Shown here: positions 1-64,000 of the stretch, one piece after another
How positions within the stretch are numbered: the stretch's first letter is position 1
How the letters are laid out: each line of letters begins with the position of its first letter
Assembly: GCA_049646625.1 (NCBI GenBank)
Contig: JBARWE010000219.1
Location: 4,361-68,360 of the forward strand
Direction: 5' to 3'
DNA from: Xanthobacteraceae bacterium
GTDB lineage: Bacteria; Pseudomonadota; Alphaproteobacteria; Rhizobiales; Xanthobacteraceae
Length of the DNA: 64,000 nt
The notes under the pieces: generated by a model
Told to the model about the DNA's origin: nothing
The model's database searches: none
The model's input: only the letters and a program-made list of their open reading frames with translations
Position numbers and translations under genes: made by a program

Positions 1-1
1 C

Positions 2-1096
2 CGTCCGCCAGCGTTGATTAGCGTTGAATCGCCAATTGCTATGCAGCTAATGGCGGAAGGTTTGCTTCTTCCTGTCGATGAACTTGTGCAAAAGATCGGC
101 ACTGATCGCATTTCCGACAGCGTTAAGTGGGATTACTGGGGCAAATGGAAGGGTAAACAGTACGTTATTCCGGCGCATCACCAGCCGCACCTTCTGCTGG
201 TTCGCATGGATATCGTGAAGGAGTTCGGCCTCAAAGATCCCGATATGTGGGACTGGAATGATTTGCTCGATGCCGCCAAAACGATTTCCAGCAAGAAGCC
301 GGAAATGGCCGGGTTCTGTATGGCTCTGGGCCGCAATCTCTGTACGGACTATCATTTCGCGGCACTGCTGCATTCCGCAGGTGGCCGGATGTTTGATCAG
401 GCCAACAAGTTTGAAGTTGTGTTTGATAGTCCACAGACGGTCGAAGCGCTTACCTTCGTAAAGGAGCTTCTGCCGTATATGCCAAAAGGGGCGGCCGAAT
501 ATAGCTTCCTTCAGGTCGTTGACGCGCATGTGACCGGGAAAACTGCGATGAGTTTCTATTGGGGGCGGACGCTCGGGCGTGCTGCGGAGGAAGCAAAGCC
601 GATATTCGAGGCAACCGAGGCATTTAATCATGCTCGGCATCCAAAGACAGGTCGCCGCAGCAACTGGAACGACTTCCAGGGCTGGTGTATCCCGGCGCAG
701 AATAATCCGTTTATTGAAGAGGCCAAGCAGGCACTTGTTTATCAGCAGACAAGCAAAGATTGGCTCATCAAGTATTGCCACTCCCTCGTTCCGAATGTAG
801 GCCCGACCTACAAAGATATTGCGGACGCGCCCGAGCTGCGCAATCACCCGATCTATCAGGCGAAGAAAAGAACCGTAGATACCTATTACAAGACCTCGTT
901 GGCAAACTCGAGCAGTACTGCCAACGAACTATTGCAGGGTGTGAACCCATTTGCGGGTTATGTCCATGGTCGATCGGTTCTGGCTCAGACCGTGCAGAAA
1001 GTTGTGATTGATAATATGGCGCCGGCCGACGCCGCAAAGTGGGGCGCCAAGGAGCTTGAAGCGATTCGCCGCGAAAATATCCGCCTACTAGACTGA
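2..1096 (+). CDS. ABC transporter periplasmic solute-binding protein (family 1, sugar type), 5' end outside window
   Basis: The 360-aa ORF is open to the window edge and has no signal peptide, so the N-terminus is missing. Composition resembles family 1 SBPs. It is followed by two MalF/MalG-type permeases and a MalK-type ATPase. Confidence 0.8.
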   Translation, partial: RPPALISVESPIAMQLMAEGLLLPVDELVQKIGTDRISDSVKWDYWGKWKGKQYVIPAHHQPHLLLVRMDIVKEFGLKDPDMWDWNDLLDAAKTISSKKPEMAGFCMALGRNLCTDYHFAALLHSAGGRMFDQANKFEVVFDSPQTVEALTFVKELLPYMPKGAAEYSFLQVVDAHVTGKTAMSFYWGRTLGRAAEEAKPIFEATEAFNHARHPKTGRRSNWNDFQGWCIPAQNNPFIEEAKQALVYQQTSKDWLIKYCHSLVPNVGPTYKDIADAPELRNHPIYQAKKRTVDTYYKTSLANSSSTANELLQGVNPFAGYVHGRSVLAQTVQKVVIDNMAPADAAKWGAKELEAIRRENIRLLD

Positions 1097-1099
1097 AGT

Positions 1100-1129
1100 A
1101 ATGCTGGGCGGCCGCGGCCGCCCAGCATT
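1100..1129 (+). promoter_or_regulatory. Perfect 30-nt GC-rich palindrome (AATGCTGGGCGGCC GC GGCCGCCCAGCATT) between the SBP and permease genes; intercistronic stem-loop
   Basis: Read directly from the sequence. It starts 4 nt after the SBP stop codon and lies inside an operon, so an mRNA-stabilising or attenuating role is inferred. Confidence 0.6.
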
Positions 1130-1144
1130 CAATGGGCGAGAGCG

Positions 1145-2038
1145 ATGTTTCTGCGAAACTTTCTGTCCTCCGACCGTGTCGTCGGGATCGTGTTCATTAT
1201 GCCGTTTCTTATCACGGCTGCGGTGTTCATGGTCTACCCAATCGGCGAGGCGATCCGGCTTGCCTTCGTCAATTATAATCCGCTGCGGCCTGATGCGTCG
1301 TTCTATGTTGGGTTGGCTAATTTTCGGTATGTGTTCGATGATCCGCTGTTCTGGCAGTCGATGTGGCAGGCGACAGTCTGGACGCTACTATCGACCCTGT
1401 TTCAGACGGTGCTAGGTGTAGGGATAGCGCTACTTCTACACCAGGCGATTTTCGGTATCGCCGTTTTCCGTGGGTTGCTACTCTTTCCCTATATTGTACC
1501 GACAGTGGTAATAGCGCTGATCTGGCGCTGGATTTTTAATCCAGATATCGGCGTAGTTAACTATGGTCTCCAAGCTGCTGGGATTATCGATACGCCGATC
1601 TATTGGTTGTCGACCCCGACGATGGCGATGGCCTCGACCATCATGCTCAATGTCTGGAAGTATACCCCATTTGTTGTCATCGTCGTACTCGCGCGGCTAC
1701 AGACCGTTCCACTCGAATTGTATGATGCCGCAAAAGTGGATGGGGCAGGCGTAATTCGCCGCTTCCTTGATGTAACGCTTCCGCAGTTACGCGAAGTACT
1801 GGTCGTTGTAATCGTGTTCCGCACGATCTGGACTTTCAATAAGTTTGAAGAAATCTACCTGCTAACCAAGGGTGGGCCGGGAACATCGACCTTTAACCTT
1901 GCAATCTATTCCTTCGAACAATCCATGGCGAATCTCAAGCTCGGTGCTGGTGCCGCCACCGGCGTCGTTATGATGGTGATGTTGCTATTTGGCAGTATTA
2001 TCTATCTGCGCGTTGCTGGCTTCGAGCGGGAGGATTGA
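1145..2038 (+). CDS. ABC transporter permease (MalF/UgpA-like, BPD_transp_1)
   Basis: 297-aa polytopic hydrophobic protein with an EAA-like loop (AAKVDGAGVIRRFLDVTLP). Its position in the operon fits. Confidence 0.88.
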   Translation: MFLRNFLSSDRVVGIVFIMPFLITAAVFMVYPIGEAIRLAFVNYNPLRPDASFYVGLANFRYVFDDPLFWQSMWQATVWTLLSTLFQTVLGVGIALLLHQAIFGIAVFRGLLLFPYIVPTVVIALIWRWIFNPDIGVVNYGLQAAGIIDTPIYWLSTPTMAMASTIMLNVWKYTPFVVIVVLARLQTVPLELYDAAKVDGAGVIRRFLDVTLPQLREVLVVVIVFRTIWTFNKFEEIYLLTKGGPGTSTFNLAIYSFEQSMANLKLGAGAATGVVMMVMLLFGSIIYLRVAGFERED

Positions 2039-2042
2039 GGGT

Positions 2043-2939
2043 ATGAACGGGATTCCCTTCCAGGCGGCCAAACGCGCCGCGCTTTACTTGATACTCACGC
2101 TTATTACCTTCGTTGTTTGTTTCCCCCTCGTTTGGGCTCTTTCGACGTCACTAAAATCAAAATCAGAAATTTTCGCTACGCCGCCAACGCTAATTCCACA
2201 TACGGCGACTCTGGAAAACTACGAGGCGCTGCTCACCGGTCGCCAGCAATACTATCAAGCCGATCCCGGCGCTGCGGTGAGCAATCCATCGCCTGCGACA
2301 TTTTTTACTCGCTGGTTTCTGAACAGTATGATCGTAACCATAGGATCAACGCTTATTAGCATAGCGGTCTCGACGCTCGCCGCATATAGTCTTACGCGCT
2401 TCCGCTATTGGGGTAGGAACTTTATTCCGTACTTCAGCCTGCTTGGCTACATGGTCCCTTCGATCATTTTTGTCTTTCCTCTATTTCTGATGATGGTGCG
2501 TCTTGATCTAACCGATAGTCTGTGGAGTCTAATTTTTGGCTATGTATGTATCACTTTACCATTCTGCATGTGGTTGATGTGGGCCTTTATGCGCTCCATC
2601 CCACTCGAGATCGAGGAAGCTGCACTTATTGATGGTGCTTCCCGCTATCAGGTGTTCGCCAGCGTTGTTCTGCCAACGGCGCTTCCTGGAATTATCGCCG
2701 CGTCCATTTTCTCAATGATTGTTTCTTGGAATGACTATCTGTTTGGGCGCGTTTTTATAAATTCGCTTGATAACCTGACGCTGACTGTCGGTGTAATGCT
2801 TTTCTTTGAGGGGACGCATGTTGATTGGGGTCTATTGATGGCAGCGTCCGTACTGATGACGCTTCCGATGGCGATCTTATTCATGACGTTACAGCGCTAT
2901 CTCGTAGCCGGTTTTGGTGCTGGTGCTGTGAAAGGCTGA
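2043..2939 (+). CDS. ABC transporter permease (MalG/UgpE-like)
   Basis: ATG at 2043 is preceded by GGGAGGA and lies 5 nt after the upstream stop. EAA loop: EEAALIDGASRYQVFASVVLP. Confidence 0.88.
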   Translation: MNGIPFQAAKRAALYLILTLITFVVCFPLVWALSTSLKSKSEIFATPPTLIPHTATLENYEALLTGRQQYYQADPGAAVSNPSPATFFTRWFLNSMIVTIGSTLISIAVSTLAAYSLTRFRYWGRNFIPYFSLLGYMVPSIIFVFPLFLMMVRLDLTDSLWSLIFGYVCITLPFCMWLMWAFMRSIPLEIEEAALIDGASRYQVFASVVLPTALPGIIAASIFSMIVSWNDYLFGRVFINSLDNLTLTVGVMLFFEGTHVDWGLLMAASVLMTLPMAILFMTLQRYLVAGFGAGAVKG

Positions 2940-2946
2940 GCGGAAA

Positions 2947-4008
2947 ATGGAAGTCAGACTCGATCGTATCAACAAAAAATTCGGCACGGTTCATGTTCTG
3001 AAGGACATTGATCTCGTGTTTCCTGATCGGCAATTTATCACCCTGCTTGGGCCGTCAGGCTGTGGTAAGACCACTCTGCTTCGAATGATTGCCGGCTTGG
3101 AAGAGATAACCGACGGGCAGATACGGTTTGGCGACCTTGATGTAACAAGGCTCGCGCCTCGCGATCGCAATATCGCGATGGTCTTTCAGTCTTATGCGCT
3201 TTATCCGCAGATGACGGTTCGTAAGAATCTGGGTTATGGGTTGCGCGTGCGCAAGACACCGAAGACCGAAATCGATGTGGCCGTGGGGCGCGTCGCAAAA
3301 ATTCTAGAGATTGATCATTTGCTTGATCGTAAGCCCGGTCAACTTTCCGGTGGCCAGCGTCAGCGTGTTGCCCTTGGGCGAGCCATGGTTCGTAAGCCGG
3401 ATATTTTTTTGATGGACGAGCCGCTCTCCAATCTCGATGCCAAACTTCGTGTTATAATGCGTGGAGAGCTGCGAAAATTTCACCTCGATCTGAACGTGAC
3501 AACGATTTATGTGACGCACGATCAGCTCGAAGCAATGACGATGTCCGACTATATTGCTGTAATGCATCAGGGTGTATTGCAGCAATTTGGCACGCCGGCG
3601 GAAATCTACAACAGTCCAGCGAATATATTCGTGGCGAGTTTCATTGGTAGCCCGCCGATGAATTTCTTATCCTGTTTGATCGAAGATGGTAGGGCGGTGG
3701 CGGATGGTAGCGCCCTGGAATTAACCCCTCTTCCTGCGGTGCCGACAGTCAGTAAATTTCAACTTGGAGTTAGGCCGCAGGATATCTTGATAACTAATCA
3801 GAGCGGCGGAGATCTGCATGGCGCTGTGTCATTAGTTGAATTGCTCGGATCAGAGAAATTAGTTGAGGTTAAACTGGACTCTGGGAAGCTGCTGACCGTG
3901 CAAGTCAGTGCTGATCATATCGTAGAGATCGGTCAATCCGTGCATCTCCGGTTAAGATCGGAGAAAGTTCATATGTTCGATGAGGTTACGGGAAAAGCTA
4001 TCGTGTAG
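2947..4008 (+). CDS. ABC transporter ATP-binding protein (MalK/UgpC-like)
   Basis: Walker A GPSGCGKTT, signature LSGGQRQR and Walker B FLMDEPLSNLD, plus a C-terminal TOBE-like regulatory domain. Confidence 0.93.
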   Translation: MEVRLDRINKKFGTVHVLKDIDLVFPDRQFITLLGPSGCGKTTLLRMIAGLEEITDGQIRFGDLDVTRLAPRDRNIAMVFQSYALYPQMTVRKNLGYGLRVRKTPKTEIDVAVGRVAKILEIDHLLDRKPGQLSGGQRQRVALGRAMVRKPDIFLMDEPLSNLDAKLRVIMRGELRKFHLDLNVTTIYVTHDQLEAMTMSDYIAVMHQGVLQQFGTPAEIYNSPANIFVASFIGSPPMNFLSCLIEDGRAVADGSALELTPLPAVPTVSKFQLGVRPQDILITNQSGGDLHGAVSLVELLGSEKLVEVKLDSGKLLTVQVSADHIVEIGQSVHLRLRSEKVHMFDEVTGKAIV

Positions 4009-4063
4009 AGTAAAAGCTTGCGAGCCGCGCTAGCGCTTAAACTCGCCGCGGCGCAGCACCACC

Positions 4064-4327
4064 TCATTGACGCGGTAGCTCGCGAGAGATGGTTGCGCGA
4101 CTTGCGTACAGGAGTCTTGCAGCGTACGTCTTGTCGGCGCTGGCTACATTGATAGCATGCGCAGTTTTCTTTTTTCGTTCACGCTTCAGATAGCGTTCTA
4201 GATCTAAATCTCCGCCCGCTTGACACTGTCTGCCACTTCGATTGGCGTCTCGAACTTTATGTCGCCGATGATCTACCGCTAAGATTTCACCCAGCGGAAA
4301 TTGGAGCCTCGGCTGTTTCTGTTGCAC
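4064..4327 (-). pseudogene. Fis-type HTH fragment, probably the C-terminal remnant of an NtrC-family regulator or a small Fis-like protein
   Basis: The 87-aa ORF ends ...LERYLKRERKKKTAHAINVASADKTYAARLLYASRATISREL. This resembles the HTH_8 pattern (GNKT.AA.LLGISR.TL.RKL). No AAA+ domain lies upstream. Confidence 0.3.
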
Positions 4328-4440
4328 CGTAGGGCGCGGGTTGAGTAACGTTGCCCCCAGATTTTATCCAATCTTAAGTTCGCTCCGGCAGTTGGGTTTA
4401 CCCGATCAGTCGGTGGAGGCGACGGGGCTGGCACGGAGCC

Positions 4441-4773
4441 TTAGGCAGAGCGCAGCGCCAGATCCCGGCGCGGGTGGAAGGTCAGGGCGAACTCGGCAGG
4501 TGTCTCCATCCGAGCTGCGGGTGCGGTCGGGATCCGTTGTGCTCGGCCTGCCAGCAGCCCAGGGCGACGCGGGCCTGCGCCAACGAGGTGAACAGCGTCT
4601 CGTTCAACAACTCATCCCGCAAGCAGCCGTTGAAGCTTTCGATGAAGGCATCCTGTATCGGCTTGCCCGGCGCGATGTAGTGCTGTTCGACACGGGTCGG
4701 CGACCGAAACGTCGGCCTCGTGTTCCTTCAAAATTTCGATGATCTGTTTTCCCGGAAAGCGACTGCGCTTCAT
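4441..4773 (-). mobile_element. Collapsed IS3-family (IS407-like) transposase remnant: orfA N-terminus joined to the orfB C-terminus
   Basis: The minus strand reads [29 protein letters not shown] (orfA HTH start). It then reads [57 protein letters not shown] (end of the rve core). After a frameshift it ends [20 protein letters not shown]. Most of the element is deleted. Confidence 0.75.
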
Positions 4774-5030
4774 CCTCTGGTCCTCGTCGTGGGCCAGAGC
4801 GAACTTCAATCCGGATTAAGCCTGAGAGGCAACGTCAACAGGCTTGGCGTTGCAATCACCGATGGCGTCGACAAGGAGGCGATCTGACCTGCGATTGAAG
4901 GTCGAACGCAGAATGTAGAATTTCTGCGGCCTGCGCCACTGGTGGACCAGAGTCTTTACCTCTAGGATTTATGGTCCACGAAGCTCGCAGCAACCGCCAA
5001 GTCAGTCGGCCGCCACAACATCCTAGCCTC

Positions 5031-5702
5031 TTAAAAAGTATGATCTCTGAAGGCCGCATCGCGAGGTTTCGATGCGAAGGCAGCCAGGCGCGGATAATTC
5101 TCGACGAGCGATCTCAGGATATCGTCCATAGGAGGCTCAACAAAGGAACCCCTGTCGCGCAGATACTCCATGTGAAGCCGATCGTTCATGTCGTATTCGT
5201 GAAAGAGTGCGTCGTTCTCGCCGTCGAAGACGAGCGGACGCACGCCGAAACGCTCGCACAGCGATTGATTGAAGGCGGGGGTGACCTTGATCCAGCGCTC
5301 ATCCAGATAAAGCGCGGTATACCCGTGATAAAAAAAGACGTCCGACCCCATCAGATCGAGAAGCTTTGGCGAGGAGAGATGGTTCTTCACGTCGGCAAAA
5401 CCGACCGCCGCGGGAATGCCGGCAGCGCGTGCGATGGCCGTCAGCAGGATGGCCTTCTGGACGCAGTAAGCCGATTTGCGGCGGCTCACCGCGGATGCCA
5501 CATAGTCCTCGGGATCGAGGCTGACGCTGTAGGGGTCATACGAGATGCCGTCGCGGACAGCCTCGAAGATCCGGATCGCCTTGTCCCGCTGCGTGTCGGC
5601 ACCGCGCGTCGCCTTGGCGGCGAAAGCGATGATGTCGGGTGCGCCCGAGTCAATATAGCGGCCTGAATCGAGATACCTGGACGGCATAATTCCCGCTCTC
5701 AA
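5031..5702 (-). CDS. Transglutaminase-like cysteine protease family protein
   Basis: 223 aa. The core reads RRKSAYCVQKAILLTAIARAAGIPAAVGFADVKNH ... FFYHGYTALYLDERWIKVTPAFN, which is a typical transglutaminase-core Cys/His/Asp context. Confidence 0.75.
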   Translation of the reverse strand: MRAGIMPSRYLDSGRYIDSGAPDIIAFAAKATRGADTQRDKAIRIFEAVRDGISYDPYSVSLDPEDYVASAVSRRKSAYCVQKAILLTAIARAAGIPAAVGFADVKNHLSSPKLLDLMGSDVFFYHGYTALYLDERWIKVTPAFNQSLCERFGVRPLVFDGENDALFHEYDMNDRLHMEYLRDRGSFVEPPMDDILRSLVENYPRLAAFASKPRDAAFRDHTF

Positions 5703-5823
5703 AAAGATTCATACTGTTCAGTATCTATTCTAGGTGAAGCGCGAGCGTTGTCAAACCTGCGCGGCCGCAGTCAGGCCGCGCAAACAACGAAGACCGTTTG
5801 CTGTTGCGTCTGTCGGCTCGCGC

Positions 5824-6501
5824 TCAGCCCGCCGGCTTGCTCTTCGCGCTGCCGGCAGATGCCGAGCTTGCGGGGGCGGGGGTCATGCCGCTCAGCAGAA
5901 ACCTGCGGGCCGCCGCGACGTAGAGCGATCCGTCGAGTTCGTTCCGGCGGCGCGCCCATTCGAGCAGCATGCCATCGGACATCGCGACCAGCACGCTGGC
6001 CATTTCCCGCGTCGGCGCATGGTTGGCGAATGCGCCGATCGCCTTTCCGTCGTCGATCAGCTGCTCCATGGATTGCGCGAAGTCGTCGTACATCGCGCGC
6101 AGTTTTTTCTCCACCGGGCTGCGAGTCCCCCAGAATTCGGGGGCGATGATGATCGGCAGCAGCAGGGCGTTGCGCTGGGTTTGGCCCCATCGCGACAACT
6201 TGTGAACGAACTGAACCAGGCGTTCGCGTGGCGGAACGGAGCTGTCTTTCAGCGTCTCGAAGACCGGCTTGTAGATCAGCGTCTCGACCCGCTCGATCAG
6301 CTTGAGCAGAATGGTCGTCTTGTCGGAGAAATAGAAGTAGACGGCGCCCTTCGTCAGGTTCGCCCGCTCGGCGATCTGATCGATGGTCGTCGTATGGAAT
6401 CGTTGCGTTACGAACAGGTGCTCGGCGGCGCCCAGAATGGCGTTCAGGCTTATCGAGCGCCGCTCGACATTGGACACGCGCTTGTGCTTCTTTTTCTTCA
6501 T
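5824..6501 (-). CDS. TetR/AcrR family transcriptional regulator
   Basis: N-terminal HTH: LNAILGAAEHLFVTQRFHTTTIDQIAERANLTKGAVYFYFSDK. It is divergent from the acyl-CoA ligase gene. Confidence 0.92.
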   Translation of the reverse strand: MKKKKHKRVSNVERRSISLNAILGAAEHLFVTQRFHTTTIDQIAERANLTKGAVYFYFSDKTTILLKLIERVETLIYKPVFETLKDSSVPPRERLVQFVHKLSRWGQTQRNALLLPIIIAPEFWGTRSPVEKKLRAMYDDFAQSMEQLIDDGKAIGAFANHAPTREMASVLVAMSDGMLLEWARRRNELDGSLYVAAARRFLLSGMTPAPASSASAGSAKSKPAG

Positions 6502-6771
6502 GGGGAATAGCGAGCTTCAGGCGGGGTTGATAGGGTCGTTGGCAGGTGAAATCGCGCGGATATTAGTCCGCCCGCTCGAGGTCGAGCCAGTGTGCAATGC
6601 CGTGGCCATCCAAAGTACCCCCTGGTTCATTCGCTCTTGCGGCTTGCCGGCGTTCTGCGAGCCGTGCCGGTTTCGGTCGATACCGGCCCCTGCCGTGGGG
6701 TGCTTGATAGCTGGCAGAACCCCTTGCGGCTACCCTATCCTCCGAAATAGCCGAGTGAAAGCTGGAGACGC

Positions 6772-6784
6772 TTGATCTTATCAA
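6772..6784. promoter_or_regulatory. Inverted repeat TTGAT-CTT-ATCAA, candidate TetR operator
   Basis: Seen in the TetR/ligase intergenic region, 44 nt upstream of the ligase GTG. It is short, so the significance is modest. Confidence 0.3.
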
Positions 6785-6827
6785 AAACCGGCTGTACAGT
6801 TTGTGAATAACGGGAGGACGAGGGAGC

Positions 6828-8489
6828 GTGGCCACGGTGACCGAAGCGGAGTTGAGAACCGAGCGCCGGCTCGGTGGCTTTGATTTCATTCTTGCCAGAG
6901 GTGCCGAGACGCACCCCGATCTGATTGCCATCGACGACCGCCTCAACGGAAGGCTTCTGACCTATCAGGAGCTTCGCTCCCGATCGATTAAAATGGCCCG
7001 GGCCTTGCAGCGGCTCGGCGTGGTGAAAGGCGACAGGGTCGCTTACGTCTTTTTCAACGAGCACCCCTCGATCGAGGTGCTGTTCGCCTGCGTCATGCTG
7101 GGCGCGATCGCCGTCCCGCTGAATACCCGCCTGCTCGCCGACGAGGCGTGTCAGTATGTCGACAAGCAGGAATGCAGGGTGTTTATCGCGCGCAGCGAGC
7201 TGAGCCGCCTGGCCGAAAACAGCGCCGTCAAACACTTCATCGTCCGCGGGGACAGCGCCTCGTCGCGCGCTGCGCTCGACTACGAGGCGTTGCTGGCGGC
7301 AGAAACGGACGTGCCGCTGCCGCCTCAGGCGGCGTGGGAAGACCGCTACATGCTGGCGATGACCGGCGGCACCACCGGCGGCTCCAAGGCCGTCTCGTGG
7401 ACGCATGGCGGCGCCATGTTTGATGTCCTGTCGGTGATCGCGCTGCTTGGTGTGAAGCGGGGTTATGGCACGATCTGTGTCGCGCCGACCTACCATGCGG
7501 CCGGCCTCGGATGGGGATTCCTGCCGTCGTTCTGGCAGGGCGGGCGGGTGATTTTCTCGCCGAGCACATCGTTCTCGCCGGCCTTCCTGCACAAGACGTT
7601 CGCGGAGCAACCGGTGCCGTTTCTATTCCTCGTGCCGGCGATGATCGATCCGCTGCACCGGGCCTGGAACGGCAAGCCGGTTTCGTGCGTGAAGTCGGTT
7701 TGCGTGGCTTCGGCGCCGACGCCGGAGCCGCTGCGCCGGAAGCTCGTCGAGATGTTTCCCGAGGCGGAGGTGATCGCCGCCTATGGAATGACCGAATCGT
7801 TCTCGGTGTGCGTGCAGCGGCCCGACGAGTTTCTGGCCTTCCCCGGCGGGGTCGGTGCGCCGGCGCTGGATTCGCGCGTGCGGATTGTCGATGACAGCGG
7901 TGCGGTCGTGCCGCGCGGCACTGTCGGCAATATCGTCACGAGAACGCTGGCCATGGGCGTCGGCTATAACGGCGATCCGGCAAGCACGGCCGTTACCTTC
8001 AGGAAATGCGGTGACGATCCCGAAGGTCTCGATTGGATTTTTACCGGCGATATCGGTTCGATGGACGAGAGCGGCCGGCTGACCATCGTCGATCGCTCGA
8101 AGGACGTCATCATCACCGGCGGGGAAAACGTCCATTCCGTCGAGATCGAAACGATTTTGGCATCGCATCCCGGTGTGCGCGAGTGCGCCGTGGTCGGCTT
8201 GCCGGATACGCAGTGGGGCGAACTGGTCACGGCGATCGTCGTGAAGAACGGCGCTGTCGCAACCGACGGCGATCTCGCCTCGGAGCTTCACAGTTTATGC
8301 CGCGCGCGCCTGAGCGGCTACAAGGTTCCGAAGCGGTTCTGCTTCATGGATGAATTGCCGCGCAGCTCGTTTGGAAAGGTCCTCAAGCGCGACTTGAGGG
8401 GCATGACTTACGATCGCGCGATCGACAGCCGGACGCTTGGAGCCGGTGCGACCCGTCCGGTATTTCGGATTGAGAAGGCTTCTGCTTGA
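6828..8489 (+). CDS. AMP-dependent acyl-CoA synthetase/ligase
   Basis: 553 aa. Motifs MTGGTTGGSK, YGMTE and TGDIGSMDESGRLTIVDRSKD, with a C-terminal SSFGKVLKR. The GTG start is preceded by GGGAGGA. Confidence 0.9.
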   Translation: MATVTEAELRTERRLGGFDFILARGAETHPDLIAIDDRLNGRLLTYQELRSRSIKMARALQRLGVVKGDRVAYVFFNEHPSIEVLFACVMLGAIAVPLNTRLLADEACQYVDKQECRVFIARSELSRLAENSAVKHFIVRGDSASSRAALDYEALLAAETDVPLPPQAAWEDRYMLAMTGGTTGGSKAVSWTHGGAMFDVLSVIALLGVKRGYGTICVAPTYHAAGLGWGFLPSFWQGGRVIFSPSTSFSPAFLHKTFAEQPVPFLFLVPAMIDPLHRAWNGKPVSCVKSVCVASAPTPEPLRRKLVEMFPEAEVIAAYGMTESFSVCVQRPDEFLAFPGGVGAPALDSRVRIVDDSGAVVPRGTVGNIVTRTLAMGVGYNGDPASTAVTFRKCGDDPEGLDWIFTGDIGSMDESGRLTIVDRSKDVIITGGENVHSVEIETILASHPGVRECAVVGLPDTQWGELVTAIVVKNGAVATDGDLASELHSLCRARLSGYKVPKRFCFMDELPRSSFGKVLKRDLRGMTYDRAIDSRTLGAGATRPVFRIEKASA

Positions 8490-8514
8490 AGCCGTGGCGT
8501 TAGGGGGAGGGACT

Positions 8515-9720
8515 ATGAGGATTGTTAACTGGCTGACCGTTGCAAAAGGAACGGCGGCCGTGTGCGCGCTGTTCGGCGCGATGCATTCGTTTACGGCATC
8601 GGCGGCCGAGCCTATCAAGATCGGGCTGCTTTTGCCGTATACGGGCGTCTTCGCTTCGATCTCGGAGGATATGACCCGCGGCTTCATGCTTGCCGTCGAT
8701 GAACTGGGCGGGCAGGTCGCTGGTCGTCCGATCGCGGTCATCAAGGGCGATACCGAACTCAAGCCCAACGTCGCGTTGCAACAGCTTGACAAGATATTGG
8801 GTTCGGACAAGGTCGATATCGTTGTCGGCGGAGCAAGCTCCAGCGAGGCGTTCGCGTTGCGCGATGCGCTTGTCAAGCGCAAGAAGCCGCTGGTCAACAT
8901 CCTGGCGGCCAGCGACAGTTTGACGCGCGAGCTTTGCAATCCCTATCTCGTGCGCACCTCCTTTAGCGCGACCGCGTTTGAATCGGCGATGGGACGGTGG
9001 CTCGCCAGTCAGGGCGTCAAGAAGGCGTTCACGATGGCCCCGGACTATTCGGCGGGGCACGAGGTCATCGGCAGCTTCCAGAAAGGATTTGAGGAAGGCG
9101 GAGGAAAGATTGTCGGACAGGCATGGCCTGCGTTCCGCACCACGAAAGACTACGCGCCGTTCTTTGCCAAGGCCAAGGAAAGCGGGGCCGATTTCATCTA
9201 TGCCTTCTTCGGCGGCGCCGAGGCGATTCAGGTTGTGAAGCAGCACGCCGATTTCGGTCTCAAAAAGACGATGCCGCTCTACGGATCGAGCTGGGTCTAC
9301 GATGTCCCGCTGCTGCCTGCGCAGGGTGATGCCGCCCTCGGTGCGAAATTCCTGACGCTTTATCTGCCCGACCTGCCGGGCAAGGTGAACGAGGAGTTCG
9401 TGAAACGCTACACCGCCAAATACGGCGCGCGGCCTTCGACTCCGGCGGTATTCGGTTACGATGCGGCGAAGTCAACCATGCTGGGCCTGCAGAAGCTCAA
9501 AGGCGACGTCTCGAAGCCCGAGAAGGTCGCGCCAGCCATCGCCTCCGCCAGCTATGAAAGCCCGCGCGGGCTGTTCAAGATCGATCCCAAAACGCAGAAC
9601 GTCATCAACGAGCGTCTGTATGTCGCGGAGGTCTCGCGCAACGGCAATGCCCTCGAGCACAAGCTGGTCGAGGCCGTGAAGGGGTTCCCGGATTCCGGTG
9701 AAGGCTGCAAGATGAACTAG
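8515..9720 (+). CDS. Branched-chain-amino-acid-type (LivK/Peripla_BP_6) ABC substrate-binding protein
   Basis: ATG at 8515 follows GGGGGAGG. Signal peptide ...CALFGAMHSFTASAAEP, then the typical IKIGLLLPYTGVFA start of the mature protein. Confidence 0.88.
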   Translation: MRIVNWLTVAKGTAAVCALFGAMHSFTASAAEPIKIGLLLPYTGVFASISEDMTRGFMLAVDELGGQVAGRPIAVIKGDTELKPNVALQQLDKILGSDKVDIVVGGASSSEAFALRDALVKRKKPLVNILAASDSLTRELCNPYLVRTSFSATAFESAMGRWLASQGVKKAFTMAPDYSAGHEVIGSFQKGFEEGGGKIVGQAWPAFRTTKDYAPFFAKAKESGADFIYAFFGGAEAIQVVKQHADFGLKKTMPLYGSSWVYDVPLLPAQGDAALGAKFLTLYLPDLPGKVNEEFVKRYTAKYGARPSTPAVFGYDAAKSTMLGLQKLKGDVSKPEKVAPAIASASYESPRGLFKIDPKTQNVINERLYVAEVSRNGNALEHKLVEAVKGFPDSGEGCKMN

Positions 9721-9752
9721 CGCACTACGTTGTGCTGTCCGCCCATCCGATC

Positions 9753-9786
9753 GAGGGGCGCCAATCTCTTGCGAGTGGCGCCCCTC
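9753..9786 (+). promoter_or_regulatory. GC-rich stem-loop (GAGGGGCGCCA-N12-TGGCGCCCCTC) after the SBP gene
   Basis: 11-bp perfect stem read from the sequence, lying between the SBP gene and the first permease gene. Confidence 0.55.
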
Positions 9787-9818
9787 AACGGTAAGCGTGA
9801 AGGAACGGAGCCTCTATC

Positions 9819-10685
9819 TTGCTGATCCAGATCCTGAATGCCGTGCAGCTCAGCATGCTGATTTTTCTGCTTGCGGTCGGACTGACGTTCATCTTCGGCA
9901 TCATGCGGGTGATCAACCTTGCCCATGGCGCTCTCTATTCGCTTGGCGCCTACCTCGGCGTGGTCGTTGTCGATGCGACGGGTTCGTTCCTCCTTGCGCT
10001 GATCGTGGCGCCGCTAATGGTGGCCGTCGTCGGCGGCTTGCTGCAGATCTTTGCGATCGGGCCGCTGACGGTGCGCGGGCGCAACGAGCTTGAAATAGCC
10101 CTGCTGACCTTCGGCTTGATGTATATATCGATCGGCGTGCTGGAGACGCTGTTCGGCAAGGACTATCTGAGCATCGCGCTGCCAAGCGCGCTGGCGGGAA
10201 GCGTCGATATCCTTGGCGTCTCTTATCCGCTCTATCGTCTGTTCATCATCGCGGTCGGGTTGCTGACGGCACTCTGCATTTCGCTGTTCATCGAGCGCAC
10301 GATCGTTGGCGCTGCGGTGCGGGCCTGCGTCGACAACAAGCCAATGTCGGAATCGCTCGGTATGAATACTGACTGGGTTCTCGCCGGTGTTTTTGCCGTC
10401 GGATCGGGCCTGGCCGCGCTCGGCGGGGTCATCATGGCGCCCGTGTTGAGCGTCTTTCCGCACATGGGCAGTTCTATTCTCATTCTCTCGCTGATTGTCG
10501 TGGTGATCGGTGGCATGGGAAGCCTGAAAGGCTCGTTCTACGGCAGCCTGATCGTCGGGCTGACCGATACCTTGACCCAGTCCTATCTGCCTCAACTCAC
10601 GATGTTCGCCGTCTACATCATTCTGGTTCTGGTGATGCTGACGCGGCCACACGGCCTGTTCGGCCGCCACGCCCATTCGTTGTGA
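9819..10685 (+). CDS. Branched-chain amino acid ABC permease (LivH-like)
   Basis: 288-aa polytopic protein with a LivH-family pattern (INLAHGALYSLGAY ... GGMGSLKGSFYG). TTG start. Confidence 0.88.
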   Translation: MLIQILNAVQLSMLIFLLAVGLTFIFGIMRVINLAHGALYSLGAYLGVVVVDATGSFLLALIVAPLMVAVVGGLLQIFAIGPLTVRGRNELEIALLTFGLMYISIGVLETLFGKDYLSIALPSALAGSVDILGVSYPLYRLFIIAVGLLTALCISLFIERTIVGAAVRACVDNKPMSESLGMNTDWVLAGVFAVGSGLAALGGVIMAPVLSVFPHMGSSILILSLIVVVIGGMGSLKGSFYGSLIVGLTDTLTQSYLPQLTMFAVYIILVLVMLTRPHGLFGRHAHSL

Positions 10686-10687
10686 TC

Positions 10688-11677
10688 ATGACAACAAAGT
10701 CTATTGCCGTGCCCTACCGAGCCAATGTGGCGAGCGATGTTCGCACCCTCAGTATCCTTGCAATCGCCGTAGCCGCCGCGGCACTTGCCTGTGCTCCGTT
10801 CGTGTTGAACGACTATCAGGTGAACCTTGTCATCGAGGCGATGGTGTTCGGCATCTTTGCGATCGGTCTGAATTTTCTCGTCGGCTATACGGGGCTGGTG
10901 TCTCTCGGCCACGCCATGTTCCTCGGGATCGGCGGCTACGGGTTCGGCATTTTCACGGTGCTGCTCGACTGGCCGTGGTGGGCGGCGATCCCGGCAACGA
11001 TTTTGTGTTCCGCGGTGCTGTCGTTCCTGATAGGCATCGTCTGCATCCGTTCGTCGGGCGTTGGATTCTTCATCATGACGCTTGCGTTCTCGGAGCTGAT
11101 GTACGGGCTGGCCTTCAAGACCAAACTCGTCGGCGGCGACGACGGCATGAGCGGCATCTCCCGGCCCGACATCGGCTTTCTGGGGCTTGACATCTATAAT
11201 CCGGCCACCCTTTACGGGTTCATGTTGGTTGCCTTTGCGATTGTGCTGTTCGTCTCGTGGCGGATCATCCGCTCGCCGTTCGGCATGGTTCTGGTCGGCA
11301 TTCGCGAGAACGAAAGCCGGATGCGCGCGCTCGGCTACAGAACGCAATGGTACAAGATGGCCGTCTTTACCCTGTCCGGCATGATCTCGAGCTTCGGAGG
11401 GGTGATGCTCGTCATCAAGACAGGGTTTATGTCGCCCGAAACGCTGTCCTGGATGATGAGCGGCGAGGGACTGCTGATGGTGATCGTCGGGGGGGCCGGA
11501 ACATTTCTCGGTCCGGTTCTTGGTGCGGCAGCCTATGTTCTTCTTCGTGCCGGTCTGACGGGAATAACGGATCATTGGATTCTGTTTCTCGGCTCGTTCT
11601 TTGTGCTTACCGTCGTCTTCTTTCGAGGTGGCCTTATCGGGCTTATATCCGGCGCAATGGCATGGGTGCGGAGATGA
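10688..11677 (+). CDS. Branched-chain amino acid ABC permease (LivM-like)
   Basis: Contains GYTGLVSLGHAMFLGIGGY and GGAGTFLGPVLGA. The start could be GTG 10682 (overlapping the upstream stop) or ATG 10688. Confidence 0.86.
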   Translation: MTTKSIAVPYRANVASDVRTLSILAIAVAAAALACAPFVLNDYQVNLVIEAMVFGIFAIGLNFLVGYTGLVSLGHAMFLGIGGYGFGIFTVLLDWPWWAAIPATILCSAVLSFLIGIVCIRSSGVGFFIMTLAFSELMYGLAFKTKLVGGDDGMSGISRPDIGFLGLDIYNPATLYGFMLVAFAIVLFVSWRIIRSPFGMVLVGIRENESRMRALGYRTQWYKMAVFTLSGMISSFGGVMLVIKTGFMSPETLSWMMSGEGLLMVIVGGAGTFLGPVLGAAAYVLLRAGLTGITDHWILFLGSFFVLTVVFFRGGLIGLISGAMAWVRR

Positions 11678-12420
11678 TGGCCCTGAAGGTCGAATCGCTT
11701 TCCAAGCGATTTGGGGGGCTTCACGTTCTCGAGGACGTGGCCTTTTCCATTCCGGCTGGCGCACGGCATGCGTTGCTTGGGCCGAATGGTGCTGGCAAAA
11801 CAACATTGATCAATGTCGTGTCCGGTTGGTTGCGGCCGGATTCGGGGAAAATCGAGATCTATGGGGAGGATACGACCGGCCTTCCAGTGGAAAAACTGGT
11901 GAGGCGTGGGCTTGCTCGTTCGTTTCAGCGCAACAGCGCAATCGGCGATCTCTCGGTGCTCGAAAACCTCTGCCTTGCCTCTCACGCGATTATGCCTGGG
12001 CATGCAAACCTCTGGAGAGATCGGACGAGCTATGCCCAACCAATCGATCGGGCAACGGAAACTGCCGCGTGGATGGGTCTCGATAAGGTGCTGCATAGGT
12101 CCGCACGAGAGCTTTCGTACGGCGAAAAGCGTCAGCTCGAAGTCGCCCTCGCAATGTGCTCGAAACCAAGACTTCTGCTGCTGGACGAGCCGGCGGCCGG
12201 CACGTCGCCCGGAGAGCGTGGACGTCTCCGCGATCTGATCAAGTCGCTGCCGCCCGATATCAGCCTGGTGATGATCGAGCATGACATCGACCTGGTGTTC
12301 GACGTCTGCGATTCCGCAACGATCCTGAGCTACGGGCAAGTCATCGCCCAAGGCAGCAGAGAGGAAATCCGCAAAAGCACCGCGGTCCAGAATGCGTATC
12401 TCGGGGCTGCTCATGCTTAA
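11674..12420 (+). CDS. ABC ATP-binding protein (LivG-like)
   Basis: ATGA overlap with the livM-like stop. Walker A GPNGAGKTT, signature LSYGEKRQLE, Walker B LLLDEPAAG. Confidence 0.9.
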   Translation: MMALKVESLSKRFGGLHVLEDVAFSIPAGARHALLGPNGAGKTTLINVVSGWLRPDSGKIEIYGEDTTGLPVEKLVRRGLARSFQRNSAIGDLSVLENLCLASHAIMPGHANLWRDRTSYAQPIDRATETAAWMGLDKVLHRSARELSYGEKRQLEVALAMCSKPRLLLLDEPAAGTSPGERGRLRDLIKSLPPDISLVMIEHDIDLVFDVCDSATILSYGQVIAQGSREEIRKSTAVQNAYLGAAHA

Positions 12421-13114
12421 GGTCAGGGACATCCGCACATATTACGGCGAAAGCTGTATTCTTCAGGGCGTAACCCTTGATGTGAAAGAGGGAACGTGCG
12501 TCGCTCTGGTCGGCCGCAACGGCGCCGGGAAGACGACGACGCTTCGCAGCATCCTCGGCATGGTGCCGCCGCGGCAAGGCAGCATTCAGTACAAAGGCAA
12601 AGACATCACCCGTATGCGGACATGGCGCATCGCGCGCATGGGAATCGTGAATGTCCCGGAAGATCGCGGTATTTTTCCATCTCTGACCATCGAGGAGCAG
12701 CTGCGTCTCACGAAAGCGCTGGCGCGGAATCGTCCCAACTCGCGCTCAATCGATGAGGTCTATGCGATTTTTCCGCGCCTCGCCGAGCGACGCAAGCATC
12801 TGGGGACGCATCTTTCGGGCGGCGAGCAGCAGATGCTCGCGATCGGACGCGCGACAATCCTTGGGCCGGACCTTCTGGTCCTCGATGAGCCGAGTGAGGG
12901 GCTTGCGCCGCTCATCGTCGAACATGTCTTTATGGCACTCGACCGGATCCGCCGGGAGGGGACGACGATCCTGCTGGTCGAGCAGAACTATCATTGGGCC
13001 ATCCAGCTGGCCGATTTCGTTTATGTGCTGAGCCAGGGCGAGGTGAAATTTGAGGGCAGTCCCGCGCTGCTCGAATCCCACCCGGCCGTCAAGCAAGAGT
13101 TTTTGGGCATCTGA
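12413..13114 (+). CDS. ABC ATP-binding protein (LivF-like)
   Basis: Walker A GRNGAGKTT, signature LSGGEQQML, Walker B LVLDEPSEGL. The start overlaps the upstream gene by 8 nt. Confidence 0.9.
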   Translation: MLKVRDIRTYYGESCILQGVTLDVKEGTCVALVGRNGAGKTTTLRSILGMVPPRQGSIQYKGKDITRMRTWRIARMGIVNVPEDRGIFPSLTIEEQLRLTKALARNRPNSRSIDEVYAIFPRLAERRKHLGTHLSGGEQQMLAIGRATILGPDLLVLDEPSEGLAPLIVEHVFMALDRIRREGTTILLVEQNYHWAIQLADFVYVLSQGEVKFEGSPALLESHPAVKQEFLGI

Positions 13115-13189
13115 CAGAGCGCAGCCGGCACTGTCCCATCCGCCGGCCGTTGCAGGCTGCCCGTCGTTGAGGCGTCGTGGAGATTTGAC

Positions 13190-13984
13190 GTGACGTATGA
13201 TGACTACAAGACCATCGCGGTGACGCGTGCCGGCAGGATTTTGACCCTGACGATGAACCGTGCCGACAAGCTGAACGCGACCGATGCCTTGATGCATGAG
13301 GAACTGTCGCGGATTTTCTACGACGTCGGCCGGGACGGTGAAGCCGATGTCGTCATTCTGACTGGCGCGGGAAAAGCATTTTGCGCCGGCGGCGATACCA
13401 ACTGGATGCAGGATACCATCGACGATCCGTCGCTCTGGCGCAAAACCGTCACCGAAGCCAAGGGGATCATCTTTGGCCTGCTCGACCTTGAGAAGCCGGT
13501 TATCGCCAAGCTGAACGGCGCGGCGGTCGGGCTTGGGGCGACCATCGCGCTTTACTGCGATGTCATCTTTGCCTCCGACCGCGCCAAGATCGGAGACCCT
13601 CATGTCAGCGTCGGCTTTGTCGCCGGCGATGGCGGGTCGGCAATCTGGCCGCAGCTTGTCGGATACGCGCGCGCCAAGGAATTTTTGATGACGGGCGATA
13701 TCATCGGCGCGCAGACCGCCGCCGATATGGGGTTGATCAATCATTGCGTCCCGCATGAGGAGCTGGATCAGCGGGTGCAGGCTTTTGCCGAGAGGCTGGC
13801 GGGCGGTGCGATCCGCGCCATCCAGTGGACCAAGATGGCGATCAACGGGCCGTTGCGCCAAATCGTATCGACCAACCTCGAGATGTCGCTCGCTCTCGAG
13901 GGGTTGTCGAATGTCTCGGCCGATCACCAGGAGGGCGTGCGCGCATTCAACGAGAAGCGCGCACCCCGCTTCACCGGACAATAG
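13190..13984 (+). CDS. Enoyl-CoA hydratase/isomerase (crotonase) family protein
   Basis: 264 aa. Oxyanion-hole region GAGKAFCAGGD and a C-terminal EGVRAFNEKRAPRF. Confidence 0.9.
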   Translation: MTYDDYKTIAVTRAGRILTLTMNRADKLNATDALMHEELSRIFYDVGRDGEADVVILTGAGKAFCAGGDTNWMQDTIDDPSLWRKTVTEAKGIIFGLLDLEKPVIAKLNGAAVGLGATIALYCDVIFASDRAKIGDPHVSVGFVAGDGGSAIWPQLVGYARAKEFLMTGDIIGAQTAADMGLINHCVPHEELDQRVQAFAERLAGGAIRAIQWTKMAINGPLRQIVSTNLEMSLALEGLSNVSADHQEGVRAFNEKRAPRFTGQ

Positions 13985-13999
13985 TGCGTAGGAAAGCAT

Positions 14000-15568
14000 A
14001 TGTTCTTCAATCGGCAAACCATTGGGGGCGTGCTGCGCGCGACCGCCCGAGCGAGATCGGATCATGTCGCCGTCGTTCAGGGCGAGTTGATGCTGACTTA
14101 CCGGGAGCTGGACGAGGCCGTCGACAAGCTCGGCGCTCATCTCATCGCCGCCGGCATCCGCAAGGGCGATCGTGCGGCCTTCATGTTCTTGAACCAGTGG
14201 GAAATCCTGGTCGCCTACTATGCCATTGCGCGCATCGGGGCCGTGTGCGTTTCGCTGAACTACCGGCTGACGCCGGGTGAGATCGAGTACCAGCTCCGGA
14301 AGACCAATGCGCGCGTCGTTCTCTACGATGACAGCTTTGGTGAGCTGTTCGCGCGGCTGCCGGCGTCCCTGATCGAAAAGCTCATTTTCATTTCATCGGC
14401 CGAAGGGGGCGGCGATCGGCACATTCCGGTCAGCGGCAACTTTGTCGATATCCTGCGCAAAGGTTATGCCGGCCGGGTCGAGGTCGATGTCGAGTCGAGC
14501 GATGACAGCGGCATCTGGTTCACCTCCGGAACCACCGGAAGCCCGAAGGGGGCGATCGTTCGTCACGCTTCGTCGATTGCCTCGGCGGATATCACCGCTC
14601 TCGTCTGCAACTTCGGCGTGGAGACGCGCTTTCTGGCGACGGCGCCAATGTTTCATCGCGGTGCGATGGAGGATATGCACCTGGCGATCACGCTGGTCGG
14701 TGCCACCCACGTTCTTCTGCCGCGCTTCGAGCCGAAGCGGGCGCTCGAACTGATCGAATCCGAGAAAATCTCGCACGCATTCATCGTCCCGACGATGTCG
14801 CGCCTCATTTTGCAGCTTCCCGGCTGCGAAACGTATGACCTGACCTCGATGGAGCGATGGATTTCCGCCTCGGCGCCGTTCCCTGCTGAGCTGGCAACCG
14901 CGATCCAGGAGCGCCTGAGGCTGCGGGATGATGTCGTCATGAATGCCTACGGGATCACCGAGTCGCTGTTGAACGCTGCCTGTTATCCGCGGGAGATGCG
15001 TGCGCGACCCGGTTCGGTCGGCCGCGCGGTGCCGAAGATGCAGGTGCGGATCGTCGATGCGCAGCACACCTTTGTGGCCGATGGTGAGGTCGGCGAGATC
15101 GTGACGTCGGGGCCGACCACGTTTCGCACCTACCTCGACGACGAGGCGGCGTTTCGATCTGCGGTTTTTCAGGCTGACGATGCGGTCTGGTACAACACCG
15201 GCGACGTCGGCTATCGGGATGAGGATGGCTACATCTACATTGTCGACCGCAAGAAGGACATGATCATTTCCGGCGGCGAGAATATCTACTGTGTCGAGGT
15301 TGAAAGCGCGATTGCGCGCCACGCGGACGTATCCGAGGTCGCCGTTGTCGGGGCGCCTGACGAGTTGTGGGGCGAGCGGGTCGTCGCCTTCGTCGTGCCA
15401 AAACCCGGCGCCAGCCTCGATCAGGACACGGTCTTGTCGTTCTGCCAGGACCTTGCGGGATACAAGCGCCCGCGTGAGGTCAAAGTGATCGCGGCCTTTC
15501 CCCGGAATTCGTTCGGAAAGATTCAGAAGGCCGAGTTGCGCAAGCTGGTGGCGGAGCGGGCGCCTTAG
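14000..15568 (+). CDS. AMP-dependent acyl-CoA synthetase/ligase
   Basis: 522 aa. Motifs FTSGTTGSPKG, YGITE, TGDVGYRDEDGYIYIVDRKKD and NSFGKIQK. Confidence 0.9.
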   Translation: MFFNRQTIGGVLRATARARSDHVAVVQGELMLTYRELDEAVDKLGAHLIAAGIRKGDRAAFMFLNQWEILVAYYAIARIGAVCVSLNYRLTPGEIEYQLRKTNARVVLYDDSFGELFARLPASLIEKLIFISSAEGGGDRHIPVSGNFVDILRKGYAGRVEVDVESSDDSGIWFTSGTTGSPKGAIVRHASSIASADITALVCNFGVETRFLATAPMFHRGAMEDMHLAITLVGATHVLLPRFEPKRALELIESEKISHAFIVPTMSRLILQLPGCETYDLTSMERWISASAPFPAELATAIQERLRLRDDVVMNAYGITESLLNAACYPREMRARPGSVGRAVPKMQVRIVDAQHTFVADGEVGEIVTSGPTTFRTYLDDEAAFRSAVFQADDAVWYNTGDVGYRDEDGYIYIVDRKKDMIISGGENIYCVEVESAIARHADVSEVAVVGAPDELWGERVVAFVVPKPGASLDQDTVLSFCQDLAGYKRPREVKVIAAFPRNSFGKIQKAELRKLVAERAP

Positions 15569-15996
15569 CGTCGGATGGCGACCTTTCGCAGACGCTCGGC
15601 CAGTTCAGCGCTGATCGGTGCCGGGCGGCGCGCTGCCTTCGAGAAGTGCACCAGAACCGTTTCGGCGACGGCGGCGCACTCGCTCTGGCTGAAAAGACCT
15701 TGTGCTATCGTAAAGGAACTTGTGCCGGTGTGTAGGATGCCCGTGCCTATCCTGACTTGTCCCGGCGCGAACAGCTCCCTGAGCAAATTGACCGTTGTGC
15801 GCGCGACGACGGCCGCGGTGGTCAGCTTCTCGCCGATAATCCCAAGCTCGATGCACAATGTCAGCCGCGCCGTGTCGCAATAGGTCACATATGAGGCGGT
15901 GTTGATGTGTCCGAGCAGATCGGTATCGCCGAATCTCAACGTATCGTCGGTCCAGTGCGGATACGCATCGGGATGCTTCAGTCGTTCGTCGATCAT
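15565..15996 (-). CDS. Acyl-CoA thioesterase, 4HBT/YbgC-like hotdog fold
   Basis: 143 aa. The N-terminus (...LRFGDTDLLGHINTASYVTYCDTAR) matches the 4HBT pattern (D.D..GHV.N..Y). Confidence 0.78.
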   Translation of the reverse strand: MIDERLKHPDAYPHWTDDTLRFGDTDLLGHINTASYVTYCDTARLTLCIELGIIGEKLTTAAVVARTTVNLLRELFAPGQVRIGTGILHTGTSSFTIAQGLFSQSECAAVAETVLVHFSKAARRPAPISAELAERLRKVAIRR

Positions 15997-16110
15997 GGTT
16001 GTCGTCCTAGCGGGGAGCGTGGGGGCGCGGCCGTGATGGCGGGAGGGCCAAACGGCCGCCGTGTTTTGCGATCAGGTCGCTCTTTCGAGCGCATGGAATG
16101 GAGGAATGAG

Positions 16111-16497
16111 ATGGCGCTTCAGGTCGGAGCAACGAGCAGCGAGAGCTTTGCCGTGGGGCAGGAGCATACGGCGCTGGCCATGGGCAACGAGGGGGTTTCC
16201 GTTCTCGGCACGCCGGCATTGATCCTGTTCGCGGAGACGGTCTGTCATCGGATGCTTGTGCCGCATCTGGCGGACGGAGACGCATCTGTCGGAATAGCTG
16301 TCAACATTCGTCATCTCAAGGCGACCCCGGTCGGCATGCGGGTGCAGGTCAGCGCCACCCTGCGGGAGATCGCTGGCAGGCGTCATCTGTTCGAGGTGTC
16401 CGGGCAGGACGAGGAAGGCGCGATCCTTGCCGGCACTCATGAACGGGCCATTGTCGATCTGGCGCCGTTTCTGGCCAAGATCGAGGTGGCCAGGTAG
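16111..16497 (+). CDS. Hotdog-fold thioesterase (fluoroacetyl-CoA-thioesterase-like family)
   Basis: ATG 16111 lies 7 nt after GGAGGA. Pattern: GVSVLGTPALILFAETVCHRML ... SVGIAVNIRHLKATPVGMRV ... GRRHLFEV. Confidence 0.72.
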   Translation: MALQVGATSSESFAVGQEHTALAMGNEGVSVLGTPALILFAETVCHRMLVPHLADGDASVGIAVNIRHLKATPVGMRVQVSATLREIAGRRHLFEVSGQDEEGAILAGTHERAIVDLAPFLAKIEVAR

Positions 16498-16587
16498 CGT
16501 CCCATCGAAGCCGCGCTCGCCCCATGGATCATGACGCGATGGCGCTCCGTTGACGATGCAAAGGCAGGGCGCCAGCACGGCCACCCG

Positions 16588-17412
16588 CTACATGTAACGA
16601 ACGACGAAGGTGGCGACGCCGATGGGCTTGTCGCTGCCGACCGTATTCCAGGTGACGTCGTATGAGACGGACAGGCCGCGCTCGCGCGGCTCGACCCGCC
16701 CGACCTTGACCGTTTGCGTCAGCCTCGCTCCCTGCACGAGCGGGGCGAGCAGGCGGATGCGGTCGCTGCCCTGAAACAGCATGGTGTCGACGTTACGTAT
16801 CTCGACCAGATCGAAGAACAGTTTTGGAAACAGCGCCGCCGCCATCATGCCCGGCGCAATCGTCGTGCCGAAGGGCGAGGCCTTGCAGCGCTCCTCGTCC
16901 CAATGGATCCATTCGGTGTTCTCGGTCGAGCGGCAGAACTGGTCGATCCGGTCCTGGGTGATTTCGATCGGCCCGGCCGTGCCAAGCGTCGTTCCCTCAA
17001 GCGGGGCGAATCCGGACAGGCCGTCGATGACGATGCTTGCGGTCATGGTCTTGCGTTCCTTTGAAAGTTGCCCGCCGGAGCCGGAGGCTGTGAACTGGTC
17101 CGCTATCGGTGCCAAGCCGTTCTGCGAGTTTTGGGCGACATTGCACCTGCCGCGACCGCAAAGACGGTCAAGGGACGTATCGTCGTCGGTGTCTGAGGTT
17201 CTGGCTCTTTCGGCCACGGTCAACCGCTGGAAGTAATCCATTGCGGTTGGCGGCAGCTTGCCGGACCACTTCACCCAGTTGAAGATGGTCCGGCACGTCC
17301 TGCACTCGAACATCACTTCCGAGATGCTGCTTCCGAATAGTGACAGAAGCTCCACGTTGCCGCCGTGACATTCGGGGCAGCGGACATCCTTGAAGTCGTC
17401 GTCGCGCATCAA
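16588..17412 (-). CDS. Fusion ORF: PaaD-type C-terminal zinc ribbon, a linker of about 70 aa, and a MaoC-like (R)-hydratase domain
   Basis: Residues 10-48 read VRCPECHGGNVELLSLFGSSISEVMFECRTCRTIFNWVKW. This matches the E. coli PaaD C-terminus as I recall it (VRCPRC...LISEFGSTACKALYRCDSCREPFDYFK). Residues 123-274 are a MaoC hotdog domain. No stop codon separates the two parts. An internal ATG at 17046 with AAGGAA upstream could also start a stand-alone MaoC protein. Confidence 0.7.
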   Translation of the reverse strand: MMRDDDFKDVRCPECHGGNVELLSLFGSSISEVMFECRTCRTIFNWVKWSGKLPPTAMDYFQRLTVAERARTSDTDDDTSLDRLCGRGRCNVAQNSQNGLAPIADQFTASGSGGQLSKERKTMTASIVIDGLSGFAPLEGTTLGTAGPIEITQDRIDQFCRSTENTEWIHWDEERCKASPFGTTIAPGMMAAALFPKLFFDLVEIRNVDTMLFQGSDRIRLLAPLVQGARLTQTVKVGRVEPRERGLSVSYDVTWNTVGSDKPIGVATFVVRYM

Positions 17413-18188
17413 TTGTAGGCCGCGGCCGGGTCTTTCAGTTGAACGATGCCGAACAGACGGTCCGGGATATTGCCGGCGCGGCGCCGTTCGATCGTCCAGT
17501 CGGCTGCCGGCGGGACCGGATCGGGCAGCTTTGCGTCGATTTGCGACGCCTGAAGCGCGGCCGAAACCTCATTGAGGAATGCCTCCCGCAGCTTCGTGGC
17601 CGGCAGCGCGCGCAGCCCCGCATCGTACAGGACGTCGTTCTGGCTGCTGTCGCCGAACCACGCCGCCGCCTGCGGCAGCCGCTGCGCCACCGCCTGGCCG
17701 AACTCCACATTCTCAGTGCCGGCGAAAATGCCGCGCCAGCCTTCGCAATACTTCAGGTGGAAGTAGGATTCCTGGCCGATTTTATGGACCAGACCGGACA
17801 ATGCGCGATCCGGATGCGACAGGAAGCCGGAGGCGAAAGTCCACATCGCCTGCTCGGCGAGATAGACCGATGCAACAAAGTCCTCCCAGGACTCCGGCGG
17901 GCTGTCGAGAAGGTTCATCGAGTTGATGCCGGTCGCATCGCGACGCCGCTCCAGATCGGTGTACGGGATGCCGAAATTGACCAGATACAGATACAGCCCG
18001 CGCGTATGGCCGAACGTTGCAGTCGCCATGCCGAGGATGGCGGCGAAGTCGGGCAGGGATCGGCCGTTGTGCACGCACATCGTATACCAGTTGGCCAGCA
18101 CAAGCTTGCTGTCGGCCAGCGCCAGCACGTCGGACTTGAGGCGATCGCGAGCCTCGGGGGCGAGCGTTGCCAGATCGAAACGGTTCAT
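17409..18188 (-). CDS. paaC: PaaC-like (PaaI) structural subunit of a phenylacetyl-CoA-epoxidase-type oxygenase
   Basis: 259 aa from ATG 18188. Ferritin-like helical protein (LADSKLVLANWYTMCV ... GHTRGLYLYL). It sits directly after paaB. Confidence 0.75.
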   Translation of the reverse strand: MNRFDLATLAPEARDRLKSDVLALADSKLVLANWYTMCVHNGRSLPDFAAILGMATATFGHTRGLYLYLVNFGIPYTDLERRRDATGINSMNLLDSPPESWEDFVASVYLAEQAMWTFASGFLSHPDRALSGLVHKIGQESYFHLKYCEGWRGIFAGTENVEFGQAVAQRLPQAAAWFGDSSQNDVLYDAGLRALPATKLREAFLNEVSAALQASQIDAKLPDPVPPAADWTIERRRAGNIPDRLFGIVQLKDPAAAYN

Positions 18189-18192
18189 GATC

Positions 18193-18450
18193 CTAAGCCT
18201 CTTTGATTTTGCCGCGGGCACCTTTGTCGGTCACCGAGATGACCGCATCGGTAGGAACCACGCACATTTCGCGCCAACGCTGCTGGTCGTAGACGTACCA
18301 GGCGCGAACCTGAGCCAACTCGTCGTTGGGCGCCTCGATACTGCCGACGTGAGCCAGTACGTCGTTTGAGTCGATTCGCGCGAACACTTCGTAGAACTTG
18401 GTGCTGTTGCCGCCGAGTTCCGCGCGATTGATCTTCTTCGGCTTGATCAT
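18193..18450 (-). CDS. paaB: PaaB-like small subunit
   Basis: 85 aa. FYEVFARIDSNDVLAHVGSIEAPNDELA..A...Y follows the PaaB pattern (YEVF.R......H.GS..A). ATGA overlap with the upstream gene. Confidence 0.78.
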   Translation of the reverse strand: MIKPKKINRAELGGNSTKFYEVFARIDSNDVLAHVGSIEAPNDELAQVRAWYVYDQQRWREMCVVPTDAVISVTDKGARGKIKEA

Positions 18451-18758
18451 ATCTGGATTCCGTTTGTTCGCATCAACGTCTTGGTCTCGTCGTCCAGCAG
18501 GTCGCGCGACCACGGCAGGAAAAAGCCGTTTTCGATAACGACGCTGCGAACGCCGGGAAGATCGAGCAACGCGCGTTCGATATCGCCGTGGAGCATACTG
18601 ACGCCGGGACAGCCGAGGCAGGGAATGCACAGTTGCACATGCACCACGCCATCCTCGATGGAGATGTCCCGGAGCATGCCCATGCGCCGGATGCTGACCG
18701 GAACATGGGGATCGTTGACCTTCTCCAGGGCCTCGCGGATATCGTCGACGGTTACCAC
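18447..18758 (-). CDS. DUF59/MIP18-family protein, equivalent to the N-terminal domain of PaaD
   Basis: 103 aa from a GTG that overlaps the paaA stop (GTGGTAA). Sequence: VTVDDIREALEKVNDPHVPVSIRRMGMLRDISIEDGVVHVQLCIPCLGCPG. Confidence 0.72.
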   Translation of the reverse strand: MVTVDDIREALEKVNDPHVPVSIRRMGMLRDISIEDGVVHVQLCIPCLGCPGVSMLHGDIERALLDLPGVRSVVIENGFFLPWSRDLLDDETKTLMRTNGIQI

Positions 18759-19735
18759 AGAGCGCTGCCCCAGTGCTCTTCCTGAAGCCGCTTGAACCCC
18801 GAAACCTTTGTGGGACCGCCCTTGCGCCACTGCTCGAACTGCTCTTCCCAGGTCGTGGTCTTGTAGTCCCACTTGCCGGTTTCCTCGTTGAGAAGGATCG
18901 GCATTTCGTAGTCCAGGACGTAGCAGCCCTTGTCCGCATCGAAGTGCGCCGGAACACGAATGCCGATCGACTCGCAGAACGGCACAACCTCGTTGAGCCA
19001 GCGCTGCCGCAGCTCGTCGTTGCTCTGGCCGCGGATCTTATAGGACAGCTGGTCGACCCGCTTCTTCATGGTGTCGGGAGTACCGAACCACATCACGGCG
19101 TTCGGAAATACGAAGTCGATCGCCTCCTGCACGCGCTTGCGCGTTTCCGGCGACAGGTTCCAGTAGAACTTGGTCCACTTCTCGCCGTGAGCGACGTGAA
19201 ACTGCTCCTCGAAATTGACCTTGCGGAGTGAGCGCGCGTAGGGGCCGTAGGAACACGATTCCTCGAGGTCGCGGGTGGTGGTGTAGCCGGCGCGATCGCC
19301 CAGCAGCATGTACACCACGCACTGGATGTAATCGGGAATATCGTGCTGCGTGAGGTAGAACGTCTTGAACTCGGTCGGATCGCGCTCGAAGATCAGCTCG
19401 TGGGTGTTGTAGCCGAAATCCTCGAGCATCCGATACATCACCTGAGCGTGGCCTAGCTCGTCCTGCATGGCAGATGCGACCGCCATTTTTGCTTCCAGCG
19501 TCGGCGCCTTCACAAGTGGCGTGTAGTACATGGTGATGGTCGAGACCTCGAGGTCCGCGGCGATCAACATGGTCTGCACCAGCACGTTGCGATAGCGCGG
19601 CGTCATCTCGCGGTCGTCTTCGAGCTTGCGGCCGCTTTTGACCCATATCTGGAGCGCTGTCTCGCGATCCTCGTCTTTCAACCCGGATACCGGAGGCATC
19701 CTGTTTTCGTGGTTGGCGACGGCTGCATCAGGCAT
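18752..19735 (-). CDS. paaA: PaaA-like catalytic diiron subunit (1,2-phenylacetyl-CoA epoxidase subunit A family)
   Basis: 327 aa. Carboxylate/His ligand motifs QDELGH and FEEQFH, plus the PaaA-typical SYGPYARS and NDELRQR. Confidence 0.85.
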   Translation of the reverse strand: MPDAAVANHENRMPPVSGLKDEDRETALQIWVKSGRKLEDDREMTPRYRNVLVQTMLIAADLEVSTITMYYTPLVKAPTLEAKMAVASAMQDELGHAQVMYRMLEDFGYNTHELIFERDPTEFKTFYLTQHDIPDYIQCVVYMLLGDRAGYTTTRDLEESCSYGPYARSLRKVNFEEQFHVAHGEKWTKFYWNLSPETRKRVQEAIDFVFPNAVMWFGTPDTMKKRVDQLSYKIRGQSNDELRQRWLNEVVPFCESIGIRVPAHFDADKGCYVLDYEMPILLNEETGKWDYKTTTWEEQFEQWRKGGPTKVSGFKRLQEEHWGSALW

Positions 19736-19902
19736 TCTTTTTCTCCATGGGTGCTACCAAAATCGTGGCCCCGTCCCTCTGAACGGTCCTGATGTCAGGC
19801 CCTCGGAAAGGGGCGGGGCGTCTCCTGCACCGCTTGCAAACATACCGACTACTTAGTAATGTTATCAGACGGAGATTTTGTCAAGTTTGGATGTTCACAG
19901 GG

Positions 19903-21405
19903 ATGCGCAAGCTTCAGCTTTTCATTGGTGGTGAGTTCGTCGAGGCGGAAAACGGCGAGACTTATTTTTCGATAAATCCGGCCAACGGCGAGGCGATCGC
20001 CGAATGCGCCTGGGCGGGCGCGGGCGACGCGGAGCGGGCGATTGCCGCCGCCCGGACGGCGTTCGACAGGGGGCCGTGGCGCGACTTTTCGGCCTCGGAC
20101 CGCAAGAGCGTGCTGCTGAAGCTCGCCGCCCTGTTGAAGGACCGCCAGAACGACGTCGCGCTGATGGAGGTGCAGGACGCCGGCGCGCTGATCGGCAAGG
20201 CGACGACCGATGTCGCGCTTTGCGTCAAGCAGCTTCGCTATTTTGCCGAGATGGCGGACAAGTTCACCGGCGAGCCGGTGCCGATCGAGGGCCTGTCCCG
20301 GCCGGGACGCTCGCACTACTATACGGTGAGGGAGCCGTTCGGCGTTTGCGGCGCCATCATCCCCTGGAATTTTCCATTGACGATGGCGGTGTGGAAGATC
20401 GCCTCCGCGCTGGCGACGGGCAATGCGATCGTTCTCAAATGTGCGGCGGAAACGCCTTTAAGCGCCATGGAGCTGGCGCGATTGTGCAACGAGGCGGGCG
20501 TGCCGCCGGGCGTGGTCAATGTGATCACCGGTGAGGTGGAGGCCGGGCAGGCGCTGGTCAAAAGCTCCTCTGTCGACAAAATCTCCTTTACCGGCTCGAC
20601 CGAAGTCGGCCGCGAGATCATGCGCGAGGCGGCCGCGACGTTGAAGAACGTGACGCTCGAATGCGGAGGAAAATCGGCCAACATCGTCATGGACGACGCC
20701 GACCTTGAGACCGCCGTGGATGGCTCGCTGTATGCGACCTTCTTCCATAGCGGGCAGGTCTGCGAGTCGGGCACCCGTCTTCTGTTGAGCAAGAAGCTTC
20801 ATGATTCGTTCGTCGAGCGAATGATTGCGCGTGTCGAAGCCATGCGGATCGGAGACCCCATGGATCCGGAGACGACGGTGGGTCCGGTCGTCTCCGAACG
20901 GCAGATGGATCGCGTCCTCGACTATATCGAAGTTGGCAAGCGCGAGGGCGCCAGGCTGAGCGTCGGCGGTTCGCGTGCGACCGAGGGGCCTCTTGCCAGG
21001 GGGTTTTTCGTCAAGCCGACGATCTTTACCGACGTCAGCAACGACATGCGGATTGCCCGTGAGGAAATTTTTGGCCCGGTTCTATGCGTTCTTCGCTATG
21101 GCGACGTTGATGAGGCGGTCGGGATCGCGAACGATAGCATTTTTGGCCTCGCCGCCGGTGTCTGGAGCAAAGATATCCCGCGGGCGACGGACGTTGCGCG
21201 AAAACTCCAGGCGGGCTGGGTCTGGCTCAATGAATGGCATGTGCTATCGGAGCGCGCTCCGTTCGGCGGCTACAAGCAGTCCGGGATCGGCCGCGAACTG
21301 GGTGAAGAAGGCTTGAATGCGTATACACAGCTCAAGACGCTCTATCGGGACGACTCGACGGGCCGTCAGGCGAAGCCGTGGTACGACATTCTCGTTCGTC
21401 AGTAG
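19903..21405 (+). CDS. NAD(P)-dependent aldehyde dehydrogenase
   Basis: Catalytic region LECGGKSANIV and FHSGQVCESGTR. ATG 19903 is chosen because it begins the typical LFIGGEFV N-terminus. An alternative ATG is at 19891. Confidence 0.9.
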   Translation: MRKLQLFIGGEFVEAENGETYFSINPANGEAIAECAWAGAGDAERAIAAARTAFDRGPWRDFSASDRKSVLLKLAALLKDRQNDVALMEVQDAGALIGKATTDVALCVKQLRYFAEMADKFTGEPVPIEGLSRPGRSHYYTVREPFGVCGAIIPWNFPLTMAVWKIASALATGNAIVLKCAAETPLSAMELARLCNEAGVPPGVVNVITGEVEAGQALVKSSSVDKISFTGSTEVGREIMREAAATLKNVTLECGGKSANIVMDDADLETAVDGSLYATFFHSGQVCESGTRLLLSKKLHDSFVERMIARVEAMRIGDPMDPETTVGPVVSERQMDRVLDYIEVGKREGARLSVGGSRATEGPLARGFFVKPTIFTDVSNDMRIAREEIFGPVLCVLRYGDVDEAVGIANDSIFGLAAGVWSKDIPRATDVARKLQAGWVWLNEWHVLSERAPFGGYKQSGIGRELGEEGLNAYTQLKTLYRDDSTGRQAKPWYDILVRQ

Positions 21406-21447
21406 CCCCCGGCTGAAACTCCACATCCGCAAATCGAGGACGACGGC

Positions 21448-22260
21448 ATGAAGGACGGCGAACGCGCGCCTGTTGTATTTCAGGTGCAGGACGGGGTCGC
21501 AACGTTGACGCTTAACGACCCGGACAACCGCAATCCGATTTCGGCGCCGGACATGGTTGACGCCATTATTTCCGCGATCGAGAGCGTCAATGTCCGCGAC
21601 GACATTTCGGTGCTGGTGCTAACCGGCAACGGCTCGGCTTTCTCGGCGGGTGGCGACATCAAGGCAATGCGGGAGCGCACCGGCATTTCCGGCGGCTCGC
21701 CGATGGAGGTCGACCGCAACTATCGCCGGACAATCCAGCGCATCCCCCTGTGTCTTTACAATGTTGAGGTTCCGACCGTCGCCGCGGTTAATGGCCCCGC
21801 CATCGGGGCGGGCTGTGACCTGGCGTTGATGTGCGACATCCGGATCGCGTCGACGACGGCGCGCTTCGGCGAAACGTTCGTCAATCTCGGTATCATTCCC
21901 GGCGACGGCGGCGCGTGGTTTTTGCCCCGGCGGATCGGATACGAGCGCGCGGCGGAGATGATCTTCACCGGGCGTATTGTCGACGCGCAGGAAGCGCACG
22001 AGATCGGCATGGTGCTTAAGGTGGTTGATCCCGCCAGCCTGATGCAGGAGAGCTACGAACTGGCGCGGAAAATTGCCGCCAAGCCGCCGGCCGCCATTCG
22101 CATGGCCAAGCGGCTCCTGCGCCAGAGCGCCTCGGCGCAGTTGCGCGATTTTCTCGACACCTGTGCCGCCTATCAGGCGCTGGCGCATCATATGGACGAC
22201 CACATGGAAGCGATCGAGGCGTTCTTCGAGAAGCGGCCCGCAACGTTCCGGGGAGCCTAG
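21448..22260 (+). CDS. Enoyl-CoA hydratase/isomerase family protein
   Basis: 270 aa. GNGSAFSAGGD, and a C-terminal MEAIEAFFEKRPATF. Confidence 0.9.
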   Translation: MKDGERAPVVFQVQDGVATLTLNDPDNRNPISAPDMVDAIISAIESVNVRDDISVLVLTGNGSAFSAGGDIKAMRERTGISGGSPMEVDRNYRRTIQRIPLCLYNVEVPTVAAVNGPAIGAGCDLALMCDIRIASTTARFGETFVNLGIIPGDGGAWFLPRRIGYERAAEMIFTGRIVDAQEAHEIGMVLKVVDPASLMQESYELARKIAAKPPAAIRMAKRLLRQSASAQLRDFLDTCAAYQALAHHMDDHMEAIEAFFEKRPATFRGA

Positions 22261-22327
22261 TCGGCGAAGCTCGATGACGAGTCCCGGGCACGCGGCGCGA
22301 CCGGGCACGGATCAAGGAAGGAACGCG

Positions 22328-23086
22328 ATGGCGCTGATCGAGGAAAGATCGCAAGACGTTGTTGTTTTGACGATCGACCAGCCGGAGCGGCGCAACGCGC
22401 TGTCCTCTGCCGTCAAGCAGCGCCTTGCCGAGGTGATGGATCGTCTGGAGACCGACACCACGGTGCGCGCGATTGTCATCACGGGGACCGGCGGAAATTT
22501 CAGTTCCGGCGGCGATCTGGCCGAGATGGGCACGCCGACACTGGCCGAGGCGCGCGACCGGTTCATCGAGTCGCACCGGCTCGTGCGCGCCATCGTGCGC
22601 TCCAGCAAGGTTGTCATTGCCGCGGTCGAAGGCTGGGCGGTCGGCGCGGGCATGTCGCTGGCGCTCGTTTGCGATTCCGTGGTCGCCGCTGAGGATGCGA
22701 GGTTTTCCGCCGGCTTCGGCAAGGTCGGTCTGATCGGCGACCTCGGCATTGTCTATTCGCTTGCGCGGCGGGTAGGGGAGGCGCGGGCAAAGCAGATCTT
22801 GCTCTATGCGCAGACGATCGGGGTTGAGGAAGCGAAGCGGATCGGGCTGATCGATGACGTCGCCGGCAAGGGGAATGCGCTTGCCGGGGCCATGGAGATG
22901 GCGCACCGGGTGAGGTCGGTGGCGCCGCTCTCGATCAGCGCGACCAAGGCCATGCTGGTCGGACAACTGGATATCTTTCTGGACCGGGAACGGGAGATAC
23001 AAGCCTCGCTTCTGACCTCTCAGGATTTTCTTGAGGGAAAACTGGCTTTCCGGGAAAAGCGTGCGCCGAACTTCCGCAATCAGTAG
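22328..23086 (+). CDS. Enoyl-CoA hydratase/isomerase family protein
   Basis: ATG 22328 follows AAGGAAGGA. GTGGNFSSGGD, and a C-terminal FLEGKLAFREKRAPNF. Confidence 0.88.
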   Translation: MALIEERSQDVVVLTIDQPERRNALSSAVKQRLAEVMDRLETDTTVRAIVITGTGGNFSSGGDLAEMGTPTLAEARDRFIESHRLVRAIVRSSKVVIAAVEGWAVGAGMSLALVCDSVVAAEDARFSAGFGKVGLIGDLGIVYSLARRVGEARAKQILLYAQTIGVEEAKRIGLIDDVAGKGNALAGAMEMAHRVRSVAPLSISATKAMLVGQLDIFLDREREIQASLLTSQDFLEGKLAFREKRAPNFRNQ

Positions 23087-23366
23087 AGGCCGGCACCTGC
23101 TGCAAGCAATCAAATCAGCGACGAAGCCGCTCTTAATACCTCATACTTTCTAAGTGGGAGACTGTGTCCGGCCAGTTTGAGGGTTATCTCAGTACGACGT
23201 CAGCGCACTGGCCGATGGCACGCACGCTGCAGATCTTGCCGTGCCGACCGCGTAGGTCACCGGATTCGATCAGTCGCCGCCTGACCGCCGTGGTCTCTGC
23301 AGTGATGATCATTGCCCCTGTTATTGGAATCCAGCCCTTGCTCCTCCTTTCGAGGAGGCGGCCACA

Positions 23367-23519
23367 TGGCGCGAGCGCTTCAAGGCACTGGCGGAAACCC
23401 GGCAGTCGCCGGTCCTGATCCTGATCGTCATTGTTGCGCTTTATAGTGGCATTTCCACCACGACAGAGACAGCCGCTGTCGGCGCGCTGGCGGCATTGGT
23501 CATGGCGGCAAGCAATTGG
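23367..23519 (+). pseudogene. Internal fragment of a TRAP transporter large permease (DctM)
   Basis: Translation WRERFKALAETRQSPVLILIVIVALYSGISTTTETAAVGALAALVMAA matches the DctM mid-protein pattern (..GGIY.G..TPTEAAAV.A..AL). There is no start and no continuation, and the flanks are out of frame. Confidence 0.6.
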
Positions 23520-23614
23520 TCGGGCGCCATTTCAGGAAGCAAAGTTTCTATAGGCCGCCGACGCTCTCCTCGCCGAAATCGGCTGACATCGACTCGTGCC
23601 GATGCTGGGCGGCA

Positions 23615-24859
23615 TTAAGCCGCTCGCGGGCTGGCGCCACCTATCGTCATACGGCGACGCATGACCAGGATGCCGATCAGCGTGGCATGCGCGGCGTTCA
23701 CCGCCAGTCCAGCGGCGAAGGCCGGCGCATAATAGCCAAAGTAATCGTAGATATATCCGGCGAGCCAGCCGCCGGTCGCCATGCCGCTACCGGAGCACAA
23801 TAGCAACAGCGGGATGCGCCACGCTGCTTCGCGCGCCGGAAACATCTCGCGCACGACCAGGATGGTCGCCGGGATCAGGCCGCTGAAACCGAGGCCGAAG
23901 ATCGCGGAGGCGGTGAACAGGCCGTATTCGTCCTGGACGATCAGGAAGGCGCTGATGGTAACGAGCTGGGTCACCGAGCCGAGCATGACGGTACGCAGGC
24001 CGCCGATCCTGTCGGAGATTCTGCCCCAGACCTGGCGAAAAACGAAGGCGCTGCCGAGCAACACCGATAGCATCAGGGCGCCGTGCGCGGCGCTGATGCC
24101 GAGATCACCACAGAAGGCGACGATGTGCTGCTGCGGCATCGCCATTGGCACGCAGCACATGAAGATCGCCGCCATTAACATCGCAAATACCAGGTTCGGC
24201 GGCCAGCCGAGGACCGCCCTGCGCATCGGCACAGTCCCCACCTTAAGGGAGGGATCGGTCCGCTCGGGTGCCTTGGCCAGAAAGACAAAGGCGAGCGGCA
24301 CGATCACCAGCACCTCGATGATCCCGTAGGCCATCATGCTGTCGCGCCAGCCATAGAGGCTGATGGCACGCTCGAAGAACGGAGGCCACACTGCGCCGGC
24401 GACGTAGATGCCGCTGGAAATCAGCGCCAGTGCAGAGCCGCGGCGGTGATCGAACCAGCGGCTGACATAGACATAGAGCGGCGCATTGATACCGGCGAGG
24501 CCGAGCAGTCCGATAAACAGGCCATGCCCGACATACAATGGCCAGCCCGGACCAGCACTTGACAGCATCAGCCCGCAGGCGATCATCAACGCGCCGCCGC
24601 TCACGGTCCAGCGCACCCCGATGCGCTCGGCGACGTAACCCATCGCAATCCCGCCGAAGCCGGACCCGAACCATGCCAGCGCTCCGGCGAGCGCCGGCAC
24701 CGCCCGCACCCCGCCTGCTTCCTCAGCGATCGGCTGCAGTGCCACCGTGGTCAGCCAAGGCGCCCCGAACGAGAACGCCAAGATGCCGAGGGTGACGAAG
24801 GCCACCGTCCACGAGCGGCGCGATTCGATCGAAGCTGGGGCAGGAGAGGTTTGCAGCAT
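23615..24859 (-). CDS. MFS transporter
   Basis: 414 aa with about 12 hydrophobic segments and two-halves symmetry. Confidence 0.85.
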   Translation of the reverse strand: MLQTSPAPASIESRRSWTVAFVTLGILAFSFGAPWLTTVALQPIAEEAGGVRAVPALAGALAWFGSGFGGIAMGYVAERIGVRWTVSGGALMIACGLMLSSAGPGWPLYVGHGLFIGLLGLAGINAPLYVYVSRWFDHRRGSALALISSGIYVAGAVWPPFFERAISLYGWRDSMMAYGIIEVLVIVPLAFVFLAKAPERTDPSLKVGTVPMRRAVLGWPPNLVFAMLMAAIFMCCVPMAMPQQHIVAFCGDLGISAAHGALMLSVLLGSAFVFRQVWGRISDRIGGLRTVMLGSVTQLVTISAFLIVQDEYGLFTASAIFGLGFSGLIPATILVVREMFPAREAAWRIPLLLLCSGSGMATGGWLAGYIYDYFGYYAPAFAAGLAVNAAHATLIGILVMRRRMTIGGASPRAA

Positions 24860-25032
24860 GCGGGCCGAGCTTCTGGGCGGAATGCGCGCTGCTCCACTCG
24901 ACGGAGCATGGTTGAGGGTGCTGATGATCGGGCGGCCCAGGGCGCGCTATCTCGACGTCAGCGGATTGACTCGGATATTGACGGCTGAAGGTGAGGCCGC
25001 GTTGCGAGGCGCCGCACCAGCCGCATCGGCGG

Positions 25033-26442
25033 TTAGACGAAGGTGATCGTTTCGGTCATTTCCAGAATTCTCCGCAGCTCGATCAACGCGCGCTCGAGAT
25101 CGCTCTCTGCCGGATGGCCAAGGCATAGTCGCACGCCAAGCGTGCTGCGGTCGATCTGCTGCAAAGCGCCCGGCGGCGCCAAGGTGATGCCGGCATGCGA
25201 CGCCTGGGTGATCAGGCTGTTGAGCATGCGTCCGGCCGGCAGCGGCAACCAGCGATGGAAGCCGGGCTGCGACAACAGCGGCGGCAGCCAGTCCCCCAAA
25301 GTGCGATCGGCGATAGCGTTGCGAACCATCGCCTTGTCGCGCTTGCGACGGACCTGCTCGGTCAGCGCGCCGTTGTGGATCAGGCGCGCGACCACCTCGG
25401 CCATCAACGGCGTCGCCATCCACCCCGTCGCGCGGATACCGTTGTTGCAGCGGTCGCGATAGGCGGCAGGCGCGATCATGGCCGCAATCCGCAGGCCCGG
25501 CGCCAAGCATTTGGCGAGGCTGACCACATAGAAGCTGCGGTCCGGGATACGCAAGGAGATCGGACGTGGCGGCGCCGCAAACAAGGAGGCGTAAGCGTCG
25601 TCCTCGATCAGGTAGGCGCCGTGCTTGCGGACGATCTCGGCCACGACATCGCGCCGCTCTTCAGACATCACCGTGCCTGTCGGGGTCTGCAGCGTCGGCA
25701 TGCAGAACAGCACGCGCGCGCCGGTCTCGTGAAAGGCGCGGTCGAGCGCATCCGGAACCAGGCCGTGCGCGTCGGTTGCAACGCCGCGTAAACGGTAGCC
25801 GTTCTGCGCAGCAAGCGCGATCATGCCGGAATAAGTGAACATTTCGGACAGGATGGTGTCGCCGTTCGCCGCCACCATGCCGAATGCCACCGCCAGCCCG
25901 TGCTGGCCGCCATGGGTAATGAACAGATGGTCGGCGTCGGCAGCGATGCCGAGCGATGCCATCCACGCGGCAATCGCCGCACGGTGCCGCGGCAGGCCCT
26001 GGTGCGGCAGATAGCCAAGCAGGTTGGCCATCTCTCCCTCGGCGGCGATGTCCGACAGAACGTTGGCGATGACCGTGTCCTCGCCGGTGTAAGGCGGGAC
26101 GTTAAGCGCAAGATTGACCGTCAGGCTTGCGGCGTCGTGGCCGTTGTGGCGTTGCGGCTGGCGGCGCTGGACGAATGTGCCACGGCCGACCTCGCCAGAA
26201 ATCAGGCCGCGCAACTCGGCCTCGGCATAAGCCTTCGAGATGGTGCCGACGCTGAGCGACAGCCGTTGTGCCATCTCCCGCTGCGGCAACAGCCGCATGC
26301 CCGGCTTGACGCGCCCGCTGCTGATGTCCGCTTCCAGCGCCGCAACAAAGGCTGCGTAGCGCGGACTATTATCCCGTGGAAGGGTCGGCACCCAGTCGGT
26401 CATATCAGTTTGCGCCTGCTTGTTCGCCCGACGGATGGACAA
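25033..26442 (-). CDS. MocR/PdxR-type regulator (GntR HTH fused to an aminotransferase class I/II fold)
   Basis: N-terminal HTH: LPQREMAQRLSLSVGTISKAYAEAELRGLI. The long C-terminal PLP-fold domain includes VVSLAKCLAPGLRIA. The start may be ATG 26403. Confidence 0.88.
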   Translation of the reverse strand: MSIRRANKQAQTDMTDWVPTLPRDNSPRYAAFVAALEADISSGRVKPGMRLLPQREMAQRLSLSVGTISKAYAEAELRGLISGEVGRGTFVQRRQPQRHNGHDAASLTVNLALNVPPYTGEDTVIANVLSDIAAEGEMANLLGYLPHQGLPRHRAAIAAWMASLGIAADADHLFITHGGQHGLAVAFGMVAANGDTILSEMFTYSGMIALAAQNGYRLRGVATDAHGLVPDALDRAFHETGARVLFCMPTLQTPTGTVMSEERRDVVAEIVRKHGAYLIEDDAYASLFAAPPRPISLRIPDRSFYVVSLAKCLAPGLRIAAMIAPAAYRDRCNNGIRATGWMATPLMAEVVARLIHNGALTEQVRRKRDKAMVRNAIADRTLGDWLPPLLSQPGFHRWLPLPAGRMLNSLITQASHAGITLAPPGALQQIDRSTLGVRLCLGHPAESDLERALIELRRILEMTETITFV

Positions 26443-26570
26443 AAGTCGATTGGTTCAATCTCGGGATTGCCGCAAGATAACTGTGACAATTCTGAAAATC
26501 CATGGATAGCCGAACGACGACGGCCTTTGAGTAGTGGACAGTACAGGTTAATCACAGTGCATTGCACCTA

Positions 26571-26584
26571 TTGAACCGGTTCAA
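26571..26584. promoter_or_regulatory. Perfect 14-bp palindrome TTGAACCGGTTCAA in an AT-rich intergenic region, candidate operator
   Basis: Read from the sequence. It sits next to a second palindrome, GTGCAtTGCAC (26557-26567), and upstream of TTGACA (26620-26625)-N17-TTACTT (26643-26648). Confidence 0.4.
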
Positions 26585-26689
26585 ATCAACATAAAAAATC
26601 TTATTGCATCGTTTTTTGTTTGACAATCTCTCATTTATTTCCTTACTTGCACTGGAACATAATAATGAACCGCTCAGGAGGAGCGCGCC

Positions 26690-27016
26690 TTGATCTATGA
26701 AATCCGCATCTATGAGGCCTCCGAGAGCAACGCGCCGGCTATGCGCGCCCGGTTCTATAACCACGTCGCAAAAACCTTCTTTCCGCGTCACGGTATCGAG
26801 TTGGTTGGTGCATTCACGGCGCCGGTCGAGGATGGCCGCCTGGTCTACATGACCCGCTTTGCCAGCGATGAGGCACGCAAGACGGCGTGGGCTGCGTTCG
26901 CCGCCGACCCGGAGTGGGGCACCCTGAAGAAAGCCAGCGAGGTCAATGGGCCGCTGCTTAAGAGCCAGACCATTACGGTATTAACCCCTGCCATGGCCGG
27001 CCTGCCGCTCGCCTGA
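26690..27016 (+). CDS. NIPSNAP family protein
   Basis: 108 aa. MIYEIRIYE ... is the typical NIPSNAP start. The TTG start is preceded by AGGAGGA. Confidence 0.75.
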   Translation: MIYEIRIYEASESNAPAMRARFYNHVAKTFFPRHGIELVGAFTAPVEDGRLVYMTRFASDEARKTAWAAFAADPEWGTLKKASEVNGPLLKSQTITVLTPAMAGLPLA

Positions 27017-27082
27017 GAGATATTTGGGCAATCGATCGTCGGCGGGGCTGGCGGTCGGATCCAGATTGAAAGAAAGGTCGTC

Positions 27083-27967
27083 ATGAAGCCCGCTCCCTTC
27101 GATTATGTTCGTCCTGAAACGCTGGCGCAGACCTGCCAGCTGCTGGCGGCGGACGAGAATGCGCGGGTTATTGCCGGTGGGCAGACGCTGGTGCCGATGC
27201 TAGCAATGCGTCTCGCCCGCCCAACGCAACTGATTGATATTTTGCGCATTCCCGGCCTGTCCGGAATTCGGGCCGAGGGCGGGACTGTGGTCGTCGGCGC
27301 TACCACGCGACAGGTCGAGGCCTTGCACAGTCCAGTGATCCATGCATCCGTGCCGCTGCTGGCGCAGGCTCTGCCGTGGGTCGGACATCCGCCGACCCGC
27401 AACCGCGGCACGGTCGGCGGCTCGCTTGCCAATGGCGATCCGTCCGCCGAGATCCCGCTGGTGGCGGTGACACTCAATGCCGACATCGTGCTGGCGACGA
27501 CGGCGGGCGAAACGGCGATATCGGCCGATGACTTCTATATCGGGCCGATGCTGACGGCGATCGACGTCGGCCAGTGCGTCAGCGCCGTGCGTTTCCCGGT
27601 CTGGAGCGAACGCCGGATCGGCGTCGGCTTCCAGGAGATCAGCGCCCGCAAATCCGACTTTGCATTCGTCTCGGCCGCCGCCCAGGTCGCGCTCGACGAC
27701 GGGGGCCGCTGCACGGCGATCGTCGCCGGTATCGGCGGCGCCGCCGAACGGCCGACACGGCTCGACCTGTCGCAGCTTATCGGCATGCACCTCGAGGAGG
27801 CGACAGTGACCGAGGCTGTCGCCGCAGCGACAGCGGACATGGAGACGATGACCGACCTGCACGCCAGCGCCGCCTATCGCCGCCGCGTGGCGACCGCAAT
27901 GGGCGCGCGTGCGGTGCTCGACGCCGCCCGCGACGCCGGCGAGAACGACAAGGGCATTGGACGATGA
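27083..27967 (+). CDS. FAD-binding medium subunit of a xanthine-dehydrogenase/CODH-family molybdenum hydroxylase (CoxM-like)
   Basis: 294 aa. FDYVRPETLAQ ... AGGQTLVPMLAMRLARP ... HPPTRNRGTVGGSLANGDP. Confidence 0.88.
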   Translation: MKPAPFDYVRPETLAQTCQLLAADENARVIAGGQTLVPMLAMRLARPTQLIDILRIPGLSGIRAEGGTVVVGATTRQVEALHSPVIHASVPLLAQALPWVGHPPTRNRGTVGGSLANGDPSAEIPLVAVTLNADIVLATTAGETAISADDFYIGPMLTAIDVGQCVSAVRFPVWSERRIGVGFQEISARKSDFAFVSAAAQVALDDGGRCTAIVAGIGGAAERPTRLDLSQLIGMHLEEATVTEAVAAATADMETMTDLHASAAYRRRVATAMGARAVLDAARDAGENDKGIGR

Positions 27968-28467
27968 GGGTTGAACTCCGGGTCAATGGGCTGCCGCGCA
28001 GCGCCGACGTCGAGCCGCGCAAGACGCTGCTCGACGTGCTGCGCGACGATTTTCGTCTGACCGGCGCCCATGCCGGCTGCGAGCACGGCGTTTGCGGCGC
28101 ATGCACCGTGCTGCTCAACGGCGATGCGGTGCGCTCGTGCCTGATCTTTGCGGTGCAGGCCGACGGCTATGATATCACCACGATCGAGGGACTGGCGCCA
28201 TCGCCGGGCGAACTCAGCGTCATTCAGGATGCGTTCTGCGAAGCGCATGGCCTGCAGTGCGGCTATTGCACGCCGGGCATGATCTTGAGTGCGCATACGC
28301 TGTTGCAGCGGACGCTGACGCCAACACGCGAAGATATCGTTGAAGCGATTTCCGGAAACATCTGCCGCTGCACCGGCTACGGCCAGATCGTCGAGGCTGT
28401 CGAGATCGCCGCCGAGCGGCTGAGGCAATCCAATACGCAGGGGATCTCGCGCGAGGTTGCGAAATGA
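27964..28467 (+). CDS. [2Fe-2S] small subunit of a molybdenum hydroxylase (CoxS-like)
   Basis: ATGA overlap with the upstream gene. Cys motifs CEHGVCGACTV, CGYCTPG and CRCTGY. Confidence 0.92.
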   Translation: MRVELRVNGLPRSADVEPRKTLLDVLRDDFRLTGAHAGCEHGVCGACTVLLNGDAVRSCLIFAVQADGYDITTIEGLAPSPGELSVIQDAFCEAHGLQCGYCTPGMILSAHTLLQRTLTPTREDIVEAISGNICRCTGYGQIVEAVEIAAERLRQSNTQGISREVAK

Positions 28468-30857
28468 GTGCGCCGGTTAACTTGCGCTTTGTCTCGCGTA
28501 ACCGCCGCGTCCGTGAGGACCGCCGCTTCGTCACCGGCAATGGCTGCTACGTTGCCGACGTCGCGCTGGCCGACGTTCTGCACGTCGCGCTGGTGCCATC
28601 GCAGTACCCGGCAGCGCGCATCGAGGCGATCGACATCAGCGCCGCACAGGCAATGCCAGGAGTACATTACGTCCTGCTCGGCGAGGAACTGGCGGCCGCT
28701 ACCGATCCGCTAATGAACGGTCTTCACACGCCCGAGGTGAAGCGCTATCCGCTCGCCGTCGGCCAGGTCCGCTACGCCGGCGAGTGGGTCGCCGCCGTGG
28801 TGGCCGACAGCCGCGCGCAGGCCGAAGACGCGGCGGAGCGGGTCCGCGTAACCTACCAGCCGCTGCCGTTTGTCATCGATCCAGAAGAAGCGCTCAAGCC
28901 GGACAGCCCGGCCGTCCATTCGGCTCACGGCTCGAATGTCCTGCTCAACAAAACTTTTGTCTGGGGTGATGTCGACAAGCATTTCGCCGAGGCCGAACGC
29001 ACGCTGTCATTCCGCGTCACCTGGGGCCGCAGTTCGACCGTGCCGATCGAGACTTTCGGCGTCGTCGCGTCGTGGAATCCGTGGCGCGAGGTTCTCGATG
29101 TCTGGGCCTCGATCCAGATGCCGAAATACCCCGAGCAGGTCGCCCGCTCGTTGCGAATTCCGGCCAACAATGTTCGCGTCAATCAGGATATCGATGTCGG
29201 CGGCGCTTATGGCGTCAAGCGCGGCATCAAGCACACCATTCTGGTCGCGTACCTGTCGCGCCGACTCGGACGCCCGGTTCGCCTGATCGAGGATCGCCTC
29301 GAGAATATGCGCGCGGGCGACGCGCAGGGGCCGGAGCGTATCTTCGATGTCGATCTCGCCTTCAATACCGACGGCCTGATCAAATCGATGAAGATGCGGG
29401 CGCTCGACAATGCCGGAGCCTATGCCGGCCGCGCGCCATTCCAGCTCGGCAAGCCGATCGGTGCCATCGTCGGGCCTTATCGTATCGAGAGCGTCAAATA
29501 CGTCGCCCAGTCCGTCACCACCAACAAGGGTGTCGAGGAGGCGGTGAAGGGTTTTGGCCAGTCGCCAACCAACTACGCAATTGAGACGGCAATCGAGAAG
29601 GTCGCGCAAGCCACCGGCCTCGACCGCATCGAAGTGCGCCGGCGCAACTTCATCCGTAAGGAAGAGTTTCCTTACCTCATTCCCAGCGGCACCCGCTACG
29701 ACAGCGGCGACTATCACGGCATGGTCGACAAGGTGCTAACCCACGTCGATTACCCGGCGCTGGTGCGCGAGCGTGACCGGCTGCGTGCCTCGGGCCTGCT
29801 CGCCGGCATCGGGCTTGCGGCCTGCCTTGAGCCGAGCGGCGGTAACTCCGCGTTCGAGCCGTTGCTCAATGAAAGGAACAAAACCTCGACCTGGATGGAC
29901 TCCTGCCGCATCAATGTCGACGGTGCCGGCTATCTCAGCGCGACCATCCACACGCTGTCGTCCGGCCAGGGTCACGAGACGCTCGCCGCCACGGTGATCG
30001 GCGAAGTTCTGGAGATCAATCCCGACCTGATCCGCATCGTGCGACCCGACTCGCTCGCCTGCCTGCCGTCCAACGCTCCGGTCGGCAGCCGCATGGCGAT
30101 CATGCTCGGCGGAGCGGCATTCCATGCCGCGCGCAAGCTCAAGGAAAAGCTCGTTGCTATTGCCGCGCAACAATTCGGCGTTGCCGCTGGGGAACTGACC
30201 TACGCGAACGGCGGCGTATCGCATGCGGCAAGCAGCAAGCGGCTGGATTGGGCCGACCTCGTCAACATCGCCCATCGCAACTACCACCTTCTGCCACCAG
30301 GTATGGAGCCGGGCCTCGAAACCACGCATGTGATGCAGGTGCCGACCGGCACCAAGCTGCCCGAGAACGGCCGCGTGCAGATGTATCCGTGCCACTCGTT
30401 CGAGTTTCACGTCGTACTGGTGGCGATAGATCCGATCCTCGGTAAGCCGGAGATCCGTCGCTATGTCATCGGCCATGATTGCGGCACGATTATCAATCCG
30501 CACATCGTCAAGGGCATGACCCTCGGCGGCATCGCCCACGGCATCGGCGCGGCGCTGTTTGAGGAATTCGTCTACGACGAGCAGGGCCAGATGACGACGC
30601 AGAGTCTAATGGATTATCTGCTGCCCTCATCGCATGAGGTGCCACAGGTCGAGATCGTGCACCAATGCACGCCTTCGCCGCATACCGTCTTCGGCCAGAA
30701 GGGCGCTGGCGAGAGCGGCTATATGGGAGCACCGGCGGCGATGTCGGGCGCCATCAACGACGCCGTCAGTGCGCTCGGCATTTCCTTCGTCAAACTGCCC
30801 ATCCGCATTTCAGCCATCGGCGATGCCATCGCCGAGGCGCAATCAACCAAGGCATAA
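28464..30857 (+). CDS. Molybdopterin-binding large subunit of a molybdenum hydroxylase (CoxL-like, not a CO dehydrogenase)
   Basis: 797 aa with aldehyde-oxidase/XDH a/b-hammerhead and Moco domains. The loop reads NAGAYAGRAPFQ, where form I CODH has VAYRCSFR. Confidence 0.88.
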   Translation: MSAPVNLRFVSRNRRVREDRRFVTGNGCYVADVALADVLHVALVPSQYPAARIEAIDISAAQAMPGVHYVLLGEELAAATDPLMNGLHTPEVKRYPLAVGQVRYAGEWVAAVVADSRAQAEDAAERVRVTYQPLPFVIDPEEALKPDSPAVHSAHGSNVLLNKTFVWGDVDKHFAEAERTLSFRVTWGRSSTVPIETFGVVASWNPWREVLDVWASIQMPKYPEQVARSLRIPANNVRVNQDIDVGGAYGVKRGIKHTILVAYLSRRLGRPVRLIEDRLENMRAGDAQGPERIFDVDLAFNTDGLIKSMKMRALDNAGAYAGRAPFQLGKPIGAIVGPYRIESVKYVAQSVTTNKGVEEAVKGFGQSPTNYAIETAIEKVAQATGLDRIEVRRRNFIRKEEFPYLIPSGTRYDSGDYHGMVDKVLTHVDYPALVRERDRLRASGLLAGIGLAACLEPSGGNSAFEPLLNERNKTSTWMDSCRINVDGAGYLSATIHTLSSGQGHETLAATVIGEVLEINPDLIRIVRPDSLACLPSNAPVGSRMAIMLGGAAFHAARKLKEKLVAIAAQQFGVAAGELTYANGGVSHAASSKRLDWADLVNIAHRNYHLLPPGMEPGLETTHVMQVPTGTKLPENGRVQMYPCHSFEFHVVLVAIDPILGKPEIRRYVIGHDCGTIINPHIVKGMTLGGIAHGIGAALFEEFVYDEQGQMTTQSLMDYLLPSSHEVPQVEIVHQCTPSPHTVFGQKGAGESGYMGAPAAMSGAINDAVSALGISFVKLPIRISAIGDAIAEAQSTKA

Positions 30858-30868
30858 GAGTTACGCTT

Positions 30869-31843
30869 ATGATTATCGACTGCCACGCCCACCTCGTCCC
30901 GCCCAGCCTGCTTGATGCGATGCGTGCGCAGGCGGCGCAGTTTCCCTCGGTCCGCCTGATCGAGGACGGCGGTAGCCTCGCCTTCTCGTTTGCCGGTGGC
31001 AAGCCGACGCGGCCGGTCTCCAAAGGGTTGAGCGACATTCCAGCACGGCTGCGCTGGATGGATGAGCAGACTATCGATCGCCAAGTCAATGGCGCATGGC
31101 TTGATATGTTCGGCTATGAAATTCCCGCCGCGGAAGGTGCGCGCTGGTCGCGGCTGATTAACGAGCATCTTGCCCGTACCGCCAAGGCCGAGCCGCGGCT
31201 GCTGGCGCTGGCGACCGTGCCGCTGCAGGATGGCGCGGTGGCAGCCGAGGTGCTGCGCGAGGCGCACGGCAACGGCTTCAAAGGCGTGATGATCGGCACC
31301 CAGCCCAAGGGCGTCGGCGGCGTGCTCGACGATCCGTCGCTGATACCATTCTGGGAGACCGCCAACGAGCTTGGCTCGGTCGTCTTCATCCATCCGGTGT
31401 TCGAAAGCGGCGACAACCGCGTCCACGACTATGGCATGGCCAACGCCGTCGGCCGCATCACGGATACGCTGATCGCGGTGTCGCGCCTGATCTATGCCGG
31501 CCACGTCACGCGCTACGCCAACACACGAATAGTTGTCGGCATCGGCGGCGCGGCGCTGCCTTACGTCGTCGGCCGGCTGCGGCGCAACTTCACCGTCAGC
31601 AAGGACAAGCTCGGCGACCCCGATGCGGCGCTGGCGGTGCTCTATTACGACACTATCGTTCAGGATCGGCGTTCGCTGCGTTTTCTCGCCGACGTCGTCG
31701 GCGCCGAGCGCATCATGATGGGTTCGGACATGCCATTCCCGATCGGCGATCTCGCGCCGCTTCAGATCGTTGCCGACACTGGCTTCTCCGAAGCGGAGTG
31801 TCGCGCCATCAATGGCGGACTCGCCGCCCGGCTGTTGGCCTGA
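30869..31843 (+). CDS. Amidohydrolase_2 family protein (ACMSD/LigW-type metal-dependent decarboxylase or hydrolase)
   Basis: Starts MIIDCHAHLVPP (HxH metal motif). Also FIHP and a later D ligand context (MGSDMPFP). Confidence 0.82.
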   Translation: MIIDCHAHLVPPSLLDAMRAQAAQFPSVRLIEDGGSLAFSFAGGKPTRPVSKGLSDIPARLRWMDEQTIDRQVNGAWLDMFGYEIPAAEGARWSRLINEHLARTAKAEPRLLALATVPLQDGAVAAEVLREAHGNGFKGVMIGTQPKGVGGVLDDPSLIPFWETANELGSVVFIHPVFESGDNRVHDYGMANAVGRITDTLIAVSRLIYAGHVTRYANTRIVVGIGGAALPYVVGRLRRNFTVSKDKLGDPDAALAVLYYDTIVQDRRSLRFLADVVGAERIMMGSDMPFPIGDLAPLQIVADTGFSEAECRAINGGLAARLLA

Positions 31844-31858
31844 CCGGCGGAGATACGC

Positions 31859-32326
31859 ATGAAGCTCGATATTAGCGGAACAGAAACGATCGCGTCTCCG
31901 GTCGAAGTGGTTTGGCAGGCGCTCAACGATCCACAAGTGCTGACCCGCTGCGTTCCCGGCTGCAAGGCAATGACCGAAATCGCTCCCGATACTTATAAGC
32001 TTGATATGCAGTTGCGAGTTGCCGCGGTGTCCGGTTCGTTCGAGGGCGAAATCAGCCTGTTCGACAAGGCGCCGCCGACCGTCTGCAACATCAAGGTGTC
32101 CGGAGCCGGAACGCTCGGTCATGGCAACGGCACAGCGCGTTTTGAACTGACCGCCGACGGCGACGCCGCCGCGCGCCTCACCTATCAGGGCAGTGGCGAG
32201 ATCGGCGGCCTTGTCGCCGGCGTCGGCCAGCGCATTCTCAGTAGCGTTTCCAAGCATCTGATCGGCCGGTTCTTCACCGCCCTGCGCAAGGAGTTCGAAC
32301 CGTCGATGGACAAGACCGCGACCTAA
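31859..32326 (+). CDS. CoxG-like SRPBCC (carbon monoxide dehydrogenase subunit G family) protein
   Basis: 155 aa. VWQALNDPQVLTRCVPGC ... SGSFEGEISL parallels the coxG product at 35337-35978. Confidence 0.82.
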   Translation: MKLDISGTETIASPVEVVWQALNDPQVLTRCVPGCKAMTEIAPDTYKLDMQLRVAAVSGSFEGEISLFDKAPPTVCNIKVSGAGTLGHGNGTARFELTADGDAAARLTYQGSGEIGGLVAGVGQRILSSVSKHLIGRFFTALRKEFEPSMDKTAT

Positions 32327-32414
32327 CGCGGCGGACGATCCGCCGCGACGATAGGAGGCCGGTGAGACGTAACGACACTGCAGTCATAATGAACTGAACA
32401 AAGGGAGGGCTATC

Positions 32415-33386
32415 ATGAAGAAAATTCTATTCGGTCTTGCTGGATTCGCGACGGTATTGTCGCTGTCTCCTGCGTACGCGCAAACACCGGTTCCGCTGTC
32501 GATCGTCGTATTCGGTCCGCCGTCGCTCGGCGCATTCCTGCCGCCGGTTATCAAAGCCCATAAGCTCGATGAGAAACACGGCCTTGCCATCAAGTTCGAG
32601 GAGCGGACGCCGGACGCTTACGCCGCACAGTTCAACTCCGGTGAGTTTAAGCTCGGCGGTAGCGCGGCGCTGCTCACCGTCGGGCTTGCCGATACGCGCG
32701 GCATCAAGGTGACCTACCTGTTCAACCTGTTCGACTTCTGGGGCGCGGTGGTGACGTCGCGGTCGGACATCAAGACGGTGAAGGACCTCGAAGGCAAGGA
32801 TATCGCTGCGGCGAAGGGGACCACCAACTATGTGATGTTCGAGTGGTTCGCGCGCCAGCTCGGCGCCGATCCGTCGAAGTTCTCGGTGGTCAACACGGCA
32901 ACGCCGGGTCTCGTCGGCTACGCGATGGCCGACCGCGCCACTGCCATCCAGCTCTGGGAGCCAGCCTACACCACGTTGATCACGCGCAAGCCGGACATCC
33001 GCACCATCGATCTGCATATCGCCGATCGCTGGAAAAAGTTCACCGGCAGCACCAACATTCCCTATCTCGGCGTCGCCGCGCATATCGACTGGGTTAAGAA
33101 GAATCCTACCCTGGTGTCCAAGTTGTACGCTGCCTACAAGGACGCCGCCGAGTGGGTCGCGGCCAATCCCGATGAGGCAGCAAAGCTGATTGCCGCCAAG
33201 GGCACGGACGAACAGCGCCAGGCCATCGCCACGCTCATTCGCGCTAATAACCGGCTCGGTATGAACGTCAAGTGGGCGTCGGACGTGAAGAAGGAAATCA
33301 CGCAGGTTTACGCGGCGGGCAAATCGTCGTCGTTCCTTGCCTCTGATCCCGACAGTTCGACCATCTACCAGGCTTCCGGAAAATGA
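32415..33386 (+). CDS. NitT/TauT-family ABC substrate-binding protein (NMT1/THI5-like)
   Basis: Signal peptide MKKILFGLAGFATVLSLSPAYAQ. It is followed by a cognate permease and ATPase. Confidence 0.78.
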   Translation: MKKILFGLAGFATVLSLSPAYAQTPVPLSIVVFGPPSLGAFLPPVIKAHKLDEKHGLAIKFEERTPDAYAAQFNSGEFKLGGSAALLTVGLADTRGIKVTYLFNLFDFWGAVVTSRSDIKTVKDLEGKDIAAAKGTTNYVMFEWFARQLGADPSKFSVVNTATPGLVGYAMADRATAIQLWEPAYTTLITRKPDIRTIDLHIADRWKKFTGSTNIPYLGVAAHIDWVKKNPTLVSKLYAAYKDAAEWVAANPDEAAKLIAAKGTDEQRQAIATLIRANNRLGMNVKWASDVKKEITQVYAAGKSSSFLASDPDSSTIYQASGK

Positions 33387-34195
33387 CCGGTTCCACGCAG
33401 ACGATGCCGTCGCCGCAGCTTGCTACGCTGGCTGCGACGGCCAAGCGGGTGGGGTCGCTGGCGCTGCCGTTTATCGCTGTCGCCGTGGTCTGGCAGATTG
33501 CCGGGCTGTTTTTCCCGCGGTTCCTGTTTCCGTCGCTGATCGACGTCTTCTGGCGCTGCGTCGAAATCCTGGTGACCGGCTCCATGCTGAGCGACGTCAT
33601 TGCTACCGTGCTGCGCATTCTTGGCGGCCTGGTCGGCGCGTTCGTCTGCGGCAGCCTGGTCGCGCTGGTAATGGCGCGATCGGCGGCCGCCGATCGCTTC
33701 CTGGCGCCGATCCTATCGTTACTTCAGGGCATTCCTGCGCTGTCCTGGGTGGTGTTCGCCATCATCTGGTTTCATGGCATCGAGTTCCGCATCTTCTTCA
33801 TCATGGTGGTGACGACGCTGCCGGCATTCACGTTCCAGGTGCTAGGCGCGCTGCGGGCGATGTCCAAGGACCTGACCGAGATGGTGCTCAGCTTCCGGCC
33901 GACACGCATGAAGCTGTTCCGTGCGATGATTCTGCCGGCAGTGCTGCCGGACATCCTGACTGCCTGGAAGGTCAACCTTGGTAATGCGTCGCGCGTCGTC
34001 GTCGTCGCCGAACTGGTCGGCGCCACCGGCGGCATCGGCTATGAGCTTCTTCAGCAGCAACAACTCTTTGATATGGCGGGAGCACTCGCATGGACGCTGC
34101 AAATCGTGTTTTTTGTGCTGATTATGCAGACGGTGTTGACCCTGATCGAGAACACGGCCTTCCGCTATCGCGCGGTGTCGGAGCGCTCGATGTGA
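33383..34195 (+). CDS. NitT/TauT-family ABC permease
   Basis: 270 aa, hydrophobic, BPD_transp_1 type. ATGA overlap with the SBP gene. Confidence 0.85.
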   Translation: MTGSTQTMPSPQLATLAATAKRVGSLALPFIAVAVVWQIAGLFFPRFLFPSLIDVFWRCVEILVTGSMLSDVIATVLRILGGLVGAFVCGSLVALVMARSAAADRFLAPILSLLQGIPALSWVVFAIIWFHGIEFRIFFIMVVTTLPAFTFQVLGALRAMSKDLTEMVLSFRPTRMKLFRAMILPAVLPDILTAWKVNLGNASRVVVVAELVGATGGIGYELLQQQQLFDMAGALAWTLQIVFFVLIMQTVLTLIENTAFRYRAVSERSM

Positions 34196-34959
34196 GCTAC
34201 ACCCTCAACGATGCAGGCGTGGCGATCCATCTTGGCGGGGTGTCCAAGATCTTTGGCAAGGCCGGCAGCTCGACGGCATTCCGCGCCGTCGATGATCTCG
34301 ATCTCGATGTGCGCTCCGGCGAAATGCTGGCGGTGCTTGGCAAGACCGGCTGCGGCAAGTCGACCATCTTCAATATGGTTGCCGGCCTGACCGAGCCGAC
34401 GAGCGGCACCGTTCGCGTCAACGGCCACGACCCGTTCAAGAACTTCAACGCCTTTCGCGGCGAAATCGCTATCGTATTTCAGGGCGATCGGCTGTTGCCA
34501 TGGCGGACCGCGCTCGCCAATGTCGAGCTTGGGCTTGAGATTCTCGACATGCCGGCCAAGGAGCGGCGCGACATCGCGCAGCTCTGGCTGACCAAGCTCG
34601 GACTAGATGGCCATGAACGCGATTTCCCGCACGCGCTGTCCGGCGGCATGCGCCAGCGCGTCTCGATCGCCCGCGCCTTCGCTACCAATGCGAGTATCCT
34701 GTTGTGCGACGAGCCATTCTCGGCGCTCGATGAGATTACCGCCAACCGTCTGCGCGGCGAGTTTCTCAAGCTCGTCAAGGAAAACGGCAAGACCGCTGTT
34801 TTCATCACGCACTCCATCAACGAGGCGCTGCAGATCGGCGATCGCATCGTCGTGCTGAAACGGCCGGCCAAGATCGCCTACGACGTCAATCTCGCCAATG
34901 CCACAGCGGCCGACAAGCAGGCGATCCGTGAGCGGATCGAGGAAATCCTGTCAGCGTGA
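34192..34959 (+). CDS. NitT/TauT-family ABC ATP-binding protein
   Basis: GTG overlaps the permease stop. Walker A GKTGCGKST, signature LSGGMRQR, Walker B LLCDEPFSALD. Confidence 0.88.
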   Translation: MSYTLNDAGVAIHLGGVSKIFGKAGSSTAFRAVDDLDLDVRSGEMLAVLGKTGCGKSTIFNMVAGLTEPTSGTVRVNGHDPFKNFNAFRGEIAIVFQGDRLLPWRTALANVELGLEILDMPAKERRDIAQLWLTKLGLDGHERDFPHALSGGMRQRVSIARAFATNASILLCDEPFSALDEITANRLRGEFLKLVKENGKTAVFITHSINEALQIGDRIVVLKRPAKIAYDVNLANATAADKQAIRERIEEILSA

Positions 34960-35026
34960 TTGATCCGCTCCTTTCTGAGTGGCCCATGGACTATCATCGT
35001 CTGGGCCGGGAAGGACGTTGACCGGG

Positions 35027-35140
35027 ATCACGAAAGTCGATGCCGGTGGCGGCAACGACACTGTCTATTCGGCAACCAGCATAAGCGGTCATGTCGTCTA
35101 CGACGGCAATGCCGGTACGGACAGGCGGAAGGTCTCATAG
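35027..35140 (+). pseudogene. Fragment with hemolysin-type (RTX) calcium-binding repeats
   Basis: Translation ITKVDAGGGNDTVYSATSISGHVVYDGNAGTD contains GGGNDTVY and GNAGTD nonapeptide-like repeats. There is no start and no context. Confidence 0.3.
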
Positions 35141-35232
35141 GCGCCCATGATCCGGTCGAAGCCGAAGCGATGCGTGATCGGGCGCAACGGGTCGATTTTC
35201 TTCGCCTGCACGGTTTTCAAAAGCATCGGCGT
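35128..35232 (-). pseudogene. C-terminal fragment of a zinc-dependent alcohol dehydrogenase family gene
   Basis: Minus-strand translation TPMLLKTVQAKKIDPLRPITHRFGFDRIMGAYETF matches the conserved MDR-family C-terminal region. The rest of the gene is absent. Confidence 0.5.
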
Positions 35233-35336
35233 GTATCGCAACAGCCGTAACTATAGCGCACGACCGTGGCGACCAGTTATGGAGGGCGGAGGCAGGCAGT
35301 CGCTATCCGGTTGAGATCGGCTGCCGCTTCATCCGG

Positions 35337-35978
35337 TCAGACGGAACCGGGCGTGCCTAACGCATGAGCGGCGGCGGACTGGCTGCAAATGGTGTCCGGC
35401 AGGGCTTGTGCGTGGTGGATACCGGTCACGCAACACCAGTTCGCGCCGGACATCATCAGAAGGCCGATCACCGCCGAGGTTCCGGTAAGTTTCGCAAGCC
35501 ACCCCGCCTTACCCTGTTGCTGCGGCTGAGCCGTCGTGCCGGAGACTTTCTCCGCAAAGGAGTCAAAGAACTGGCCGGCAAGTTTTTTGGCCGTCGAATC
35601 GATCAGCCGCCCGCCGAGTTGCGCGATCTTGCCGCCGACCTGGGCGTCGACGGTATAGTGCAGGATGGTGACATCGTCGCTTTCGGCCTCCAGCCGCACG
35701 ACAGCCCCGCCTTTGGCGAATCCCGCGACGCCGCCGGACCCTTCGCCAGAAATCCGGTAGCCGTTCGGCGCATCGATCTCCGATAGCGTCACCTTGCCGC
35801 CGAAGCTCGCTTTCACCGGCCCGACCTTGAGGACAACCGTTGCGGTCATCTCGTTCGGGGCGGTCATGTCGAGGCTTTGGCAGCCGGGAATGCAGGCTTT
35901 CAACACCTCGGGATCGTTGAGGGCCGCCCACACCTTGTCTTGCGATGCGGGAATCCGTTGGCTGTCGTTCATCTGCAT
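35337..35978 (-). CDS. coxG: CoxG (SRPBCC) accessory protein of CO dehydrogenase, with a hydrophobic C-terminal extension
   Basis: ATG 35978 follows GAGGA. VWAALNDPEVLKACIPGC ... KASFGGKVTL, with C-terminal TSAVIGLLMMSGANW. Confidence 0.85.
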   Translation of the reverse strand: MQMNDSQRIPASQDKVWAALNDPEVLKACIPGCQSLDMTAPNEMTATVVLKVGPVKASFGGKVTLSEIDAPNGYRISGEGSGGVAGFAKGGAVVRLEAESDDVTILHYTVDAQVGGKIAQLGGRLIDSTAKKLAGQFFDSFAEKVSGTTAQPQQQGKAGWLAKLTGTSAVIGLLMMSGANWCCVTGIHHAQALPDTICSQSAAAHALGTPGSV

Positions 35979-35988
35979 GGTGCGATCC

Positions 35989-36825
35989 TCAGTGGTCCGA
36001 AGGAGAGGCGGGATTGCGCTGGCCGCGCCGGCGCTCAGTCGTGATCTCCGCAAGGATCGACATCGCGATTTCTTCCGGCGTGATGGCGCCGAGGTCGAGG
36101 CCGGCCGGCGCCTTGATGCGGTCGAGCGCCGCCGCCGCAATGCCCGTGTCGATCAGCTTGTCGCGCAGCGCCGTCATCTTGCGGCGACTGCCGACAAAGG
36201 CGTGGTAAGCGGCGTCGATGGTCAGCGCGGTTTTCAGCGCCGCCTCGTCGCCCTTGCCCTGGGTCGAGACGACGACGAAGCGTTTCGCTTCGTTGAGGTA
36301 GCCCGGCTCGAAGCCGTCGACGCGAACATCGGCGTCGGGCGTCTCGGCGAAATCGGACGATGGCGCCGCGATCGTCACATGATAGCCCAGCGCCCGCGCC
36401 TGCGTCGCAAGCGACAGGGCCACCGGGCTGGCACCGAGGATGACCAGCGAGGGATGAGGCAAGACCGGCTCCACGAAGATATCCATGGTGCCCTTGCTAG
36501 GGCACATGTTGTTGGCAAAACGGATACCGTCGCGGCTTTCGCCCGGCCTGACCCCGAGTTCGGCCAGCAGGTTCTCCGGTTGCACCGAGATCATGCGCGG
36601 CTCGCCGTCGCTCAACGCTTCCCGTGCCGCCCTGAGCACCGCGCCACGCGCGCAGCCGCCGCCGATCCAGCCGGCGACGATGGTGCCGTCGGGGCGGATC
36701 ACCGCCTTGGCGCCGGCCTTGGCGGCGGTCACCGAGACGGTGCGAACCACGGTGGCAAGTGCAAACGGCTGTTCGTCCGCCTTCAGTTGCGCAACGAGAT
36801 CGATCACTTCGACGTGCGCGGTCAT
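35989..36825 (-). CDS. coxF: XdhC/CoxF-family molybdenum-cofactor maturation protein
   Basis: 278 aa. FALATVVRTVSVTAAKAGAKAVIRPDGTIVAGWIGGGCARG plus a Rossmann-like half. The position after coxE fits. Confidence 0.8.
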   Translation of the reverse strand: MTAHVEVIDLVAQLKADEQPFALATVVRTVSVTAAKAGAKAVIRPDGTIVAGWIGGGCARGAVLRAAREALSDGEPRMISVQPENLLAELGVRPGESRDGIRFANNMCPSKGTMDIFVEPVLPHPSLVILGASPVALSLATQARALGYHVTIAAPSSDFAETPDADVRVDGFEPGYLNEAKRFVVVSTQGKGDEAALKTALTIDAAYHAFVGSRRKMTALRDKLIDTGIAAAALDRIKAPAGLDLGAITPEEIAMSILAEITTERRRGQRNPASPSDH

Positions 36826-36833
36826 GATCGCTC

Positions 36834-38039
36834 CTATAACTTCGCCAGATATGGCTCCAGCGCCTGTAAGCTCCTCAACGTGTGCGCCGGCGCGTAGAGA
36901 TCAATGTGCGGCAGCGCCGCCTTGATGCCGGCGGCTTCTGGCGCGTAGCCCTCCCAACCCATCATTGGGTTGAGCCAGACGATGCGGCGGCAGCGTTTGG
37001 CGAGTTGCGCCATCTCGCGGCCGAGCAGCTTTGCATCGCCCGTTTCGTAGCCGTCGGAGACGATCATCACGCAGGTGCGCGAATGAATGACGCGCGCGGC
37101 GTGCCAGCGGTTGAAGGTCTGTAACGAAAGCCCGATGCGGGTGCCGCCGCCGGCGCCTTGCGCCATCATTGCGAGGCGATCGAGGGCGCGCGCCGGGTCG
37201 CGTTCGGCCATTGCGTCCGACACATGCGCAAGCTGGGTGTGAAACAGGAATGCCTCGGCCTCGCGAAACTCGTCGAGCACGCCGTGGATGAAGCGAACGA
37301 ACACGCCGGTGTACAGGCTCATCGAGCCGGAGGCGTCGAGCAGCACCACGAGCCGCAGCGGCTTGTCCTTGCGCCGCCGCCGCATCAGTTCGATCGGCAC
37401 GCCGCCGCGGCTGATATTGGCATGGATGGTGCGGCGCAGATCGAGCCGGGAGCCACGGTGGCACGCGAGGTCGCGGCGCGTGAGCCGGGTGCGCATGGCC
37501 TTGGCAAGCCGCGCCGCTGCTGCGTGCGCCTGCGCGACCTGCTCGGGATCGTTGAGCTTGCGGAAATCGACATCGGCGAGGTTTTCGGCTTGCGAGGCGC
37601 CTTCCATGCGCCCTTCGCCGCCACCGCTCTCGGGCGCGTCGTCGAGCGAGGGCACCTGGTCCAGGATCTGCGCGCCGCCGCGCTCCACGCGACCATCTCG
37701 TAAGGTCTTGAGCGAGGGACTGTCGGCCGGCTTCTGCGCGCCGGCGATCATCGACCGCGACCGTACCCGCTTGCCGAGCCAGAAGGCGTCGAAAATACCG
37801 TCGAACCTGTCCCACTCCGCCTTGCGGCTCGAGAACAGATGCTTGAACGCCGAGCGCAACAGTGCTGGATGTCTGGCATGGCCGGACGCGATCAGCGTTG
37901 CCGCATCCTCGCCCTCGCGGGGGCCGACCACAAAGCCGTTATCGCGCAGCGTAGCAAGAAAGCCCGCGAGCCGCAGCGCGATCAGGCTGTCCGGGCCGGT
38001 GCCGGAATCATCGACGCGGAATGGGGCATGCGCGCTCAT
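36834..38039 (-). CDS. coxE: CoxE, VWA-domain protein
   Basis: 401 aa. MIDAS motif VVLLDASGSM. Follows coxD with a 4-nt overlap. Confidence 0.85.
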   Translation of the reverse strand: MSAHAPFRVDDSGTGPDSLIALRLAGFLATLRDNGFVVGPREGEDAATLIASGHARHPALLRSAFKHLFSSRKAEWDRFDGIFDAFWLGKRVRSRSMIAGAQKPADSPSLKTLRDGRVERGGAQILDQVPSLDDAPESGGGEGRMEGASQAENLADVDFRKLNDPEQVAQAHAAAARLAKAMRTRLTRRDLACHRGSRLDLRRTIHANISRGGVPIELMRRRRKDKPLRLVVLLDASGSMSLYTGVFVRFIHGVLDEFREAEAFLFHTQLAHVSDAMAERDPARALDRLAMMAQGAGGGTRIGLSLQTFNRWHAARVIHSRTCVMIVSDGYETGDAKLLGREMAQLAKRCRRIVWLNPMMGWEGYAPEAAGIKAALPHIDLYAPAHTLRSLQALEPYLAKL

Positions 38040-38911
38040 GCCACCTTCCCCAACAGCTTCGCGGTGACCTCAGGCTTGAAGCGTGCCTTGTCCTCGCGGG
38101 TCTTGATGAGGCACATCAGCGTTTCGTGAACGAGGTCCGGTGCGTCGTGCAGATCGCGCACGTCAAGGCCGACGAGCGCCGCAGCCCAGTCCAGCGTTTC
38201 GGCGACGCCTGGCACCTTGCGCAGGTCTTCCTTGCGGATGCTGTCCACCATCCGCGCGATCTGTACGGCGAGCGAGGCGCCGATGCCGGCGATGCGCGCC
38301 ATGATGATGCGCGCTTCACGATCGACGTCCGGGTAATCGACATAATGATAGAGGCAGCGGCGGCGTAGTGCGTCGGACAGTTCGCGCGTGCCGTTCGATG
38401 TCAGCACGACATAGGGGATGGAGTCCGCCGTGACCGTGCCAAGTTCGGGAATCGACACCTGGAAATCCGACAGCAGTTCCAGCAAAAAGGCTTCGAACTC
38501 GTCGTCGGCGCGGTCGATCTCGTCGATCAGCAGCACCGGTGGCGTTGCACGGCGGATCGCGGCGAGCAGCGGCCGTTCCAGCAGATACTTCTCCGAAAAG
38601 ATACGATTCTCGATGTCAGCGCCGCTTTGGCCCTGATGCGCCTGGATGGCCAGCAACTGGCGCTGGTAGTTCCACTCGTACAGCGCTGCCGGCTGGTCGA
38701 GGCCCTCGTAGCATTGCAGGCGGATCAACTCGGTACCATAAAGCGCGGCCAGCGCCTTCGCCACCTCGGTCTTGCCGACGCCCGCCTCGCCTTCAAGCAG
38801 CAGCGGGCGCCGCAGCATCTGCATCAGCGAGAGCGCCGTCGCGAGTTCCCCGTCGGCGATATAGCCGACGGCGGCCAGACGTTCGGCGATCTCGTTACGT
38901 GTCATGGTCAC
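38036..38911 (-). CDS. coxD: CoxD, MoxR-type AAA+ ATPase
   Basis: Walker A GEAGVGKTE and Walker B LLIDEIDRA. 4-nt overlap with the coxL stop. Confidence 0.9.
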   Translation of the reverse strand: MTMTRNEIAERLAAVGYIADGELATALSLMQMLRRPLLLEGEAGVGKTEVAKALAALYGTELIRLQCYEGLDQPAALYEWNYQRQLLAIQAHQGQSGADIENRIFSEKYLLERPLLAAIRRATPPVLLIDEIDRADDEFEAFLLELLSDFQVSIPELGTVTADSIPYVVLTSNGTRELSDALRRRCLYHYVDYPDVDREARIIMARIAGIGASLAVQIARMVDSIRKEDLRKVPGVAETLDWAAALVGLDVRDLHDAPDLVHETLMCLIKTREDKARFKPEVTAKLLGKVA

Positions 38912-41343
38912 GCGGCCGTCGCCTCCCTGATGAGGCCCAGCTCCTTTGCGGCCTGCCAGTTACGCCAGAAGTCGTGCGGCATCTGGATATGGGTCGCGCC
39001 CAGGAATGAGAAGGCGTCGTTGACGGCATTGGAGAATGCCGGCACGCCGCCGACATTCGGGCTTTCGCCGACGCCCTTGGCGCCGATCGGATGATGCGGC
39101 GACGGCGTCACCGTGAAGTCCGTCTCCCAGTGCGGAGTCTCGACCGCGGTTGGCAGGAAGAAGTCCATGAACGAGCCGCCGAGCACGTTGCCTGCCTCGT
39201 CGTAGTGGATTTCCTGCCCCATCGCGATGGCGAAGGCCTCGGTCAAGCCGCCATGCACCTGGCCCTCGATGATCATCGGGTTGATGCGGGTGCCACAGTC
39301 GTCGAGCGCATAGAAGCGCCGCACCTTGTAGACGCCGGTATCGACGTCGATATCCATCACGCAGATATAGGCGCCGAACGGGTAGGTCATGTTCGGTGGG
39401 TCGTAGTAGCTCACCGCCTCAAGCCCCGGCTCCATGCCCGGCGGCGGCGAATTGTAGGCCAGCCAGCAGATATCCTTCATGCCGAGGAATTTTTCCGGCA
39501 GGCCCTTCACCCGGAAGCCGTCGATATCCCATTCGAGGTCGTCCTCGTGGACTTCGAGCTTGTAGGCGGCGATCATCTGCGCCTTGGCCTTGATCTTGCG
39601 CGCGGCCATGGCGATCGCCGCTCCCGCCACCGGCGTCGAGCGCGAGCCGTAGGTGCCGAGGCCGTAAGGGGCGGTGTCGGTGTTGCCTTCCTCGACCATG
39701 ATGTTGTCGGCGGGAATGCCGATCTCGGTGGCGATGATCTGCGCCCAGGTCGTCTCGTGGCCTTGGCCCTGGCTCTTGGTGCCCATGCGCGCGATACCGG
39801 CCCCGGTCGGGTGCAGGCGGATCTCGCAGGAGTCGAACATGGCGATGCCGAGAATGTCGCAGTTCTTCGAGGGGCCGGCGCCGACGATCTCGGTGAAGAA
39901 CGACAAGCCGATGCCCATGATCTCGCGCGTCTCGCCGCGCTTGAACGCTTCGCGCCTGGCCGCCTGCTCGCGGCGCAGCCCTGCATAGTCCACCGTCTCC
40001 ATCGCCTTTGTCATGGCGGTGTGATAGTCGCCGGAATCGTATTCCCAGCCGAGTGCCGAGTGATACGGAAACTGCTCCGGCCGGACGAAATTCTTCAGCC
40101 GCAGTTCGGCCGGGTCCATGTTCAGCTTCTGCGCCAGAATATCCATCCCCCGTTCAATGCAGTAGGCGGCTTCCGTAACGCGGAACGAACAGCGGTAGGC
40201 GACGCCGCCCGGCGCCTTGTTGGTATAGACGCCATCGACGGAAAGATGGGCGGTCGGGAAGTCGTAAGAGCCGGTGACGATGTTGAAGAACCCCGCCGGC
40301 CATTTCGACGGGTCGGCGCAGGCGTCGAACGCGCCGTGGTCGGCCAGCACATGCACGCGCAGGCCCGTCACCTTGCCCTCCTTTGTGGCGGCGATTTCCG
40401 TGGTCATGTGGTAGTCGCGGGCAAAGGAGGTGCTGGTCAGGTTTTCCATGCGGTCCTCGACCCACTTCACCGGCTTGCCGGTGACGATGGAGGCGACGGC
40501 CGCGCAGATGTAGCCCGGATAGGCGCCGACCTTGTTGCCGAAGCCGCCACCGATATCGGGCGAGATCACATGGATCTTCTGCTCCGGCAGTTTTGCGATC
40601 AGCGCCACCACCGTACGGATGACGTGCGGAGCCTGAAAGGTGCCCCAGATGGTCAGTTCGCCCTTGATCTTGTCGAACGAGCAGACGCACTGGCAGGTTT
40701 CGAGCGGGGAAGGGTGTACGCGCTGATAGGAGATCAACTCCTTGATCGTCACCTCCGCCTTCTTGAAAGCGGCGTCGGTCAGGTCCTTGTCACCGACCGT
40801 CCACTCGAAGATGTGGTTATAGTGTTTGCGCGGGCCATGCGCGCCGTCGCTCTTGTCCTTGATGTCCTCGCGCAGCACCGGTGCGTCCGGCGCCATCGCC
40901 TTGAACGGATCGACCAGCGGCGGCAGCGGTTCGTACTCGACCTCGACGGCGTTGATGCCATCGTCGGCGGCATAGCGGTCGGTGGCGACGACGAAGGCCA
41001 CCTCCTGGTTCTGGAACAGCACCTTGCCGTCAGCCAGCACCATCTGTACGTCGCCGGCCAGCGTCGGCATCCAGGCGAGGTTGACGGTCTTCAGCGTCTC
41101 GGCGGTGATGACCGCGAGCACGCCGGGCACTTTCAGCGCTGCCTCGGTGTTGATGGCTTTGACGCGCGCGTGGGCGTGCGGCGAGCGCACGAAATCGCCG
41201 TGCAGCATGCCGGGCAGCTTGACGTCATCGACGTAATTGCCCTTGCCTTGCGTGAAGCGGATGTCCTCGACGCGCTTTCTCTTGCAGCCCATGCCTTCAA
41301 GGCGGGCCTCGCGTTCTTCCCGCGTGGGTGTCATATCGTTCAT
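38908..41343 (-). CDS. coxL: Form I aerobic CO dehydrogenase large (Mo-Cu) subunit CoxL
   Basis: 811 aa from ATG 41343 (ATGA overlap with coxS). Contains the form I active-site signature VAYRCSFR. Confidence 0.92.
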
Positions 41344-41840
41344 TCCGCGGCCTCCTTGAATTCGACGCCGTTCCGCTTGGCGGCGGCGTACTGGATCGCC
41401 TTGACGATGTTCTGATAGCCGGTGCAGCGGCACAGGTTGCCGGCGATGCCGGAGCGGATCTCTACTTCAGTCGGGTTGGGGTTTTCCTGGAGCAGCCGGT
41501 GGGCGCGTACGATCATGCCCGGCGTGCAATAGCCGCACTGCAGGCCGTGCATCATGCGAAAGCCTTCCTGCAGTGCCGACAGCGTGCCGTCGGCGTTCGC
41601 CATGCCCTCGATCGTGGTGATCTCGGCGCCGTCGGCCTGCACCGCGAACACCGTGCAGCTTTTCACCGACATGCCGTTGAGATCGACGGTGCAGGCGCCG
41701 CAATGGGTGGTGTCGCAGCCGATATGGGTGCCGGTCATCTGCAAATTCTCGCGGATGAAATGCACGAGCAGCGTGCGCGGCTCGACGAGGCCTTCGACCT
41801 CTGTGCCGTTGACGGTCATGGTGACGTGGGTTTTTGCCAT
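41340..41840 (-). CDS. coxS: CO dehydrogenase small [2Fe-2S] subunit CoxS
   Basis: 166 aa. Motifs [18 protein letters not shown] and CRCTGY. Confidence 0.93.
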
Positions 41841-41851
41841 AGACGCCTCCC

Positions 41852-42715
41852 TTACCTGGCGCGGGCCGCGGCGCGCTTCAGCGCCCGCTGCACCATGATG
41901 CCGCCGACGTGGCGGCGGTATTCCGGCGAGCCGCGACCATCGGCCGCCGGCTGCATGATGGCCATCGCGGCGGCCGCTGCGCGTTGCAGCACTGTGTCGT
42001 CGAGGTCGGTGCCGATCACGGCTTGCGCGGCCGCGTCGGCAAGGAGCGGCGCCTCGGCGAGATTGGTCAGGCCGATGCGGCAGGTCGCCACCCGCCCGCC
42101 GGCCATCGTCAGCACGACCGCTGCCGCGGCAGTGGCGTAATCGCCGACCTTGCGCTTGAGTTTCTCGTAGGCCGAGCCGTGGCCGGCCGGCGGCACCGGG
42201 ATCGCAACGGCGGTCAGAAGCTCGCCGGGTTCCAGAGCGGTGAAATAGGCGCCCTGATAAAACTCCGTAGCCGGGACCTCGCGGGCGCCGCCTTCGCCTT
42301 CCAACCGGTAGGCTGCGCCCAGCGCCATCATCACCGCCGGCATGTCGTTGCCGGGGTCGCCGTTGGCGACGTTGCCGCCGATGGTGCCCATGTAGCGCAC
42401 CTGCGGATCGGCGATCAGCACCGCCGCCTCGTGCAGCACCGGCAGCGTTTCGGCAATGAGGTTTGAGGCCAGCAGGTCGTGCTGGGTGGTGGTGGCGCCG
42501 ATGACAATGTGATCGCCGTCGCGGCGGATACCCCTGAGCGCGCCGATGCCGCCGAGGTCGACGAGGTGGGCGGGCGCGGCCAGCCGCAGCTTCATCATCG
42601 GGATCAGGCTGTGGCCACCGGCGAGCGCGCGTGCGTCTTCGCCCAGCGTCGCCATCAGATGGACCGCCTCGGCCAGGCTCGCCGGCCGGTGATAGTCGAA
42701 CTGGCCAGGAATCAT
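41852..42715 (-). CDS. coxM: CO dehydrogenase medium FAD subunit CoxM
   Basis: ATG 42715 follows [19 protein letters not shown] ... [15 protein letters not shown] ... [12 protein letters not shown]. Confidence 0.9.
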
Positions 42716-42899
42716 CGTGTCCTCCCTCGTTTGTTGCGCATCCGGAGTGTCCTGGGGCTGGCGCCTTCGGCACATGAGTGAATGCACACTTGAGGGAATG
42801 GATGGCTTCGCGGTCCGGTGTAAGCAAGACAGCGCGGTGCGGTCCGGTCACGAGGCGCGGGAATTCGCACCAAATGCGCGCCTGCCCGCACGAAATGCG

Positions 42900-44162
42900 T
42901 CAGCAGCGCTGACTTACCGCGGAGCGTTGGAGTGGAGTGGGGCGTCGGACGAGACCGAGGCGTGCTCTGACCTCGGCGATCCGCGCGCGGCTCACGGGAA
43001 TACGATGCGGTTCTGCGCCATCCAGTTCGATGATCGCGCCATCACCTTCGCGGCGCACAAACGTGATGTGGCGAATGGCGACGATATGGCTGCGGTGGAC
43101 CCGCAGGAACAAAGCGGGGTCGAGCTGGGCTTCGGCTTCGGAAATCGACCACGGGCACATCCGCTCGCGGGTACCGTCGTGAACGTGGGTGTAATGGGCG
43201 TCGGCACGGATGCTGCGCACGTCCGCGGCCTCGATGAAATGCGTGCCGTCGGCGCCGGTAACCGGCAGGCGCGGCGCCGGCTGAGACCGTGGCTGCCCAA
43301 GCCCGCCGAGCGGCAGCCCGCCGAGCGATGAGACGTTTGCCGGTGCGGCCCTCGGGCCGGCCGCTTCGGCCTTGCCGGCGATGGCGATCTCAACGTCATC
43401 CGGGTCGGTATCCGCTACGGCAGGACCGGCCGCCGCCACAACGCGCGGGTGCCGATCCGGAACCAGCGACAGCAGGAAGCCGGCGGCAACGACGAAGCAG
43501 AACAGCGCGACGATCAGCGCCAGCATCTGCTGCGACGCAACGAGGCCGCCCAGATCGTGATGGGCCGCATCCGGCGTTCCGGGTGCGAAGTGCGTGCCGG
43601 CCATCGCCGTGTAGTGCATGCCCGAGACCGCGATGCCGAACGCCGTTGCGCTGAAGATGAGCTGTGCGCCGTGCTGCCCTGCAAGGAACACGCGCAGGCC
43701 GCCATAGGCGGCGCCGATCGCGATCAGCACCGAAAGCGCGATGAAAAGCGGGTCGTGCCGCATCTCGAACGGCCCCGACAGGCCGTGCATGCCGACATAG
43801 TGCATGCTCGAAATGCCGACGCCGAGCAGCGTCGCGGCGCCCGCGAGCCGCTGCCAGGACGGCGGGCCGATGCTGACGAGGAACAGCGATACCCCAACCA
43901 CCAGCACGCAGATGAGAAACGATACGATCGTCGGCAGGACGAGGTAGACGGTGCCGGAGGGCAGGGGAGCCGCCAGCATGCCGATGAAATGCATGGTCCA
44001 GATGCCGATCGCGAGGAATGCCGCGGCGCCAGCAAGCAGCACGCGATAGTTCGCATCAAGCCGCCCACGGATGCGCGCGGCGAGCGCAAATCCGGTGTAG
44101 CCGCCAAGAATTGCAATCGCCACGGACAGGGCGACCAGATAGAGATCGTGTCCTTCGAACAT
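42900..44162 (-). CDS. coxC: CoxC-like membrane sensor: triple MHYT domain plus a C-terminal LytTR DNA-binding domain
   Basis: Three repeats (WTMHFIGM, SSMHYVGM, SGMHYTAM) lie in consecutive TM pairs. The C-terminus reads HFIEAADVRSIRADAHYTHVHDG ... FLRVHRSHIVAIRHI (LytTR). The start may be 44204. Confidence 0.85.
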   Translation of the reverse strand: MFEGHDLYLVALSVAIAILGGYTGFALAARIRGRLDANYRVLLAGAAAFLAIGIWTMHFIGMLAAPLPSGTVYLVLPTIVSFLICVLVVGVSLFLVSIGPPSWQRLAGAATLLGVGISSMHYVGMHGLSGPFEMRHDPLFIALSVLIAIGAAYGGLRVFLAGQHGAQLIFSATAFGIAVSGMHYTAMAGTHFAPGTPDAAHHDLGGLVASQQMLALIVALFCFVVAAGFLLSLVPDRHPRVVAAAGPAVADTDPDDVEIAIAGKAEAAGPRAAPANVSSLGGLPLGGLGQPRSQPAPRLPVTGADGTHFIEAADVRSIRADAHYTHVHDGTRERMCPWSISEAEAQLDPALFLRVHRSHIVAIRHITFVRREGDGAIIELDGAEPHRIPVSRARIAEVRARLGLVRRPTPLQRSAVSQRC

Positions 44163-44379
44163 GACCTTTCGGCACGCCTGTCTCCACGGGCGCGCCTCCT
44201 CCAAAGAACGACTCTAATCTGTTTCTCAACGGGATGACAACGGGTGCCGTACCGGCGGGGCCGGTATCGGGCTATCCTGCTGAAATGTGCCCGCAGCCCG
44301 ATATCCGCCGCGCGGACAGGGCTTTCAGTAGCCGGTCAACTCGGAACTTGCCCAGCCGCATCACCTCGCGAACCACCTT

Positions 44380-44545
44380 GCGAGAGATCCCCCAACTCCC
44401 CGCAGATCGCCTCGCACCGCCAACGATATTCACATCGGCACGCGCGTCGCCGCTCACCACCGGCAATCTGACATTCGAGATCGCTTGGCAGGGAGTAGTT
44501 TTGCAGGATGCGGTTCTTGAGCGTCTGATGCCGGCGCTCCGGTGA
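44380..44545 (-). mobile_element. Remnant of an integrase-core (rve) transposase C-terminus
   Basis: The minus strand reads ERRHQTLKNRILQNYSLPSDLE, compared with the common GKIERWHQTLKNRILLENYYLPGDLE. The surrounding frames are broken and no intact ORF remains. Confidence 0.55.
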
Positions 44546-44940
44546 TCAGGGTGGCGATGTCCGAAAGGTTCGTGAAGATCTTACCCTCATAGGGGTCGAC
44601 GCCGGCTGCGAAGCTGTCGTCCGGGCCATTGCAGGGCGGGGCCGGTAATTTGCTCCCGCCCGTCTTTTTGGTCAGATGTTCAGCCAGCTTACGCTTAGCT
44701 AAATCGGCCCGTTCGGATCAGACATAATTAAGTTGCTGCGGTCCAAGTTGGCTGTGCGCGGCGGCCTGACATAACAACCTTGTTGGGTCGGAGCATCCAT
44801 TAACTCAGCGCGCGGTGGTCCCAAAATCCCTGACGGCGGATGGTTGTAGTGCCGGTTAAGAGGCCCGTTGCGCCTCGCTGCAATCAAATTTGTTATCGTG
44901 GAGGTCCAAACGAGCCAAGAATTAGTTCTTGACAAAGATG

Positions 44941-44955
44941 TGTCCACTGTCGACA
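44941..44955. promoter_or_regulatory. Operator-like motif TGTCCACTGTCGACA (contains the 12-bp palindrome ACTGTCGACAGT), overlapping a TTGACA-N17 promoter-like element
   Basis: TTGACA lies at 44929-44934. The motif ends 29 nt upstream of the SBP ATG. An identical 15-mer is at 50447-50461. Confidence 0.6.
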
Positions 44956-44983
44956 GTTGGCGCGGCATACGAGGAGAGTGGAC

Positions 44984-46234
44984 ATGTTGGACAGACGAGC
45001 CTTGCTGGTTTCGAGCGCAACTGCCCTGTTGGCCGGTGCCTCGCGGAGTGCTTGGGGGCAGGGGGCGGACGAAGTAAAAATCGGCGTCTTGTATCCGTTC
45101 ACCGGAGCGGGCGCACAGGTGGGGGTGGAAGCGCGTTACGCGCTTGAAGTCGCGGCCGATGTCATCAATGAATCGCATGACGTCGACTTGCCTCTTGCCA
45201 AGGAAAAGGGGCTGCCGGGTCTCGGCGGTGCCAAAATCAACCTGGTCTTTGCCGATCATCAGGCCGACCCTCAGAAGGGGCGTTCGGAAGCCGAGCGATT
45301 GATCACCCAGGATCGCGTCTGCGCGCTGCTCGGCACATATTACAGCTCGGTGGCGGCCGTTGTGTCCCAGGTAGCTGAGCGGTATCAGGTTCCATTTGTT
45401 GCGGCCGAATCGTCGTCGCCCTCATTGCATACGAAGGGCCTGAAATACTTCTTCCGTCCCGGCCCGCACGACGAAATGTACTCGATCGCGATGTTCGATT
45501 TCATCAAGGATCTGAAGAAGAAGTATCCGGATTCGAGCAAGACGATCGCGCTGTTCTACGAGGACACGTTGTTCGGCAACGATACTGGTCGTGTGCAGAA
45601 ACGGCTCGCCCAGGAACAGAACGTGGAGATCGTTGCCGACGTCAAGTATCGGGCCAATTCTCCGTCGCTGAGCACGGAGGTCCAGCTTCTGAAGTCCAAG
45701 AACCCGGACATCATTCTGGCGACCTCCTATACGACCGACGCGATCCTGTTCGTGCGGACCATGCGCGAGCTTGGCTTCAAGCCGCACGGGCTGATCAGCC
45801 AGAACGGGGGCTTCATCGAGCCGGCATTCCTGAGCGCCGTCGGCAATCAGGCCGATGGCATCATCAGTCGCGCGAGCTTCGTTCTCGATCTGGCTTTGAA
45901 GCGGCCGTCGCTCGAATATGTAAATGGGTTGTTCAAGAAGCGAGCCGGCAAGGATCTCAACGACAACACGGCTCGCGAGTTCATGGCGCTGATTATCCTT
46001 GCAGATGCGATCAACCGTGCCGCGAGCAACAAGGGGCCAGCCATCGAGGCAGCACTGCGTGCCACGAAAATCCCCGGCGCGTCCACGATCATGCCGTGGG
46101 AGGAGGTGGCGTTTGGTGCCGATGGTCAGAACAATTCGATCCGTCCGGTGATGATGCAGTACGGGGCTGGAGAATACCGGACTGTTTGGCCGGACAGCCT
46201 TGCGACAAGGCAGCTTCAGTGGCCGCTTGGTTGA
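44984..46234 (+). CDS. Liv-type (Peripla_BP_6) ABC substrate-binding protein
   Basis: ATG 44984 follows GAGGAGAG. Signal-like MLDRRALLVSSATALLAGASRSAWGQ, then VKIGVLYPFTG. Confidence 0.86.
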   Translation: MLDRRALLVSSATALLAGASRSAWGQGADEVKIGVLYPFTGAGAQVGVEARYALEVAADVINESHDVDLPLAKEKGLPGLGGAKINLVFADHQADPQKGRSEAERLITQDRVCALLGTYYSSVAAVVSQVAERYQVPFVAAESSSPSLHTKGLKYFFRPGPHDEMYSIAMFDFIKDLKKKYPDSSKTIALFYEDTLFGNDTGRVQKRLAQEQNVEIVADVKYRANSPSLSTEVQLLKSKNPDIILATSYTTDAILFVRTMRELGFKPHGLISQNGGFIEPAFLSAVGNQADGIISRASFVLDLALKRPSLEYVNGLFKKRAGKDLNDNTAREFMALIILADAINRAASNKGPAIEAALRATKIPGASTIMPWEEVAFGADGQNNSIRPVMMQYGAGEYRTVWPDSLATRQLQWPLG

Positions 46235-46278
46235 TACGTCGCTCCGGAGCTGACGTTCCAATTTCAAGTGATTGAGTA

Positions 46279-46311
46279 AATTGCCGCCCATATCGTGCAT
46301 GGGCGGCAATT
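46279..46311 (+). promoter_or_regulatory. Stem-loop AATTGCCGCCCAT-N7-ATGGGCGGCAATT after the SBP gene
   Basis: 13-bp perfect stem read from the sequence, lying between the SBP and permease genes. Confidence 0.55.
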
Positions 46312-46336
46312 CAAGTTGCCTTTAGGGAGGGCGCTA

Positions 46337-47215
46337 ATGGCGCTTGAAGTGATCGCTCAGATCCTCGTCAGCGGTCTGCTTATGGGATTGATTTATGCGT
46401 TGATGGCGTCCGGGCTTGCCCTCATTTTCGGCCTCATGGACGTTGTCAACTTTGCGCATGGGGAATTCCTCATGATCGCAATGTACCTGATGTTCGGGCT
46501 GGTGGTGGTGACCGGCTTCGATCCCCTGCTGCTGTGGCCTGTTGTCGTCTGCTGCCTATTCTTCATCGGGGCGGGCGTCTATCTCGGCATCGTGCGGTAT
46601 GCGCTCAGGGTGCAGACTAACCGCGGTATGGTGCAGGTCTTTACGACCTTCGGCCTCGGGTTGATCCTGGTCGGTCTGGCACAATCGTTGCTTTCGCCAG
46701 ACTACCGGAGCATCGGCGATAGCTGGATCGGCGGAAAGACCGTTTCCCTGTTCGGTATCTATCTGCCGCTCCCTCAGCTTGTCGGCGGTGGCGCGTCACT
46801 TCTGACGTTCGTGCTGATCTGGTTTCTGATCAACAGGACGGATTTTGGTAAGGCGCTCGAGGCGACGCGCGAGGACGCCGGAGCGGTGTCCCTGGTCGGG
46901 ATCGATAAGGATCTCGTCTTTACGTTCGGCTGGGGTATCGGCGCGGCGCTGGTGGGACTGGCCGGCTCCATCATCGCGATTTTCTTCTATGTGTATCCCA
47001 GCGTCGGCAGCTCATTCATCCTGACCGCGTTCGTCGTGGTCGCGCTGGGTGGCTTCGGGAGTGTCTACGGCGCGCTCGCGGCCGGATTGATCGTCGGTCT
47101 TGTTGAGGCGGGCACGGCCGCGTTCCTGTCGCCTGCGCTTAAATCGCTGGGCGTGTTCGCCATATATCTTCTCGTCGTTATGTTCAGGCCACGCGGCCTT
47201 TTCGGGTCGATGTGA
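46337..47215 (+). CDS. Branched-chain-type ABC permease (LivH-like)
   Basis: ATG 46337 follows GGGAGG. VNFAHGEFLMIAMY ... GGFGSVYGALAAG. Confidence 0.86.
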   Translation: MALEVIAQILVSGLLMGLIYALMASGLALIFGLMDVVNFAHGEFLMIAMYLMFGLVVVTGFDPLLLWPVVVCCLFFIGAGVYLGIVRYALRVQTNRGMVQVFTTFGLGLILVGLAQSLLSPDYRSIGDSWIGGKTVSLFGIYLPLPQLVGGGASLLTFVLIWFLINRTDFGKALEATREDAGAVSLVGIDKDLVFTFGWGIGAALVGLAGSIIAIFFYVYPSVGSSFILTAFVVVALGGFGSVYGALAAGLIVGLVEAGTAAFLSPALKSLGVFAIYLLVVMFRPRGLFGSM

Positions 47216-47230
47216 TCGGGGTGCCTTGAA

Positions 47231-48247
47231 TTGAGCAATCCATCCTTGCTTGCCGATACCAACCTCGCCGACGAACGCAATCGGCGCGCGCGACAGGTGG
47301 CTACCGCTCTGATTGTCGCTGCCATAGCCGGAATGATTCCGCTCGTGGTGAGCGATGTCTACACGATGAACGTGTTGATCCTGACGCTGATGTATGTCGC
47401 GCTGTCGCAAAGCTGGAATATTCTGGGTGGATACTGCGGTCAGATATCGCTCGGTCATGCGATCTATTTCGGCATAGGCGCGTATGTGACCACGGCAGCG
47501 CTGCTGGTGGCCGGCATCCTGCCGTGGTTCGGCATGCTGGCGGGAGGTATGACTGCTGCCGTCATCGCGCTTTTCCTCGGCTACTTCTGCTTTCGCCTCG
47601 GCGGGCACTATTACACGATTGCAACCATTGTGATCGCCGAGGCTGCCCTTCTTATATTTCTCAACTGGGAGTTCGTCGGCGCTGCGCTCGGCCTGCAGCT
47701 TCCCTATACTGGTGACAGTTGGGCGACGTTGCAGTTCGGGCAAAGCAAGCTGCCGTATTTCTATCTTGCGCTTGGCTTTTCGCTGATCACCTGGCTGATC
47801 GCCTGGACTATCGAAGGCAGTCGGTGGGGCTACTGGTGGCGGGCGGTCAAGGACGACGCCGAGGCGGCCGAAAGCCTGGGCGTCAACATCTTCAGTTCGA
47901 AGATGGCCGCGTCCGGGATATCCGCGTTTCTCACAGCGGTCGGTGGCGGTTTTTACGCGCTGTTCGTCTCCTATATCGAACCGCAGAGCGTTCTTGGATT
48001 TCAGATATCGCTCCTGATCGCACTGCCGGCGGTCCTCGGTGGCATCGGCACCCTGTGGGGGCCGGCAGTGGGGGCCATCATCCTCATCCCGATCGGAGAG
48101 CTGACGCGCAGTTATATCGGCGGCTCCGGCAGCGGCGCCCACCTCGTGATCTACGGAACGCTGATCGTGATTGTCTCGCTCCTACGGCCGGAAGGGTTGA
48201 GCAGCGTGCTGTCGGTGAGCAAGCGTGCCAATGGGGTGACCCGATGA
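47231..48247 (+). CDS. Branched-chain-type ABC permease (LivM-like)
   Basis: 338 aa. GYCGQISLGHAIYFGIGAY ... GGIGTLWGPAVGA. TTG start, and the exact start is uncertain. Confidence 0.84.
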   Translation: MSNPSLLADTNLADERNRRARQVATALIVAAIAGMIPLVVSDVYTMNVLILTLMYVALSQSWNILGGYCGQISLGHAIYFGIGAYVTTAALLVAGILPWFGMLAGGMTAAVIALFLGYFCFRLGGHYYTIATIVIAEAALLIFLNWEFVGAALGLQLPYTGDSWATLQFGQSKLPYFYLALGFSLITWLIAWTIEGSRWGYWWRAVKDDAEAAESLGVNIFSSKMAASGISAFLTAVGGGFYALFVSYIEPQSVLGFQISLLIALPAVLGGIGTLWGPAVGAIILIPIGELTRSYIGGSGSGAHLVIYGTLIVIVSLLRPEGLSSVLSVSKRANGVTR

Positions 48248-48975
48248 CAAAAGCTGCTCTTTTGGAGGCGCGCGGCATTACCAAATATTTTGGAGCGCTC
48301 AGAGCCAACAAAGACGTCTCCCTTCAGGTGGAGGAAGGCGAGATCGTAGGTCTGATTGGCCCGAACGGCGCCGGCAAATCCACATTCTTCAACATCATCG
48401 CCGGGGCGTTCCTGCCGACGTCCGGGACGATCGCGTTCCAGGGAAACGACGTTACTTCGCTTGGACCGGCCGTGCGTTGCGCGCGCGGTATCGCCCGCAC
48501 ATTCCAGGTCGTGCGTAGCTTCGATTCCATGAATGTCGTCGACAATGTCATCGTCGGCTCGCTTTTGCGCACGTTCAAACCGAAGGAGGCCCGTCGCGCG
48601 GCTTGCGATGTGCTGGAATTCGTCGAGCTGGACGCACGGGCCGGAACGCGGGCGGGCGACCTGACCTCGCCCGAGAAACGACGGCTTGAGTTGGCGAGGG
48701 CGCTTGCGACTGCGCCGAAGCTTCTGTTGCTCGACGAGGTCATGGCTGGTCTGACGCCGACCGAAGCCCAGCGTGGCGTCGAGCTGATCAAGCGGATCAG
48801 GGCCAAGGGAGTTACCATCATCATGGTCGAGCATGTGATGGAGATCGTGATGCCGCTCGTCGATCGGGCGGTTGTTCTCGACCTCGGCGAACTCATCGCT
48901 GCCGGCTCGCCGCAGGACGTGATCAACGATCCGAAGGTGATCACGGCGTACCTCGGAGACCGCAAATATGCTTGA
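48244..48975 (+). CDS. ABC ATP-binding protein (LivG-like)
   Basis: ATGA overlap with the upstream gene. Walker A GPNGAGKST, Walker B LLLDEVMAGL. Confidence 0.9.
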   Translation: MTKAALLEARGITKYFGALRANKDVSLQVEEGEIVGLIGPNGAGKSTFFNIIAGAFLPTSGTIAFQGNDVTSLGPAVRCARGIARTFQVVRSFDSMNVVDNVIVGSLLRTFKPKEARRAACDVLEFVELDARAGTRAGDLTSPEKRRLELARALATAPKLLLLDEVMAGLTPTEAQRGVELIKRIRAKGVTIIMVEHVMEIVMPLVDRAVVLDLGELIAAGSPQDVINDPKVITAYLGDRKYA

Positions 48976-49672
48976 GGTCTCCAATCTGACGACAGCTTAT
49001 CAGGGGCTGATTGCGATATCGGGCGTGTCGTTCCGCGTTGGCGAAGGAGAGATCGTTACGATTGCCGGCGCGAACGGGGCGGGGAAGTCGACTCTGTTGA
49101 AAACCGTTGCCGGGATGGAGCGTGCGCGTGAGGGAACGATCACCTTTCGCGGCGAGGTGATCACCGGCGAGAAAGCTTACCGGATTACCGCGCGCGGAAT
49201 TGCTTTTGTGCCCGAGAACCGGCGGCTTTTCCCGCGGCTTTCAGTGCGGACGAATCTCGAGCTTGGCAGCTTTCTGTTCCGTAAAGAGGCGGATCGAAAT
49301 GCACCGCTGGACGAGGTTTTCAGGCTGTTTCCCGTCTTGCGTTCCCGTCTCGACCAATTGGCGGGAACGCTGTCGGGAGGCGAGCAGCAGATGCTGGCGA
49401 TCGGACGCGCGCTGATGACGCGCCCCATCTTGCTGATGCTGGATGAGCCGTCTCAGGGTATCATGCCGAAGTTGGTAGATCAGATTTTTGAGGCCGTTAA
49501 AGCAATACGCGAAACGGGCGTTACGGTTCTCCTGGTCGAACAGCGGCTTGCTGAAAGCCTGAGTATTGCCGACAATGCCGTGGTCCTTCAAACCGGAAAA
49601 GTCGTCCTCGAAGGAGATGCCGCAACGGTCAGGAACCACCCCGATATCCAGAAAGCCTATCTCGGCGGCTAA
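48968..49672 (+). CDS. ABC ATP-binding protein (LivF-like)
   Basis: Walker A GANGAGKST, signature LSGGEQQML, Walker B LMLDEPSQGI. Confidence 0.9.
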   Translation: MLEVSNLTTAYQGLIAISGVSFRVGEGEIVTIAGANGAGKSTLLKTVAGMERAREGTITFRGEVITGEKAYRITARGIAFVPENRRLFPRLSVRTNLELGSFLFRKEADRNAPLDEVFRLFPVLRSRLDQLAGTLSGGEQQMLAIGRALMTRPILLMLDEPSQGIMPKLVDQIFEAVKAIRETGVTVLLVEQRLAESLSIADNAVVLQTGKVVLEGDAATVRNHPDIQKAYLGG

Positions 49673-49690
49673 GATATGCGGAATGCCGCC

Positions 49691-50377
49691 TCAGGAAGCC
49701 TGACGCTTGCGTTGTGAGGGGGAATTGTTCGACGGGGCATCGAGTGACGACAGGATGTGGGCTTCGATCAGCATGCGCGCCTTGCCGGCATCCCCCTTCT
49801 TGATCGCGTCAAGAACGGGTTCGTGTTCGTCGGCGGCATCAACGAGGTTTTCATAATAGGAATTGTCGATAGTAAGCGCCATCCTGATTTGGGCATTGAG
49901 CATATCGCTCACCTTCATCACATAAGGGTTGCCTGAAAGCTCGCAGAGAATACGGTGAAACTCCAACTCGGCGCCTACGAATTTATCGAGTTCTTTCTTG
50001 CGGGCGTGACGCTTCATAACCGTGATGCATGAGTCCAGAGGTGACAAGTCGAGGCTCTTCCGGTTGCGGGTGACCTCACGAATGGCAAGGCCCTCGATCG
50101 CTGCGCGTAGTTCATAGAGCGAACGGATCTTCGACATCGTCATCCGAATGACCGAAGTGCCGAAATGGGTCTTGCTTTCCAGCAGGCCGTCCTGGAGCAG
50201 GCGGTTCACGGCCTCTCGAACCGGCGCCCGGCTGATTTGGAGGTTCTTGGCAATCTGCGCCTCCACCACACGCGATCCCTGTTCAAGTTCACCCGACAGG
50301 ATGGCGGCGCGGAGATGTTCATAGACCTGCTCCGCAATCGAAAGCCGATCAATCTGCATCCCCGAGGTTGTAGCCAT
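49691..50377 (-). CDS. GntR-family (FadR/FCD subfamily) transcriptional regulator
   Basis: ATG 50377 lies 6 nt after GGAGAA. HTH: EAQIAKNLQISRAPVREAVNRLLQDGLL. The helical C-terminal FCD-like domain includes EHEPVLDAIKKGD. Confidence 0.88.
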   Translation of the reverse strand: MATTSGMQIDRLSIAEQVYEHLRAAILSGELEQGSRVVEAQIAKNLQISRAPVREAVNRLLQDGLLESKTHFGTSVIRMTMSKIRSLYELRAAIEGLAIREVTRNRKSLDLSPLDSCITVMKRHARKKELDKFVGAELEFHRILCELSGNPYVMKVSDMLNAQIRMALTIDNSYYENLVDAADEHEPVLDAIKKGDAGKARMLIEAHILSSLDAPSNNSPSQRKRQAS

Positions 50378-50446
50378 TTCGATTTCTCCGATTCCGCAAG
50401 TTCTGACCTCCGTCGCTCTTGACATCGCGGCGGAAAGAGTGTGATC

Positions 50447-50461
50447 TGTCCACTGTCGACA
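50447..50461. promoter_or_regulatory. Second copy of the operator-like motif TGTCCACTGTCGACA, downstream of TTGACA (50419-50424)
   Basis: 15/15 identity with 44941-44955. It lies between the GntR gene and the divergent NTF2-like / aminotransferase / hyuAB operon. Confidence 0.6.
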
Positions 50462-50507
50462 ATCTCTAGGCGACGAGAGTCATTGTTCCTGATGGTGCTG
50501 AGGTAAC

Positions 50508-50888
50508 ATGCTGAGTCCTGCGGAGGAAGTGCACGATCGGCTAATTGACTACTTCGATGCGCTTTATCACGGTGATGTGCCGCTTTTTACGAAGCTATTT
50601 CACCCCAAGGCCTGTCTTTTTTCTCCGACGGGCGGTGAGCTTCTCGTCCTGGATGTGCCGAGCTACCTCGATATCGTCGCGGGACGACAGGCGCCGGCGG
50701 CACGGGGCGATCGCAGGGATGACCGGATCCTCAGCATCGATATTCCCACCCCGACCACGGCGCATGCGCGCGTTCAGGAACTATTTCTTCCCAAGCGATT
50801 CACCGACGAACTGACATTCATCCGCGTGCAGGACGAGTGGAAGATCATTTCCAAGGTCTGGCACTTCGAGATCGAGCCAGTCGACTGA
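50508..50888 (+). CDS. NTF2-like (putative lumazine-binding / SnoaL-like) protein
   Basis: 126 aa. The pattern is an N-terminal helix ending DALYHGDV..F..LFHP, then a beta-rich C-terminus DEWKIISKVWHFE. Confidence 0.6.
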   Translation: MLSPAEEVHDRLIDYFDALYHGDVPLFTKLFHPKACLFSPTGGELLVLDVPSYLDIVAGRQAPAARGDRRDDRILSIDIPTPTTAHARVQELFLPKRFTDELTFIRVQDEWKIISKVWHFEIEPVD

Positions 50889-50940
50889 TCGTTAACGTTC
50901 TATCACCGTTCACCTTCGGTGGGCGGCAAGGAGAGTAATT

Positions 50941-52221
50941 GTGAACGACTTGCGGGATGCATCTTCACTCAAGACCAGTACGGAGGTTCTGTCCGCGTAT
51001 GTCGAGCGGTCGTGGCGCTCGAATGCGCTTCGCCAGATCGAGAAGGGAATCGATTTTGTTATCGGCAAGCGCGAGGGTGTTCATCTTTGGAATCTTGAAG
51101 GCACCAAGAAGGTGATCGACTGCGGCACGGCTGGTGGCGTCCATGCCCTCGGCCACCGCCATCCAGCCGTTGTCCGCGCTCTGCGCGACGCAATCGACGA
51201 CGGGCGCGACACGGGACTGTGGTCGCTGCCGAATGTCGAGTACCTCAAATTGCAGGATCGCCTCGCTGCGCTTGCGCCGGTCAAGGCCCTCAATCGCAGC
51301 GTCGTCACGTTGAGTTCGACCACATCGGTGGATGTGGCGACGATGTTCGCCTTCCGCGCCACCGGCCGCCAGAAGATTCTGGCATTCCGTCACGGCTATC
51401 ACGGCCATTCCGGCTTCGCCGCGCTTGCCACCGGCTCTGCTGAAGAAGGGGTGATCGACTACTATAAGCTTCCTGATGGATACGTTCGTTTTTTCGAGAC
51501 ATATGGCGACCTTGAGGAGGCCGACCGGCTGCTTACTGATGATATCGCCGCATTAATCCTCGAACCGATCAATTATGAAACGTTCGAGCCGGCATCGAAG
51601 GCGTATTTTGAGGGGTTGAACAGGCTTTGCCATGCTCGGGGCATCCTGTTTGTTGTCGACGAGACACGGACCGGGCTTGGCCGCACCGGCTGCCTGTGGG
51701 CGTCGCAGCGGTATGATATCGAGCCTGACATGCTGATCACCGGAAAGGGGTTGTCGGGCGGGATGTATCCGGTCAGCGCGCTGATGCTCAGGGAGCCGAT
51801 CTATGAGGAGTGCATGAATCAGCACAACTTCTCCTACATCAGCAGCCTGGGTGGCAACGAGATCAGTTGTCTTGTGGCGGGTGCCGTTCTCGACGTTGCA
51901 AGCCAGGAGTCTTTTCTTTCTCATGTGAGGACGATTTCCGAGGCTTTCGGTGGCATGCTGAGCGAGGTTTGCCGCAAGTACCACAATATGCTGTCGTTGG
52001 GCGTCGTTCACGGCGGGATATTCACGGTGAAGGTCAGCGACCCGGAGACGGCGCGACGCCTCTACAAGGCGATGTACGATCATGGCGTGCTGTGCCATTC
52101 CGTTTCCGTTATTGAACCCACGGTCCTGAAATTCCTGCCGCCTCTCATCCTCAGTGAGGATCAGGCCAAGGGCATTGCCTGTGCGCTGGAGAGCGCGGCA
52201 AGGGACGTGCTGTCGCCCTAG
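50941..52221 (+). CDS. Class III (omega) aminotransferase, PLP-dependent
   Basis: 426 aa. VVDETRTGLGRTG and the PLP-lysine context ITGKGLSGG. The GTG start follows GGAGAG. Confidence 0.88.
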   Translation: MNDLRDASSLKTSTEVLSAYVERSWRSNALRQIEKGIDFVIGKREGVHLWNLEGTKKVIDCGTAGGVHALGHRHPAVVRALRDAIDDGRDTGLWSLPNVEYLKLQDRLAALAPVKALNRSVVTLSSTTSVDVATMFAFRATGRQKILAFRHGYHGHSGFAALATGSAEEGVIDYYKLPDGYVRFFETYGDLEEADRLLTDDIAALILEPINYETFEPASKAYFEGLNRLCHARGILFVVDETRTGLGRTGCLWASQRYDIEPDMLITGKGLSGGMYPVSALMLREPIYEECMNQHNFSYISSLGGNEISCLVAGAVLDVASQESFLSHVRTISEAFGGMLSEVCRKYHNMLSLGVVHGGIFTVKVSDPETARRLYKAMYDHGVLCHSVSVIEPTVLKFLPPLILSEDQAKGIACALESAARDVLSP

Positions 52222-52278
52222 CCGCGCCCGTTAACATGACGTGGCTGTAGGTGAACGGAGCTTTTCTGTGGAGGCGGT

Positions 52279-54294
52279 ATGCCTGGTTGGCAGGTAGGCA
52301 TTGATATCGGCGGGACCTTCACGGATGTCGTCGCGATCGACGGGGTTTCCGGGAAGATTGCGTCGGCCAAGGTCCGGACATTCCGCAACGATCCGATCAA
52401 GAGTCTTTTGGGAGGACTGGAGGCGGTCGGGCTGCGCTGGGACGAGGTGGACGATCTGGTTCATGGGACCACCGCCGTCACCAATGCGATCGTGGAAGGG
52501 CGGACGGCCAAGGTGGCTCTCGTCACCACCGAGGGTTTCGCCGACGTCCTTGCCATCGGGCGCCAGAACCGTCGGGACCTCTACCGTCTGGATGTTCCTC
52601 CGAAGATCGAGCCGCAGGTACCATCCGAGCTTTGTTTCGAGGTGGAGGAGCGCACCGATTACAAGGGAAACGTCGTCTCTCCGCTCAATCACAGTTCGGT
52701 GGAACGGTTGGCTGGGGCGCTTGCGCAGGCGGGCGTCGATTCGATTGCGATCTCCCTGCTCCACTCCTATGCCAACCCTGTTCATGAGCGGAAACTGTTT
52801 GAGCGGCTGAAGAAGGTGGTGCCGCATGTTGCGCTGTCGCATCGGGTTAATCCCGAGGTGAGGGAGTTCGAGCGTGCGAGCACGACTGTTCTGAGTGCCA
52901 GCGTCATGCCGCTTGTATCTGGCTATATCGATCGCCTGGAGGCCAGCAAACCACCGGCAAGCCGTCTTCACTTCTTCCATTCGGCAAGCGGGCTGTGCGC
53001 GCCGGTGGTGTTGCGTGAGCTGCCGCTCGCGCTTGCATTGTCGGGGCCGGCGGCTGGCGTGGCGGCGGCCAGCCGGATCGCGCGCGAACTGGGGCTTAGT
53101 CGCGCGCTGACTTTCGACATGGGCGGCACGACGACCGATGTCTGCCTTATCGTCGATGGGGAGGCGGAGATCTCCGCCGACCGCAGTCTTGCCGGCCGGC
53201 CGCTGCGGGCGCCGGCGGTGGCGGTCGAGGCCGTCGGGGCCGGCGGCGGCTCTGTCGTGCGTTACGATGGACGGGTGATCCGCGTCGGACCGGATAGTGC
53301 AGGGGCCGATCCCGGCCCGGCTTGTTACGGATTGGGCGGTGTGGAGCCTACCCTTAGCGACGCCGATATTCTGCTTGGCTATCTGCAGGATGGTGCGACA
53401 TTTGGCGGCAACATCGTGCTGAGTCGAAATCTGGCCGAGAAGGCGATTGCGCCTCTTGCTGGCCAACTGGCACTGTCGCCACAGGAAACGGCGCAGGGTA
53501 TCGTCAAGGTCGCCAACAATGCGATGAGCAACGCGCTGCGCCGGGTGACGGTGGAACGCGGGATCGATGCACGCAGCTGTGCCTTGATTGCCTTTGGTGG
53601 CGCCGGCCCGATGCATGCCGTCGAGGTGGCAAGGCTGCTCGGCATCCGCAAGGTGATTGTGCCCGGTCATTCCAGTGCGCTGTCGGCGCTGGGATGCGTG
53701 TCTTCCGATATCAGCTACACGCTGCACCGGTCGATCTATCTGAGCAGCGTCAACTGGGACAAGGCGAACCTCGACCGGACCCGCGCGGACATCATCGCCG
53801 AGATCAGCCGGCTTCTGGGAAGCATCGATAAGACGCCGGAATTCAGATGGATCGCTGCTGTCCGTTATGCCGGCCAGAGTTATGCGGTCGAACTGCCGCA
53901 GCCGGACCTCGATTCCCCGTCCGATCTCGGCGACCGCTTTCGTGAACGCCACTCGCAGCTCTACGGTTTTGCCACCGACGAGCCGTGGGAAGTGGTCGCG
54001 CTGCGGTTGACAGCGACGGTGCCGAGGCGGATTCCGCGTGGCGGAGAGCCTGGTGCCGTTGTGACGGCGGGAGACACCGGGAAGCGGCCACAGGGAATGC
54101 GGCAGTGCTATTTTGCGGGCAGTGCGCCTGCGGATACGCCTGAATATGAGCGGACCCGCCTCGCGCAGGGGCGGACCATCACCGGCCCGGCGATCATTTC
54201 CGACAGCATGTCGACGCTGGTGCTGCCGCCGCACAGCCATGCAACCGTTCTGGGATCGGGGCATCTCGACGTCGATACCGGGCTAGGCTCATGA
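52279..54294 (+). CDS. hyuA: Hydantoinase A / oxoprolinase-family ATP-dependent (lact)amidase subunit
   Basis: 671 aa. The N-terminal GIDIGGTFTDVV and a second MGGTTTDV are ASKHA-fold phosphate loops. Confidence 0.9.
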   Translation: MPGWQVGIDIGGTFTDVVAIDGVSGKIASAKVRTFRNDPIKSLLGGLEAVGLRWDEVDDLVHGTTAVTNAIVEGRTAKVALVTTEGFADVLAIGRQNRRDLYRLDVPPKIEPQVPSELCFEVEERTDYKGNVVSPLNHSSVERLAGALAQAGVDSIAISLLHSYANPVHERKLFERLKKVVPHVALSHRVNPEVREFERASTTVLSASVMPLVSGYIDRLEASKPPASRLHFFHSASGLCAPVVLRELPLALALSGPAAGVAAASRIARELGLSRALTFDMGGTTTDVCLIVDGEAEISADRSLAGRPLRAPAVAVEAVGAGGGSVVRYDGRVIRVGPDSAGADPGPACYGLGGVEPTLSDADILLGYLQDGATFGGNIVLSRNLAEKAIAPLAGQLALSPQETAQGIVKVANNAMSNALRRVTVERGIDARSCALIAFGGAGPMHAVEVARLLGIRKVIVPGHSSALSALGCVSSDISYTLHRSIYLSSVNWDKANLDRTRADIIAEISRLLGSIDKTPEFRWIAAVRYAGQSYAVELPQPDLDSPSDLGDRFRERHSQLYGFATDEPWEVVALRLTATVPRRIPRGGEPGAVVTAGDTGKRPQGMRQCYFAGSAPADTPEYERTRLAQGRTITGPAIISDSMSTLVLPPHSHATVLGSGHLDVDTGLGS

Positions 54295-55880
54295 GCACAA
54301 TCGATCCGTTTACCCTCGAAGTCGTGCGGCATGCGCTGAGCAGTACCGCTGAGGAGATGTCGCTCATCGTGATGCGGGCTGCCCGCTCGCCGCTGCTGCG
54401 CGAGGCCGGCGATCTGTCGTCGGCCCTGACCGATCACGATGGTCATCTCATCGCGCAGGGCAAGGATATCCCCATGCATATGGGGGTGATGAGCTTCACG
54501 GTTCGTGAGTTTCTCAAGCGGGTGCCCAAGGACAAGCTCAGGCCGGGCGATGTCTGGTTTCTGAATCTGCCTCATGTCGGGGGCAATCATCTGCCTGACG
54601 TAAAGGCGATCCGCCCCGTCTTCGTCGGTGGCGAGATCTTGGCCTTCGCCGTCAGCCTGGCGCACTGGGCGGATGTCGGCGGCGCGGTTCCGGGCAGCTA
54701 TGTGCCCTTTGCACGCGATGCGTGGCAGGAGGGGCTACGCATCAGCCCGCTGCGTGTGTTCACCGCCGATGGCGTCGATCGGGAAAAGCTCGACATCATC
54801 CTTTCCAACGTGCGGGGGGCTGAGGAGCGGGAGGGCGACATTCTCGCCCAGATGGCGGCGACCCGCGCGGCCGAGCAGCAGCTTCTGCGGCTTTGCGATG
54901 AGCATGGTCATCAGGTCGTGCGTAAGAGCATCGCCGAATTGCACGACTGGGCCGAACAGATGATGGGCGACGCAATCGAGGCGCTGCCGGACGGTGAACT
55001 ATTCGGTGAGGATTTTCTGGACGACGATGGCGCCGGCGGCGCGCCGATCCCCATCCGCGTGAAGGTGCGGATACAGGGTCGCAGGATTTCGTTCGACTTC
55101 TCCGGGAGTGGTGATGCCGCGCGTGGCCCGGTGAATACCACACCGTTCATCGCGGCGGCCTCGGTCTTCTACGTCATGAGGACTCTTTTCGCGCCTGACA
55201 CGCCGCCCAACGGCGGTTGCTATCGGCCGTTCACCATCATCACCCGGCCGTCGTCGGTTCTTGATCCCGGCCCCGACAAGCCGGTCGTGGGCGGCAACCA
55301 CGAGACGTCGCAGCGCATCGCCGACGCGCTGTTTCGGGCGTTCGAATCGATTGTACCGGAGCGGCTCAGCGCCGGTGGACCGACCACGTCCGGCCTCCTG
55401 CTTTTCGCCGGCCGCCGCGAGGATGGCCGCTGGGCCACGCTTTACGAGACGCATGGCGGCGGTGAAGGAGCGCGTTGCGACCGGGACGGCATGCCGGTGC
55501 TGCGCGTTCATATGTCGAACGTGATGAACACGCCGGCGGAGGTGATCGAGGCCGAGTATCCGCTCGAAGTGGTCTATCAGAAGGTCAGGCGGGGATCTGG
55601 CGGCAATGGTGTGCATCGAGGCGGCGACGGTCTCCACCGCTGCTACCGCGTCACCGGTGACGAGGTCTCGCTCACCAGCATGTTCGAGCGGGCCGTCGTT
55701 CCGCCCTATGGCCTGCGTGGCGGCGAGAACGGTGCCCCGTTCAAGGTCGATATCATGCGTGGAGGAGCCGCTGCGGAGCGTTTCGCCGGAAAACAGAACA
55801 CCCGCCTCGGCAAAGGTGATCTGGTTGTTGTTCAGAGTTGCGGAGGGGGCGGATACGGCTCTCCTCGGATAAAGCATTGA
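54291..55880 (+). CDS. hyuB: Hydantoinase B / oxoprolinase-family subunit
   Basis: 529 aa. ATGA overlap with hyuA. DPFTLEVVRHAL ... the typical HyuB N-terminus, plus GGGGYG near the C-terminus. Confidence 0.9.
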   Translation: MSTIDPFTLEVVRHALSSTAEEMSLIVMRAARSPLLREAGDLSSALTDHDGHLIAQGKDIPMHMGVMSFTVREFLKRVPKDKLRPGDVWFLNLPHVGGNHLPDVKAIRPVFVGGEILAFAVSLAHWADVGGAVPGSYVPFARDAWQEGLRISPLRVFTADGVDREKLDIILSNVRGAEEREGDILAQMAATRAAEQQLLRLCDEHGHQVVRKSIAELHDWAEQMMGDAIEALPDGELFGEDFLDDDGAGGAPIPIRVKVRIQGRRISFDFSGSGDAARGPVNTTPFIAAASVFYVMRTLFAPDTPPNGGCYRPFTIITRPSSVLDPGPDKPVVGGNHETSQRIADALFRAFESIVPERLSAGGPTTSGLLLFAGRREDGRWATLYETHGGGEGARCDRDGMPVLRVHMSNVMNTPAEVIEAEYPLEVVYQKVRRGSGGNGVHRGGDGLHRCYRVTGDEVSLTSMFERAVVPPYGLRGGENGAPFKVDIMRGGAAAERFAGKQNTRLGKGDLVVVQSCGGGGYGSPRIKH

Positions 55881-55896
55881 GGAAAGGATAACGAGA

Positions 55897-56679
55897 ATGA
55901 AACTGTCGGGTAGGAATGCAGTCGTCACCGGCGGCGCGAAGGGAATGGGATCGGCGATCACCGAGACGTTGGCGCGGGAAGGCGCCGATATCTTCCTTGC
56001 GGGGCGCGATACCGCCGCGCTGGACGAGGTGGCGGCGGTCGTGAAGGGAATGGGCCGCAAGGCTGGGGTTACGGCTTGCGATGTCGTCGATGAGAAGTCG
56101 GTGGCAGCTATGGCCGAGGCTGCCTCGAAGTTCTTTGATGGCCGGATCGATATTCTGGTCAACGTCGCCGGTGTGACGGGACCGATCGAGACGCCGATCC
56201 AGGACATCAAGCCCGACGATTTCAGCTATGTCATTGAGGCGAACATTCGCGGCTCGTACCTGCCGATCAAATACATTGTTCCGACGATGATCTCGCAGCG
56301 CGCCGGCAAAATCGTCAATATCGGCGGCACGTCCGGACTTCGCGGCTACAAGTATCGCGCCGCCTACAGTTCGTCGAAATGGGGCGTTCGCGGTTTGACA
56401 CGGACCGTGGCCCTGGAGGTCGGCGAGTTCAACATCAACTGCAACGTGGTGTGCCCTGGGATCGTTCATACTCCACGGATGGAGAAGCTCTGCCGCGAGA
56501 AGGCGAAGGTGCGGGGATGGACATACGAGCAGGTCTATGAAGAGTATGTGCAGGACATGGCGTTGAAGCGCGTAACCATGCCGCAGGATATCGCAAATGC
56601 GGTCCTCTTTCTCGCGAGTGATGATGCCCGCAATATCACAGGGCAGGAGTTGGCAGTTGATGGTGGGTGGGACGTTTGA
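55897..56679 (+). CDS. Short-chain dehydrogenase/reductase (SDR)
   Basis: TGGAKGMG cofactor motif and the YSSSK catalytic motif. Confidence 0.9.
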   Translation: MKLSGRNAVVTGGAKGMGSAITETLAREGADIFLAGRDTAALDEVAAVVKGMGRKAGVTACDVVDEKSVAAMAEAASKFFDGRIDILVNVAGVTGPIETPIQDIKPDDFSYVIEANIRGSYLPIKYIVPTMISQRAGKIVNIGGTSGLRGYKYRAAYSSSKWGVRGLTRTVALEVGEFNINCNVVCPGIVHTPRMEKLCREKAKVRGWTYEQVYEEYVQDMALKRVTMPQDIANAVLFLASDDARNITGQELAVDGGWDV

Positions 56680-56711
56680 TAGTCGAGCGGTCAGGTTACA
56701 GTAAATAAGCA

Positions 56712-56739
56712 AGGATGCCCGCCTGATGGCGGGCATCCT
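56712..56739. terminator. Bidirectional stem-loop AGGATGCCCGCC-TGAT-GGCGGGCATCCT between convergent genes
   Basis: 12-bp perfect stem with a 4-nt loop, lying between the SDR (+) and Lrp (-) stop codons. The flanks are A/T-rich. Confidence 0.7.
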
Positions 56740-56771
56740 ATATCGCTGTGTAAGCGCCGGCAGGCCCGACG

Positions 56772-57248
56772 TTAGCTGCTAAGCGCGCCGGGCGAAATGT
56801 TGCGCTTGGTGACGACGCGCATCGCGAAGCTGGAATGCAGGCGGATCACGCCCGGCAACCGCGACAGGTGCTGGTTGTGAATCCGTTCATAATCTTCCAT
56901 GTCGCGCGCCTGCACTTCGACCAGATAGTCCTCGCTGCCGGACATCAGATAGCACGACATCACGTCTGGACATTTGCCGATGGCCTTTTCAAAAGCCGAG
57001 AGGGTGTTTTCATTCTGGCGGTCGAGCGTGATGCTGACGACGATCTGCATCCGATAGCCCAGCGTGGCGGCGTCGATCTCGGCGGAATAGCCACGAATGA
57101 TGCCGGCCTTCTCAAGCTGCTGTACACGCCGTGCGCAGGCCGTTGGCGACAGTCCAATCCGCTTGGCCAGCATCACCTGACTGACGCGGGCATCGCGTAC
57201 CAGCTCACGCATGATCTTCTGATCGATTTTGTCGATATCGGCGGGCAC
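56772..57248 (-). CDS. Lrp/AsnC family transcriptional regulator
   Basis: 158 aa. IDQKIMRELVRDARVSQVMLAKRIGLSPTACARRVQQLEKAGIIRGY plus an AsnC-type ligand domain. It is divergent from the dad genes. Confidence 0.92.
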   Translation of the reverse strand: MPADIDKIDQKIMRELVRDARVSQVMLAKRIGLSPTACARRVQQLEKAGIIRGYSAEIDAATLGYRMQIVVSITLDRQNENTLSAFEKAIGKCPDVMSCYLMSGSEDYLVEVQARDMEDYERIHNQHLSRLPGVIRLHSSFAMRVVTKRNISPGALSS

Positions 57249-57400
57249 GGCGATAATCTAGGCCTGATTTGAGGATCTTGCGCAGAATATAACTGGAAAA
57301 TTGAATAATCACGCACGATTTATGCGAGTTGTAGCAAAAACGATCGCATCTTCGCCCGGAATCTCCGGCGTTTCGATGGCAAAATCCATCACGCGGTTCA

Positions 57401-57754
57401 ATGGGGAATTTGGGCGTGGCGATCCCGTCTGGCGAGCGGCAGGCAGCTTCAGTTCTCGCTGTCGATCTGGCGGCGGTGCGTGACAACTACCCTCGTCTGA
57501 AGGCGAGGGTAGGATTGGGCATCTCGATGGACAGCCTGATCGTCGATGTCACTGCGCTGCCCGAAGAAGCGATTATGCCGGGTACGATTGTGGAGGTCAT
57601 CGGTAGCCGTCAGACAGTAGATGACCTTGCGGCTGCAATGAGTACGATCGGCTACGAGGTACTTACCTCGCTGGCCATCGCTTCACGCGGGTCTATCGCG
57701 ATGCCGCTGCCCGATGCATCTTTGCCTCAGCTTTCCGAAGGTTTCGTGTCATGA
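57401..57754 (+). pseudogene. dadX: Alanine racemase (dadX) with a large internal deletion
   Basis: The 117-aa ORF joins an N-terminal piece (VLAVDLAAVRDNYPRLKARVG) directly to the C-terminal beta-domain (ISMDSLIVDVTALPEEAIMPGTIVEVIG...[19 protein letters not shown]). The PLP-binding barrel is missing. Its stop overlaps the dadA ATG. Confidence 0.75.
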
Positions 57755-59004
57755 GGGTCCTCATTCTCGGTGCCGGTGTGATCGGCGTGACCACAGCTTA
57801 CTATCTGTCGAAACACGGTTTCGAGGTGACGGTGATCGACCGCCAGCCCGGGCCGGGGCTGGAAACCAGCTTCGCCAATGCCGGCGAGGTGTCGCCCGGC
57901 TATGCCTCGCCATGGGCGGGGCCGGGCGTTCCGGTGAAAGCAATCCGCTGGCTGCTGGATCGACATGGTCCGCTGGTGGTGCGGCCGCAAGCCGATCCCG
58001 CGATGTGGCGCTGGATGTGGCAGATGCTGCGCAACTGCACGGCGGCGCGCTATGCGGTGAACAAGGCGCGGATGGTCGGCATCGCCGAATATAGCCGCGA
58101 CTGCCTGCGGGCGCTGCGTGCGGAGACGGGCATCCGCTACGACGAACGCAGCCAGGGCACGCTGCAGCTATTCCGCAAGCAGGCCCAGCTTGACCAGATC
58201 GGCGGCGATATCGAGGTGCTGCGTCAGTACAATGTACCTTATGAGGTGCTGGATCGCGAGGGATGCATCCGCGTCGAGCCGGGCCTTGCCACTGTGCGCG
58301 AGCGGTTCGTCGGCGGCTTGCGGCTACCCGATGACGAGACGGGCGATTGCCATATGTTTACGCAGCGATTGGAACAGCTTGCGGCGGCGCAGGGCGTCAA
58401 CTTCCTCTACGATACGACGATCAATTCCGTGGATGTGGGTGACAGCCGCGTGGCGCAGGTGTCCACCAACCGTGGTGCGCTTACGGCTGATACCTATGTG
58501 ATGGCGCTCGGCAGCTTCTCGCCGCTGCTGCTGCGGCCGATCGGGATCAGCATTCCAGTCTATCCCGTGAAGGGTTATTCGCTCACCGTGCCGATCGTGA
58601 ACAGCAACATCGCGCCGGAATCCACCATCATGGACGAGACCTACAAGGTCGCCATCACGCGACTCGGCGATCGCATCCGCGTCGGCGGCACGGCGGAAGT
58701 CGGCGACTACGAGGTGCGTTTGAGTCAGCACCGGCGCGCCACGCTCGACCGTTCGTTGATGGATCTGTTTCCGGGCGCGGGCGACCTTGGACGTGCAACA
58801 TTCTGGAGCGGGCTGCGGCCGATGACGCCGGACGGGCCGCCGATCATCGGTAGCACCCGCTACGCCAATCTGCACCTCAACACCGGCCACGGTACATTGG
58901 GTTGGACCATGGCCTGCGGTGCCGCGCGTGTCGTTGCGGATCAGGTCGCCGGCCTGCCGCCGGAGATCCCAGCCGACGAACTCTCGATCGCGCGTTATCA
59001 ATAA
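57751..59004 (+). CDS. dadA: D-amino acid dehydrogenase small subunit
   Basis: 417 aa. [19 protein letters not shown] (GxGxxG) and typical DadA length. The lrp/dadX context fits. Confidence 0.92.
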
Positions 59005-59044
59005 ACGCCGTTCACAGTCGGTGACGCTCACACTTAAGGCTCGG

Positions 59045-59258
59045 TCAGCAGGCGACGACCTTGACGGCAAGGCCGCCCTGCGACGTTTCCTTGTATTTCG
59101 AATTCATGTCTCGCCCGGTATCTCGCATCGTGCGAATGCACAGCCTTCACTGCCAACCCATTCCGCTCGATGCAAGGGATCTGCACCAGGCCTGCGATCG
59201 GATCGCACGTCATGCCGAGATGGTGTTCGAGTGCGATCTCTGCGGCATTCTCAATCTG
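59045..59258 (-). pseudogene. sdaA: 3' remnant of an L-serine ammonia-lyase gene, frameshifted
   Basis: One minus-strand frame reads [41 protein letters not shown] second frame then reads [28 protein letters not shown]. The N-terminal ~85 percent of the gene is absent. Confidence 0.75.
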
Positions 59259-59607
59259 TGCATAGCTCGTGCAGCATATCCTGCCGTTCCTGTCGGGGGA
59301 TGCGGCGCCTGTCGTTACGCATCTTGTCCAGTCGCTGGCGCTTCCGGCGCGTGGGATGCTCATGGGCGACGAACTGGCCACAATGACAGACGCCGCATTG
59401 GCCGCCCGCGTGATTGAAGCGGACATGTCCGCCAAGCAGTTCTCCAAAAAATCCGTCCCACCCTTGGTATGTTTTGGCGATTGGGCTGGTCTTTCCAACC
59501 ACGGTCCATGTTACGTCTTCCGCTACGATGCGTTTGAGAGCTTCGTGGTCGCCGGCGCTGTGTCCCTGCCAGAAAGCCTCAACGATAGTCCTCACGCTCG
59601 ATGGCAT
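59251..59607 (-). CDS. SnoaL/NTF2-like protein, 3' end possibly disrupted
   Basis: The N-terminus [53 protein letters not shown] is typical SnoaL_2. The C-terminal third is arginine-rich, unlike the family, and abuts the sdaA remnant. Confidence 0.5.
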
Positions 59608-59707
59608 GTGCATCTCCCCTCCGTCGGCGTCGCTGCCGACGCTATGGCATTGCGAATGGCAGCCGGCCGCTCGTCAATCGGCCGGCTTCCGGCGGGCAAG
59701 GTTGATG

Positions 59708-60136
59708 TCAGACGAAACGAATGCCGTGTTCCGGGCCGAGACGCACGACCTCCGCAGGGTCGGCCAGACCGCTGATCTTGGTCATGTAGTCGTAGAAGTC
59801 GCCGGTCGGCGATACCATCACCAATGCCTTCACGAGCTTGCCCGAGCGGTTGTGCAGCGAATGAGGAATGCCTTTCGGCAGCGTCACCGCGGTGCCGGGG
59901 CCAGCCTTGATTGTCTCGCCTTCCATGTCGAAATCCATTTCGCCTTCCAGGATGTAAAGAATTTCGTCCTGGGTCACATGGATATGCGTCGGCACGAAAC
60001 TGTTCGGCCCGAATTCGGCATCCAACAGCAGCGACGACGGCGTCATGTGCAGCGGCACATACGGTTCGCCGAGAATGCTCCACTTCTGGCCCTGAAAGCC
60101 CTTCTCCCGAGTCATCGCGCCTTTGCTGTATTTCAT
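59708..60136 (-). CDS. Cupin domain protein
   Basis: 142 aa from ATG 60136 (GGGAGGA upstream). Cupin motif PTHIHVTQDEILYILEGE ... PKGIPHSLHN. Confidence 0.8.
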   Translation of the reverse strand: MKYSKGAMTREKGFQGQKWSILGEPYVPLHMTPSSLLLDAEFGPNSFVPTHIHVTQDEILYILEGEMDFDMEGETIKAGPGTAVTLPKGIPHSLHNRSGKLVKALVMVSPTGDFYDYMTKISGLADPAEVVRLGPEHGIRFV

Positions 60137-60990
60137 GACGAATCCTCCCATAGCGGCATTGCGTTCGTATCAGATCGATCAATCTGCGCGGTTTGCGGAG
60201 CGCGCCTTGTCGGCAACGGCTTCTTTCGCGAACTCACTGTTCGTCGAGTTTGCTTCAGCCGTATCCATCCGATCTATCCCGTCGACGCGAGAAATGTACG
60301 GATCGTGCATAAAACTTGTCCGGTACAAAACCTTGTCACCGTGCTTGGTCATGTGCGGTTGATCGACGCTTTTGGTAGAGGAGTCCTATCGCGCGCCGGA
60401 CCACGCGGCGACGGCAATACGCAGCCGCGCCACAACACGAACGCTTACAAGGCAGGCGTCATGTCTTGCTGGAAAGATTTTATAGAAATTGAACTATTAG
60501 GCCGTTGCCGGCGCGGCATCAGGAAGGTCACTCTCGACAATTCGATCCGGGCCACCGAGAAGCAAGGAAAGATGAATTCCAAACGGATCGAGCGCACGGA
60601 CGACAGTCTGATCAACGACATCCGATAAGGTGAGCTGGTCAGGGCTGGGCATGCTCCTTCTGCAATGCCGGCTGGCTGCCCCTTCCATGCGGCTGGCCAG
60701 GAATATTCCGTTTATGCCGGTTGAAACCCTCTTTACGGGGCGCCGCGCTATTGCCGCGATTCATAAAGACGCTCCTCCCGCTATGGGCATGACAATCGCG
60801 GACCGATCGGCGTTTACCGGAAGTTACGTCGGCCACCCGATAGGCGGGCAACTTTCTTGACAATGTCGCGACCGTTTCGTTTATTTATCTAAATACTTTG
60901 AGCCTAAAATTCTGAACCAGACTATCCGCCGGGTGCGGAAATCGTACAGATAGCGCGACAAACAGCTTTGAAACATCCGGTGCCGCTGCC

Positions 60991-61953
60991 ATGACGCTGG
61001 AACATCGCCTTATCTTCGAGACTACCGACCTCGATGAGGCGCGCGACAGAATAGGGAGCGTCTATTGCCGGCACCGGATCGACTACTCCGGGCATGAGCG
61101 GCATCTCGCTGTGCGCCTGCATCTTGCCACCCTGAAGCATCTTTCGCTCAGTCATGTCACCTACGGCGCCGAAGTGGCGATCGACGCCGGCGAGCCGGAG
61201 CACTGCTTTCTCATCCATCTCATCAATGGTGGCGGCTGTGAGATGCGAGTGGGCAATGCCACTGTCATGGCCGGATCGGTGACGGGTGCCATCAGCTCGG
61301 CGACATTGCCCTTGCGCATGCGCTGGAGCGCCGGATGTGCTCACACCGTTCTTAAGATAAACCGCTACGCGCTTGAGCGGCATCTGGGAGAATTGCTGCA
61401 GAATGCGGTCGGGCGGCCGATCGAGTTCGCACCTGAGCTGGACGTCGCGTCCGCCGCTGGAGGCAGCTATCGCCGCACGGTCGATTTCGCCTCCGCCGAA
61501 CTCGCGAGCAGACAGGCGTTGCCGTCCTCGCCGCTGTGGATCAGCTATCTCGAACAGATGCTGATGACGATGCTATTGACGATATTGCCTCACAATTATT
61601 CCGCACGGCTGGCGGCCCCGGTCAGTCCGGCGACACCGCGCCATGTGCGCCGAGCCGAGGATTACATCCTGACCAACGCGGCGCAGGACATCTCGATTGC
61701 CGATATCGCCAAAGCAGCGGGCGTCAGCGTGCGCACGCTGTTCGAGGGCTTCAAGCAGTTTCGTAGAACCACGCCGCTTGCGATGCTGCGCAACACCCGC
61801 CTGGAACACGCCCGCGCCGAACTTCAGCGGGCGTGCCCGTCGACATCCGTCACCGATATTGCGCTGAAATGAGGTTTTGCGAACGGCGGCCGCTTCGCGC
61901 AGAGCTACCGCGCGCGGTTTGGCGAACTGCCGTCGCAGACCTTGCGGGGGTGA
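60991..61953 (+). pseudogene. AraC-family regulator interrupted by an in-frame TGA at 61870-61872
   Basis: The ORF ends ...SVTDIALK*. The same frame continues GFANGGRFAQSYRARFGELPSQTLRG* and completes the second AraC HTH. The TGA sits where the family has a conserved aromatic residue (W/Y/F). Confidence 0.8.
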
Positions 61954-62011
61954 GGTAAGCGATAGCCTTACGAAGCGGCGCGAAAACCGGCCGCTTGGCG
62001 GCGATCGATAG

Positions 62012-63628
62012 TCAGGACGCGCGAAGGCGAAAGCGCTGGATTTTGCCGGTCAGCGTTCTGGGCAGGCTGTCGACGAATTTGACCGATCGCGGATATTTGT
62101 AGGGCGCGATCATCGCCTTCACATGCTCCTGTAGCAGCCGGACGGTCGCGTCATCGGCACGGCCGCCCGATATCAGCACGACATAAGCCTCGACGATCTG
62201 TCCGCGCTCCTCGTCCGGCGCGCCGATCACGGCGCATTCCAGCACCAGCTCATGGGCAAGAAGCGCGGCCTCAACCTCGGGTCCGGCGATATTGTAACCG
62301 GCCGAGAGGATCATGTCGTCGGAGCGGGCGGCGAAATGGAAATGGCCATCCTGATCCTGGGTGAAGGAATCGCCGGTCAGATTCCAGCCGTCCCGCACAT
62401 AGTTCTTCTGGCGTTCGTCGTTGAGATAGCGGCAGCCGGTCGGTCCCCGCACCGCCAGCCGCCCGACCGTGCCGCGCGGCAGTTCATTCATATCGTCGTC
62501 AACGATCTTCGCCTCGTAGCCGGCCACCGGCTTTCCCGTGCTGCCGGGCGCGCGATCGTTCAATCGGTTGGAGATGAAAATATGCAGCATCTCGGTGGCG
62601 CCGATTCCGTCGAGGATCGGCTTCCCGGTCTTTCGCTCCCACTCCTCGAACACAGGTGCCGGCAGCGTCTCGCCGGCCGAGACGGCGACGCGCAGCGACG
62701 ACAGGTCGGCGCCTTCGTCCATCGCCTTCATCATCGCCCGGTAGGCCGTCGGCGCGGTGAACGAGATGGTCGCCTTGTAGGTCTCGATGATCTCGATCAT
62801 GTGCGGCGGCGTTGCGGTCTCCAGCAGCGCCGCCGCAGCGCCAAAGCGCAGCGGAAACACCGCCAGCCCGCCCAGCCCGAAGGTGAATGCAAGCGGCGGC
62901 GAGCCGACGAATACGTCGTCGGGGGTGACGCCGAGCACTTCCTTGGCGTAGCCATCGGCGATGATCAGGATATCACGGTGGAAATGCATCGTGGCTTTCG
63001 GCACGCCGGTGGTGCCCGAGGTGAAGCCGAGCAGCGCCACGTCGTCGCGGCCGGTGCGGGCCGCCTCGAAGGCAACAGGCTTGTCGAGCGCGGCGCGATC
63101 CAGCTCGGCGTCGTGGTTGGCGGTGCCGTCGAAGCCCACCACCTGCTTCAGGAAGCGGCTTTCCTTGGCGCAAGCCACCAATTCATCCTTGATGCGGGTA
63201 TCGCACAGGGCCAGCGCGATCTCCGCCTTGTCCACGATCTTGGCAAGCTCGCCGGCGCGCAACATCGGCATGGTGTTGACCACCACCGCGCCGGCCTTGG
63301 TGGCGGCCAGCCAGCAGGCGACCATTGCCGGATTGTTGGCGGAGCGGATCAGGATTCGATTGCCCGGCTTGATCCCGTAATTCTCGACCAGGGCGCGCGC
63401 CAGGCGGTTGGTCCAGTCGGCCAGCTCCTTGTAGGTGCGGCGACGCCCGTTGCCGATCAGCGCGGTCCGGTCGCCGAAGCCTTTCTCAACCATGCGGTCG
63501 GTCAGTTCGACGGCACAGTTGAGATATTCGGGATATTGAAACCTGTCGAGCAGCAGGTCTGGCCACTGCTCGGGAGGCGGGAGATTGTCGCGGCAGAATG
63601 TATCGATATGTCCTGACTGTCCAAGCAT
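62012..63628 (-). CDS. Aryl-CoA ligase (benzoate / 2-aminobenzoate-CoA ligase family)
   Basis: 538 aa. N-terminal HIDTFCRDNLPPPEQWPDLL...YPEYLNCAVELTD, then FTSGTTGVPKA and TGDSFTQDQDGHFHFAARSDD. Confidence 0.85.
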   Translation of the reverse strand: MLGQSGHIDTFCRDNLPPPEQWPDLLLDRFQYPEYLNCAVELTDRMVEKGFGDRTALIGNGRRRTYKELADWTNRLARALVENYGIKPGNRILIRSANNPAMVACWLAATKAGAVVVNTMPMLRAGELAKIVDKAEIALALCDTRIKDELVACAKESRFLKQVVGFDGTANHDAELDRAALDKPVAFEAARTGRDDVALLGFTSGTTGVPKATMHFHRDILIIADGYAKEVLGVTPDDVFVGSPPLAFTFGLGGLAVFPLRFGAAAALLETATPPHMIEIIETYKATISFTAPTAYRAMMKAMDEGADLSSLRVAVSAGETLPAPVFEEWERKTGKPILDGIGATEMLHIFISNRLNDRAPGSTGKPVAGYEAKIVDDDMNELPRGTVGRLAVRGPTGCRYLNDERQKNYVRDGWNLTGDSFTQDQDGHFHFAARSDDMILSAGYNIAGPEVEAALLAHELVLECAVIGAPDEERGQIVEAYVVLISGGRADDATVRLLQEHVKAMIAPYKYPRSVKFVDSLPRTLTGKIQRFRLRAS

Positions 63629-63793
63629 CTCAAACTGCCTCCCGAACTTCGACTATGTTATGCCGGTCTTCTTGCGCGGCCCAAGCATAGCGAATTTATT
63701 ATTTGAAGCCTAAAGTTTATTTGCTGGCGAAGTGCCGGCAACGAGTTGGTTATTGCCGATAACCGTGATGCGGTGCCCGCCGCATGCAAGGCG

Positions 63794-64000
63794 TCAATCG
63801 GGGACAACGGCGACCGCCTGTATCTCGACCAGTGCCTCATCCTCGATGAGACCGGATACCTCGACCACCGCCATGGTCGGAAAATTGCGGCCGATGACCG
63901 CCTTGTAGGCCGCCCCGATGTCCTTGAGCGAGGCGGAGTAAGCCTTCCGGTCGGTCAGGTACCAGGTCATCGCGGTGATGTGCTCAGGGCCGGCGCCGGC
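63794..64000 (-). CDS. RidA/YjgF family protein, N-terminus outside window
   Basis: Minus-strand translation ...HITAMTWYLTDRKAYSASLKDIGAAYKAVIGRNFPTMAVVEVSGLIEDEALVEIQAVAVVPD*. The frame is open to the window edge. Confidence 0.8.
   Translation of the reverse strand, partial: AGAGPEHITAMTWYLTDRKAYSASLKDIGAAYKAVIGRNFPTMAVVEVSGLIEDEALVEIQAVAVVPD

Follow-up and report, generated by a model that had tools for sequence, protein, structure and literature searches.

A putative catabolic island for an organic acid, built around a PaaA-like diiron oxygenase, in a Xanthobacteraceae bacterium

We analyzed a window of 64,000 nucleotides (the whole stretch of DNA under study) from a 71.9-kb contig of a Xanthobacteraceae bacterium. 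An 18-kb gene cluster at 5031-23086 is best read as a single catabolic island, through which an organic acid, most probably an aromatic one similar to benzoate, would be degraded aerobically as its CoA thioester. We put the probability of this reading at roughly 0.68. The gene set recurs in unrelated bacteria and therefore looks like a genuine pathway. The first-pass annotation had described a CoA-thioester island that parallels phenylacetate catabolism yet is distinct from it, and this central reading holds on the sub-cut-off scores of the Paa models, on the genome's own paa genes and on synteny. All the gene types that it had listed were found with Pfam, with gene-structure corrections for MaoC and for the start of the aldehyde dehydrogenase (ALDH) gene. 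Our literature search found no paper on the oxygenase clade.

Results

The oxygenase core

Pfam confirmed the operon of PaaA-like, DUF59, PaaB-like and PaaC-like genes noted earlier on the minus strand (17409-19735). The PaaA-like protein (P0001; 18752-19735, minus strand) matched Pfam PaaA_PaaC with an E-value of 9e-50 and scored 130 bits against TIGR02156 (cut-off 280). It was 26-29% identical to the canonical PaaA of the same genome, and in the tree its clade was placed outside canonical PaaA with branch support of 100/99. All six diiron ligand positions (E, ExxH, D, ExxH) were kept. The PaaC-like structural subunit (17409-18188, minus strand; Pfam PaaA_PaaC), which scored 31 bits against TIGR02158 (cut-off 133), had K, T and S instead of E at its iron-ligand positions, as in canonical PaaC. 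Judged from ligand positions kept in the former and lost in the latter, the PaaA-like protein is a real diiron catalytic subunit.

Between the paaA-like and paaB-like genes, in a placement conserved in relatives, lies a separate gene for a DUF59 (FeS_assembly_P) protein (18447-18758, minus strand), which corresponds to the N-terminal half of PaaD. The NCBIfam scores of this protein were all below the cut-offs (haloarchaeal PaaD 58 bits, SUF-associated 52, PaaD 50). The putative bridging subunit, a PaaB-like protein of 85 residues (18193-18450, minus strand), gave a weak match to Pfam PaaB (E 4.5e-5) and 21 bits with the PaaB model (cut-off 85); its position is also conserved in relatives, at identities of 47-82%. 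The gene order paaA-like, DUF59, paaB-like, paaC-like and Zn-ribbon was observed in about 46 loci, often with a TetR gene, and neither PaaE nor PaaK adjoined the core in any of them. No reductase is encoded near the oxygenase core of the island, which counts against the preferred reading.

The MaoC and ALDH genes

The open reading frame next to the core (16588-17412, minus strand) is a fusion (Pfam Zn_ribbon_PaaD and MaoC_dehydratas). Its N-terminus is a PaaD-type Cys4 zinc ribbon (about 17260-17412), joined by a fast-evolving linker of about 70 residues to a MaoC hotdog domain (16588-17046), for which position 17046 offers a separate ATG with a ribosome-binding site. The fusion was found only in the cluster of the source lineage, being intact in a sister metagenome-assembled genome with the differences concentrated in the linker; 28 of 28 other homologues were stand-alone MaoC proteins of about 153 residues, and in locus L023 the zinc ribbon and MaoC are separate adjoining genes. 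Of the stand-alone ALDH and stand-alone MaoC noted earlier, both are therefore present, the MaoC as the C-terminal half of this reading frame and not as a gene of its own.

The NAD(P)-dependent ALDH (19903-21405, plus strand; Pfam Aldedh, E 5e-173) likely starts at ATG 19903, not at 19792. Its nearest families were BADH (564 against a cut-off of 669), StyD and HpaE, and the cut-off was reached for none of them. Assignment to the PaaZ type was rejected, since the protein belongs to the ALDH1/2 or BADH type. Such a general enzyme could just as well act before the ligase, on a free aldehyde, which is a point against the preferred reading. Orthologues of the ALDH (66-74% identity; L014, L023/L025, L024) and of MaoC (49-74%; L014, L022, L023, L024, L049) lie beside other cores. 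In L014 and L024 the two genes adjoin in the order of the PaaZ domains, and the earlier suggestion that they form a split PaaZ thereby gains support. The MaoC subfamily has the motif N-x-E-W-x-H, whereas hydratase-2 enzymes have D-x-N-P-x-H; its catalytic competence is therefore uncertain, and this also weighs against our reading.

Crotonases and thioesterases

The three crotonases reported earlier are present (Pfam ECH_1, plus strand), and the PaaG model gave at most 192 bits with any island protein (cut-off 345). ECH1 (13190-13984; 184 bits with PaaG) is the accessory gene with the tightest linkage to the oxygenase. Its orthologues accompany the core at 59-80% identity in loci of the window's type and in a marine clade, where the identity of the PaaA-like protein is only 58-59%, and their conservation equals or exceeds that of the PaaA-like protein. 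We infer that ECH1 processes the oxygenated CoA ester in a PaaG- or BoxC-like role. ECH2 (21448-22260) passed only the generic subfamily model PRK09245 (375 against a cut-off of 354) and has orthologues of 46-64% identity in L004, L049, L062 and L065. ECH3 (22328-23086), whose start is preceded by the ribosome-binding site AAGGAAGG, is assigned to the island by operon position only: no clear orthologue was found beside other cores. Among the NCBIfam models, that of the alternative-type oxepin-CoA hydrolase scored best, with 183 bits (cut-off 300).

Both hotdog thioesterases of the first-pass annotation were also recovered. One is a YbgC-like 4HBT_2 protein (15565-15996, minus strand; E 6.5e-18), and the other belongs to the FlK family (16111-16497, plus strand; E 1.3e-30), with a GGAGG ribosome-binding site at its start. 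Their orthologues occupy the equivalent position in L004 and L023/L025 (53-63% and 57-59% identity, respectively).

Uptake system, ligases and the nature of the substrate

The five-gene Liv-type ABC system (8515-13114, plus strand) was confirmed as one Peripla_BP_6, two BPD_transp_2 and two ABC_tran proteins. These are the periplasmic solute-binding protein (SBP; 8515-9720, E 2.5e-75), two permeases (9819-10685 and 10682-11677) and two ATPases (11674-12420 and about 12413-13114, with BCA_ABC_TP_C). The best solved relatives of the SBP were 4evq/4evr, 4ey3, 4evs and 4f06; of these we take 4evq, 4ey3, 4evs and 4f06 to be binders of benzoate derivatives from R. palustris. Their E-values were 4e-53 to 2e-34, as compared with about 1e-10 for LivJ-type and other branched-chain amino-acid binders; the branched-chain amino-acid type, which had been raised as a possible objection, is thus not what the SBP resembles most. 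Orthologues of the SBP (61% identity) and of the permeases and ATPases (51-60%) are found in L013, and L024 has a Liv-type system too. Within the genome, the SBP has its closest paralogue on the contig that carries boxB (33% identity).

As noted earlier, the island encodes two AMP-forming acyl-CoA ligases, neither of the PaaK type; the real PaaK lies on contig C89. Lig1 (6828-8489, plus strand; 553 residues; Pfam AMP-binding and AMP-binding_C) fell below every NCBIfam cut-off, and its nearest solved structures were feruloyl-CoA synthetase (8wev) and FadD5. Lig2 (14000-15568, plus strand; 522 residues; Pfam) scored 449 bits against PRK06187 (cut-off 476). Both types are conserved partners of the core in relatives (Lig1, 51-66% identity in L004, L013, L014, L023/L025, L030 and L049; Lig2, 44-64% in L004, L013, L030, L040, L076, L091, L092 and L096). 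Two ligases may indicate two substrates or a dicarboxylate. Both are closer to FadD-type or feruloyl-type ligases than to benzoate-CoA ligases, which counts against a benzoate-like substrate.

It is conceivable that the island has this architecture but a non-aromatic substrate: an alicyclic or branched acyl-CoA, or another that resists beta-oxidation, would be hydroxylated or desaturated by the diiron enzyme, and the crotonases, MaoC and ALDH would pass the product on to ordinary beta-oxidation. The FadD-like families of the ligases (PRK06187; FadD3-, FadD5- and FadD13-like; CasG-like) agree with such a substrate. So do the matches of ECH1, among them EchA15 and 6-oxocamphor hydrolase (a C-C hydrolase) with scores near that of PaaG, and a Burkholderiales variant that combines the core with an SDR, an ADP-forming acyl-CoA synthetase, an ECH, FadB and a thiolase. 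We nevertheless consider a non-aromatic substrate unlikely, since the SBP is nearest to benzoate-type binders, UbiD-family decarboxylase genes lie near the core in several relatives (L014, L005/L011, L049, L065), and the pairing of ALDH with MaoC suits hydrolytic ring opening to an aldehyde. In addition, the characterized relatives of the class, PaaA and BoxB, both epoxidize aromatic rings (PMC4498308). The relatives of the SBP and the UbiD neighbors are hints of an aromatic acid, and the acid handled by the island is probably aromatic.

Left border and regulation

The left border is probably 5031 and not 5824 as first proposed, because a transglutaminase-like gene (5031-5687, minus strand; Pfam Transglut_core, Cys-His-Asp fold, E 1.4e-15) recurs with the core in Azospirillum L014 (46% identity, 3.3 kb upstream of the PaaA-like gene) and in L030 (48%, directly after the Lig1 orthologue). 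This candidate island member is a single copy in the genome. The promoter scan predicted a near-consensus sigma-70-like promoter leading into it (TTGACA-16-TAGAAT, 5712-5754, minus strand; 11 of 12 matches). A perfect palindrome, ATACTG-TT-CAGTAT (5712-5725), overlaps this promoter; its half-sites are similar to those in the consensus for the tetR operators of relatives, but lie closer together.

The TetR-family regulator noted earlier (5824-6501, minus strand; Pfam TetR_N, E 2.5e-12) is divergent from lig1. In L005, L010, L012, L013, L014, L016, L017 and L018, homologues (35-46% identity) are encoded at the head of the PaaA-like operon or next to it, and such homologues were seen in 17 of 32 metagenome loci. 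A weight matrix was built from eight palindromes, CATACTnAC-N4-GTnAGTATG, upstream of tetR in L005, L010 (two sites), L012, L013, L016, L017 and L018. Its best match in the 3.3-Mb genome (15.9 bits; the next outside the contig, 13.7) was the putative operator CATACCGACTACTTAGTAAT at 19841-19860, in the 167-nt intergenic region between the divergent PaaA-like and ALDH genes. The weight-matrix scan gave no operator match in the tetR-lig1 region, which counts against the preferred reading. Co-regulation, as expected by the first-pass annotation, thus receives partial support, from the single operator-like site between the PaaA-like and ALDH genes.

Probable unity of the island

In seven or more independent loci the oxygenase core is bordered by the same accessory genes (45-80% identity), which is more than chance. 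Orthologues of Lig1, ECH1, Lig2, both thioesterases, MaoC, ALDH, ECH2, the Liv-type transporter and TetR are found beside the core in L004, L013, L014, L023/L025, L024, L030 and L049, and this linkage suggests that the island functions as a unit. The genes of L013 are collinear on one strand (TetR, core, zinc ribbon, Lig1, SBP, LivHMGF, ECH1, Lig2). In L004 and L023/L025, ALDH or ECH2 is followed by the core, zinc ribbon, in some cases MaoC, FlK, 4HBT, ECH1 and a ligase; the order in L014 is core, zinc ribbon, Lig1, MaoC, TetR, ALDH, MaoC and ECH. L024 (ALDH, MaoC, Liv-type ABC system, ligase, core, TetR) was recovered by a search seeded with MaoC and not with PaaA.

Alternatively, the unit might comprise the five-gene oxygenase operon only, perhaps with ECH1 and TetR, the transporter, ligases, ALDH and thioesterases being chance neighbors that serve the metabolism of fatty acids or amino acids, unrelated to the oxygenase. 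In favor of this, the island is divided into six or more transcription units, which lie on both strands, no shared operator was found in the tetR-lig1 region, and in other clades the neighbors of the core differ widely. L016 and L017 have the core with TetR only and no CoA genes within 10 kb, and in other relatives its partners are a nitroreductase or a beta-oxidation set. Different pathways therefore reuse the core as a module, which counts against our reading. An accidental assembly is nonetheless improbable, since nearly every island gene recurs by the core in the above loci despite shuffled order and strand, L013 is a single same-strand run, and the MaoC-seeded search returned to the same gene set.

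Relation to the canonical paa and box genes

No island protein reached any Paa equivalog cut-off. Canonical paaA, paaE and paaK lie on contig C89 and boxB (914 bits) on C179; the island is therefore the third CoA-ester diiron system of the genome. A redundant isozyme set of the phenylacetate or benzoate CoA pathway for the same substrates, as the matching PaaA, PaaB, PaaC and PaaD pieces and the public labels of the relatives' proteins (PaaA, PaaC or PaaI) might suggest, is very improbable in view of scores far below the cut-offs, the distinct clade, the lack of PaaK, PaaE or PaaZ type genes in the island, the intact-looking paa and box genes already in the genome, and the occurrence of the module in genomes without canonical paa genes (four of five other module-bearing genomes lack canonical PaaA and PaaE).

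Discussion

We favor an island for a benzoate-like acid, for which family assignment and gene linkage allow the following route to be proposed. The Liv-type system would import the acid, and Lig1, Lig2 or both would form the CoA ester. The diiron oxygenase would then epoxidize or hydroxylate the ring, assisted by the DUF59 protein and the zinc ribbon (the two halves of PaaD), with electrons from a reductase encoded away from the island. ECH1 would isomerize the oxygenated product or open it hydrolytically. MaoC and ALDH, acting as a split PaaZ, would hydrolyze the ring or chain to give an aldehyde and then oxidize this to an acid, and ECH2 and ECH3 would carry out further hydrations. Like PaaI, the two thioesterases may rescue CoA that is trapped in dead-end intermediates, and the TetR repressor may control the divergent operons of the oxygenase and the ALDH at the least. 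Thiolytic steps would be supplied from elsewhere in the genome. As the first-pass annotation stated, a thiolase (PaaJ) and a 3-hydroxyacyl-CoA dehydrogenase (PaaH) are absent: a tblastn search of the entire 71.9-kb contig gave neither. Its proposal of a lower pathway encoded elsewhere is borne out by the FadB-like and thiolase genes on contigs C155, C157, C42, C187 and C264.

Comparison with known systems

The closest parallel is the phenylacetate hybrid pathway of E. coli and Pseudomonas (PaaK, PaaABC(D)E, PaaG, PaaZ, PaaF/H/J, PaaI; PMC4498308). Both would proceed from acid to CoA ester, diiron oxygenation, crotonase, and MaoC hydratase with ALDH, with a hotdog thioesterase as a safety valve. 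The PaaA, PaaB and PaaC subunit types and both halves of PaaD are shared, as is the retention of diiron ligands in the catalytic subunit and their loss in the structural one. The island differs in its divergent PaaA-like protein outside the canonical clade and in lacking PaaH, PaaJ and PaaE; the canonical enzyme cannot do without PaaE (PMC4498308). Separate DUF59 and zinc-ribbon genes encode the two halves of PaaD, long FadD-like ligases take the place of PaaK, and ALDH, of another subfamily, and MaoC have separate genes. Moreover, the TetR protein is unrelated in score to named paa regulator models, and a Liv-type importer is present.

The Box pathway of Azoarcus and Burkholderia (BoxAB epoxidase, the crotonase-type ring hydrolase BoxC, the ALDH BoxD) resembles the proposed route in that a diiron enzyme epoxidizes the ring of a CoA ester, a member of the crotonase family opens it hydrolytically, and an ALDH acts next. 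A putative aromatic-acid binding protein of the ABC type accompanies each, the paralogue of the SBP being encoded on the boxB contig. The island oxygenase is of the PaaA type, not the BoxB type, and the island has no BoxA-like reductase; BoxC was not among the best 25 models for any island crotonase. Among operons with a split PaaD and no reductase, the island is distinguished by the large complement of accessory genes around its core, which recurs in relatives, by the in-frame fusion of its zinc ribbon to MaoC, and by the conserved tetR operator motif that could be derived.

For uptake, the counterpart is HbaE (RPA0668) of R. palustris. The relationship is only moderate, and the pathway downstream of the island importer would be aerobic and oxygenase-based, in contrast to the anaerobic bad/hba route of R. 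palustris. The two binding proteins belong to the same Peripla_BP_6 family, and binders of this kind are the closest solved relatives of the SBP (184 bits, full-length alignment). RPA0668 binds benzoate and 4-hydroxybenzoate and is part of a five-component HAAT-type transporter beside CoA-ligase genes (PMC3223731); the island importer, likewise of five components, also adjoins CoA-ligase genes.

Gene content and borders of the island

The window lies on contig C219 (JBARWE010000219.1) of a 3.3-Mb metagenome-assembled genome (MAG) that is 88% complete, and a copy with 98% identity is carried by another Xanthobacteraceae MAG. The first-pass annotation had described the region 5824-23086 as a CoA-thioester catabolic island that parallels the phenylacetate pathway without matching it. 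Each gene on its list was borne out by Pfam. A tetR gene on the minus strand (5824-6501) is followed by genes for the AMP-forming acyl-CoA ligase Lig1 (6828-8489), a five-gene Liv-type ABC importer (8515-13114), the crotonase ECH1 (13190-13984) and the second ligase, Lig2 (14000-15568). Two thioesterase genes come next, one of the 4HBT_2 family on the minus strand (15565-15996) and one of the FlK family on the plus strand (16111-16497). The oxygenase operon on the minus strand comprises genes for a PaaA-like protein (18752-19735), a separate 103-aa DUF59 protein (18447-18758), a PaaB-like protein (18193-18450), a PaaC-like protein (17409-18188) and a Zn-ribbon/MaoC ORF (16588-17412). Divergent from it, a plus-strand unit encodes an aldehyde dehydrogenase (ALDH, likely start 19903) and the crotonases ECH2 (21448-22260) and ECH3 (22328-23086). 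The earlier interpretation was also supported, with corrections to the ALDH subfamily, to the MaoC domain, which is fused to the ribbon, and to the left border. It had further reported the absence of a thiolase and a 3-hydroxyacyl-CoA dehydrogenase. In agreement with this, tblastn of the whole 71.9-kb contig found no thiolase or FadB-type dehydrogenase, genes for which sit on other contigs of the same genome.

The 528-nt gap past ECH3 (23087-23614) holds no intact gene, stop codons being present in the frame that was read, and we took this gap as the right border. On the left, a gene for a 218-aa transglutaminase-core protein (5031-5687) stands directly downstream of tetR. It is faced by a near-consensus promoter (5754-5727), which overlaps the perfect palindrome ATACTG-TT-CAGTAT, and it is present as one copy in the genome. 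Homologues were found near the core in an Azospirillum locus (L014, 46% identity) and directly after the Lig1 orthologue in a metagenome locus (L030, 48% identity). A protein-atlas search with the transglutaminase-like protein returned its own family only. The gene is probably a member of the island, and its product might conceivably carry out acyl transfer of the Cys-His-Asp kind or thioester chemistry.

Recurrence of the accessory genes

From the gene neighbourhoods of relatives, the island is predicted to be one unit; what we consider decisive is that orthologues of its accessory genes recur beside the core although their order and strand are shuffled. At L013 (PaaA-like protein 75% identical), a single strand carries TetR, the core, the Zn-ribbon, Lig1 (57%), the binding protein SBP (61%), LivHMGF (51-60%), ECH1 (76%) and Lig2 (55%). 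At L004 and L023/L025 (PaaA-like 80%), ALDH (74%) or ECH2 (64%) precedes the core, the Zn-ribbon and MaoC (74%), and the FlK (57-59%) and 4HBT (53-63%) thioesterases, ECH1 (79-80%) and Lig1 (64-66%) are also encoded. Azospirillum sp. ST 5-10 (L014, PaaA-like 61%) has the core, the Zn-ribbon, Lig1 (55%), MaoC, TetR, ALDH (66%), MaoC (56%) and an ECH. The locus L024, which was reached by a MaoC-seeded search, contains a more distant core (44%) together with ALDH (66%) and MaoC (52%), and also has tetR genes, a ligase gene (46%) and the genes of a Liv-type ABC system.

In the marine clade, ECH1 orthologues stand beside the core with 59-61% identity, as compared with 58-59% for the PaaA-like protein. 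Since ECH1 is retained alongside the core even in this clade, it is the most faithful partner. This pattern of retention makes ECH1 the leading candidate to act on the oxygenase product.

The core is reused in differing gene settings among clades. The Burkholderiales type consists of TetR, an SDR, the core, the Zn-ribbon, TctC, an ADP-forming acyl-CoA synthetase, an ECH, FadB and a thiolase; the marine type of TetR, the core, a nitroreductase-family gene, ECH1 and a TRAP system; and some loci of TetR and the core with nothing more. With few exceptions the partners are enzymes of CoA-ester metabolism, as would be expected if the substrate is itself a CoA ester. Since the partner sets are diverse, the substrate may differ from clade to clade. 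The Burkholderiales architecture is highly conserved (L012, L018, L010, L039, L040, L042 and L044), and two cultured species have it, Allopusillimonas ginsengisoli and Imbroritus primus.

ALDH, MaoC and the ribbon fusion

The first-pass annotation had equated the ALDH and MaoC of the island with a split PaaZ. At the level of mechanism this gained support, as ALDH and MaoC genes are adjacent at L014 and L024 in the same order as the PaaZ domains. As a statement of family membership it gained none, since the ALDH falls in the ALDH1/2 / BADH type and the MaoC motif is altered. The catalytic motif of hydratase-2 MaoC proteins is [YF]-x(1,2)-[LVIG]-[STGC]-G-D-x-N-P-[LIV]-H. The island MaoC subfamily conserves N-[TD]-E-W-[IT]-H-x-D, in which the His is retained and Asn takes the position of the Asp.

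In a search of 5.8 billion proteins, the in-frame Zn-ribbon/MaoC fusion was confined to this lineage, and all 28 other MaoC homologues were stand-alone proteins of about 153 aa. At L023 (4209-5000), the ribbon (73 aa) and MaoC (151 aa) are separate, with 114 nt between them. The sister MAG retains the fused frame, the differences being concentrated in the linker. At 17046, the MaoC part still has an ATG of its own with a ribosome-binding site. The fusion is a read-through, in which the onetime intergenic spacer has become a fast-evolving linker of about 70 residues.

Separation from the paa and box pathways

The PaaA-like protein, aligned with PaaA of E. coli and of its own genome, keeps all six diiron ligand positions (E, DExxH, D, EExxH). 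In the PaaC-like protein, diiron ligand positions are occupied by K, T and S. Retention of the ligands in the catalytic subunit and their loss from the structural subunit are common to the island and the canonical Paa enzyme.

No island protein passed the cut-off of a Paa equivalog model. The PaaA-like protein scored 130 bits with the PaaA model TIGR02156 (cut-off 280), the PaaC-like protein 31 (cut-off 133) and the PaaB-like protein 21 (cut-off 85) with theirs. The crotonases scored 153-192 bits with the PaaG model (cut-off 345), and the best score with the alternative oxepin-CoA hydrolase model was 183 bits (cut-off 300). In the same genome, contig C89 encodes a canonical PaaA (558 bits), a PaaE (458 bits, the sole one above the cut-off in the genome) and a PaaK (744 bits), whereas the island ligases are of the long AMP-binding type. 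Contig C179 encodes the sole BoxB match of the genome (TIGR03225, 914 bits), while the island oxygenase was assigned to the PaaA_PaaC family and not to the BoxB type. Since the canonical paa set and BoxB are both present, the island is a third CoA-ester diiron system. Three such oxygenase systems, canonical paa (C89), canonical box (C179) and the island clade (C219), are thus found in one 3.3-Mb genome.

With the PaaA of its own genome, the PaaA-like protein shares 26-29% identity. In an exhaustive search of 1.84 billion cluster representatives, the PaaA-like family at no less than 50% identity fell into one cluster, with about 12 sister clusters at 35-42% and canonical PaaA below 30%. The PaaA model gave 65-130 bits for the family and its sister clusters, as against 227-385 for canonical or near-canonical proteins. 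In the maximum-likelihood tree, the branch setting the canonical PaaA clade apart has 100/99 support. We therefore concluded that the island is neither the paa nor the box pathway. This evidence warns against the public annotation of its relatives as phenylacetate catabolism.

The core module and its electron supply

The core order of paaA-like, DUF59, paaB-like, paaC-like and a small Cys4 ribbon is general among the relatives examined, and a tetR gene is the usual companion; a few loci carry paaA-like, paaB-like and paaC-like alone. Neither PaaE nor PaaK matched beside the core in any of 32 metagenome loci with lengths of 8 kb or more (tblastn with the proteins of the same genome), and no PaaE-type reductase or PaaK-type ligase is annotated in the remaining loci examined. 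By its gene order, its monophyly outside canonical PaaA and the lack of an adjacent reductase, the island belongs to a PaaABC-like clade with a split PaaD and without PaaE.

Catalysis by the canonical enzyme depends on PaaE, and PaaD is required in vivo but dispensable in vitro (PMC4498308). Among the five other genomes bearing the module, four, Imbroritus primus included, are missing canonical PaaA and PaaE, which indicates that the module does not borrow the paa reductase. G304 and G305, the genomes hosting L006 and L005, have three and four PaaA-like matches, respectively (89-120 bits), and no canonical PaaA. At L011, a second PaaA_PaaC-family ORF (9148-9906) is located just upstream of the core, beside genes for a Zn-ADH and PrpF.

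The stand-alone DUF59 proteins of the clade have an invariant P-C-x-G-C-P-G motif (Cys47 and Cys50 in the window protein, 18447-18758), which may be a metal- or cluster-handling site. In the marine clade, a gene for a nitroreductase-family flavoprotein lies directly 3' of the zinc-ribbon gene, with 65-72% identity among these loci (L016, 12628-13371; L052, L056, L060, L064, L068, L070, L080 and L081). This flavoprotein is a candidate replacement for the absent reductase in the marine clade; no gene of that kind was found in the window.

Regulation

A 20-nt palindrome, CATACTnAC-N4-GTnAGTATG, is conserved upstream of the operon-heading tetR at seven relatives' loci (L005, L010, L012, L013, L016, L017 and L018), and their eight sites were used for an operator weight matrix. 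The top match of this matrix in the whole 3.3-Mb genome is at 19841-19860, within the 167 nt that separate the divergent PaaA-like and ALDH genes. This predicted operator connects the island TetR with the oxygenase operon and the ALDH operon. The tetR-lig1 region contained nothing comparable, and co-regulation of the uptake/ligase operon is thus unsupported. The sequence TTGAT-CTT-ATCAA near lig1, which had been proposed earlier, has no counterpart in relatives and scored 6.9 bits on the matrix. Nor did a comparison of k-mers and palindromes reveal a convincing operator common to the tetR-lig1, PaaA-like/ALDH and 4HBT/FlK intergenic regions. In a generic promoter/terminator scan of the island, sites were no commoner than in shuffled sequence, except for the strong promoter at 5754-5727.

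Uptake protein and probable substrate

The importer consists of a Peripla_BP_6 SBP, two BPD_transp_2 permeases and two ATPases, a HAAT/Liv-type set. The nearest solved structures of the SBP are 4evq/4evr, 4ey3, 4evs and 4f06 (E 4e-53 to 2e-34), as compared with about 1e-10 for branched-chain amino-acid binders. We take these structures to be the R. palustris benzoate-derivative binders RPA0668, RPB_2270, RPA0985 and RPD_1586. RPA0668 (HbaE) binds benzoate and 4-hydroxybenzoate (PMC3223731, PMC6079105). The SBP is thus closer to the benzoate binders than to LivJ and is a putative aromatic-acid binder. Its closest paralogue in the genome (33% identity) is on the boxB contig.

UbiD-family (prFMN) decarboxylase genes are found near the core at L014, L005/L011, L049 and L065. 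At L014 (2277-5967, with UbiX), L011 (18513-20096), L049 and L065, which are independent loci, they lie no more than 10 kb away, and this recurrence may point to aromatic or unsaturated (di)carboxylates as substrates. Both Lig1 and Lig2, however, are FadD-like or feruloyl-like and not benzoate-CoA-ligase-like, which counts against an aromatic substrate. On balance, we consider an aromatic acid about twice as likely as an aliphatic acid that is alicyclic or branched. A hydroxycinnamate route, with a ligase, a hydratase/lyase, a vanillin-type ALDH and activation of the benzoate product by Lig2, was set aside as less likely because no hydratase/lyase model is among the best 25 families of any crotonase.

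Distribution

When 300 genomes were sampled from the same class, the PaaA-like family occurred in two, and it is rare and patchy among those searched. Members of six homologue clusters are nearly all metagenome sequences. About eight metagenome studies, of sludge, bioreactors and soil, contain near-identical DNA. Exact 151-nt pieces are scattered over most island genes at a depth of 2-4 in three sludge metatranscriptome runs, where DNA carry-over is possible; they were given no weight for expression or co-expression, and the contigs cannot rank genes. A full-text literature search for descriptions of PaaE-less or PaaA-like systems returned canonical paa papers only.

Comparison with known CoA-ester oxygenase pathways

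The PaaA-like clade represented by the island is distinct: genes for uptake, activation, crotonases, a putative hydratase, ALDH and thioesterases recur with it, and it has no dedicated reductase. It shares a genome with both classical pathways, Paa and Box, in one sludge/soil bacterium. The identity of the substrate and the reduction of the diiron centre without PaaE are directly testable questions, for which the SBP, Lig1, Lig2, ECH1 and TetR, the predicted TetR operator and three cultured carriers (Azospirillum sp. ST 5-10, Allopusillimonas ginsengisoli KCTC 22046 and Imbroritus primus LMG 32992) are at hand.

To our knowledge, only two CoA-ester epoxidase routes of aerobic 'hybrid' aromatic degradation are established, those for phenylacetate (Paa) and benzoate (Box). 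The island clade might define a third such family, of pathways that oxygenate the ring (or a C-H bond) of a CoA ester, with its own dedicated crotonase (ECH1), split-PaaZ pair and TetR operator and an electron supply fundamentally unlike PaaE and BoxA; we regard this reading as tentative, at about three chances in ten. Under such a third family, the Cys4 ribbon might, for instance, be a carrier of the rubredoxin kind that receives electrons from housekeeping reductases or, alternatively, from the nitroreductase-family flavoprotein of the marine clade. This reading, if correct, would extend CoA-ester epoxidation to a class of aromatic acids that are not known to be degraded in that way.

Canonical PaaD is a single polypeptide of DUF59 and a C-terminal zinc ribbon, whereas in the island DUF59 has its own gene and the ribbon opens another ORF. 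Canonical PaaZ is a fused ALDH-MaoC protein, whereas the island has ALDH and MaoC in separate genes. Canonical PaaE is encoded with the oxygenase, whereas no PaaE is found beside the island core. The known kind to which the island belongs is that of the CoA-ester diiron oxygenase pathways, and the island is a variant of it.

Follow-up and report, generated by a model that had tools for sequence, protein, structure and literature searches.

Our preferred reading, to which we assign a probability of about 55%, is that a five-gene operon in the 64-kb stretch of DNA analyzed here (the window) specifies the oxygenase core of a ferritin-like diiron monooxygenase of the PaaABC type, acting on a CoA thioester other, or of broader range, than phenylacetyl-CoA. 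A preliminary description of the locus, made from sequence alone, had proposed a PaaABC-type operon on the minus strand at 16588-19735. We found all five cistrons there, encoding PaaA-like, DUF59, PaaB-like, PaaC-like and zinc-ribbon proteins, and profile-HMM searches matched each product to the expected family (PF05138, PF01883, PF06243 at its cut-off, PF05138 and PF23451). None of the five ORFs is disrupted, GC3 is high in each, and their starts and stops overlap or sit 4 nt apart, that is, they are translationally coupled (Table 1).

The operon is bounded 5' by a divergent aldehyde dehydrogenase gene and 3' by a convergent thioesterase gene, which excludes a co-transcribed paaE just outside it, a possibility that the preliminary description had raised. 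Its statement that the 64 kb contain no reductase-type ORF also held: none of the large ORFs throughout the window matched a FAD_binding_6, NAD_binding_1 or Fer2 reductase, and a phmmer search with E. coli PaaE against all window stop-to-stop ORFs of at least 35 aa gave no match. The intergenic region between the operon and the aldehyde dehydrogenase gene contains a small palindrome (ACTACT-T-AGTAAT); a search of this region for a consensus sigma-70 promoter found none.

Table 1. Features of the operon and its surroundings (positions in the window)
Feature	Position	Strand	Evidence
TetR regulator	5824-6501	-	Pfam
Second acyl-CoA ligase	6828-8489		Pfam
Liv-type ABC transporter	8437-13114		Pfam
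Crotonase (13190-13984) and FadD-type acyl-CoA ligase (14000-15568)	13190-15568	+	Pfam
4HBT_2 acyl-CoA thioesterase	15565-15996	-	PF13279, 65.8 bits
FlK-family hot-dog thioesterase	16111-16497	+	PF22636, 104 bits; convergent with operon 3' end
MaoC-like hot-dog domain, aa ~121-273	16588-17049	-	PF01575, aa 139-243, 42.6 bits
Low-complexity linker, about aa 49-120	17050-17265	-	GC3 0.69
PaaD-type Cys4 zinc-ribbon domain, aa 1-48	17266-17409	-	PF23451 (Zn_ribbon_PaaD), 41.9 bits
PaaC-like non-catalytic partner subunit, 259 aa	17409-18188	-	PF05138, 60.6 bits
PaaB-like bridging subunit, 85 aa	18193-18450	-	PF06243, 27.0 bits, exactly at cut-off
Stand-alone DUF59 protein (PaaD N-terminal half), 103 aa	18447-18758	-	PF01883, 67.4 bits
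PaaA-like catalytic diiron subunit, 327 aa	18752-19735	-	PF05138, 169.7 bits
Intergenic region, operon / aldehyde dehydrogenase gene	19736-19902	.	Divergent; read directly
Aldehyde dehydrogenase, 500 aa	19903-21405	+	PF00171, 576 bits; divergent from operon
Two crotonase-family genes (21448-22260 and 22328-23086)	21448-23086	+	PF00378

The catalytic subunit and its relation to PaaA

The metal-ligand motifs QDELGH and FEEQFH are both present in the PaaA-like subunit, as previously described, and the six diiron ligands of E. coli PaaA align with E63, E93, H96, D147, E177 and H180, with none lost. This ligand set (EEHDEH) is kept in 80/80 full-length A-subunit homologues. An AlphaFold model (pLDDT 89.9) predicts a PaaA-type fold, its top PDB matches being PaaA chains (TM 0.78-0.86), followed by PaaC and then BoxB. 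Identity of the subunit to E. coli PaaA is 29%, and its score on TIGR02156 (PaaA) is 130 bits against the NCBI cut-off of 280; where E. coli PaaA has E49 and K68, the residues changed in PDB entry 4II4, the subunit has Y70 and A89. In reciprocal BLAST, window-type A subunits and canonical PaaA fall apart as two groups. In a neighbour-joining tree with 200 bootstraps, the window-type A clade was recovered as monophyletic in 183 and canonical PaaA in 192, and the same analysis gave the C subunit its own sister clade. This placement indicates that the catalytic subunit is sister to canonical PaaA and does not nest inside bona fide PaaA.

These results bear on whether the operon could be the organism's phenylacetyl-CoA 1,2-epoxidase, with its genes reordered, PaaD divided in two and paaE elsewhere in the genome. 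PaaA and PaaC are indeed the nearest characterized and solved relatives, and the retention of every diiron ligand fits such a function. However, the low identity of the A subunit, A, B and C scores far under the equivalog cut-offs, and the separate, well-supported clade all argue against it, and we regard this explanation as improbable.

The partner subunits and a split PaaD

The PaaB-like protein scores 23.7 bits on the PaaB equivalog model (cut-off 85). Its assignment is supported by an HMM of the PaaB-like clade, which matches E. coli PaaB (22.8 bits, E 9.6e-5), and its gene lies between those for DUF59 and C/zinc ribbon in 79/80 surveyed loci. For the PaaC-like subunit, which scores 30.8 bits on the PaaC equivalog model (cut-off 133), the top PDB match is E. 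coli PaaC (E 1.2e-4). In this subunit the six ligand positions hold K, T, H, E, S and H and so lack three carboxylates, a feature shared with E. coli PaaC (CLQDAH). We infer that, like its counterpart in E. coli PaaABC, the PaaB-like protein would bridge a pair formed by the catalytic PaaA-like and ligand-poor PaaC-like subunits.

E. coli PaaD carries DUF59 (aa 14-74) and a zinc ribbon (aa 123-163) in a single protein, in line with what the preliminary description had stated of canonical PaaD. These fused modules appear here as two separate proteins: the DUF59 protein is 27% identical to PaaD aa 12-110, and the Cys4 zinc ribbon is 37.5% identical to aa 124-163. The stop of the PaaA-like gene and the start of the DUF59 gene overlap by 7 nt, those of the PaaC-like and zinc-ribbon genes by 1 nt, and DUF59 is thereby coupled translationally to the catalytic subunit and the zinc ribbon to PaaC. 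The DUF59 protein, thought to serve as a maturation or metal-handling factor, has a clade-specific C-x2-C-P motif (77/77 clade members), of which E. coli PaaD has the second Cys only. The four zinc-ribbon cysteines are kept in 73/73 clade members.

A zinc ribbon fused to a MaoC-like domain

The fifth ORF (16588-17409, 273 aa) had been described as beginning with a PaaD-type Cys4 zinc ribbon. It does (PF23451 match over aa 8-48, E 7.8e-11), but its continuation through a ~65-aa linker into a MaoC-type hot-dog domain had been missed. The zinc-ribbon proteins of other clade members stop shortly past a KLPP motif, and the two domains are found joined in the window's lineage only. An in-frame ATG at 17045, with AGGA upstream, means that a free MaoC protein could also be made. 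The MaoC-like motif N-x-E-W-I-H-W-D-E-E-R-C aligns its Asn with D561 and its His with H566 of E. coli PaaZ. Because Asn replaces the catalytic Asp in this subfamily, the MaoC partner may not be a hydratase at all. The Asn-type subfamily recurs beside the oxygenase, accounting for 25/38 MaoC neighbours.

We considered whether misassembly could have produced the fusion, or the entire operon, or whether these genes are decaying into pseudogenes. Codon bias is weaker in the linker (GC3 0.69) than in the domains on either side of it (0.84 and 0.86), the linker resembles read-through spacer, and the fusion is absent among the 120 matches listed of 145 in a zinc-ribbon profile search, all of which are 58-86 aa. 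Yet the same 273-aa fusion occurs in independent assemblies from different sequencing runs (L002, L003 and L004) and in a second metagenome-assembled genome at 98% identity (L007), the five ORFs are undamaged, and the catalytic residues are invariant in 80 genomes. This explanation is thus largely refuted, and we give it very little weight.

Conservation of the split order and electron supply

We surveyed 80 loci from species-representative genomes for the arrangement reported for the window, in which paaB and paaC separate the two halves of PaaD. The order A-DUF59-B-C-ZnR was found in 51/80 loci and A-DUF59-B-ZnR-C in 21/80; five further loci are broken by contig ends, yet are consistent with a split order. 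In relatives of 34-38% identity, DUF59 likewise directly follows A. One protein (P0030) is a fusion of A and DUF59. The clade comprises roughly 200 species-level genomes, and a literature search found no paper on it. The suggestion of a distinct architectural variant stands in that the clade is separate and uncharacterized in the searchable literature, but the window's genome is not alone in its split order, which is the norm throughout the clade.

A PaaE-like gene lies within 10 kb in 1/80 loci, about 9 kb off. In 19 gamma-clade loci, a 104-aa Fer2 ([2Fe-2S]) ferredoxin gene directly follows the operon, and in 16 marine alphaproteobacterial loci a nitroreductase-family flavoprotein gene follows the zinc ribbon. 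Electrons would be supplied in trans and not by a dedicated PaaE, most likely by a small [2Fe-2S] ferredoxin and a housekeeping reductase. Against this route, a ferredoxin beside the operon is confined to one sub-clade, and no ferredoxin reductase was found near it. Other ferritin-like diiron enzymes, such as bacterial multicomponent monooxygenases (toluene 4-monooxygenase, for instance) and cyanobacterial aldehyde-deformylating oxygenase, receive electrons from a separate small ferredoxin, which in the latter is not encoded with the enzyme. Their electron mode is the one proposed here, although they have other subunit sets and non-CoA-ester substrates and resemble the window A subunit in a distantly related fold only (TMq 0.4-0.54).

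The lack of PaaE at 79/80 loci also counts against a phenylacetyl-CoA epoxidase. Moreover, the clade includes members in Bradyrhizobium and Pseudomonas, genera that commonly carry canonical paaABCDE. On the other side, a 2026 survey found that PaaD and PaaE homologues can occur outside paa gene context (PMC13186573), which would accommodate a paaE elsewhere. Beyond the 64 kb, this genome may carry a paaE, or canonical paa genes, which would tell against our preferred reading.

Gene neighbourhoods and the candidate substrate

The neighbours in the window suggest a paa-like CoA-dependent catabolic module for some acid. The aldehyde dehydrogenase falls under every NCBIfam equivalog cut-off, and the best sub-threshold matches of the crotonases include PaaG, PaaF and alternative oxepin-CoA hydrolase (183.6 bits against 300). 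Since no neighbour reaches an equivalog cut-off, nothing pins the substrate. Aldehyde dehydrogenase and MaoC are the domain pair of PaaZ, which we counted for a paa-like pathway. E. coli PaaZ combines an aldehyde dehydrogenase with a MaoC-type oxepin-CoA hydrolase in one protein; in the window the two lie on separate proteins flanking the oxygenase, with MaoC fused to the zinc ribbon instead. The MaoC-like domain keeps the hydratase-motif His, and its similarity to PaaZ is marginal (E 0.0011 on TIGR02278; BLAST E 0.12). With crotonases and thioesterases mirroring PaaG/F and PaaI/Y, this pair again favours a phenylacetyl-CoA epoxidase; against it, the window contains no PaaK-type ligase, its FadD-type ligase at 14000-15568 not being of that type, and no PaaJ/PaaH-type thiolase or dehydrogenase, absences that also weigh against our preferred reading.

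Across the 80 loci, neighbours include ligases of the FadD-type family (55), TetR regulators (51; in most other loci the regulator gene immediately precedes that of the PaaA-like subunit), crotonases (41), MaoC proteins (30), FlK-family thioesterases (17), UbiD (9) and aldehyde dehydrogenases (5). UbiD neighbours are nearest to the hydroxyarylic-acid decarboxylase VdcC, and the best functionally named match of a ThDP-dependent neighbour is benzoylformate decarboxylase. In Bradyrhizobium and Allopusillimonas loci, a thiolase and a FadB-like gene lie beside the operon, and gamma-clade neighbours encode an acyl-CoA dehydrogenase, a family III CoA-transferase and a MaoC protein. The generic beta-oxidation neighbours in these three groups suit an aliphatic or alicyclic substrate equally well, which counts against our preferred reading.

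The enzyme could accordingly hydroxylate or desaturate a non-aromatic acyl-CoA, derived from a branched, alicyclic or otherwise beta-oxidation-blocked acid, since an added oxygen or double bond would let the neighbouring beta-oxidation-type enzymes proceed. The recurrent neighbours are generic (beta-oxidation genes, SDRs and FadD-type ligases), the acyl-CoA dehydrogenase has cyclohexane-1-carbonyl-CoA and glutaryl-CoA dehydrogenases among its best named matches, each of which falls below threshold, and PaaAC crystals with 3-hydroxybutanoyl-CoA and acetyl-CoA (PDB titles) show that aliphatic CoA esters bind in the pocket of this family. However, PaaA and BoxB, both characterized CoA-ester members of the fold, epoxidize aromatic rings; UbiD/UbiX and benzoylformate-decarboxylase-like neighbours at about 10 loci point to aromatic acids; and aldehyde dehydrogenase with MaoC beside the operon (the window, L007, L021, L024 and L063) fits hydrolytic ring opening. 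We therefore hold a non-aromatic substrate to be a tentative alternative, with perhaps a one-in-four claim.

Under the preferred reading of a PaaABC-type monooxygenase, an acid would be taken up by the Liv-type ABC transporter of this 'hybrid' CoA-dependent module and activated by the FadD-type ligases. Oxygenation would follow, and the reaction that we favour is epoxidation of the ring in an aromatic acyl-CoA or another unsaturated cyclic one. The oxygenated product would pass to crotonases and the MaoC-like protein for processing, the divergent aldehyde dehydrogenase would oxidize the resulting aldehyde, and the two thioesterases may rescue CoA.

Comparison with known systems

The closest known system is the 1,2-phenylacetyl-CoA epoxidase PaaABCDE of E. 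coli, Klebsiella and Pseudomonas (PDB 3PVR, 3PW8 and 4IIT). Both share the fold and six A-subunit ligands, a ligand-poor C, a small PaaB and DUF59 and Cys4 zinc-ribbon modules, and both are set among CoA ligase, crotonase, hot-dog and aldehyde dehydrogenase genes. The window proteins differ in identity (29% for A, 22% for C and 27-37% for the D halves, below every equivalog cut-off), in Y70 and A89 replacing E49 and K68, in the extra DUF59 Cys, in the split PaaD with DUF59 moved between A and B, in the lack of PaaE and in a FadD-type rather than PaaK ligase.

BoxAB, the benzoyl-CoA 2,3-epoxidase (PDB 3PM5 and 3PER), is likewise a diiron ferritin-like oxygenase of an aromatic CoA thioester, and its pathway also continues through a crotonase-family ring-cleaving enzyme and an aldehyde dehydrogenase. 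BoxB, however, consists of one 470-aa subunit served by a dedicated reductase, BoxA, lacks PaaB, PaaC and DUF59 partners, and resembles the window A subunit in distant fold only (TMq about 0.55, 15-16% identity, E about 1e-4). Sulfolobus SSO1313 (PDB 4MUD) is another divergent PF05138 protein, PaaA/PaaC-like and outside the canonical bacterial PaaA clade, but at 235 aa it matches only part of the window A protein. In haloarchaeal paa systems, the PaaD model NF041868 is DUF59-only (127 positions, versus 146 for bacterial TIGR02159); the window DUF59 scores best there, at 58 bits against a cut-off of 180.

Together, these results place the split-PaaD clade as a widespread and seemingly unstudied branch that is sister to the phenylacetyl-CoA ring-epoxidase of bacteria.

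A five-gene operon encodes a PaaABC-like oxygenase with a divided PaaD

The preliminary description had placed five minus-strand cistrons at 16588-19735, and profile-HMM searches assigned Pfam domains to all of them (see table). The same five genes were present in independent gene calls from six other assemblies of the same organism. Adjoining cistrons overlap by 7, 4 and 1 nt or, at one junction, are 4 nt apart, which indicates translational coupling of all five. Because a divergent aldehyde dehydrogenase gene bounds the operon at its 5' side and a convergent thioesterase gene at its 3' side, no further gene can be co-transcribed with it, a result that excludes a co-transcribed paaE just outside. 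A search for a TetR operator shared by the window's two intergenic regions gave nothing convincing, a promoter and terminator scan was uninformative, and the window gave no Rfam or tRNA hits.

In the canonical system of E. coli K-12, PaaD is a single protein with a DUF59 domain (aa 14-74) and a zinc ribbon (aa 123-163), encoded after paaC, and PaaE is a reductase with FAD_binding_6, NAD_binding_1 and Fer2 domains. PaaD is not one protein in the window: as had been proposed, DUF59 and the ribbon are encoded by separate genes, with paaB and paaC between them.

The window as a whole has a G+C content of about 62%. Positions 1-4000, which encode a sugar-type ABC transporter, are at 0.50-0.53 compared with ~0.60-0.68 elsewhere in the window. 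Two CoxLMS-type molybdenum hydroxylase gene sets, with CoxG, XdhC, a CoxE-like VWA protein and an AAA ATPase as accessories, have no obvious link to the oxygenase operon.

Features of the window and of related loci. Positions without a locus prefix are window coordinates; L numbers denote related loci, mostly from species-representative genomes.
Feature	Location	Strand	Remarks
PaaA-like	18752-19735	-	327 aa; PF05138 169.7 bits (cut-off 28.5)
DUF59	18447-18758	-	103 aa; PF01883 67 bits
PaaB-like	18193-18450	-	85 aa; PF06243 27.0 bits, exactly the cut-off
PaaC-like	17409-18188	-	259 aa; PF05138 60.6 bits (cut-off 28.5)
Zinc ribbon-MaoC ORF	16588-17409	-	273 aa; aa 8-48 PF23451 (E 7.8e-11), aa 139-243 PF01575 (E 5.6e-11)
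Aldehyde dehydrogenase	19903-21405		divergent, upstream of operon
FlK-type thioesterase	16111-16497		convergent, downstream of operon
CoxLMS-type gene sets	27083-30857, 31859-32326, 35989-42787	+, +, -	two sets
MHYT-LytTR regulator	42900-44204
Sugar-type ABC transporter	within 1-4000		SBP_bac_1, permease, MalK-like ATPase
Asn-variant MaoC-like proteins	16588-17049; L063:7058-7510; L064; L024; all gamma-clade loci (e.g. L068:9403-9852)
Gamma-clade Fer2 ferredoxin	L065-L086, e.g. L068:12619-12930	-	directly past PaaC-like gene
Nitroreductase-type flavoprotein	L015, L025, L028-L030, L036-L038, L043, L045, L046, L048, L050, L058, L059; e.g. L030:12691-13449
UbiD beside oxygenase	L009, L018, L021, L022, L024, L026, L027, L060, L061
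Minimal A-B-C loci	L010-L012		without DUF59 or ribbon

The A subunit retains the diiron site and branches apart from PaaA

Both metal-ligand motifs that had been claimed for the PaaA-like (A) subunit, QDELGH and FEEQFH, were there, and proper alignment retained all six diiron ligands. Residues E63, E93, H96, D147, E177 and H180 of the window protein align with E42, E72, H75, D126, E155 and H158 of E. coli PaaA (phmmer, 3PVR). They are invariant in a 20-sequence alignment and read EEHDEH in 80/80 full-length A sequences, which comprise 78 loci plus the window and E. coli PaaA; the sole two exceptions are truncated sequences. By alignment, the subunit carries the E, ExxH, D, ExxH pattern of the four-helix-bundle diiron site in PF05138 catalytic subunits. 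At the same positions the PaaC-like (C) subunit has K, T, H, E, S and H, and E. coli PaaC has C, L, Q, D, A and H; the window protein likewise lacks three carboxylates, and its closest PDB match is PaaC.

An AlphaFold model of the A subunit (pLDDT 89.9) found its best PDB fold matches in the PaaA chains 3PW8, 3PWQ, 4II4 and 4IIT (TM 0.78-0.86, rmsd 2.4 Å, 24-25% identity), followed by SSO1313, PaaC and, distantly, BoxB (TMq ~0.55, 15-16% identity, rmsd ~8 Å). No solved structure closer than PaaA was found in the PDB copy searched, and no BoxA-like gene was seen. PaaA E49 and K68, the residues of the 4II4 mutant entry, align with window Y70 and A89.

The A subunit shared 29% identity (91 bits) with its E. 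coli counterpart and the C subunit 22%; DUF59 was 27% identical to the N-terminal half of E. coli PaaD, and the ribbon 37.5% identical to the C-terminal half. Scores against the NCBI equivalog models were 130 for PaaA (TIGR02156, cut-off 280), 30.8 for PaaC (cut-off 133), 23.7 for PaaB (TIGR02157, cut-off 85) and 50 for PaaD (cut-off 108). The B subunit is likely homologous to PaaB; an HMM of the clade, that is, of the window-type relatives, matches E. coli PaaB at E 9.6e-5.

When the A subunit was compared with 1.84 billion representatives of 50%-identity clusters, its close clade appeared as one representative (610 bits), followed by about 12 full-length representatives at 31-42% identity (241-150 bits), and canonical PaaA ranked below these at ~85-123 bits. 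Clade representatives scored 154-234 bits to the window protein versus 60-107 to E. coli PaaA in reciprocal BLAST, and the reverse held for canonical representatives. In a simple neighbour-joining tree, 183/200 bootstraps supported monophyly of the window-type A clade and 192/200 that of canonical PaaA. Nesting of the PaaA-like protein inside bona fide PaaA is contradicted by both analyses, which keep the clades separate. The C subunit also fell into its own clade, sister to canonical PaaC (neighbour-joining), and this parallel separation means that the A/C pair has diverged as a unit. Judged by its sequence, the window A subunit is a member of the PF05138 superfamily in a clade separate from PaaA proper.

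Long PaaA-family proteins in the representative library were considered as a clue to the reductase and turned out instead to be PaaX-PaaA, PaaA-PaaB or nucleotidyltransferase fusions. Within the canonical PaaA clade, the protein records P0158, P0176 (379 aa) and P0189 (648 aa) include PaaA-PaaB fusions and one PaaX-PaaA fusion, which may be a mis-called gene.

Separate DUF59 and zinc-ribbon genes are the norm among relatives

Scanning species representatives, 185,579 genomes with one for each species, recovered 218 stretches that encode a relative, and gene order was determined in the best 80 of these 218 by an HMM survey of stop-to-stop ORFs; all locus counts out of 80 refer to this set. The clade occurs in roughly 200 species-level genomes. 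Its carriers include Bradyrhizobium, Azospirillum, Allopusillimonas, Imbroritus and Pseudomonas, as well as Amycolatopsis, Nocardioides, Pseudonocardia, a Mycobacterium, Sulfobacillus and many marine alpha- and gammaproteobacterial MAGs. Complete carrier genomes include those of Bradyrhizobium genosp. P BDV5111 (NZ_CP188195) and Imbroritus primus (NZ_OZ201293) as well as closed alpha- and gammaproteobacterial MAG chromosomes, and cultured carriers include Bradyrhizobium, Azospirillum sp. ST 5-10, Allopusillimonas ginsengisoli and Amycolatopsis alkalitolerans.

The window's order, A-DUF59-B-C-ZnR (ZnR, zinc ribbon), proved to be the clade norm, with 51 of the 80 loci. Another 21, namely a gammaproteobacterial clade at 42-44% identity (the gamma-clade) and two others, have A-DUF59-B-ZnR-C; five are cut by contig ends but consistent in order, and three are minimal. 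DUF59 and the ribbon are encoded separately in 72/80 loci. DUF59 also follows A directly in distant relatives at 34-38% identity, and one relative at 31% identity has the order A-B-C-DUF59. The exact split order is common in the clade, but neither it nor the clade or a split PaaD was found described in the full-text literature and the reviews and surveys of the paa pathway, subscription-only literature aside. The three minimal loci, whose A subunits are 69-70% identical to the window's and which adjoin TRAP-type transporter genes, indicate that some lineages either do without DUF59 and the ribbon or supply both in trans.

A C-x2-C-P motif is present in 77/77 clade DUF59 proteins (the window's and those of L007-L086), of which E. 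coli PaaD has the second Cys only; it may be a metal- or cluster-binding site. The four Cys of the ribbon are kept in 73/73 clade members. A ribbon profile search returned 145 proteins, and the best 120 of these 145 are all stand-alone proteins of 58-86 aa named 'hypothetical' or 'PaaD-like zinc ribbon domain-containing', with no informative domain fusion among them.

One metagenomic protein of 422 aa (P0030), the only member of its kind and encoded on a 2-kb contig, has a PaaA-like domain fused in frame to DUF59. This fusion could be a Rosetta-stone hint that the catalytic subunit is what DUF59 acts on; it could also result from a sequencing error. On a 7-kb contig binned as the archaeon Nitrosopumilus sp. 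(L064, CAXQNK010000063.1), a TetR-A-DUF59-B-ZnR-C cluster of bacterial appearance occurs together with MaoC and acyl-CoA dehydrogenase genes; the contig is possibly a binning contaminant.

The ribbon is fused to a variant MaoC domain in the window lineage

The ribbon-MaoC fusion was found in the window, L002-L004 and L007. Since the best 120 of 145 ribbon matches are otherwise stand-alone, it appears confined to the window lineage, and its recurrence across independent assemblies rules out an assembly artefact. The linker has a GC3 of 0.69, versus 0.84 and 0.86 in the flanking domains, and looks like read-through of a former spacer. An internal ATG with AGGA could yield free MaoC from the fusion ORF.

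Hydratase-2 enzymes have a catalytic Asp-x4-His pair. The window MaoC domain keeps the His, and the Asp is replaced by Asn (N-T-E-W-I-H). This variant, at the position of PaaZ D561, recurs in 25/38 of the clade's MaoC neighbours; the motif of this subfamily is N-x-E-W-[IV]-H-W-D-E-E-R-C, with a conserved Glu two residues after the Asn position. The Asn-variant partner may be an enzyme of another kind, and could even be a subunit with no catalytic role.

Candidate electron donors differ from PaaE

Pfam scans of large ORFs in the 64-kb window revealed no PaaE-type reductase, and neither E. coli PaaE (phmmer) nor a clade ferredoxin HMM matched any stop-to-stop ORF of at least 35 aa in the window. 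These searches bear out the earlier claim that the 64 kb hold no ferredoxin-NADPH-reductase-type ORF. Across the 80 loci, a PaaE-like gene lies within 10 kb only at L061, ~9 kb off with other genes between. The CoxLMS-type sets and a DAO-type flavoprotein in the window were considered and are not PaaE-type partners.

A 104-aa Fer2 ferredoxin, whose sole NCBIfam match is the ISC-system 2Fe-2S ferredoxin fdx_isc, lies convergent after C in 19 gamma-clade loci. There it is part of a module of acyl-CoA dehydrogenase, family III CoA-transferase and MaoC genes, then A, DUF59, B, ZnR and C, then the ferredoxin, then a ligase and CoA_binding_2. A ferredoxin reductase was sought around one such locus and none was found. 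The ribbon gene of 16 marine alphaproteobacterial loci is followed directly, in the same direction, by a gene for a 253-aa nitroreductase-family flavoprotein; as a candidate redox partner of a diiron oxygenase, this protein would be unusual. Other recurrent neighbours considered as reductases belong to other families: in marine alphaproteobacteria, the upstream genes for a CCA-adding enzyme, a NUDIX protein and DUF1285, and in three actinobacteria a gene for an F420/luciferase-like protein. We infer that the clade oxygenase would receive its electrons in trans, from a small ferredoxin together with a shared reductase. No gene for either lies in the window.

Gene neighbourhoods suggest an aromatic or cyclic unsaturated acyl-CoA substrate

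The genes most often found near the operon encode FadD-type ligases (55/80 loci), TetR regulators, mostly directly upstream of A (51/80), and crotonases (41/80). MaoC (30/80), acyl-CoA dehydrogenase and family III CoA-transferase (22/80 each), FlK thioesterase (17/80), UbiD, in some cases with UbiX (9/80), and aldehyde dehydrogenase (5/80) follow. The window's own set comprises TetR, two ligases, a Liv-type ABC transporter, three crotonases, an aldehyde dehydrogenase, the MaoC domain and two thioesterases. In scans aimed at naming the substrate, no neighbour reached an NCBIfam equivalog threshold. The best named matches of the crotonases include PaaG and alternative oxepin-CoA hydrolase, both sub-threshold. 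Both window ligases are FadD-type proteins of ~520-550 aa with no phenylacetate-CoA ligase model among the best 25 NCBIfam matches of either, and the PaaK ligase of paa clusters was not found in the window.

The UbiD neighbours are nearest to hydroxyarylic-acid decarboxylases, and a ThDP-dependent neighbour, whose best functionally named match is benzoylformate decarboxylase, also occurs at L009, L021 and L027; both hint at aromatic-acid substrates. In a paa-like order, the substrate would be activated and oxygenated, the product isomerised and hydrolytically opened, and the aldehyde oxidised, with thioesterases for proofreading. The aldehyde dehydrogenase and MaoC domains that make up E. coli PaaZ also flank the window operon, with Asn in place of the catalytic D561. 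Because of this paa-like gene logic, the PaaZ domain pair, the crotonase matches and the UbiD and ThDP neighbours, our preferred candidate substrate is an acyl-CoA that is aromatic or at least cyclic and unsaturated. An aliphatic or alicyclic acyl-CoA is nonetheless a serious rival, since the MaoC partner belongs to the Asn subfamily, all neighbours fall below equivalog thresholds and many loci have generic beta-oxidation genes only.

Discussion

To our knowledge, PaaABCE and BoxAB are the only CoA-ester ring-attacking diiron oxygenases behind known aerobic 'hybrid' aromatic-acid pathways. The clade system appears homologous to PaaABC(D)E component by component and would work alike, but the window departs from PaaABCDE proper in equivalog scores, phylogenetic placement, the single PaaD, the adjacent PaaE and the PaaK ligase. 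We tentatively propose, with a probability of roughly 0.3, that the clade represents a third CoA-ester-dependent diiron oxygenase system beside Paa and Box, one that has gone unrecognised until now. It would have its own substrate, and DUF59, the zinc ribbon and the Asn-variant MaoC would be integral, separable subunits. Electrons would enter by another route, through a free 2Fe-2S ferredoxin, a nitroreductase-type flavoprotein, or the stand-alone Cys4 ribbon as a rubredoxin-like iron carrier with the C-x2-C DUF59. With the reductase missing, how clade enzymes are reduced becomes a question in itself.

PaaD is essential in vivo and dispensable in vitro, and its role has long been unexplained (PMC4498308, PMC9493321). 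The natural separation of its halves offers concrete hypotheses on which partner each half serves: DUF59 is tightly coupled to the catalytic subunit, and the ribbon is coupled to PaaC and fused to a hot-dog protein. If our proposal is true, natural splits and fusions (A-DUF59, ZnR-MaoC) would show what PaaD contacts and does.

Public annotations name clade genes PaaA or PaaC of phenylacetate degradation, a mis-annotation; surveys of paa potential built on these names are probably inflated. An unmapped CoA-dependent oxygenase pathway is probable in about 200 species, and a third widespread clade, if true, would mean that soil and marine bacteria have a catabolic route yet to be mapped.

What the first reader, a model, noticed from the sequence alone, without database searches (positions are those of the whole stretch)
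16588..17412. PaaD zinc ribbon fused in frame to a MaoC-like hydratase
The 274-aa ORF has three parts. It starts with about 48 residues matching the PaaD C-terminal zinc ribbon (CPEC...CRTC). A linker of about 70 residues follows (acidic DTDDD run, RGRC, SGSGG). It ends with a complete MaoC hotdog domain.

In E. coli, the MaoC-like hydratase domain of the pathway sits on PaaZ, fused to an aldehyde dehydrogenase. Here the ALDH is a separate divergent gene, and the hydratase is attached to an oxygenase assembly module instead. That could physically couple ring oxygenation to hydrolysis of the reactive product.

An internal ATG at 17046 with AAGGAA upstream could also yield a free MaoC protein.
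Basis: seen in the sequence. Interest (0 to 1): 0.62.

Follow-up and report, generated by a model that had tools for sequence, protein, structure and literature searches.

The report
Young stop-loss fusion of two genes
A small zinc-ribbon gene and the hotdog-fold (MaoC) enzyme gene after it have merged into one reading frame in this bacterial genus because the first gene lost its stop codon; the merger is real but recent, and nothing shows that it has a function.

Summary
The ORF is real. It lies on the minus strand at 17412-16588: 274 aa from TTG, or 273 aa from ATG 17409.

**Anatomy**
- Residues 8-48 are a PaaD-type zinc ribbon.
- Residues 139-243 are a MaoC hotdog domain.
- About 70 residues between them are predicted disordered.

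**Not an artefact.** The identical stretch occurs in at least 20 metagenome runs from 12 studies. A second species of the genus (Xanthobacteraceae MAG) also has the open frame.

**Origin.** The fusion is confined to this narrow clade.
- A sister lineage about 11% diverged has the same operon. There the zinc-ribbon gene ends at TAA after 80 codons, followed by a 122-nt spacer and a separate MaoC gene.
- All 13 more distant loci that hold both genes keep them apart.
- None of the best 150 hits among 1.84 billion representative proteins joins the two halves.

**Linker.** It is the old C-terminal tail plus the former spacer. It diverges at the intergenic rate (13-16%, against 4-8% for coding sequence), with dN/dS about 0.5. 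Staying stop-free needs no selection (P about 0.4).

**Products.** MaoC's own AAGGAA-N9-ATG is conserved, so free MaoC is probably still made alongside the fusion.

**Verdict.** This is a young stop-loss fusion that is probably near-neutral. Substrate channelling is not supported.

The parts
16588..17412 (-). Whole fused ORF. It is 274 aa from TTG 17412, or 273 aa from ATG 17409-17407. The stop is TAG at 16590-16588.
   Evidence: The same 273-aa product is called in independent assemblies.
17407..17411 (-). TGATG junction. The TGA stop of the upstream PaaC-like gene (17411-17409) shares one base with the ATG of the zinc-ribbon ORF (17409-17407). This is the geometry expected for translational coupling.
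   Evidence: The same 1-nt overlap occurs in unfused relatives L001, L005 and L108.
17245..17409 (-). PaaD-type zinc-ribbon core, residues 2-56 (CPEC...CRTC, FNWVKW, LPPTA). It is under strong purifying selection.
   Evidence: Pfam PF23451 E 7.8e-11. It is 41% identical to the C-terminus of the genome's canonical PaaD. dN/dS is 0.08-0.10.
17170..17244 (-). Ancestral variable C-terminal tail of the zinc-ribbon protein, residues 57-81. In the sister lineage the gene ends here with TAA after 80 codons.
   Evidence: dN/dS is 0.6-0.7 and nt divergence 13-16%.
17047..17169 (-). Former intergenic spacer, now read through as residues 82-122 (41 codons).
   Evidence: Unfused relatives have a 114-122 nt non-coding spacer at this position. 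Divergence is 15.8%, like true intergenic DNA. Differences by codon position are 8/3/8. AF2 pLDDT is 29-38.
17056..17061 (-). Shine-Dalgarno AAGGAA, 9 nt upstream of the internal ATG.
   Evidence: The last 20 nt before the ATG are identical in the window, G002 and L021. They are recognisable in unfused L018, L001 and L005.
16588..17046 (-). MaoC/NodN-type single hotdog domain: 152 aa from ATG 17046, residues 123-274 of the fusion.
   Evidence: Pfam PF01575. Rv0130 2C2I matches at E 5e-21. All homologues outside the clade are 150-164 aa stand-alone proteins. AF2 pLDDT is above 89. dN/dS is 0.18-0.20.
16903..16920 (-). Hydratase-motif segment N-T-E-W-I-H (residues 165-170). Asn165 stands where Rv0130 has the catalytic Asp40. 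His170 corresponds to His45. Glu167 stands where Rv0130 has Gln42.
   Evidence: Alignment. N and E are conserved in all cluster-associated homologues, whereas distant homologues keep D..Q. The catalytic residues of Rv0130 are given in PMC2698920.

Best explanation
The ORF is a real, evolutionarily young gene fusion. It arose in the common ancestor of this species and one sister species, both Xanthobacteraceae MAGs from sludge and soil.

**Ancestral layout.** The ancestral operon was paaA-like, DUF59, paaB-like, paaC-like, a stand-alone zinc-ribbon gene of about 80 aa (the C-terminal half of a split PaaD), a spacer of about 120 nt, then a stand-alone MaoC/NodN-type hotdog gene with its own ribosome-binding site.

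**The event.** The zinc-ribbon gene lost its stop codon. The spacer was in register with MaoC, or came into register, and happened to contain no stop.

**Consequence for translation.** Ribosomes that start at the coupled TGATG junction must now read through the old tail and spacer into MaoC. That gives a product of about 30 kDa: zinc ribbon, a disordered tether of about 70 residues, then the hotdog domain.

**Second product.** The AAGGAA-N9-ATG of MaoC is kept intact. A free 152-aa MaoC is therefore most likely still made from the same mRNA.

**Selection.** The two folded parts are under purifying selection. The tether evolves at the neutral rate. The fusion is best read as a tolerated, roughly neutral event, not an engineered coupling.

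**What is shown and what is inferred.**
- Shown: the anatomy, the authenticity of the sequence, the phyletic distribution, the ancestral two-gene state, and the evolutionary rates.
- Inferred: that both products are made, and that the fusion is neutral.
For: **Authenticity**
- 20 runs of 12 studies hold 92-97% of the stretch's words.
- Contigs from 4 studies lie on it without indels. One run holds both fused strains.
- The fused ORF is intact in G002, a different species of the same genus, at 90% aa identity and with no stops, and in L021.

**Ancestral two-gene state**
- L018, L108 and L109 are 9-13% diverged in coding sequence. They share the synteny, have an 80-aa zinc-ribbon gene ending in TAA, a 122-nt spacer, and MaoC in another frame.
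- L001: a 73-aa gene, then a 114-nt spacer.
- L005 (Azospirillum): a 71-aa gene, with a ligase gene between it and MaoC.

**Census**
- Of the 18 loci with both features, only those of the window, G002 and L021 are fused; all the others are separate.
- An exhaustive phmmer search of 1.84e9 representatives found no hit among the best 150 that matches both halves. Zinc-ribbon hits are 72-88 aa and MaoC hits mostly about 150-160 aa.
- A word-based search with residues 1-80 found only the ORF's own cluster.

**Evolutionary rates (window against G002 and L021)**
- dN/dS: zinc ribbon 0.08-0.10, MaoC 0.18-0.20, linker 0.51-0.57.
- Differences by codon position: linker 13/5/11, MaoC 4/1/14.
- Nucleotide divergence: linker 13-16%, true intergenic 12-21%, coding 4-8%.

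**Chance expectations**
- P(linker stays stop-free after 29 random substitutions) = 0.39.
- P(a spacer of this composition is open in a given frame) = 0.29.

**Other**
- The SD and ATG are conserved.
- AF2 pLDDT: residues 49-121 below 50, MaoC above 89.
- Metatranscriptome contigs span the linker/MaoC junction at 100% identity, though at low depth.
Against: - The open frame and the exact length of the 195-nt linker are kept in two lineages about 15% diverged there. This is weakly suggestive of constraint. However, the two true intergenic regions nearby show only 5 gap columns in 204 nt, so finding no indel is not significant.
- A linker dN/dS of 0.5 is below 1. With 10-11 synonymous and 19 non-synonymous changes, it is not distinguishable from neutrality.
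- Only two deep lineages of the fused clade are available.
- No protein-level data exist. Production of both products, and the stability of the fusion, are untested.
Confidence: 0.75

Rival explanations
1. Adaptive tethering. The fusion is maintained by selection because the zinc ribbon docks on the PaaA/B/C-like oxygenase. The docked ribbon holds the hotdog enzyme next to the active site and channels a reactive CoA-bound oxygenation product.
For: - The zinc-ribbon gene and MaoC are adjacent and co-directional in the nearest relatives (L001, L018/L108). The two genes co-occur in the same cluster across Alpha-, Beta- and Gammaproteobacteria.
- The fusion persists in two species and in many environments.
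- A long disordered tether is compatible with a leash.
Against: - The fusion is confined to one shallow clade. Every other lineage manages with separate genes, often on opposite strands (L027-L037) or with a ligase gene between them (L005).
- The linker evolves at the intergenic rate.
- The frame staying open is expected by chance (P = 0.39).
- The free-MaoC start signals are retained.
- PaaD is not part of the catalytic complex in vitro and its role is unknown or related to maturation (PMC4498308).
Confidence: 0.15
2. The fusion is made but promptly split. Proteolysis in the disordered linker regenerates separate zinc-ribbon and MaoC proteins, so the cell is functionally unchanged. This is a sub-variant of the neutral reading.
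For: - 73 residues have pLDDT below 50.
- The linker sequence is unconstrained.
Against: No direct evidence either way. It cannot be addressed with sequence data.
Confidence: 0.07
3. Only the internal start is used. The zinc-ribbon part would then be an untranslated or decaying leader, or the read-through would be a sequencing or assembly error.
For: - The internal SD and ATG are conserved.
- Gene callers on truncated contigs report the 152-aa product.
Against: - The zinc-ribbon core has dN/dS 0.08-0.10, with differences almost only at third codon positions (0/2/6), so it is translated.
- Its coupled start at the paaC stop is kept.
- The 152-aa calls from L019 and L020 come from contigs that begin inside the linker.
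- Sequence error is excluded by more than 20 independent runs and by a second species.
Confidence: 0.03

Closest known systems
PaaD of the phenylacetyl-CoA epoxidase system (E. coli; TIGR02159; about 165 aa, DUF59 plus C-terminal zinc ribbon)
   Same: - Residues 8-48 match the Pfam PaaD zinc-ribbon domain.
- They are 41% identical to the C-terminus of this genome's canonical PaaD.
- The gene sits in a PaaA/B/C-like operon.
   Different: - Only the last ~40 residues of PaaD are present.
- The DUF59 half is a separate gene between the paaA-like and paaB-like genes.
- The score is far below the equivalog cut-off: 25.6 against 108 bits.
- In this clade the ribbon is fused to a hotdog enzyme.
Stand-alone PaaD-type zinc-ribbon proteins (69-88 aa) of Paa-like clusters, e.g. 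P0042, P0031, P0032
   Same: - Same conserved core: DFxxVxCPxC...SLFG..SEV.F.C..C...FNWxKW..LPP.
- Same operon position after the paaC-like gene, with a 1-nt stop/start overlap.
   Different: These proteins end after a short variable tail. The window's copy has no stop codon and runs on into MaoC.
PaaZ (E. coli; ALDH fused to a MaoC-type oxepin-CoA hydrolase domain)
   Same: A MaoC-family hotdog domain associated with a Paa-type oxygenase and an aldehyde dehydrogenase in one locus.
   Different: - The relationship is weak: TIGR02278 17.3 bits against a cut-off of 562.8, and profile E 7e-7 to 6JQL.
- The ALDH is a separate gene.
- The hotdog domain's fusion partner is a zinc ribbon.
- The genome has a true PaaZ elsewhere.
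Rv0130 of M. tuberculosis (PDB 2C2I), a NodN-like (R)-specific enoyl-CoA hydratase
   Same: - Best structural relative: E 5e-21 for the single sequence and 2e-49 for the profile.
- Same length (~150 aa) and the same single hotdog domain.
- The catalytic His is conserved.
   Different: - The catalytic Asp40 is Asn here and in all cluster-associated homologues.
- Gln42 is Glu. The chemistry may therefore differ.

Membership tests
Pfam PF23451 Zn_ribbon_PaaD | Score above the gathering threshold (27 bits), with the four-Cys zinc ribbon CPxC...CxxC | tested here: met
   41.9 bits, E 7.8e-11, residues 8-48. The motifs are CPEC and CRTC.
PaaD, 1,2-phenylacetyl-CoA epoxidase subunit (TIGR02159 equivalog) | Full-length match (DUF59 plus zinc ribbon) above the 108.15-bit cut-off | tested here: not met
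   25.6 bits, covering only profile positions 104-144. A true PaaD scoring 203.8 bits lies on another contig.
Pfam PF01575 MaoC_dehydratas | Score above the gathering threshold (27 bits) | tested here: met
   42.6 bits, E 5.6e-11, residues 139-243. AF2 gives a confident hotdog fold.
PaaZ, oxepin-CoA hydrolase / ALDH (TIGR02278) | Bifunctional ALDH + MaoC protein above the 562.8-bit cut-off | tested here: not met
   17.3 bits, covering only profile positions 540-643. The genome's real PaaZ scores 1070.5 bits.
NodN/Rv0130-like (R)-specific enoyl-CoA hydratase | Sequence similarity over the whole single hotdog domain | tested here: met
   2C2I matches at E 5e-21 over residues 10-152 of 152. The profile gives E 2.2e-49.
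NodN/Rv0130-like (R)-specific enoyl-CoA hydratase | Catalytic Asp-His pair (Asp40/His45 in Rv0130) | tested here: not met
   His is present (H170). Asp is replaced by Asn165 here and in all close homologues. The catalytic residues are taken from PMC2698920.
NodN/Rv0130-like (R)-specific enoyl-CoA hydratase | Hydratase activity on enoyl-CoA | not testable with these tools
   Needs an enzyme assay.
Gene fusion by stop-codon loss (read-through of an intergenic spacer) | Close relatives with two separate genes, a stop codon at the homologous position, and a non-coding spacer homologous to the linker | tested here: met
   L018/L108 have TAA after codon 80 and a 122-nt spacer. L001 has a stop after codon 73 and a 114-nt spacer.

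The most novel reading that the evidence does not exclude
The fusion is an adaptive leash. The zinc-ribbon half of a split PaaD docks on the PaaA/B/C-like diiron oxygenase. In this clade it would hold an Asn-variant hotdog enzyme at the complex so that a reactive CoA-bound oxygenation product is processed without release. That would also assign the PaaD zinc ribbon a structural, complex-binding role.
Probability: 0.12. Interest if true: 0.55.

Novelty: new variant of a known kind. Interest (0 to 1): 0.25.

Why it matters
As a fusion, this is a clean and datable natural example of two adjacent genes becoming one. A lost stop codon turned an intergenic spacer into a disordered linker of about 40 extra residues, while the downstream gene's own start signals were kept.

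It does not reveal a new mechanism, and there is no sign that the merger is functional.

For annotators, the practical message is that the 273-aa protein should not be read as evidence that PaaD-type zinc ribbons and MaoC enzymes work as one unit.

The more interesting biology lies around it:
- A widespread paralogous Paa-like oxygenase cluster has a split PaaD.
- Its dedicated MaoC subfamily has the catalytic Asp replaced by Asn.

Tried and rejected
- **Plus-strand translation.** It gave stops; the ORF is on the minus strand.
- **First DNA alignment and first dN/dS run.** L007 was used in the wrong orientation and register, so those numbers were discarded and redone.
- **PDB sequence search with the zinc ribbon.** Only noise came back (antibody light chains, Rpb9 at E above 0.04), so no solved relative is detectable by sequence.
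- **Scan of JGI metagenome contigs with residues 2-121.** Of 87 pattern matches, none was confirmed, so no further lineages were gained.
- **Alignment A4 of the fusion with stand-alone ribbons and MaoCs.** MAFFT spread the short ribbons across the MaoC part. A4 was dropped and A5 (fusions plus MaoCs) was used for AF2, which left the zinc-ribbon part with a shallow alignment (pLDDT 57-79).
- **Promoter and terminator scan of 16400-17500.** Nothing was found in the linker.
- **Absence of indels in the linker as evidence of selection.** Rejected as not significant. The neighbouring true intergenic DNA shows only 5 gap columns in 204 nt between the same two genomes. The gap-rich alignment to the sister lineage is inflated by saturation.
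- **Sequencing error.** Rejected.

Full report
**1. Observation**

Positions 16588-17412 hold one uninterrupted ORF on the minus strand. The plus strand is full of stops. The ORF is 274 aa from TTG 17412. From ATG 17409, the start used in public gene calls, it is 273 aa.

That ATG shares one base with the TGA of the upstream PaaC-like gene (TGATG).

Pfam finds two domains:
- Zn_ribbon_PaaD at residues 8-48 (E 7.8e-11).
- MaoC_dehydratas at residues 139-243 (E 5.6e-11).

The ribbon is 41% identical over 41 residues to the C-terminal end of the canonical PaaD encoded elsewhere in the same genome. The internal ATG 17046, preceded by AAGGAA with 9 nt spacing, is present.

**2. Surroundings**

The minus-strand operon reads:
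- PaaA-like, 19735-18752.
- DUF59/FeS_assembly_P, about 18755-18447. This is the N-terminal half of a PaaD.
- PaaB-like, 18450-18193.
- PaaC-like, 18221-17409.
- The ORF under study.

All Paa matches are far below NCBIfam's equivalog cut-offs.

Flanking genes:
- A divergent ALDH, 19792-21405.
- An FlK-type and a 4HBT_2 thioesterase.
- An AMP-dependent ligase.

The ORFs after the ALDH (from 21448 and about 22330) correspond to the crotonase genes of the relatives' clusters.

The same genome carries, on other contigs:
- A canonical paaC-paaD-paaE stretch. Its PaaD scores 203.8 bits, above the cut-off.
- A canonical bifunctional PaaZ scoring 1070.5 bits.

The window's operon is therefore a paralogous Paa-like system. 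It is not this organism's phenylacetate pathway.

**3. Is the read-through an error? No.**

- Twenty DNA runs from 12 studies (sludge, soil, bioreactor, urban, solid waste) hold 92-97% of the stretch's sampled words.
- Contigs from four of those studies lie on 16500-17500 with no indel.
- One run contains two co-occurring strains, both open.
- A different species of the same genus has the same 274-codon frame at 90% aa identity and without stops. This is G002, the MAG Xanthobacteraceae bacterium AS-MESO-OLR.376.
- So does a Logan contig from another run (L021).

**4. Distribution and origin**

Every MaoC homologue outside this cluster is a stand-alone protein of 150-164 aa.

Relatives with separate genes:
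- *L001* (74% MaoC identity) has the same gene order. Its zinc ribbon is a separate 73-aa gene, followed by a 114-nt spacer.
- *L018, L108 and L109* form the sister lineage, 9-13% nucleotide divergence in coding parts, seen in at least 3 runs. It has the identical operon. The zinc-ribbon gene ends ...DSNDDNTR-TAA after 80 codons. A 122-nt spacer follows, and MaoC lies in another frame.
- *Azospirillum* (L005) has a ligase gene between the two.

Wider searches:
- A census covered 80 loci from 185,579 species genomes plus the loci above. It found 18 loci with a PaaD-type ribbon near a related MaoC. Only those of the window's genome, G002 and L021 are fused.
- An exhaustive phmmer search of 1.84 billion cluster representatives gave 2417 hits. 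None of the best 150 matched both halves. Ribbon hits are 72-88 aa.
- A word-based search restricted to residues 1-80 found only the ORF's own cluster.

By parsimony, the fusion arose once, recently, through loss of the ribbon gene's stop codon. Residues 57-81 are the old variable tail. Residues 82-122 are the former spacer.

**5. Is the linker under selection?**

Window against G002 and L021:

| Segment | dN/dS | Differences by codon position |
|---|---|---|
| Zn ribbon | 0.08-0.10 | 0/2/6 |
| MaoC | 0.18-0.20 | 4/1/14 |
| Linker | 0.51-0.57 | 13/5/11 |

Nucleotide divergence:
- Linker: 13-16%.
- The two neighbouring true intergenic regions: 12% and 21%.
- Coding sequence: 4-8%.

Chance expectations:
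- In simulation, 39% of linkers given 29 random substitutions stay stop-free.
- 29% of shuffled spacers are open in a given frame.

The absence of indels is not significant against the flanking intergenic DNA.

AF2 model, in 273-aa numbering:
- Ribbon: three strands, pLDDT 57-79.
- Residues 49-121: pLDDT 29-38.
- Hotdog domain: pLDDT above 89.

**6. How it most likely works**

- The ribbon core is clearly translated. It shows strong purifying selection and keeps its coupled start.
- With no stop codon, those ribosomes must continue to the MaoC stop. A ribbon-tether-hotdog protein is therefore necessarily made. This is inferred.
- The last 20 nt before ATG 17046, including AAGGAA, are identical in all fused lineages. 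They resemble the start region of the unfused relatives. Independent initiation of free MaoC probably continues. This is also inferred.
- Metatranscriptome contigs span the linker/MaoC junction and the paaC/ribbon junction at 100% identity. Depth is low, and DNA carry-over is not excluded.
- PaaD is required in vivo but not for catalysis in vitro, and its role is unknown (PMC4498308). A channelling role for the ribbon has no basis yet.

**7. The hotdog domain**

- Its nearest solved relative is Rv0130 (2C2I), a NodN-like (R)-hydratase, at E 5e-21. By profile the value is 2e-49, against 7e-7 for PaaZ.
- Rv0130's catalytic residues are Asp40 and His45 (PMC2698920).
- Here the motif reads TENTEWIH where Rv0130 has TGDHQWIH: Asp becomes Asn165, Gln42 becomes Glu167, and His is kept.
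- The Asn/Glu pair is conserved in all cluster-associated homologues from Alpha-, Beta- and Gammaproteobacteria. More distant homologues keep Asp/Gln.
- Calling the domain a 'hydratase' is therefore provisional.

**8. Verdict**

The fusion is a shallow, clade-specific stop-loss read-through. Its linker behaves like non-coding DNA.

It is a new domain combination but an ordinary kind of event. Functional coupling of oxygenation and hydrolysis is not supported (about 12-15%).

Interest is low to moderate. The surrounding split-PaaD, Asn-variant MaoC cluster is the more promising subject.

Noticed in passing
window 18755-18447 and 17409-17245 (minus strand); L001, L005, L108, L027-L037: PaaD is split into two genes. 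The DUF59 half (102 aa) lies between the paaA-like and paaB-like genes. The zinc-ribbon half (69-88 aa when stand-alone) lies after the paaC-like gene in the nearest relatives. A stand-alone ribbon gene also recurs in Paa-like clusters of Alpha-, Beta- and Gammaproteobacteria.
   Followed up: partly
window 16920-16903 (minus strand); alignment A3: The cluster-associated MaoC subfamily has Asn in place of the catalytic Asp of the hydratase motif. It also has Glu where Rv0130 has Gln42 (xxN[TD]EWIH against GDHQWIH). This is a conserved D..Q to N..E swap of unknown catalytic meaning.
   Followed up: partly
G000 contigs C89 (L102: paaC 659-1447, paaD 1441-1941, paaE 1952-3034) and C8:193-2208 (L106): The same genome has a canonical paaC-paaD-paaE stretch and a full-length bifunctional PaaZ on other contigs. 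The window's PaaE-less operon is therefore a second, paralogous system. It might borrow a reductase from elsewhere.
   Followed up: partly
window 16733: All four independent assemblies laid on the stretch read C where the window has T. On the minus strand this changes Gln to Arg in LVQGARL. The window's base is a minority variant or a consensus error of the MAG.
   Followed up: partly
window 15907-16497 (+): The mechanical 196-aa ORF for the FlK-type thioesterase is probably too long. Relatives call a 127-128 aa gene, corresponding to about 16111-16497. This leaves a ~114-nt divergent intergenic region towards the 4HBT_2 thioesterase gene.
   Followed up: partly
run X12 on window 16921-17287: One activated-sludge run holds both fused lineages side by side. 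The window type has depth ~27. The other type has depth ~7.5 and shows 35 differences and no gaps, which looks like the G002 type. The two species or strains therefore appear to co-occur.
   Followed up: no
L034 (CAXQNK010000063.1): A 7-kb contig binned as a Nitrosopumilus sp. MAG carries this proteobacterial-type MaoC and zinc-ribbon pair. Mis-binning or horizontal transfer are both possible.
   Followed up: no
L002/L003 4332-7228: In a Gammaproteobacteria MAG, the related MaoC gene sits between two PaaA_PaaC-family genes, and no zinc-ribbon ORF was detected. The cluster layout is therefore variable.
   Followed up: no
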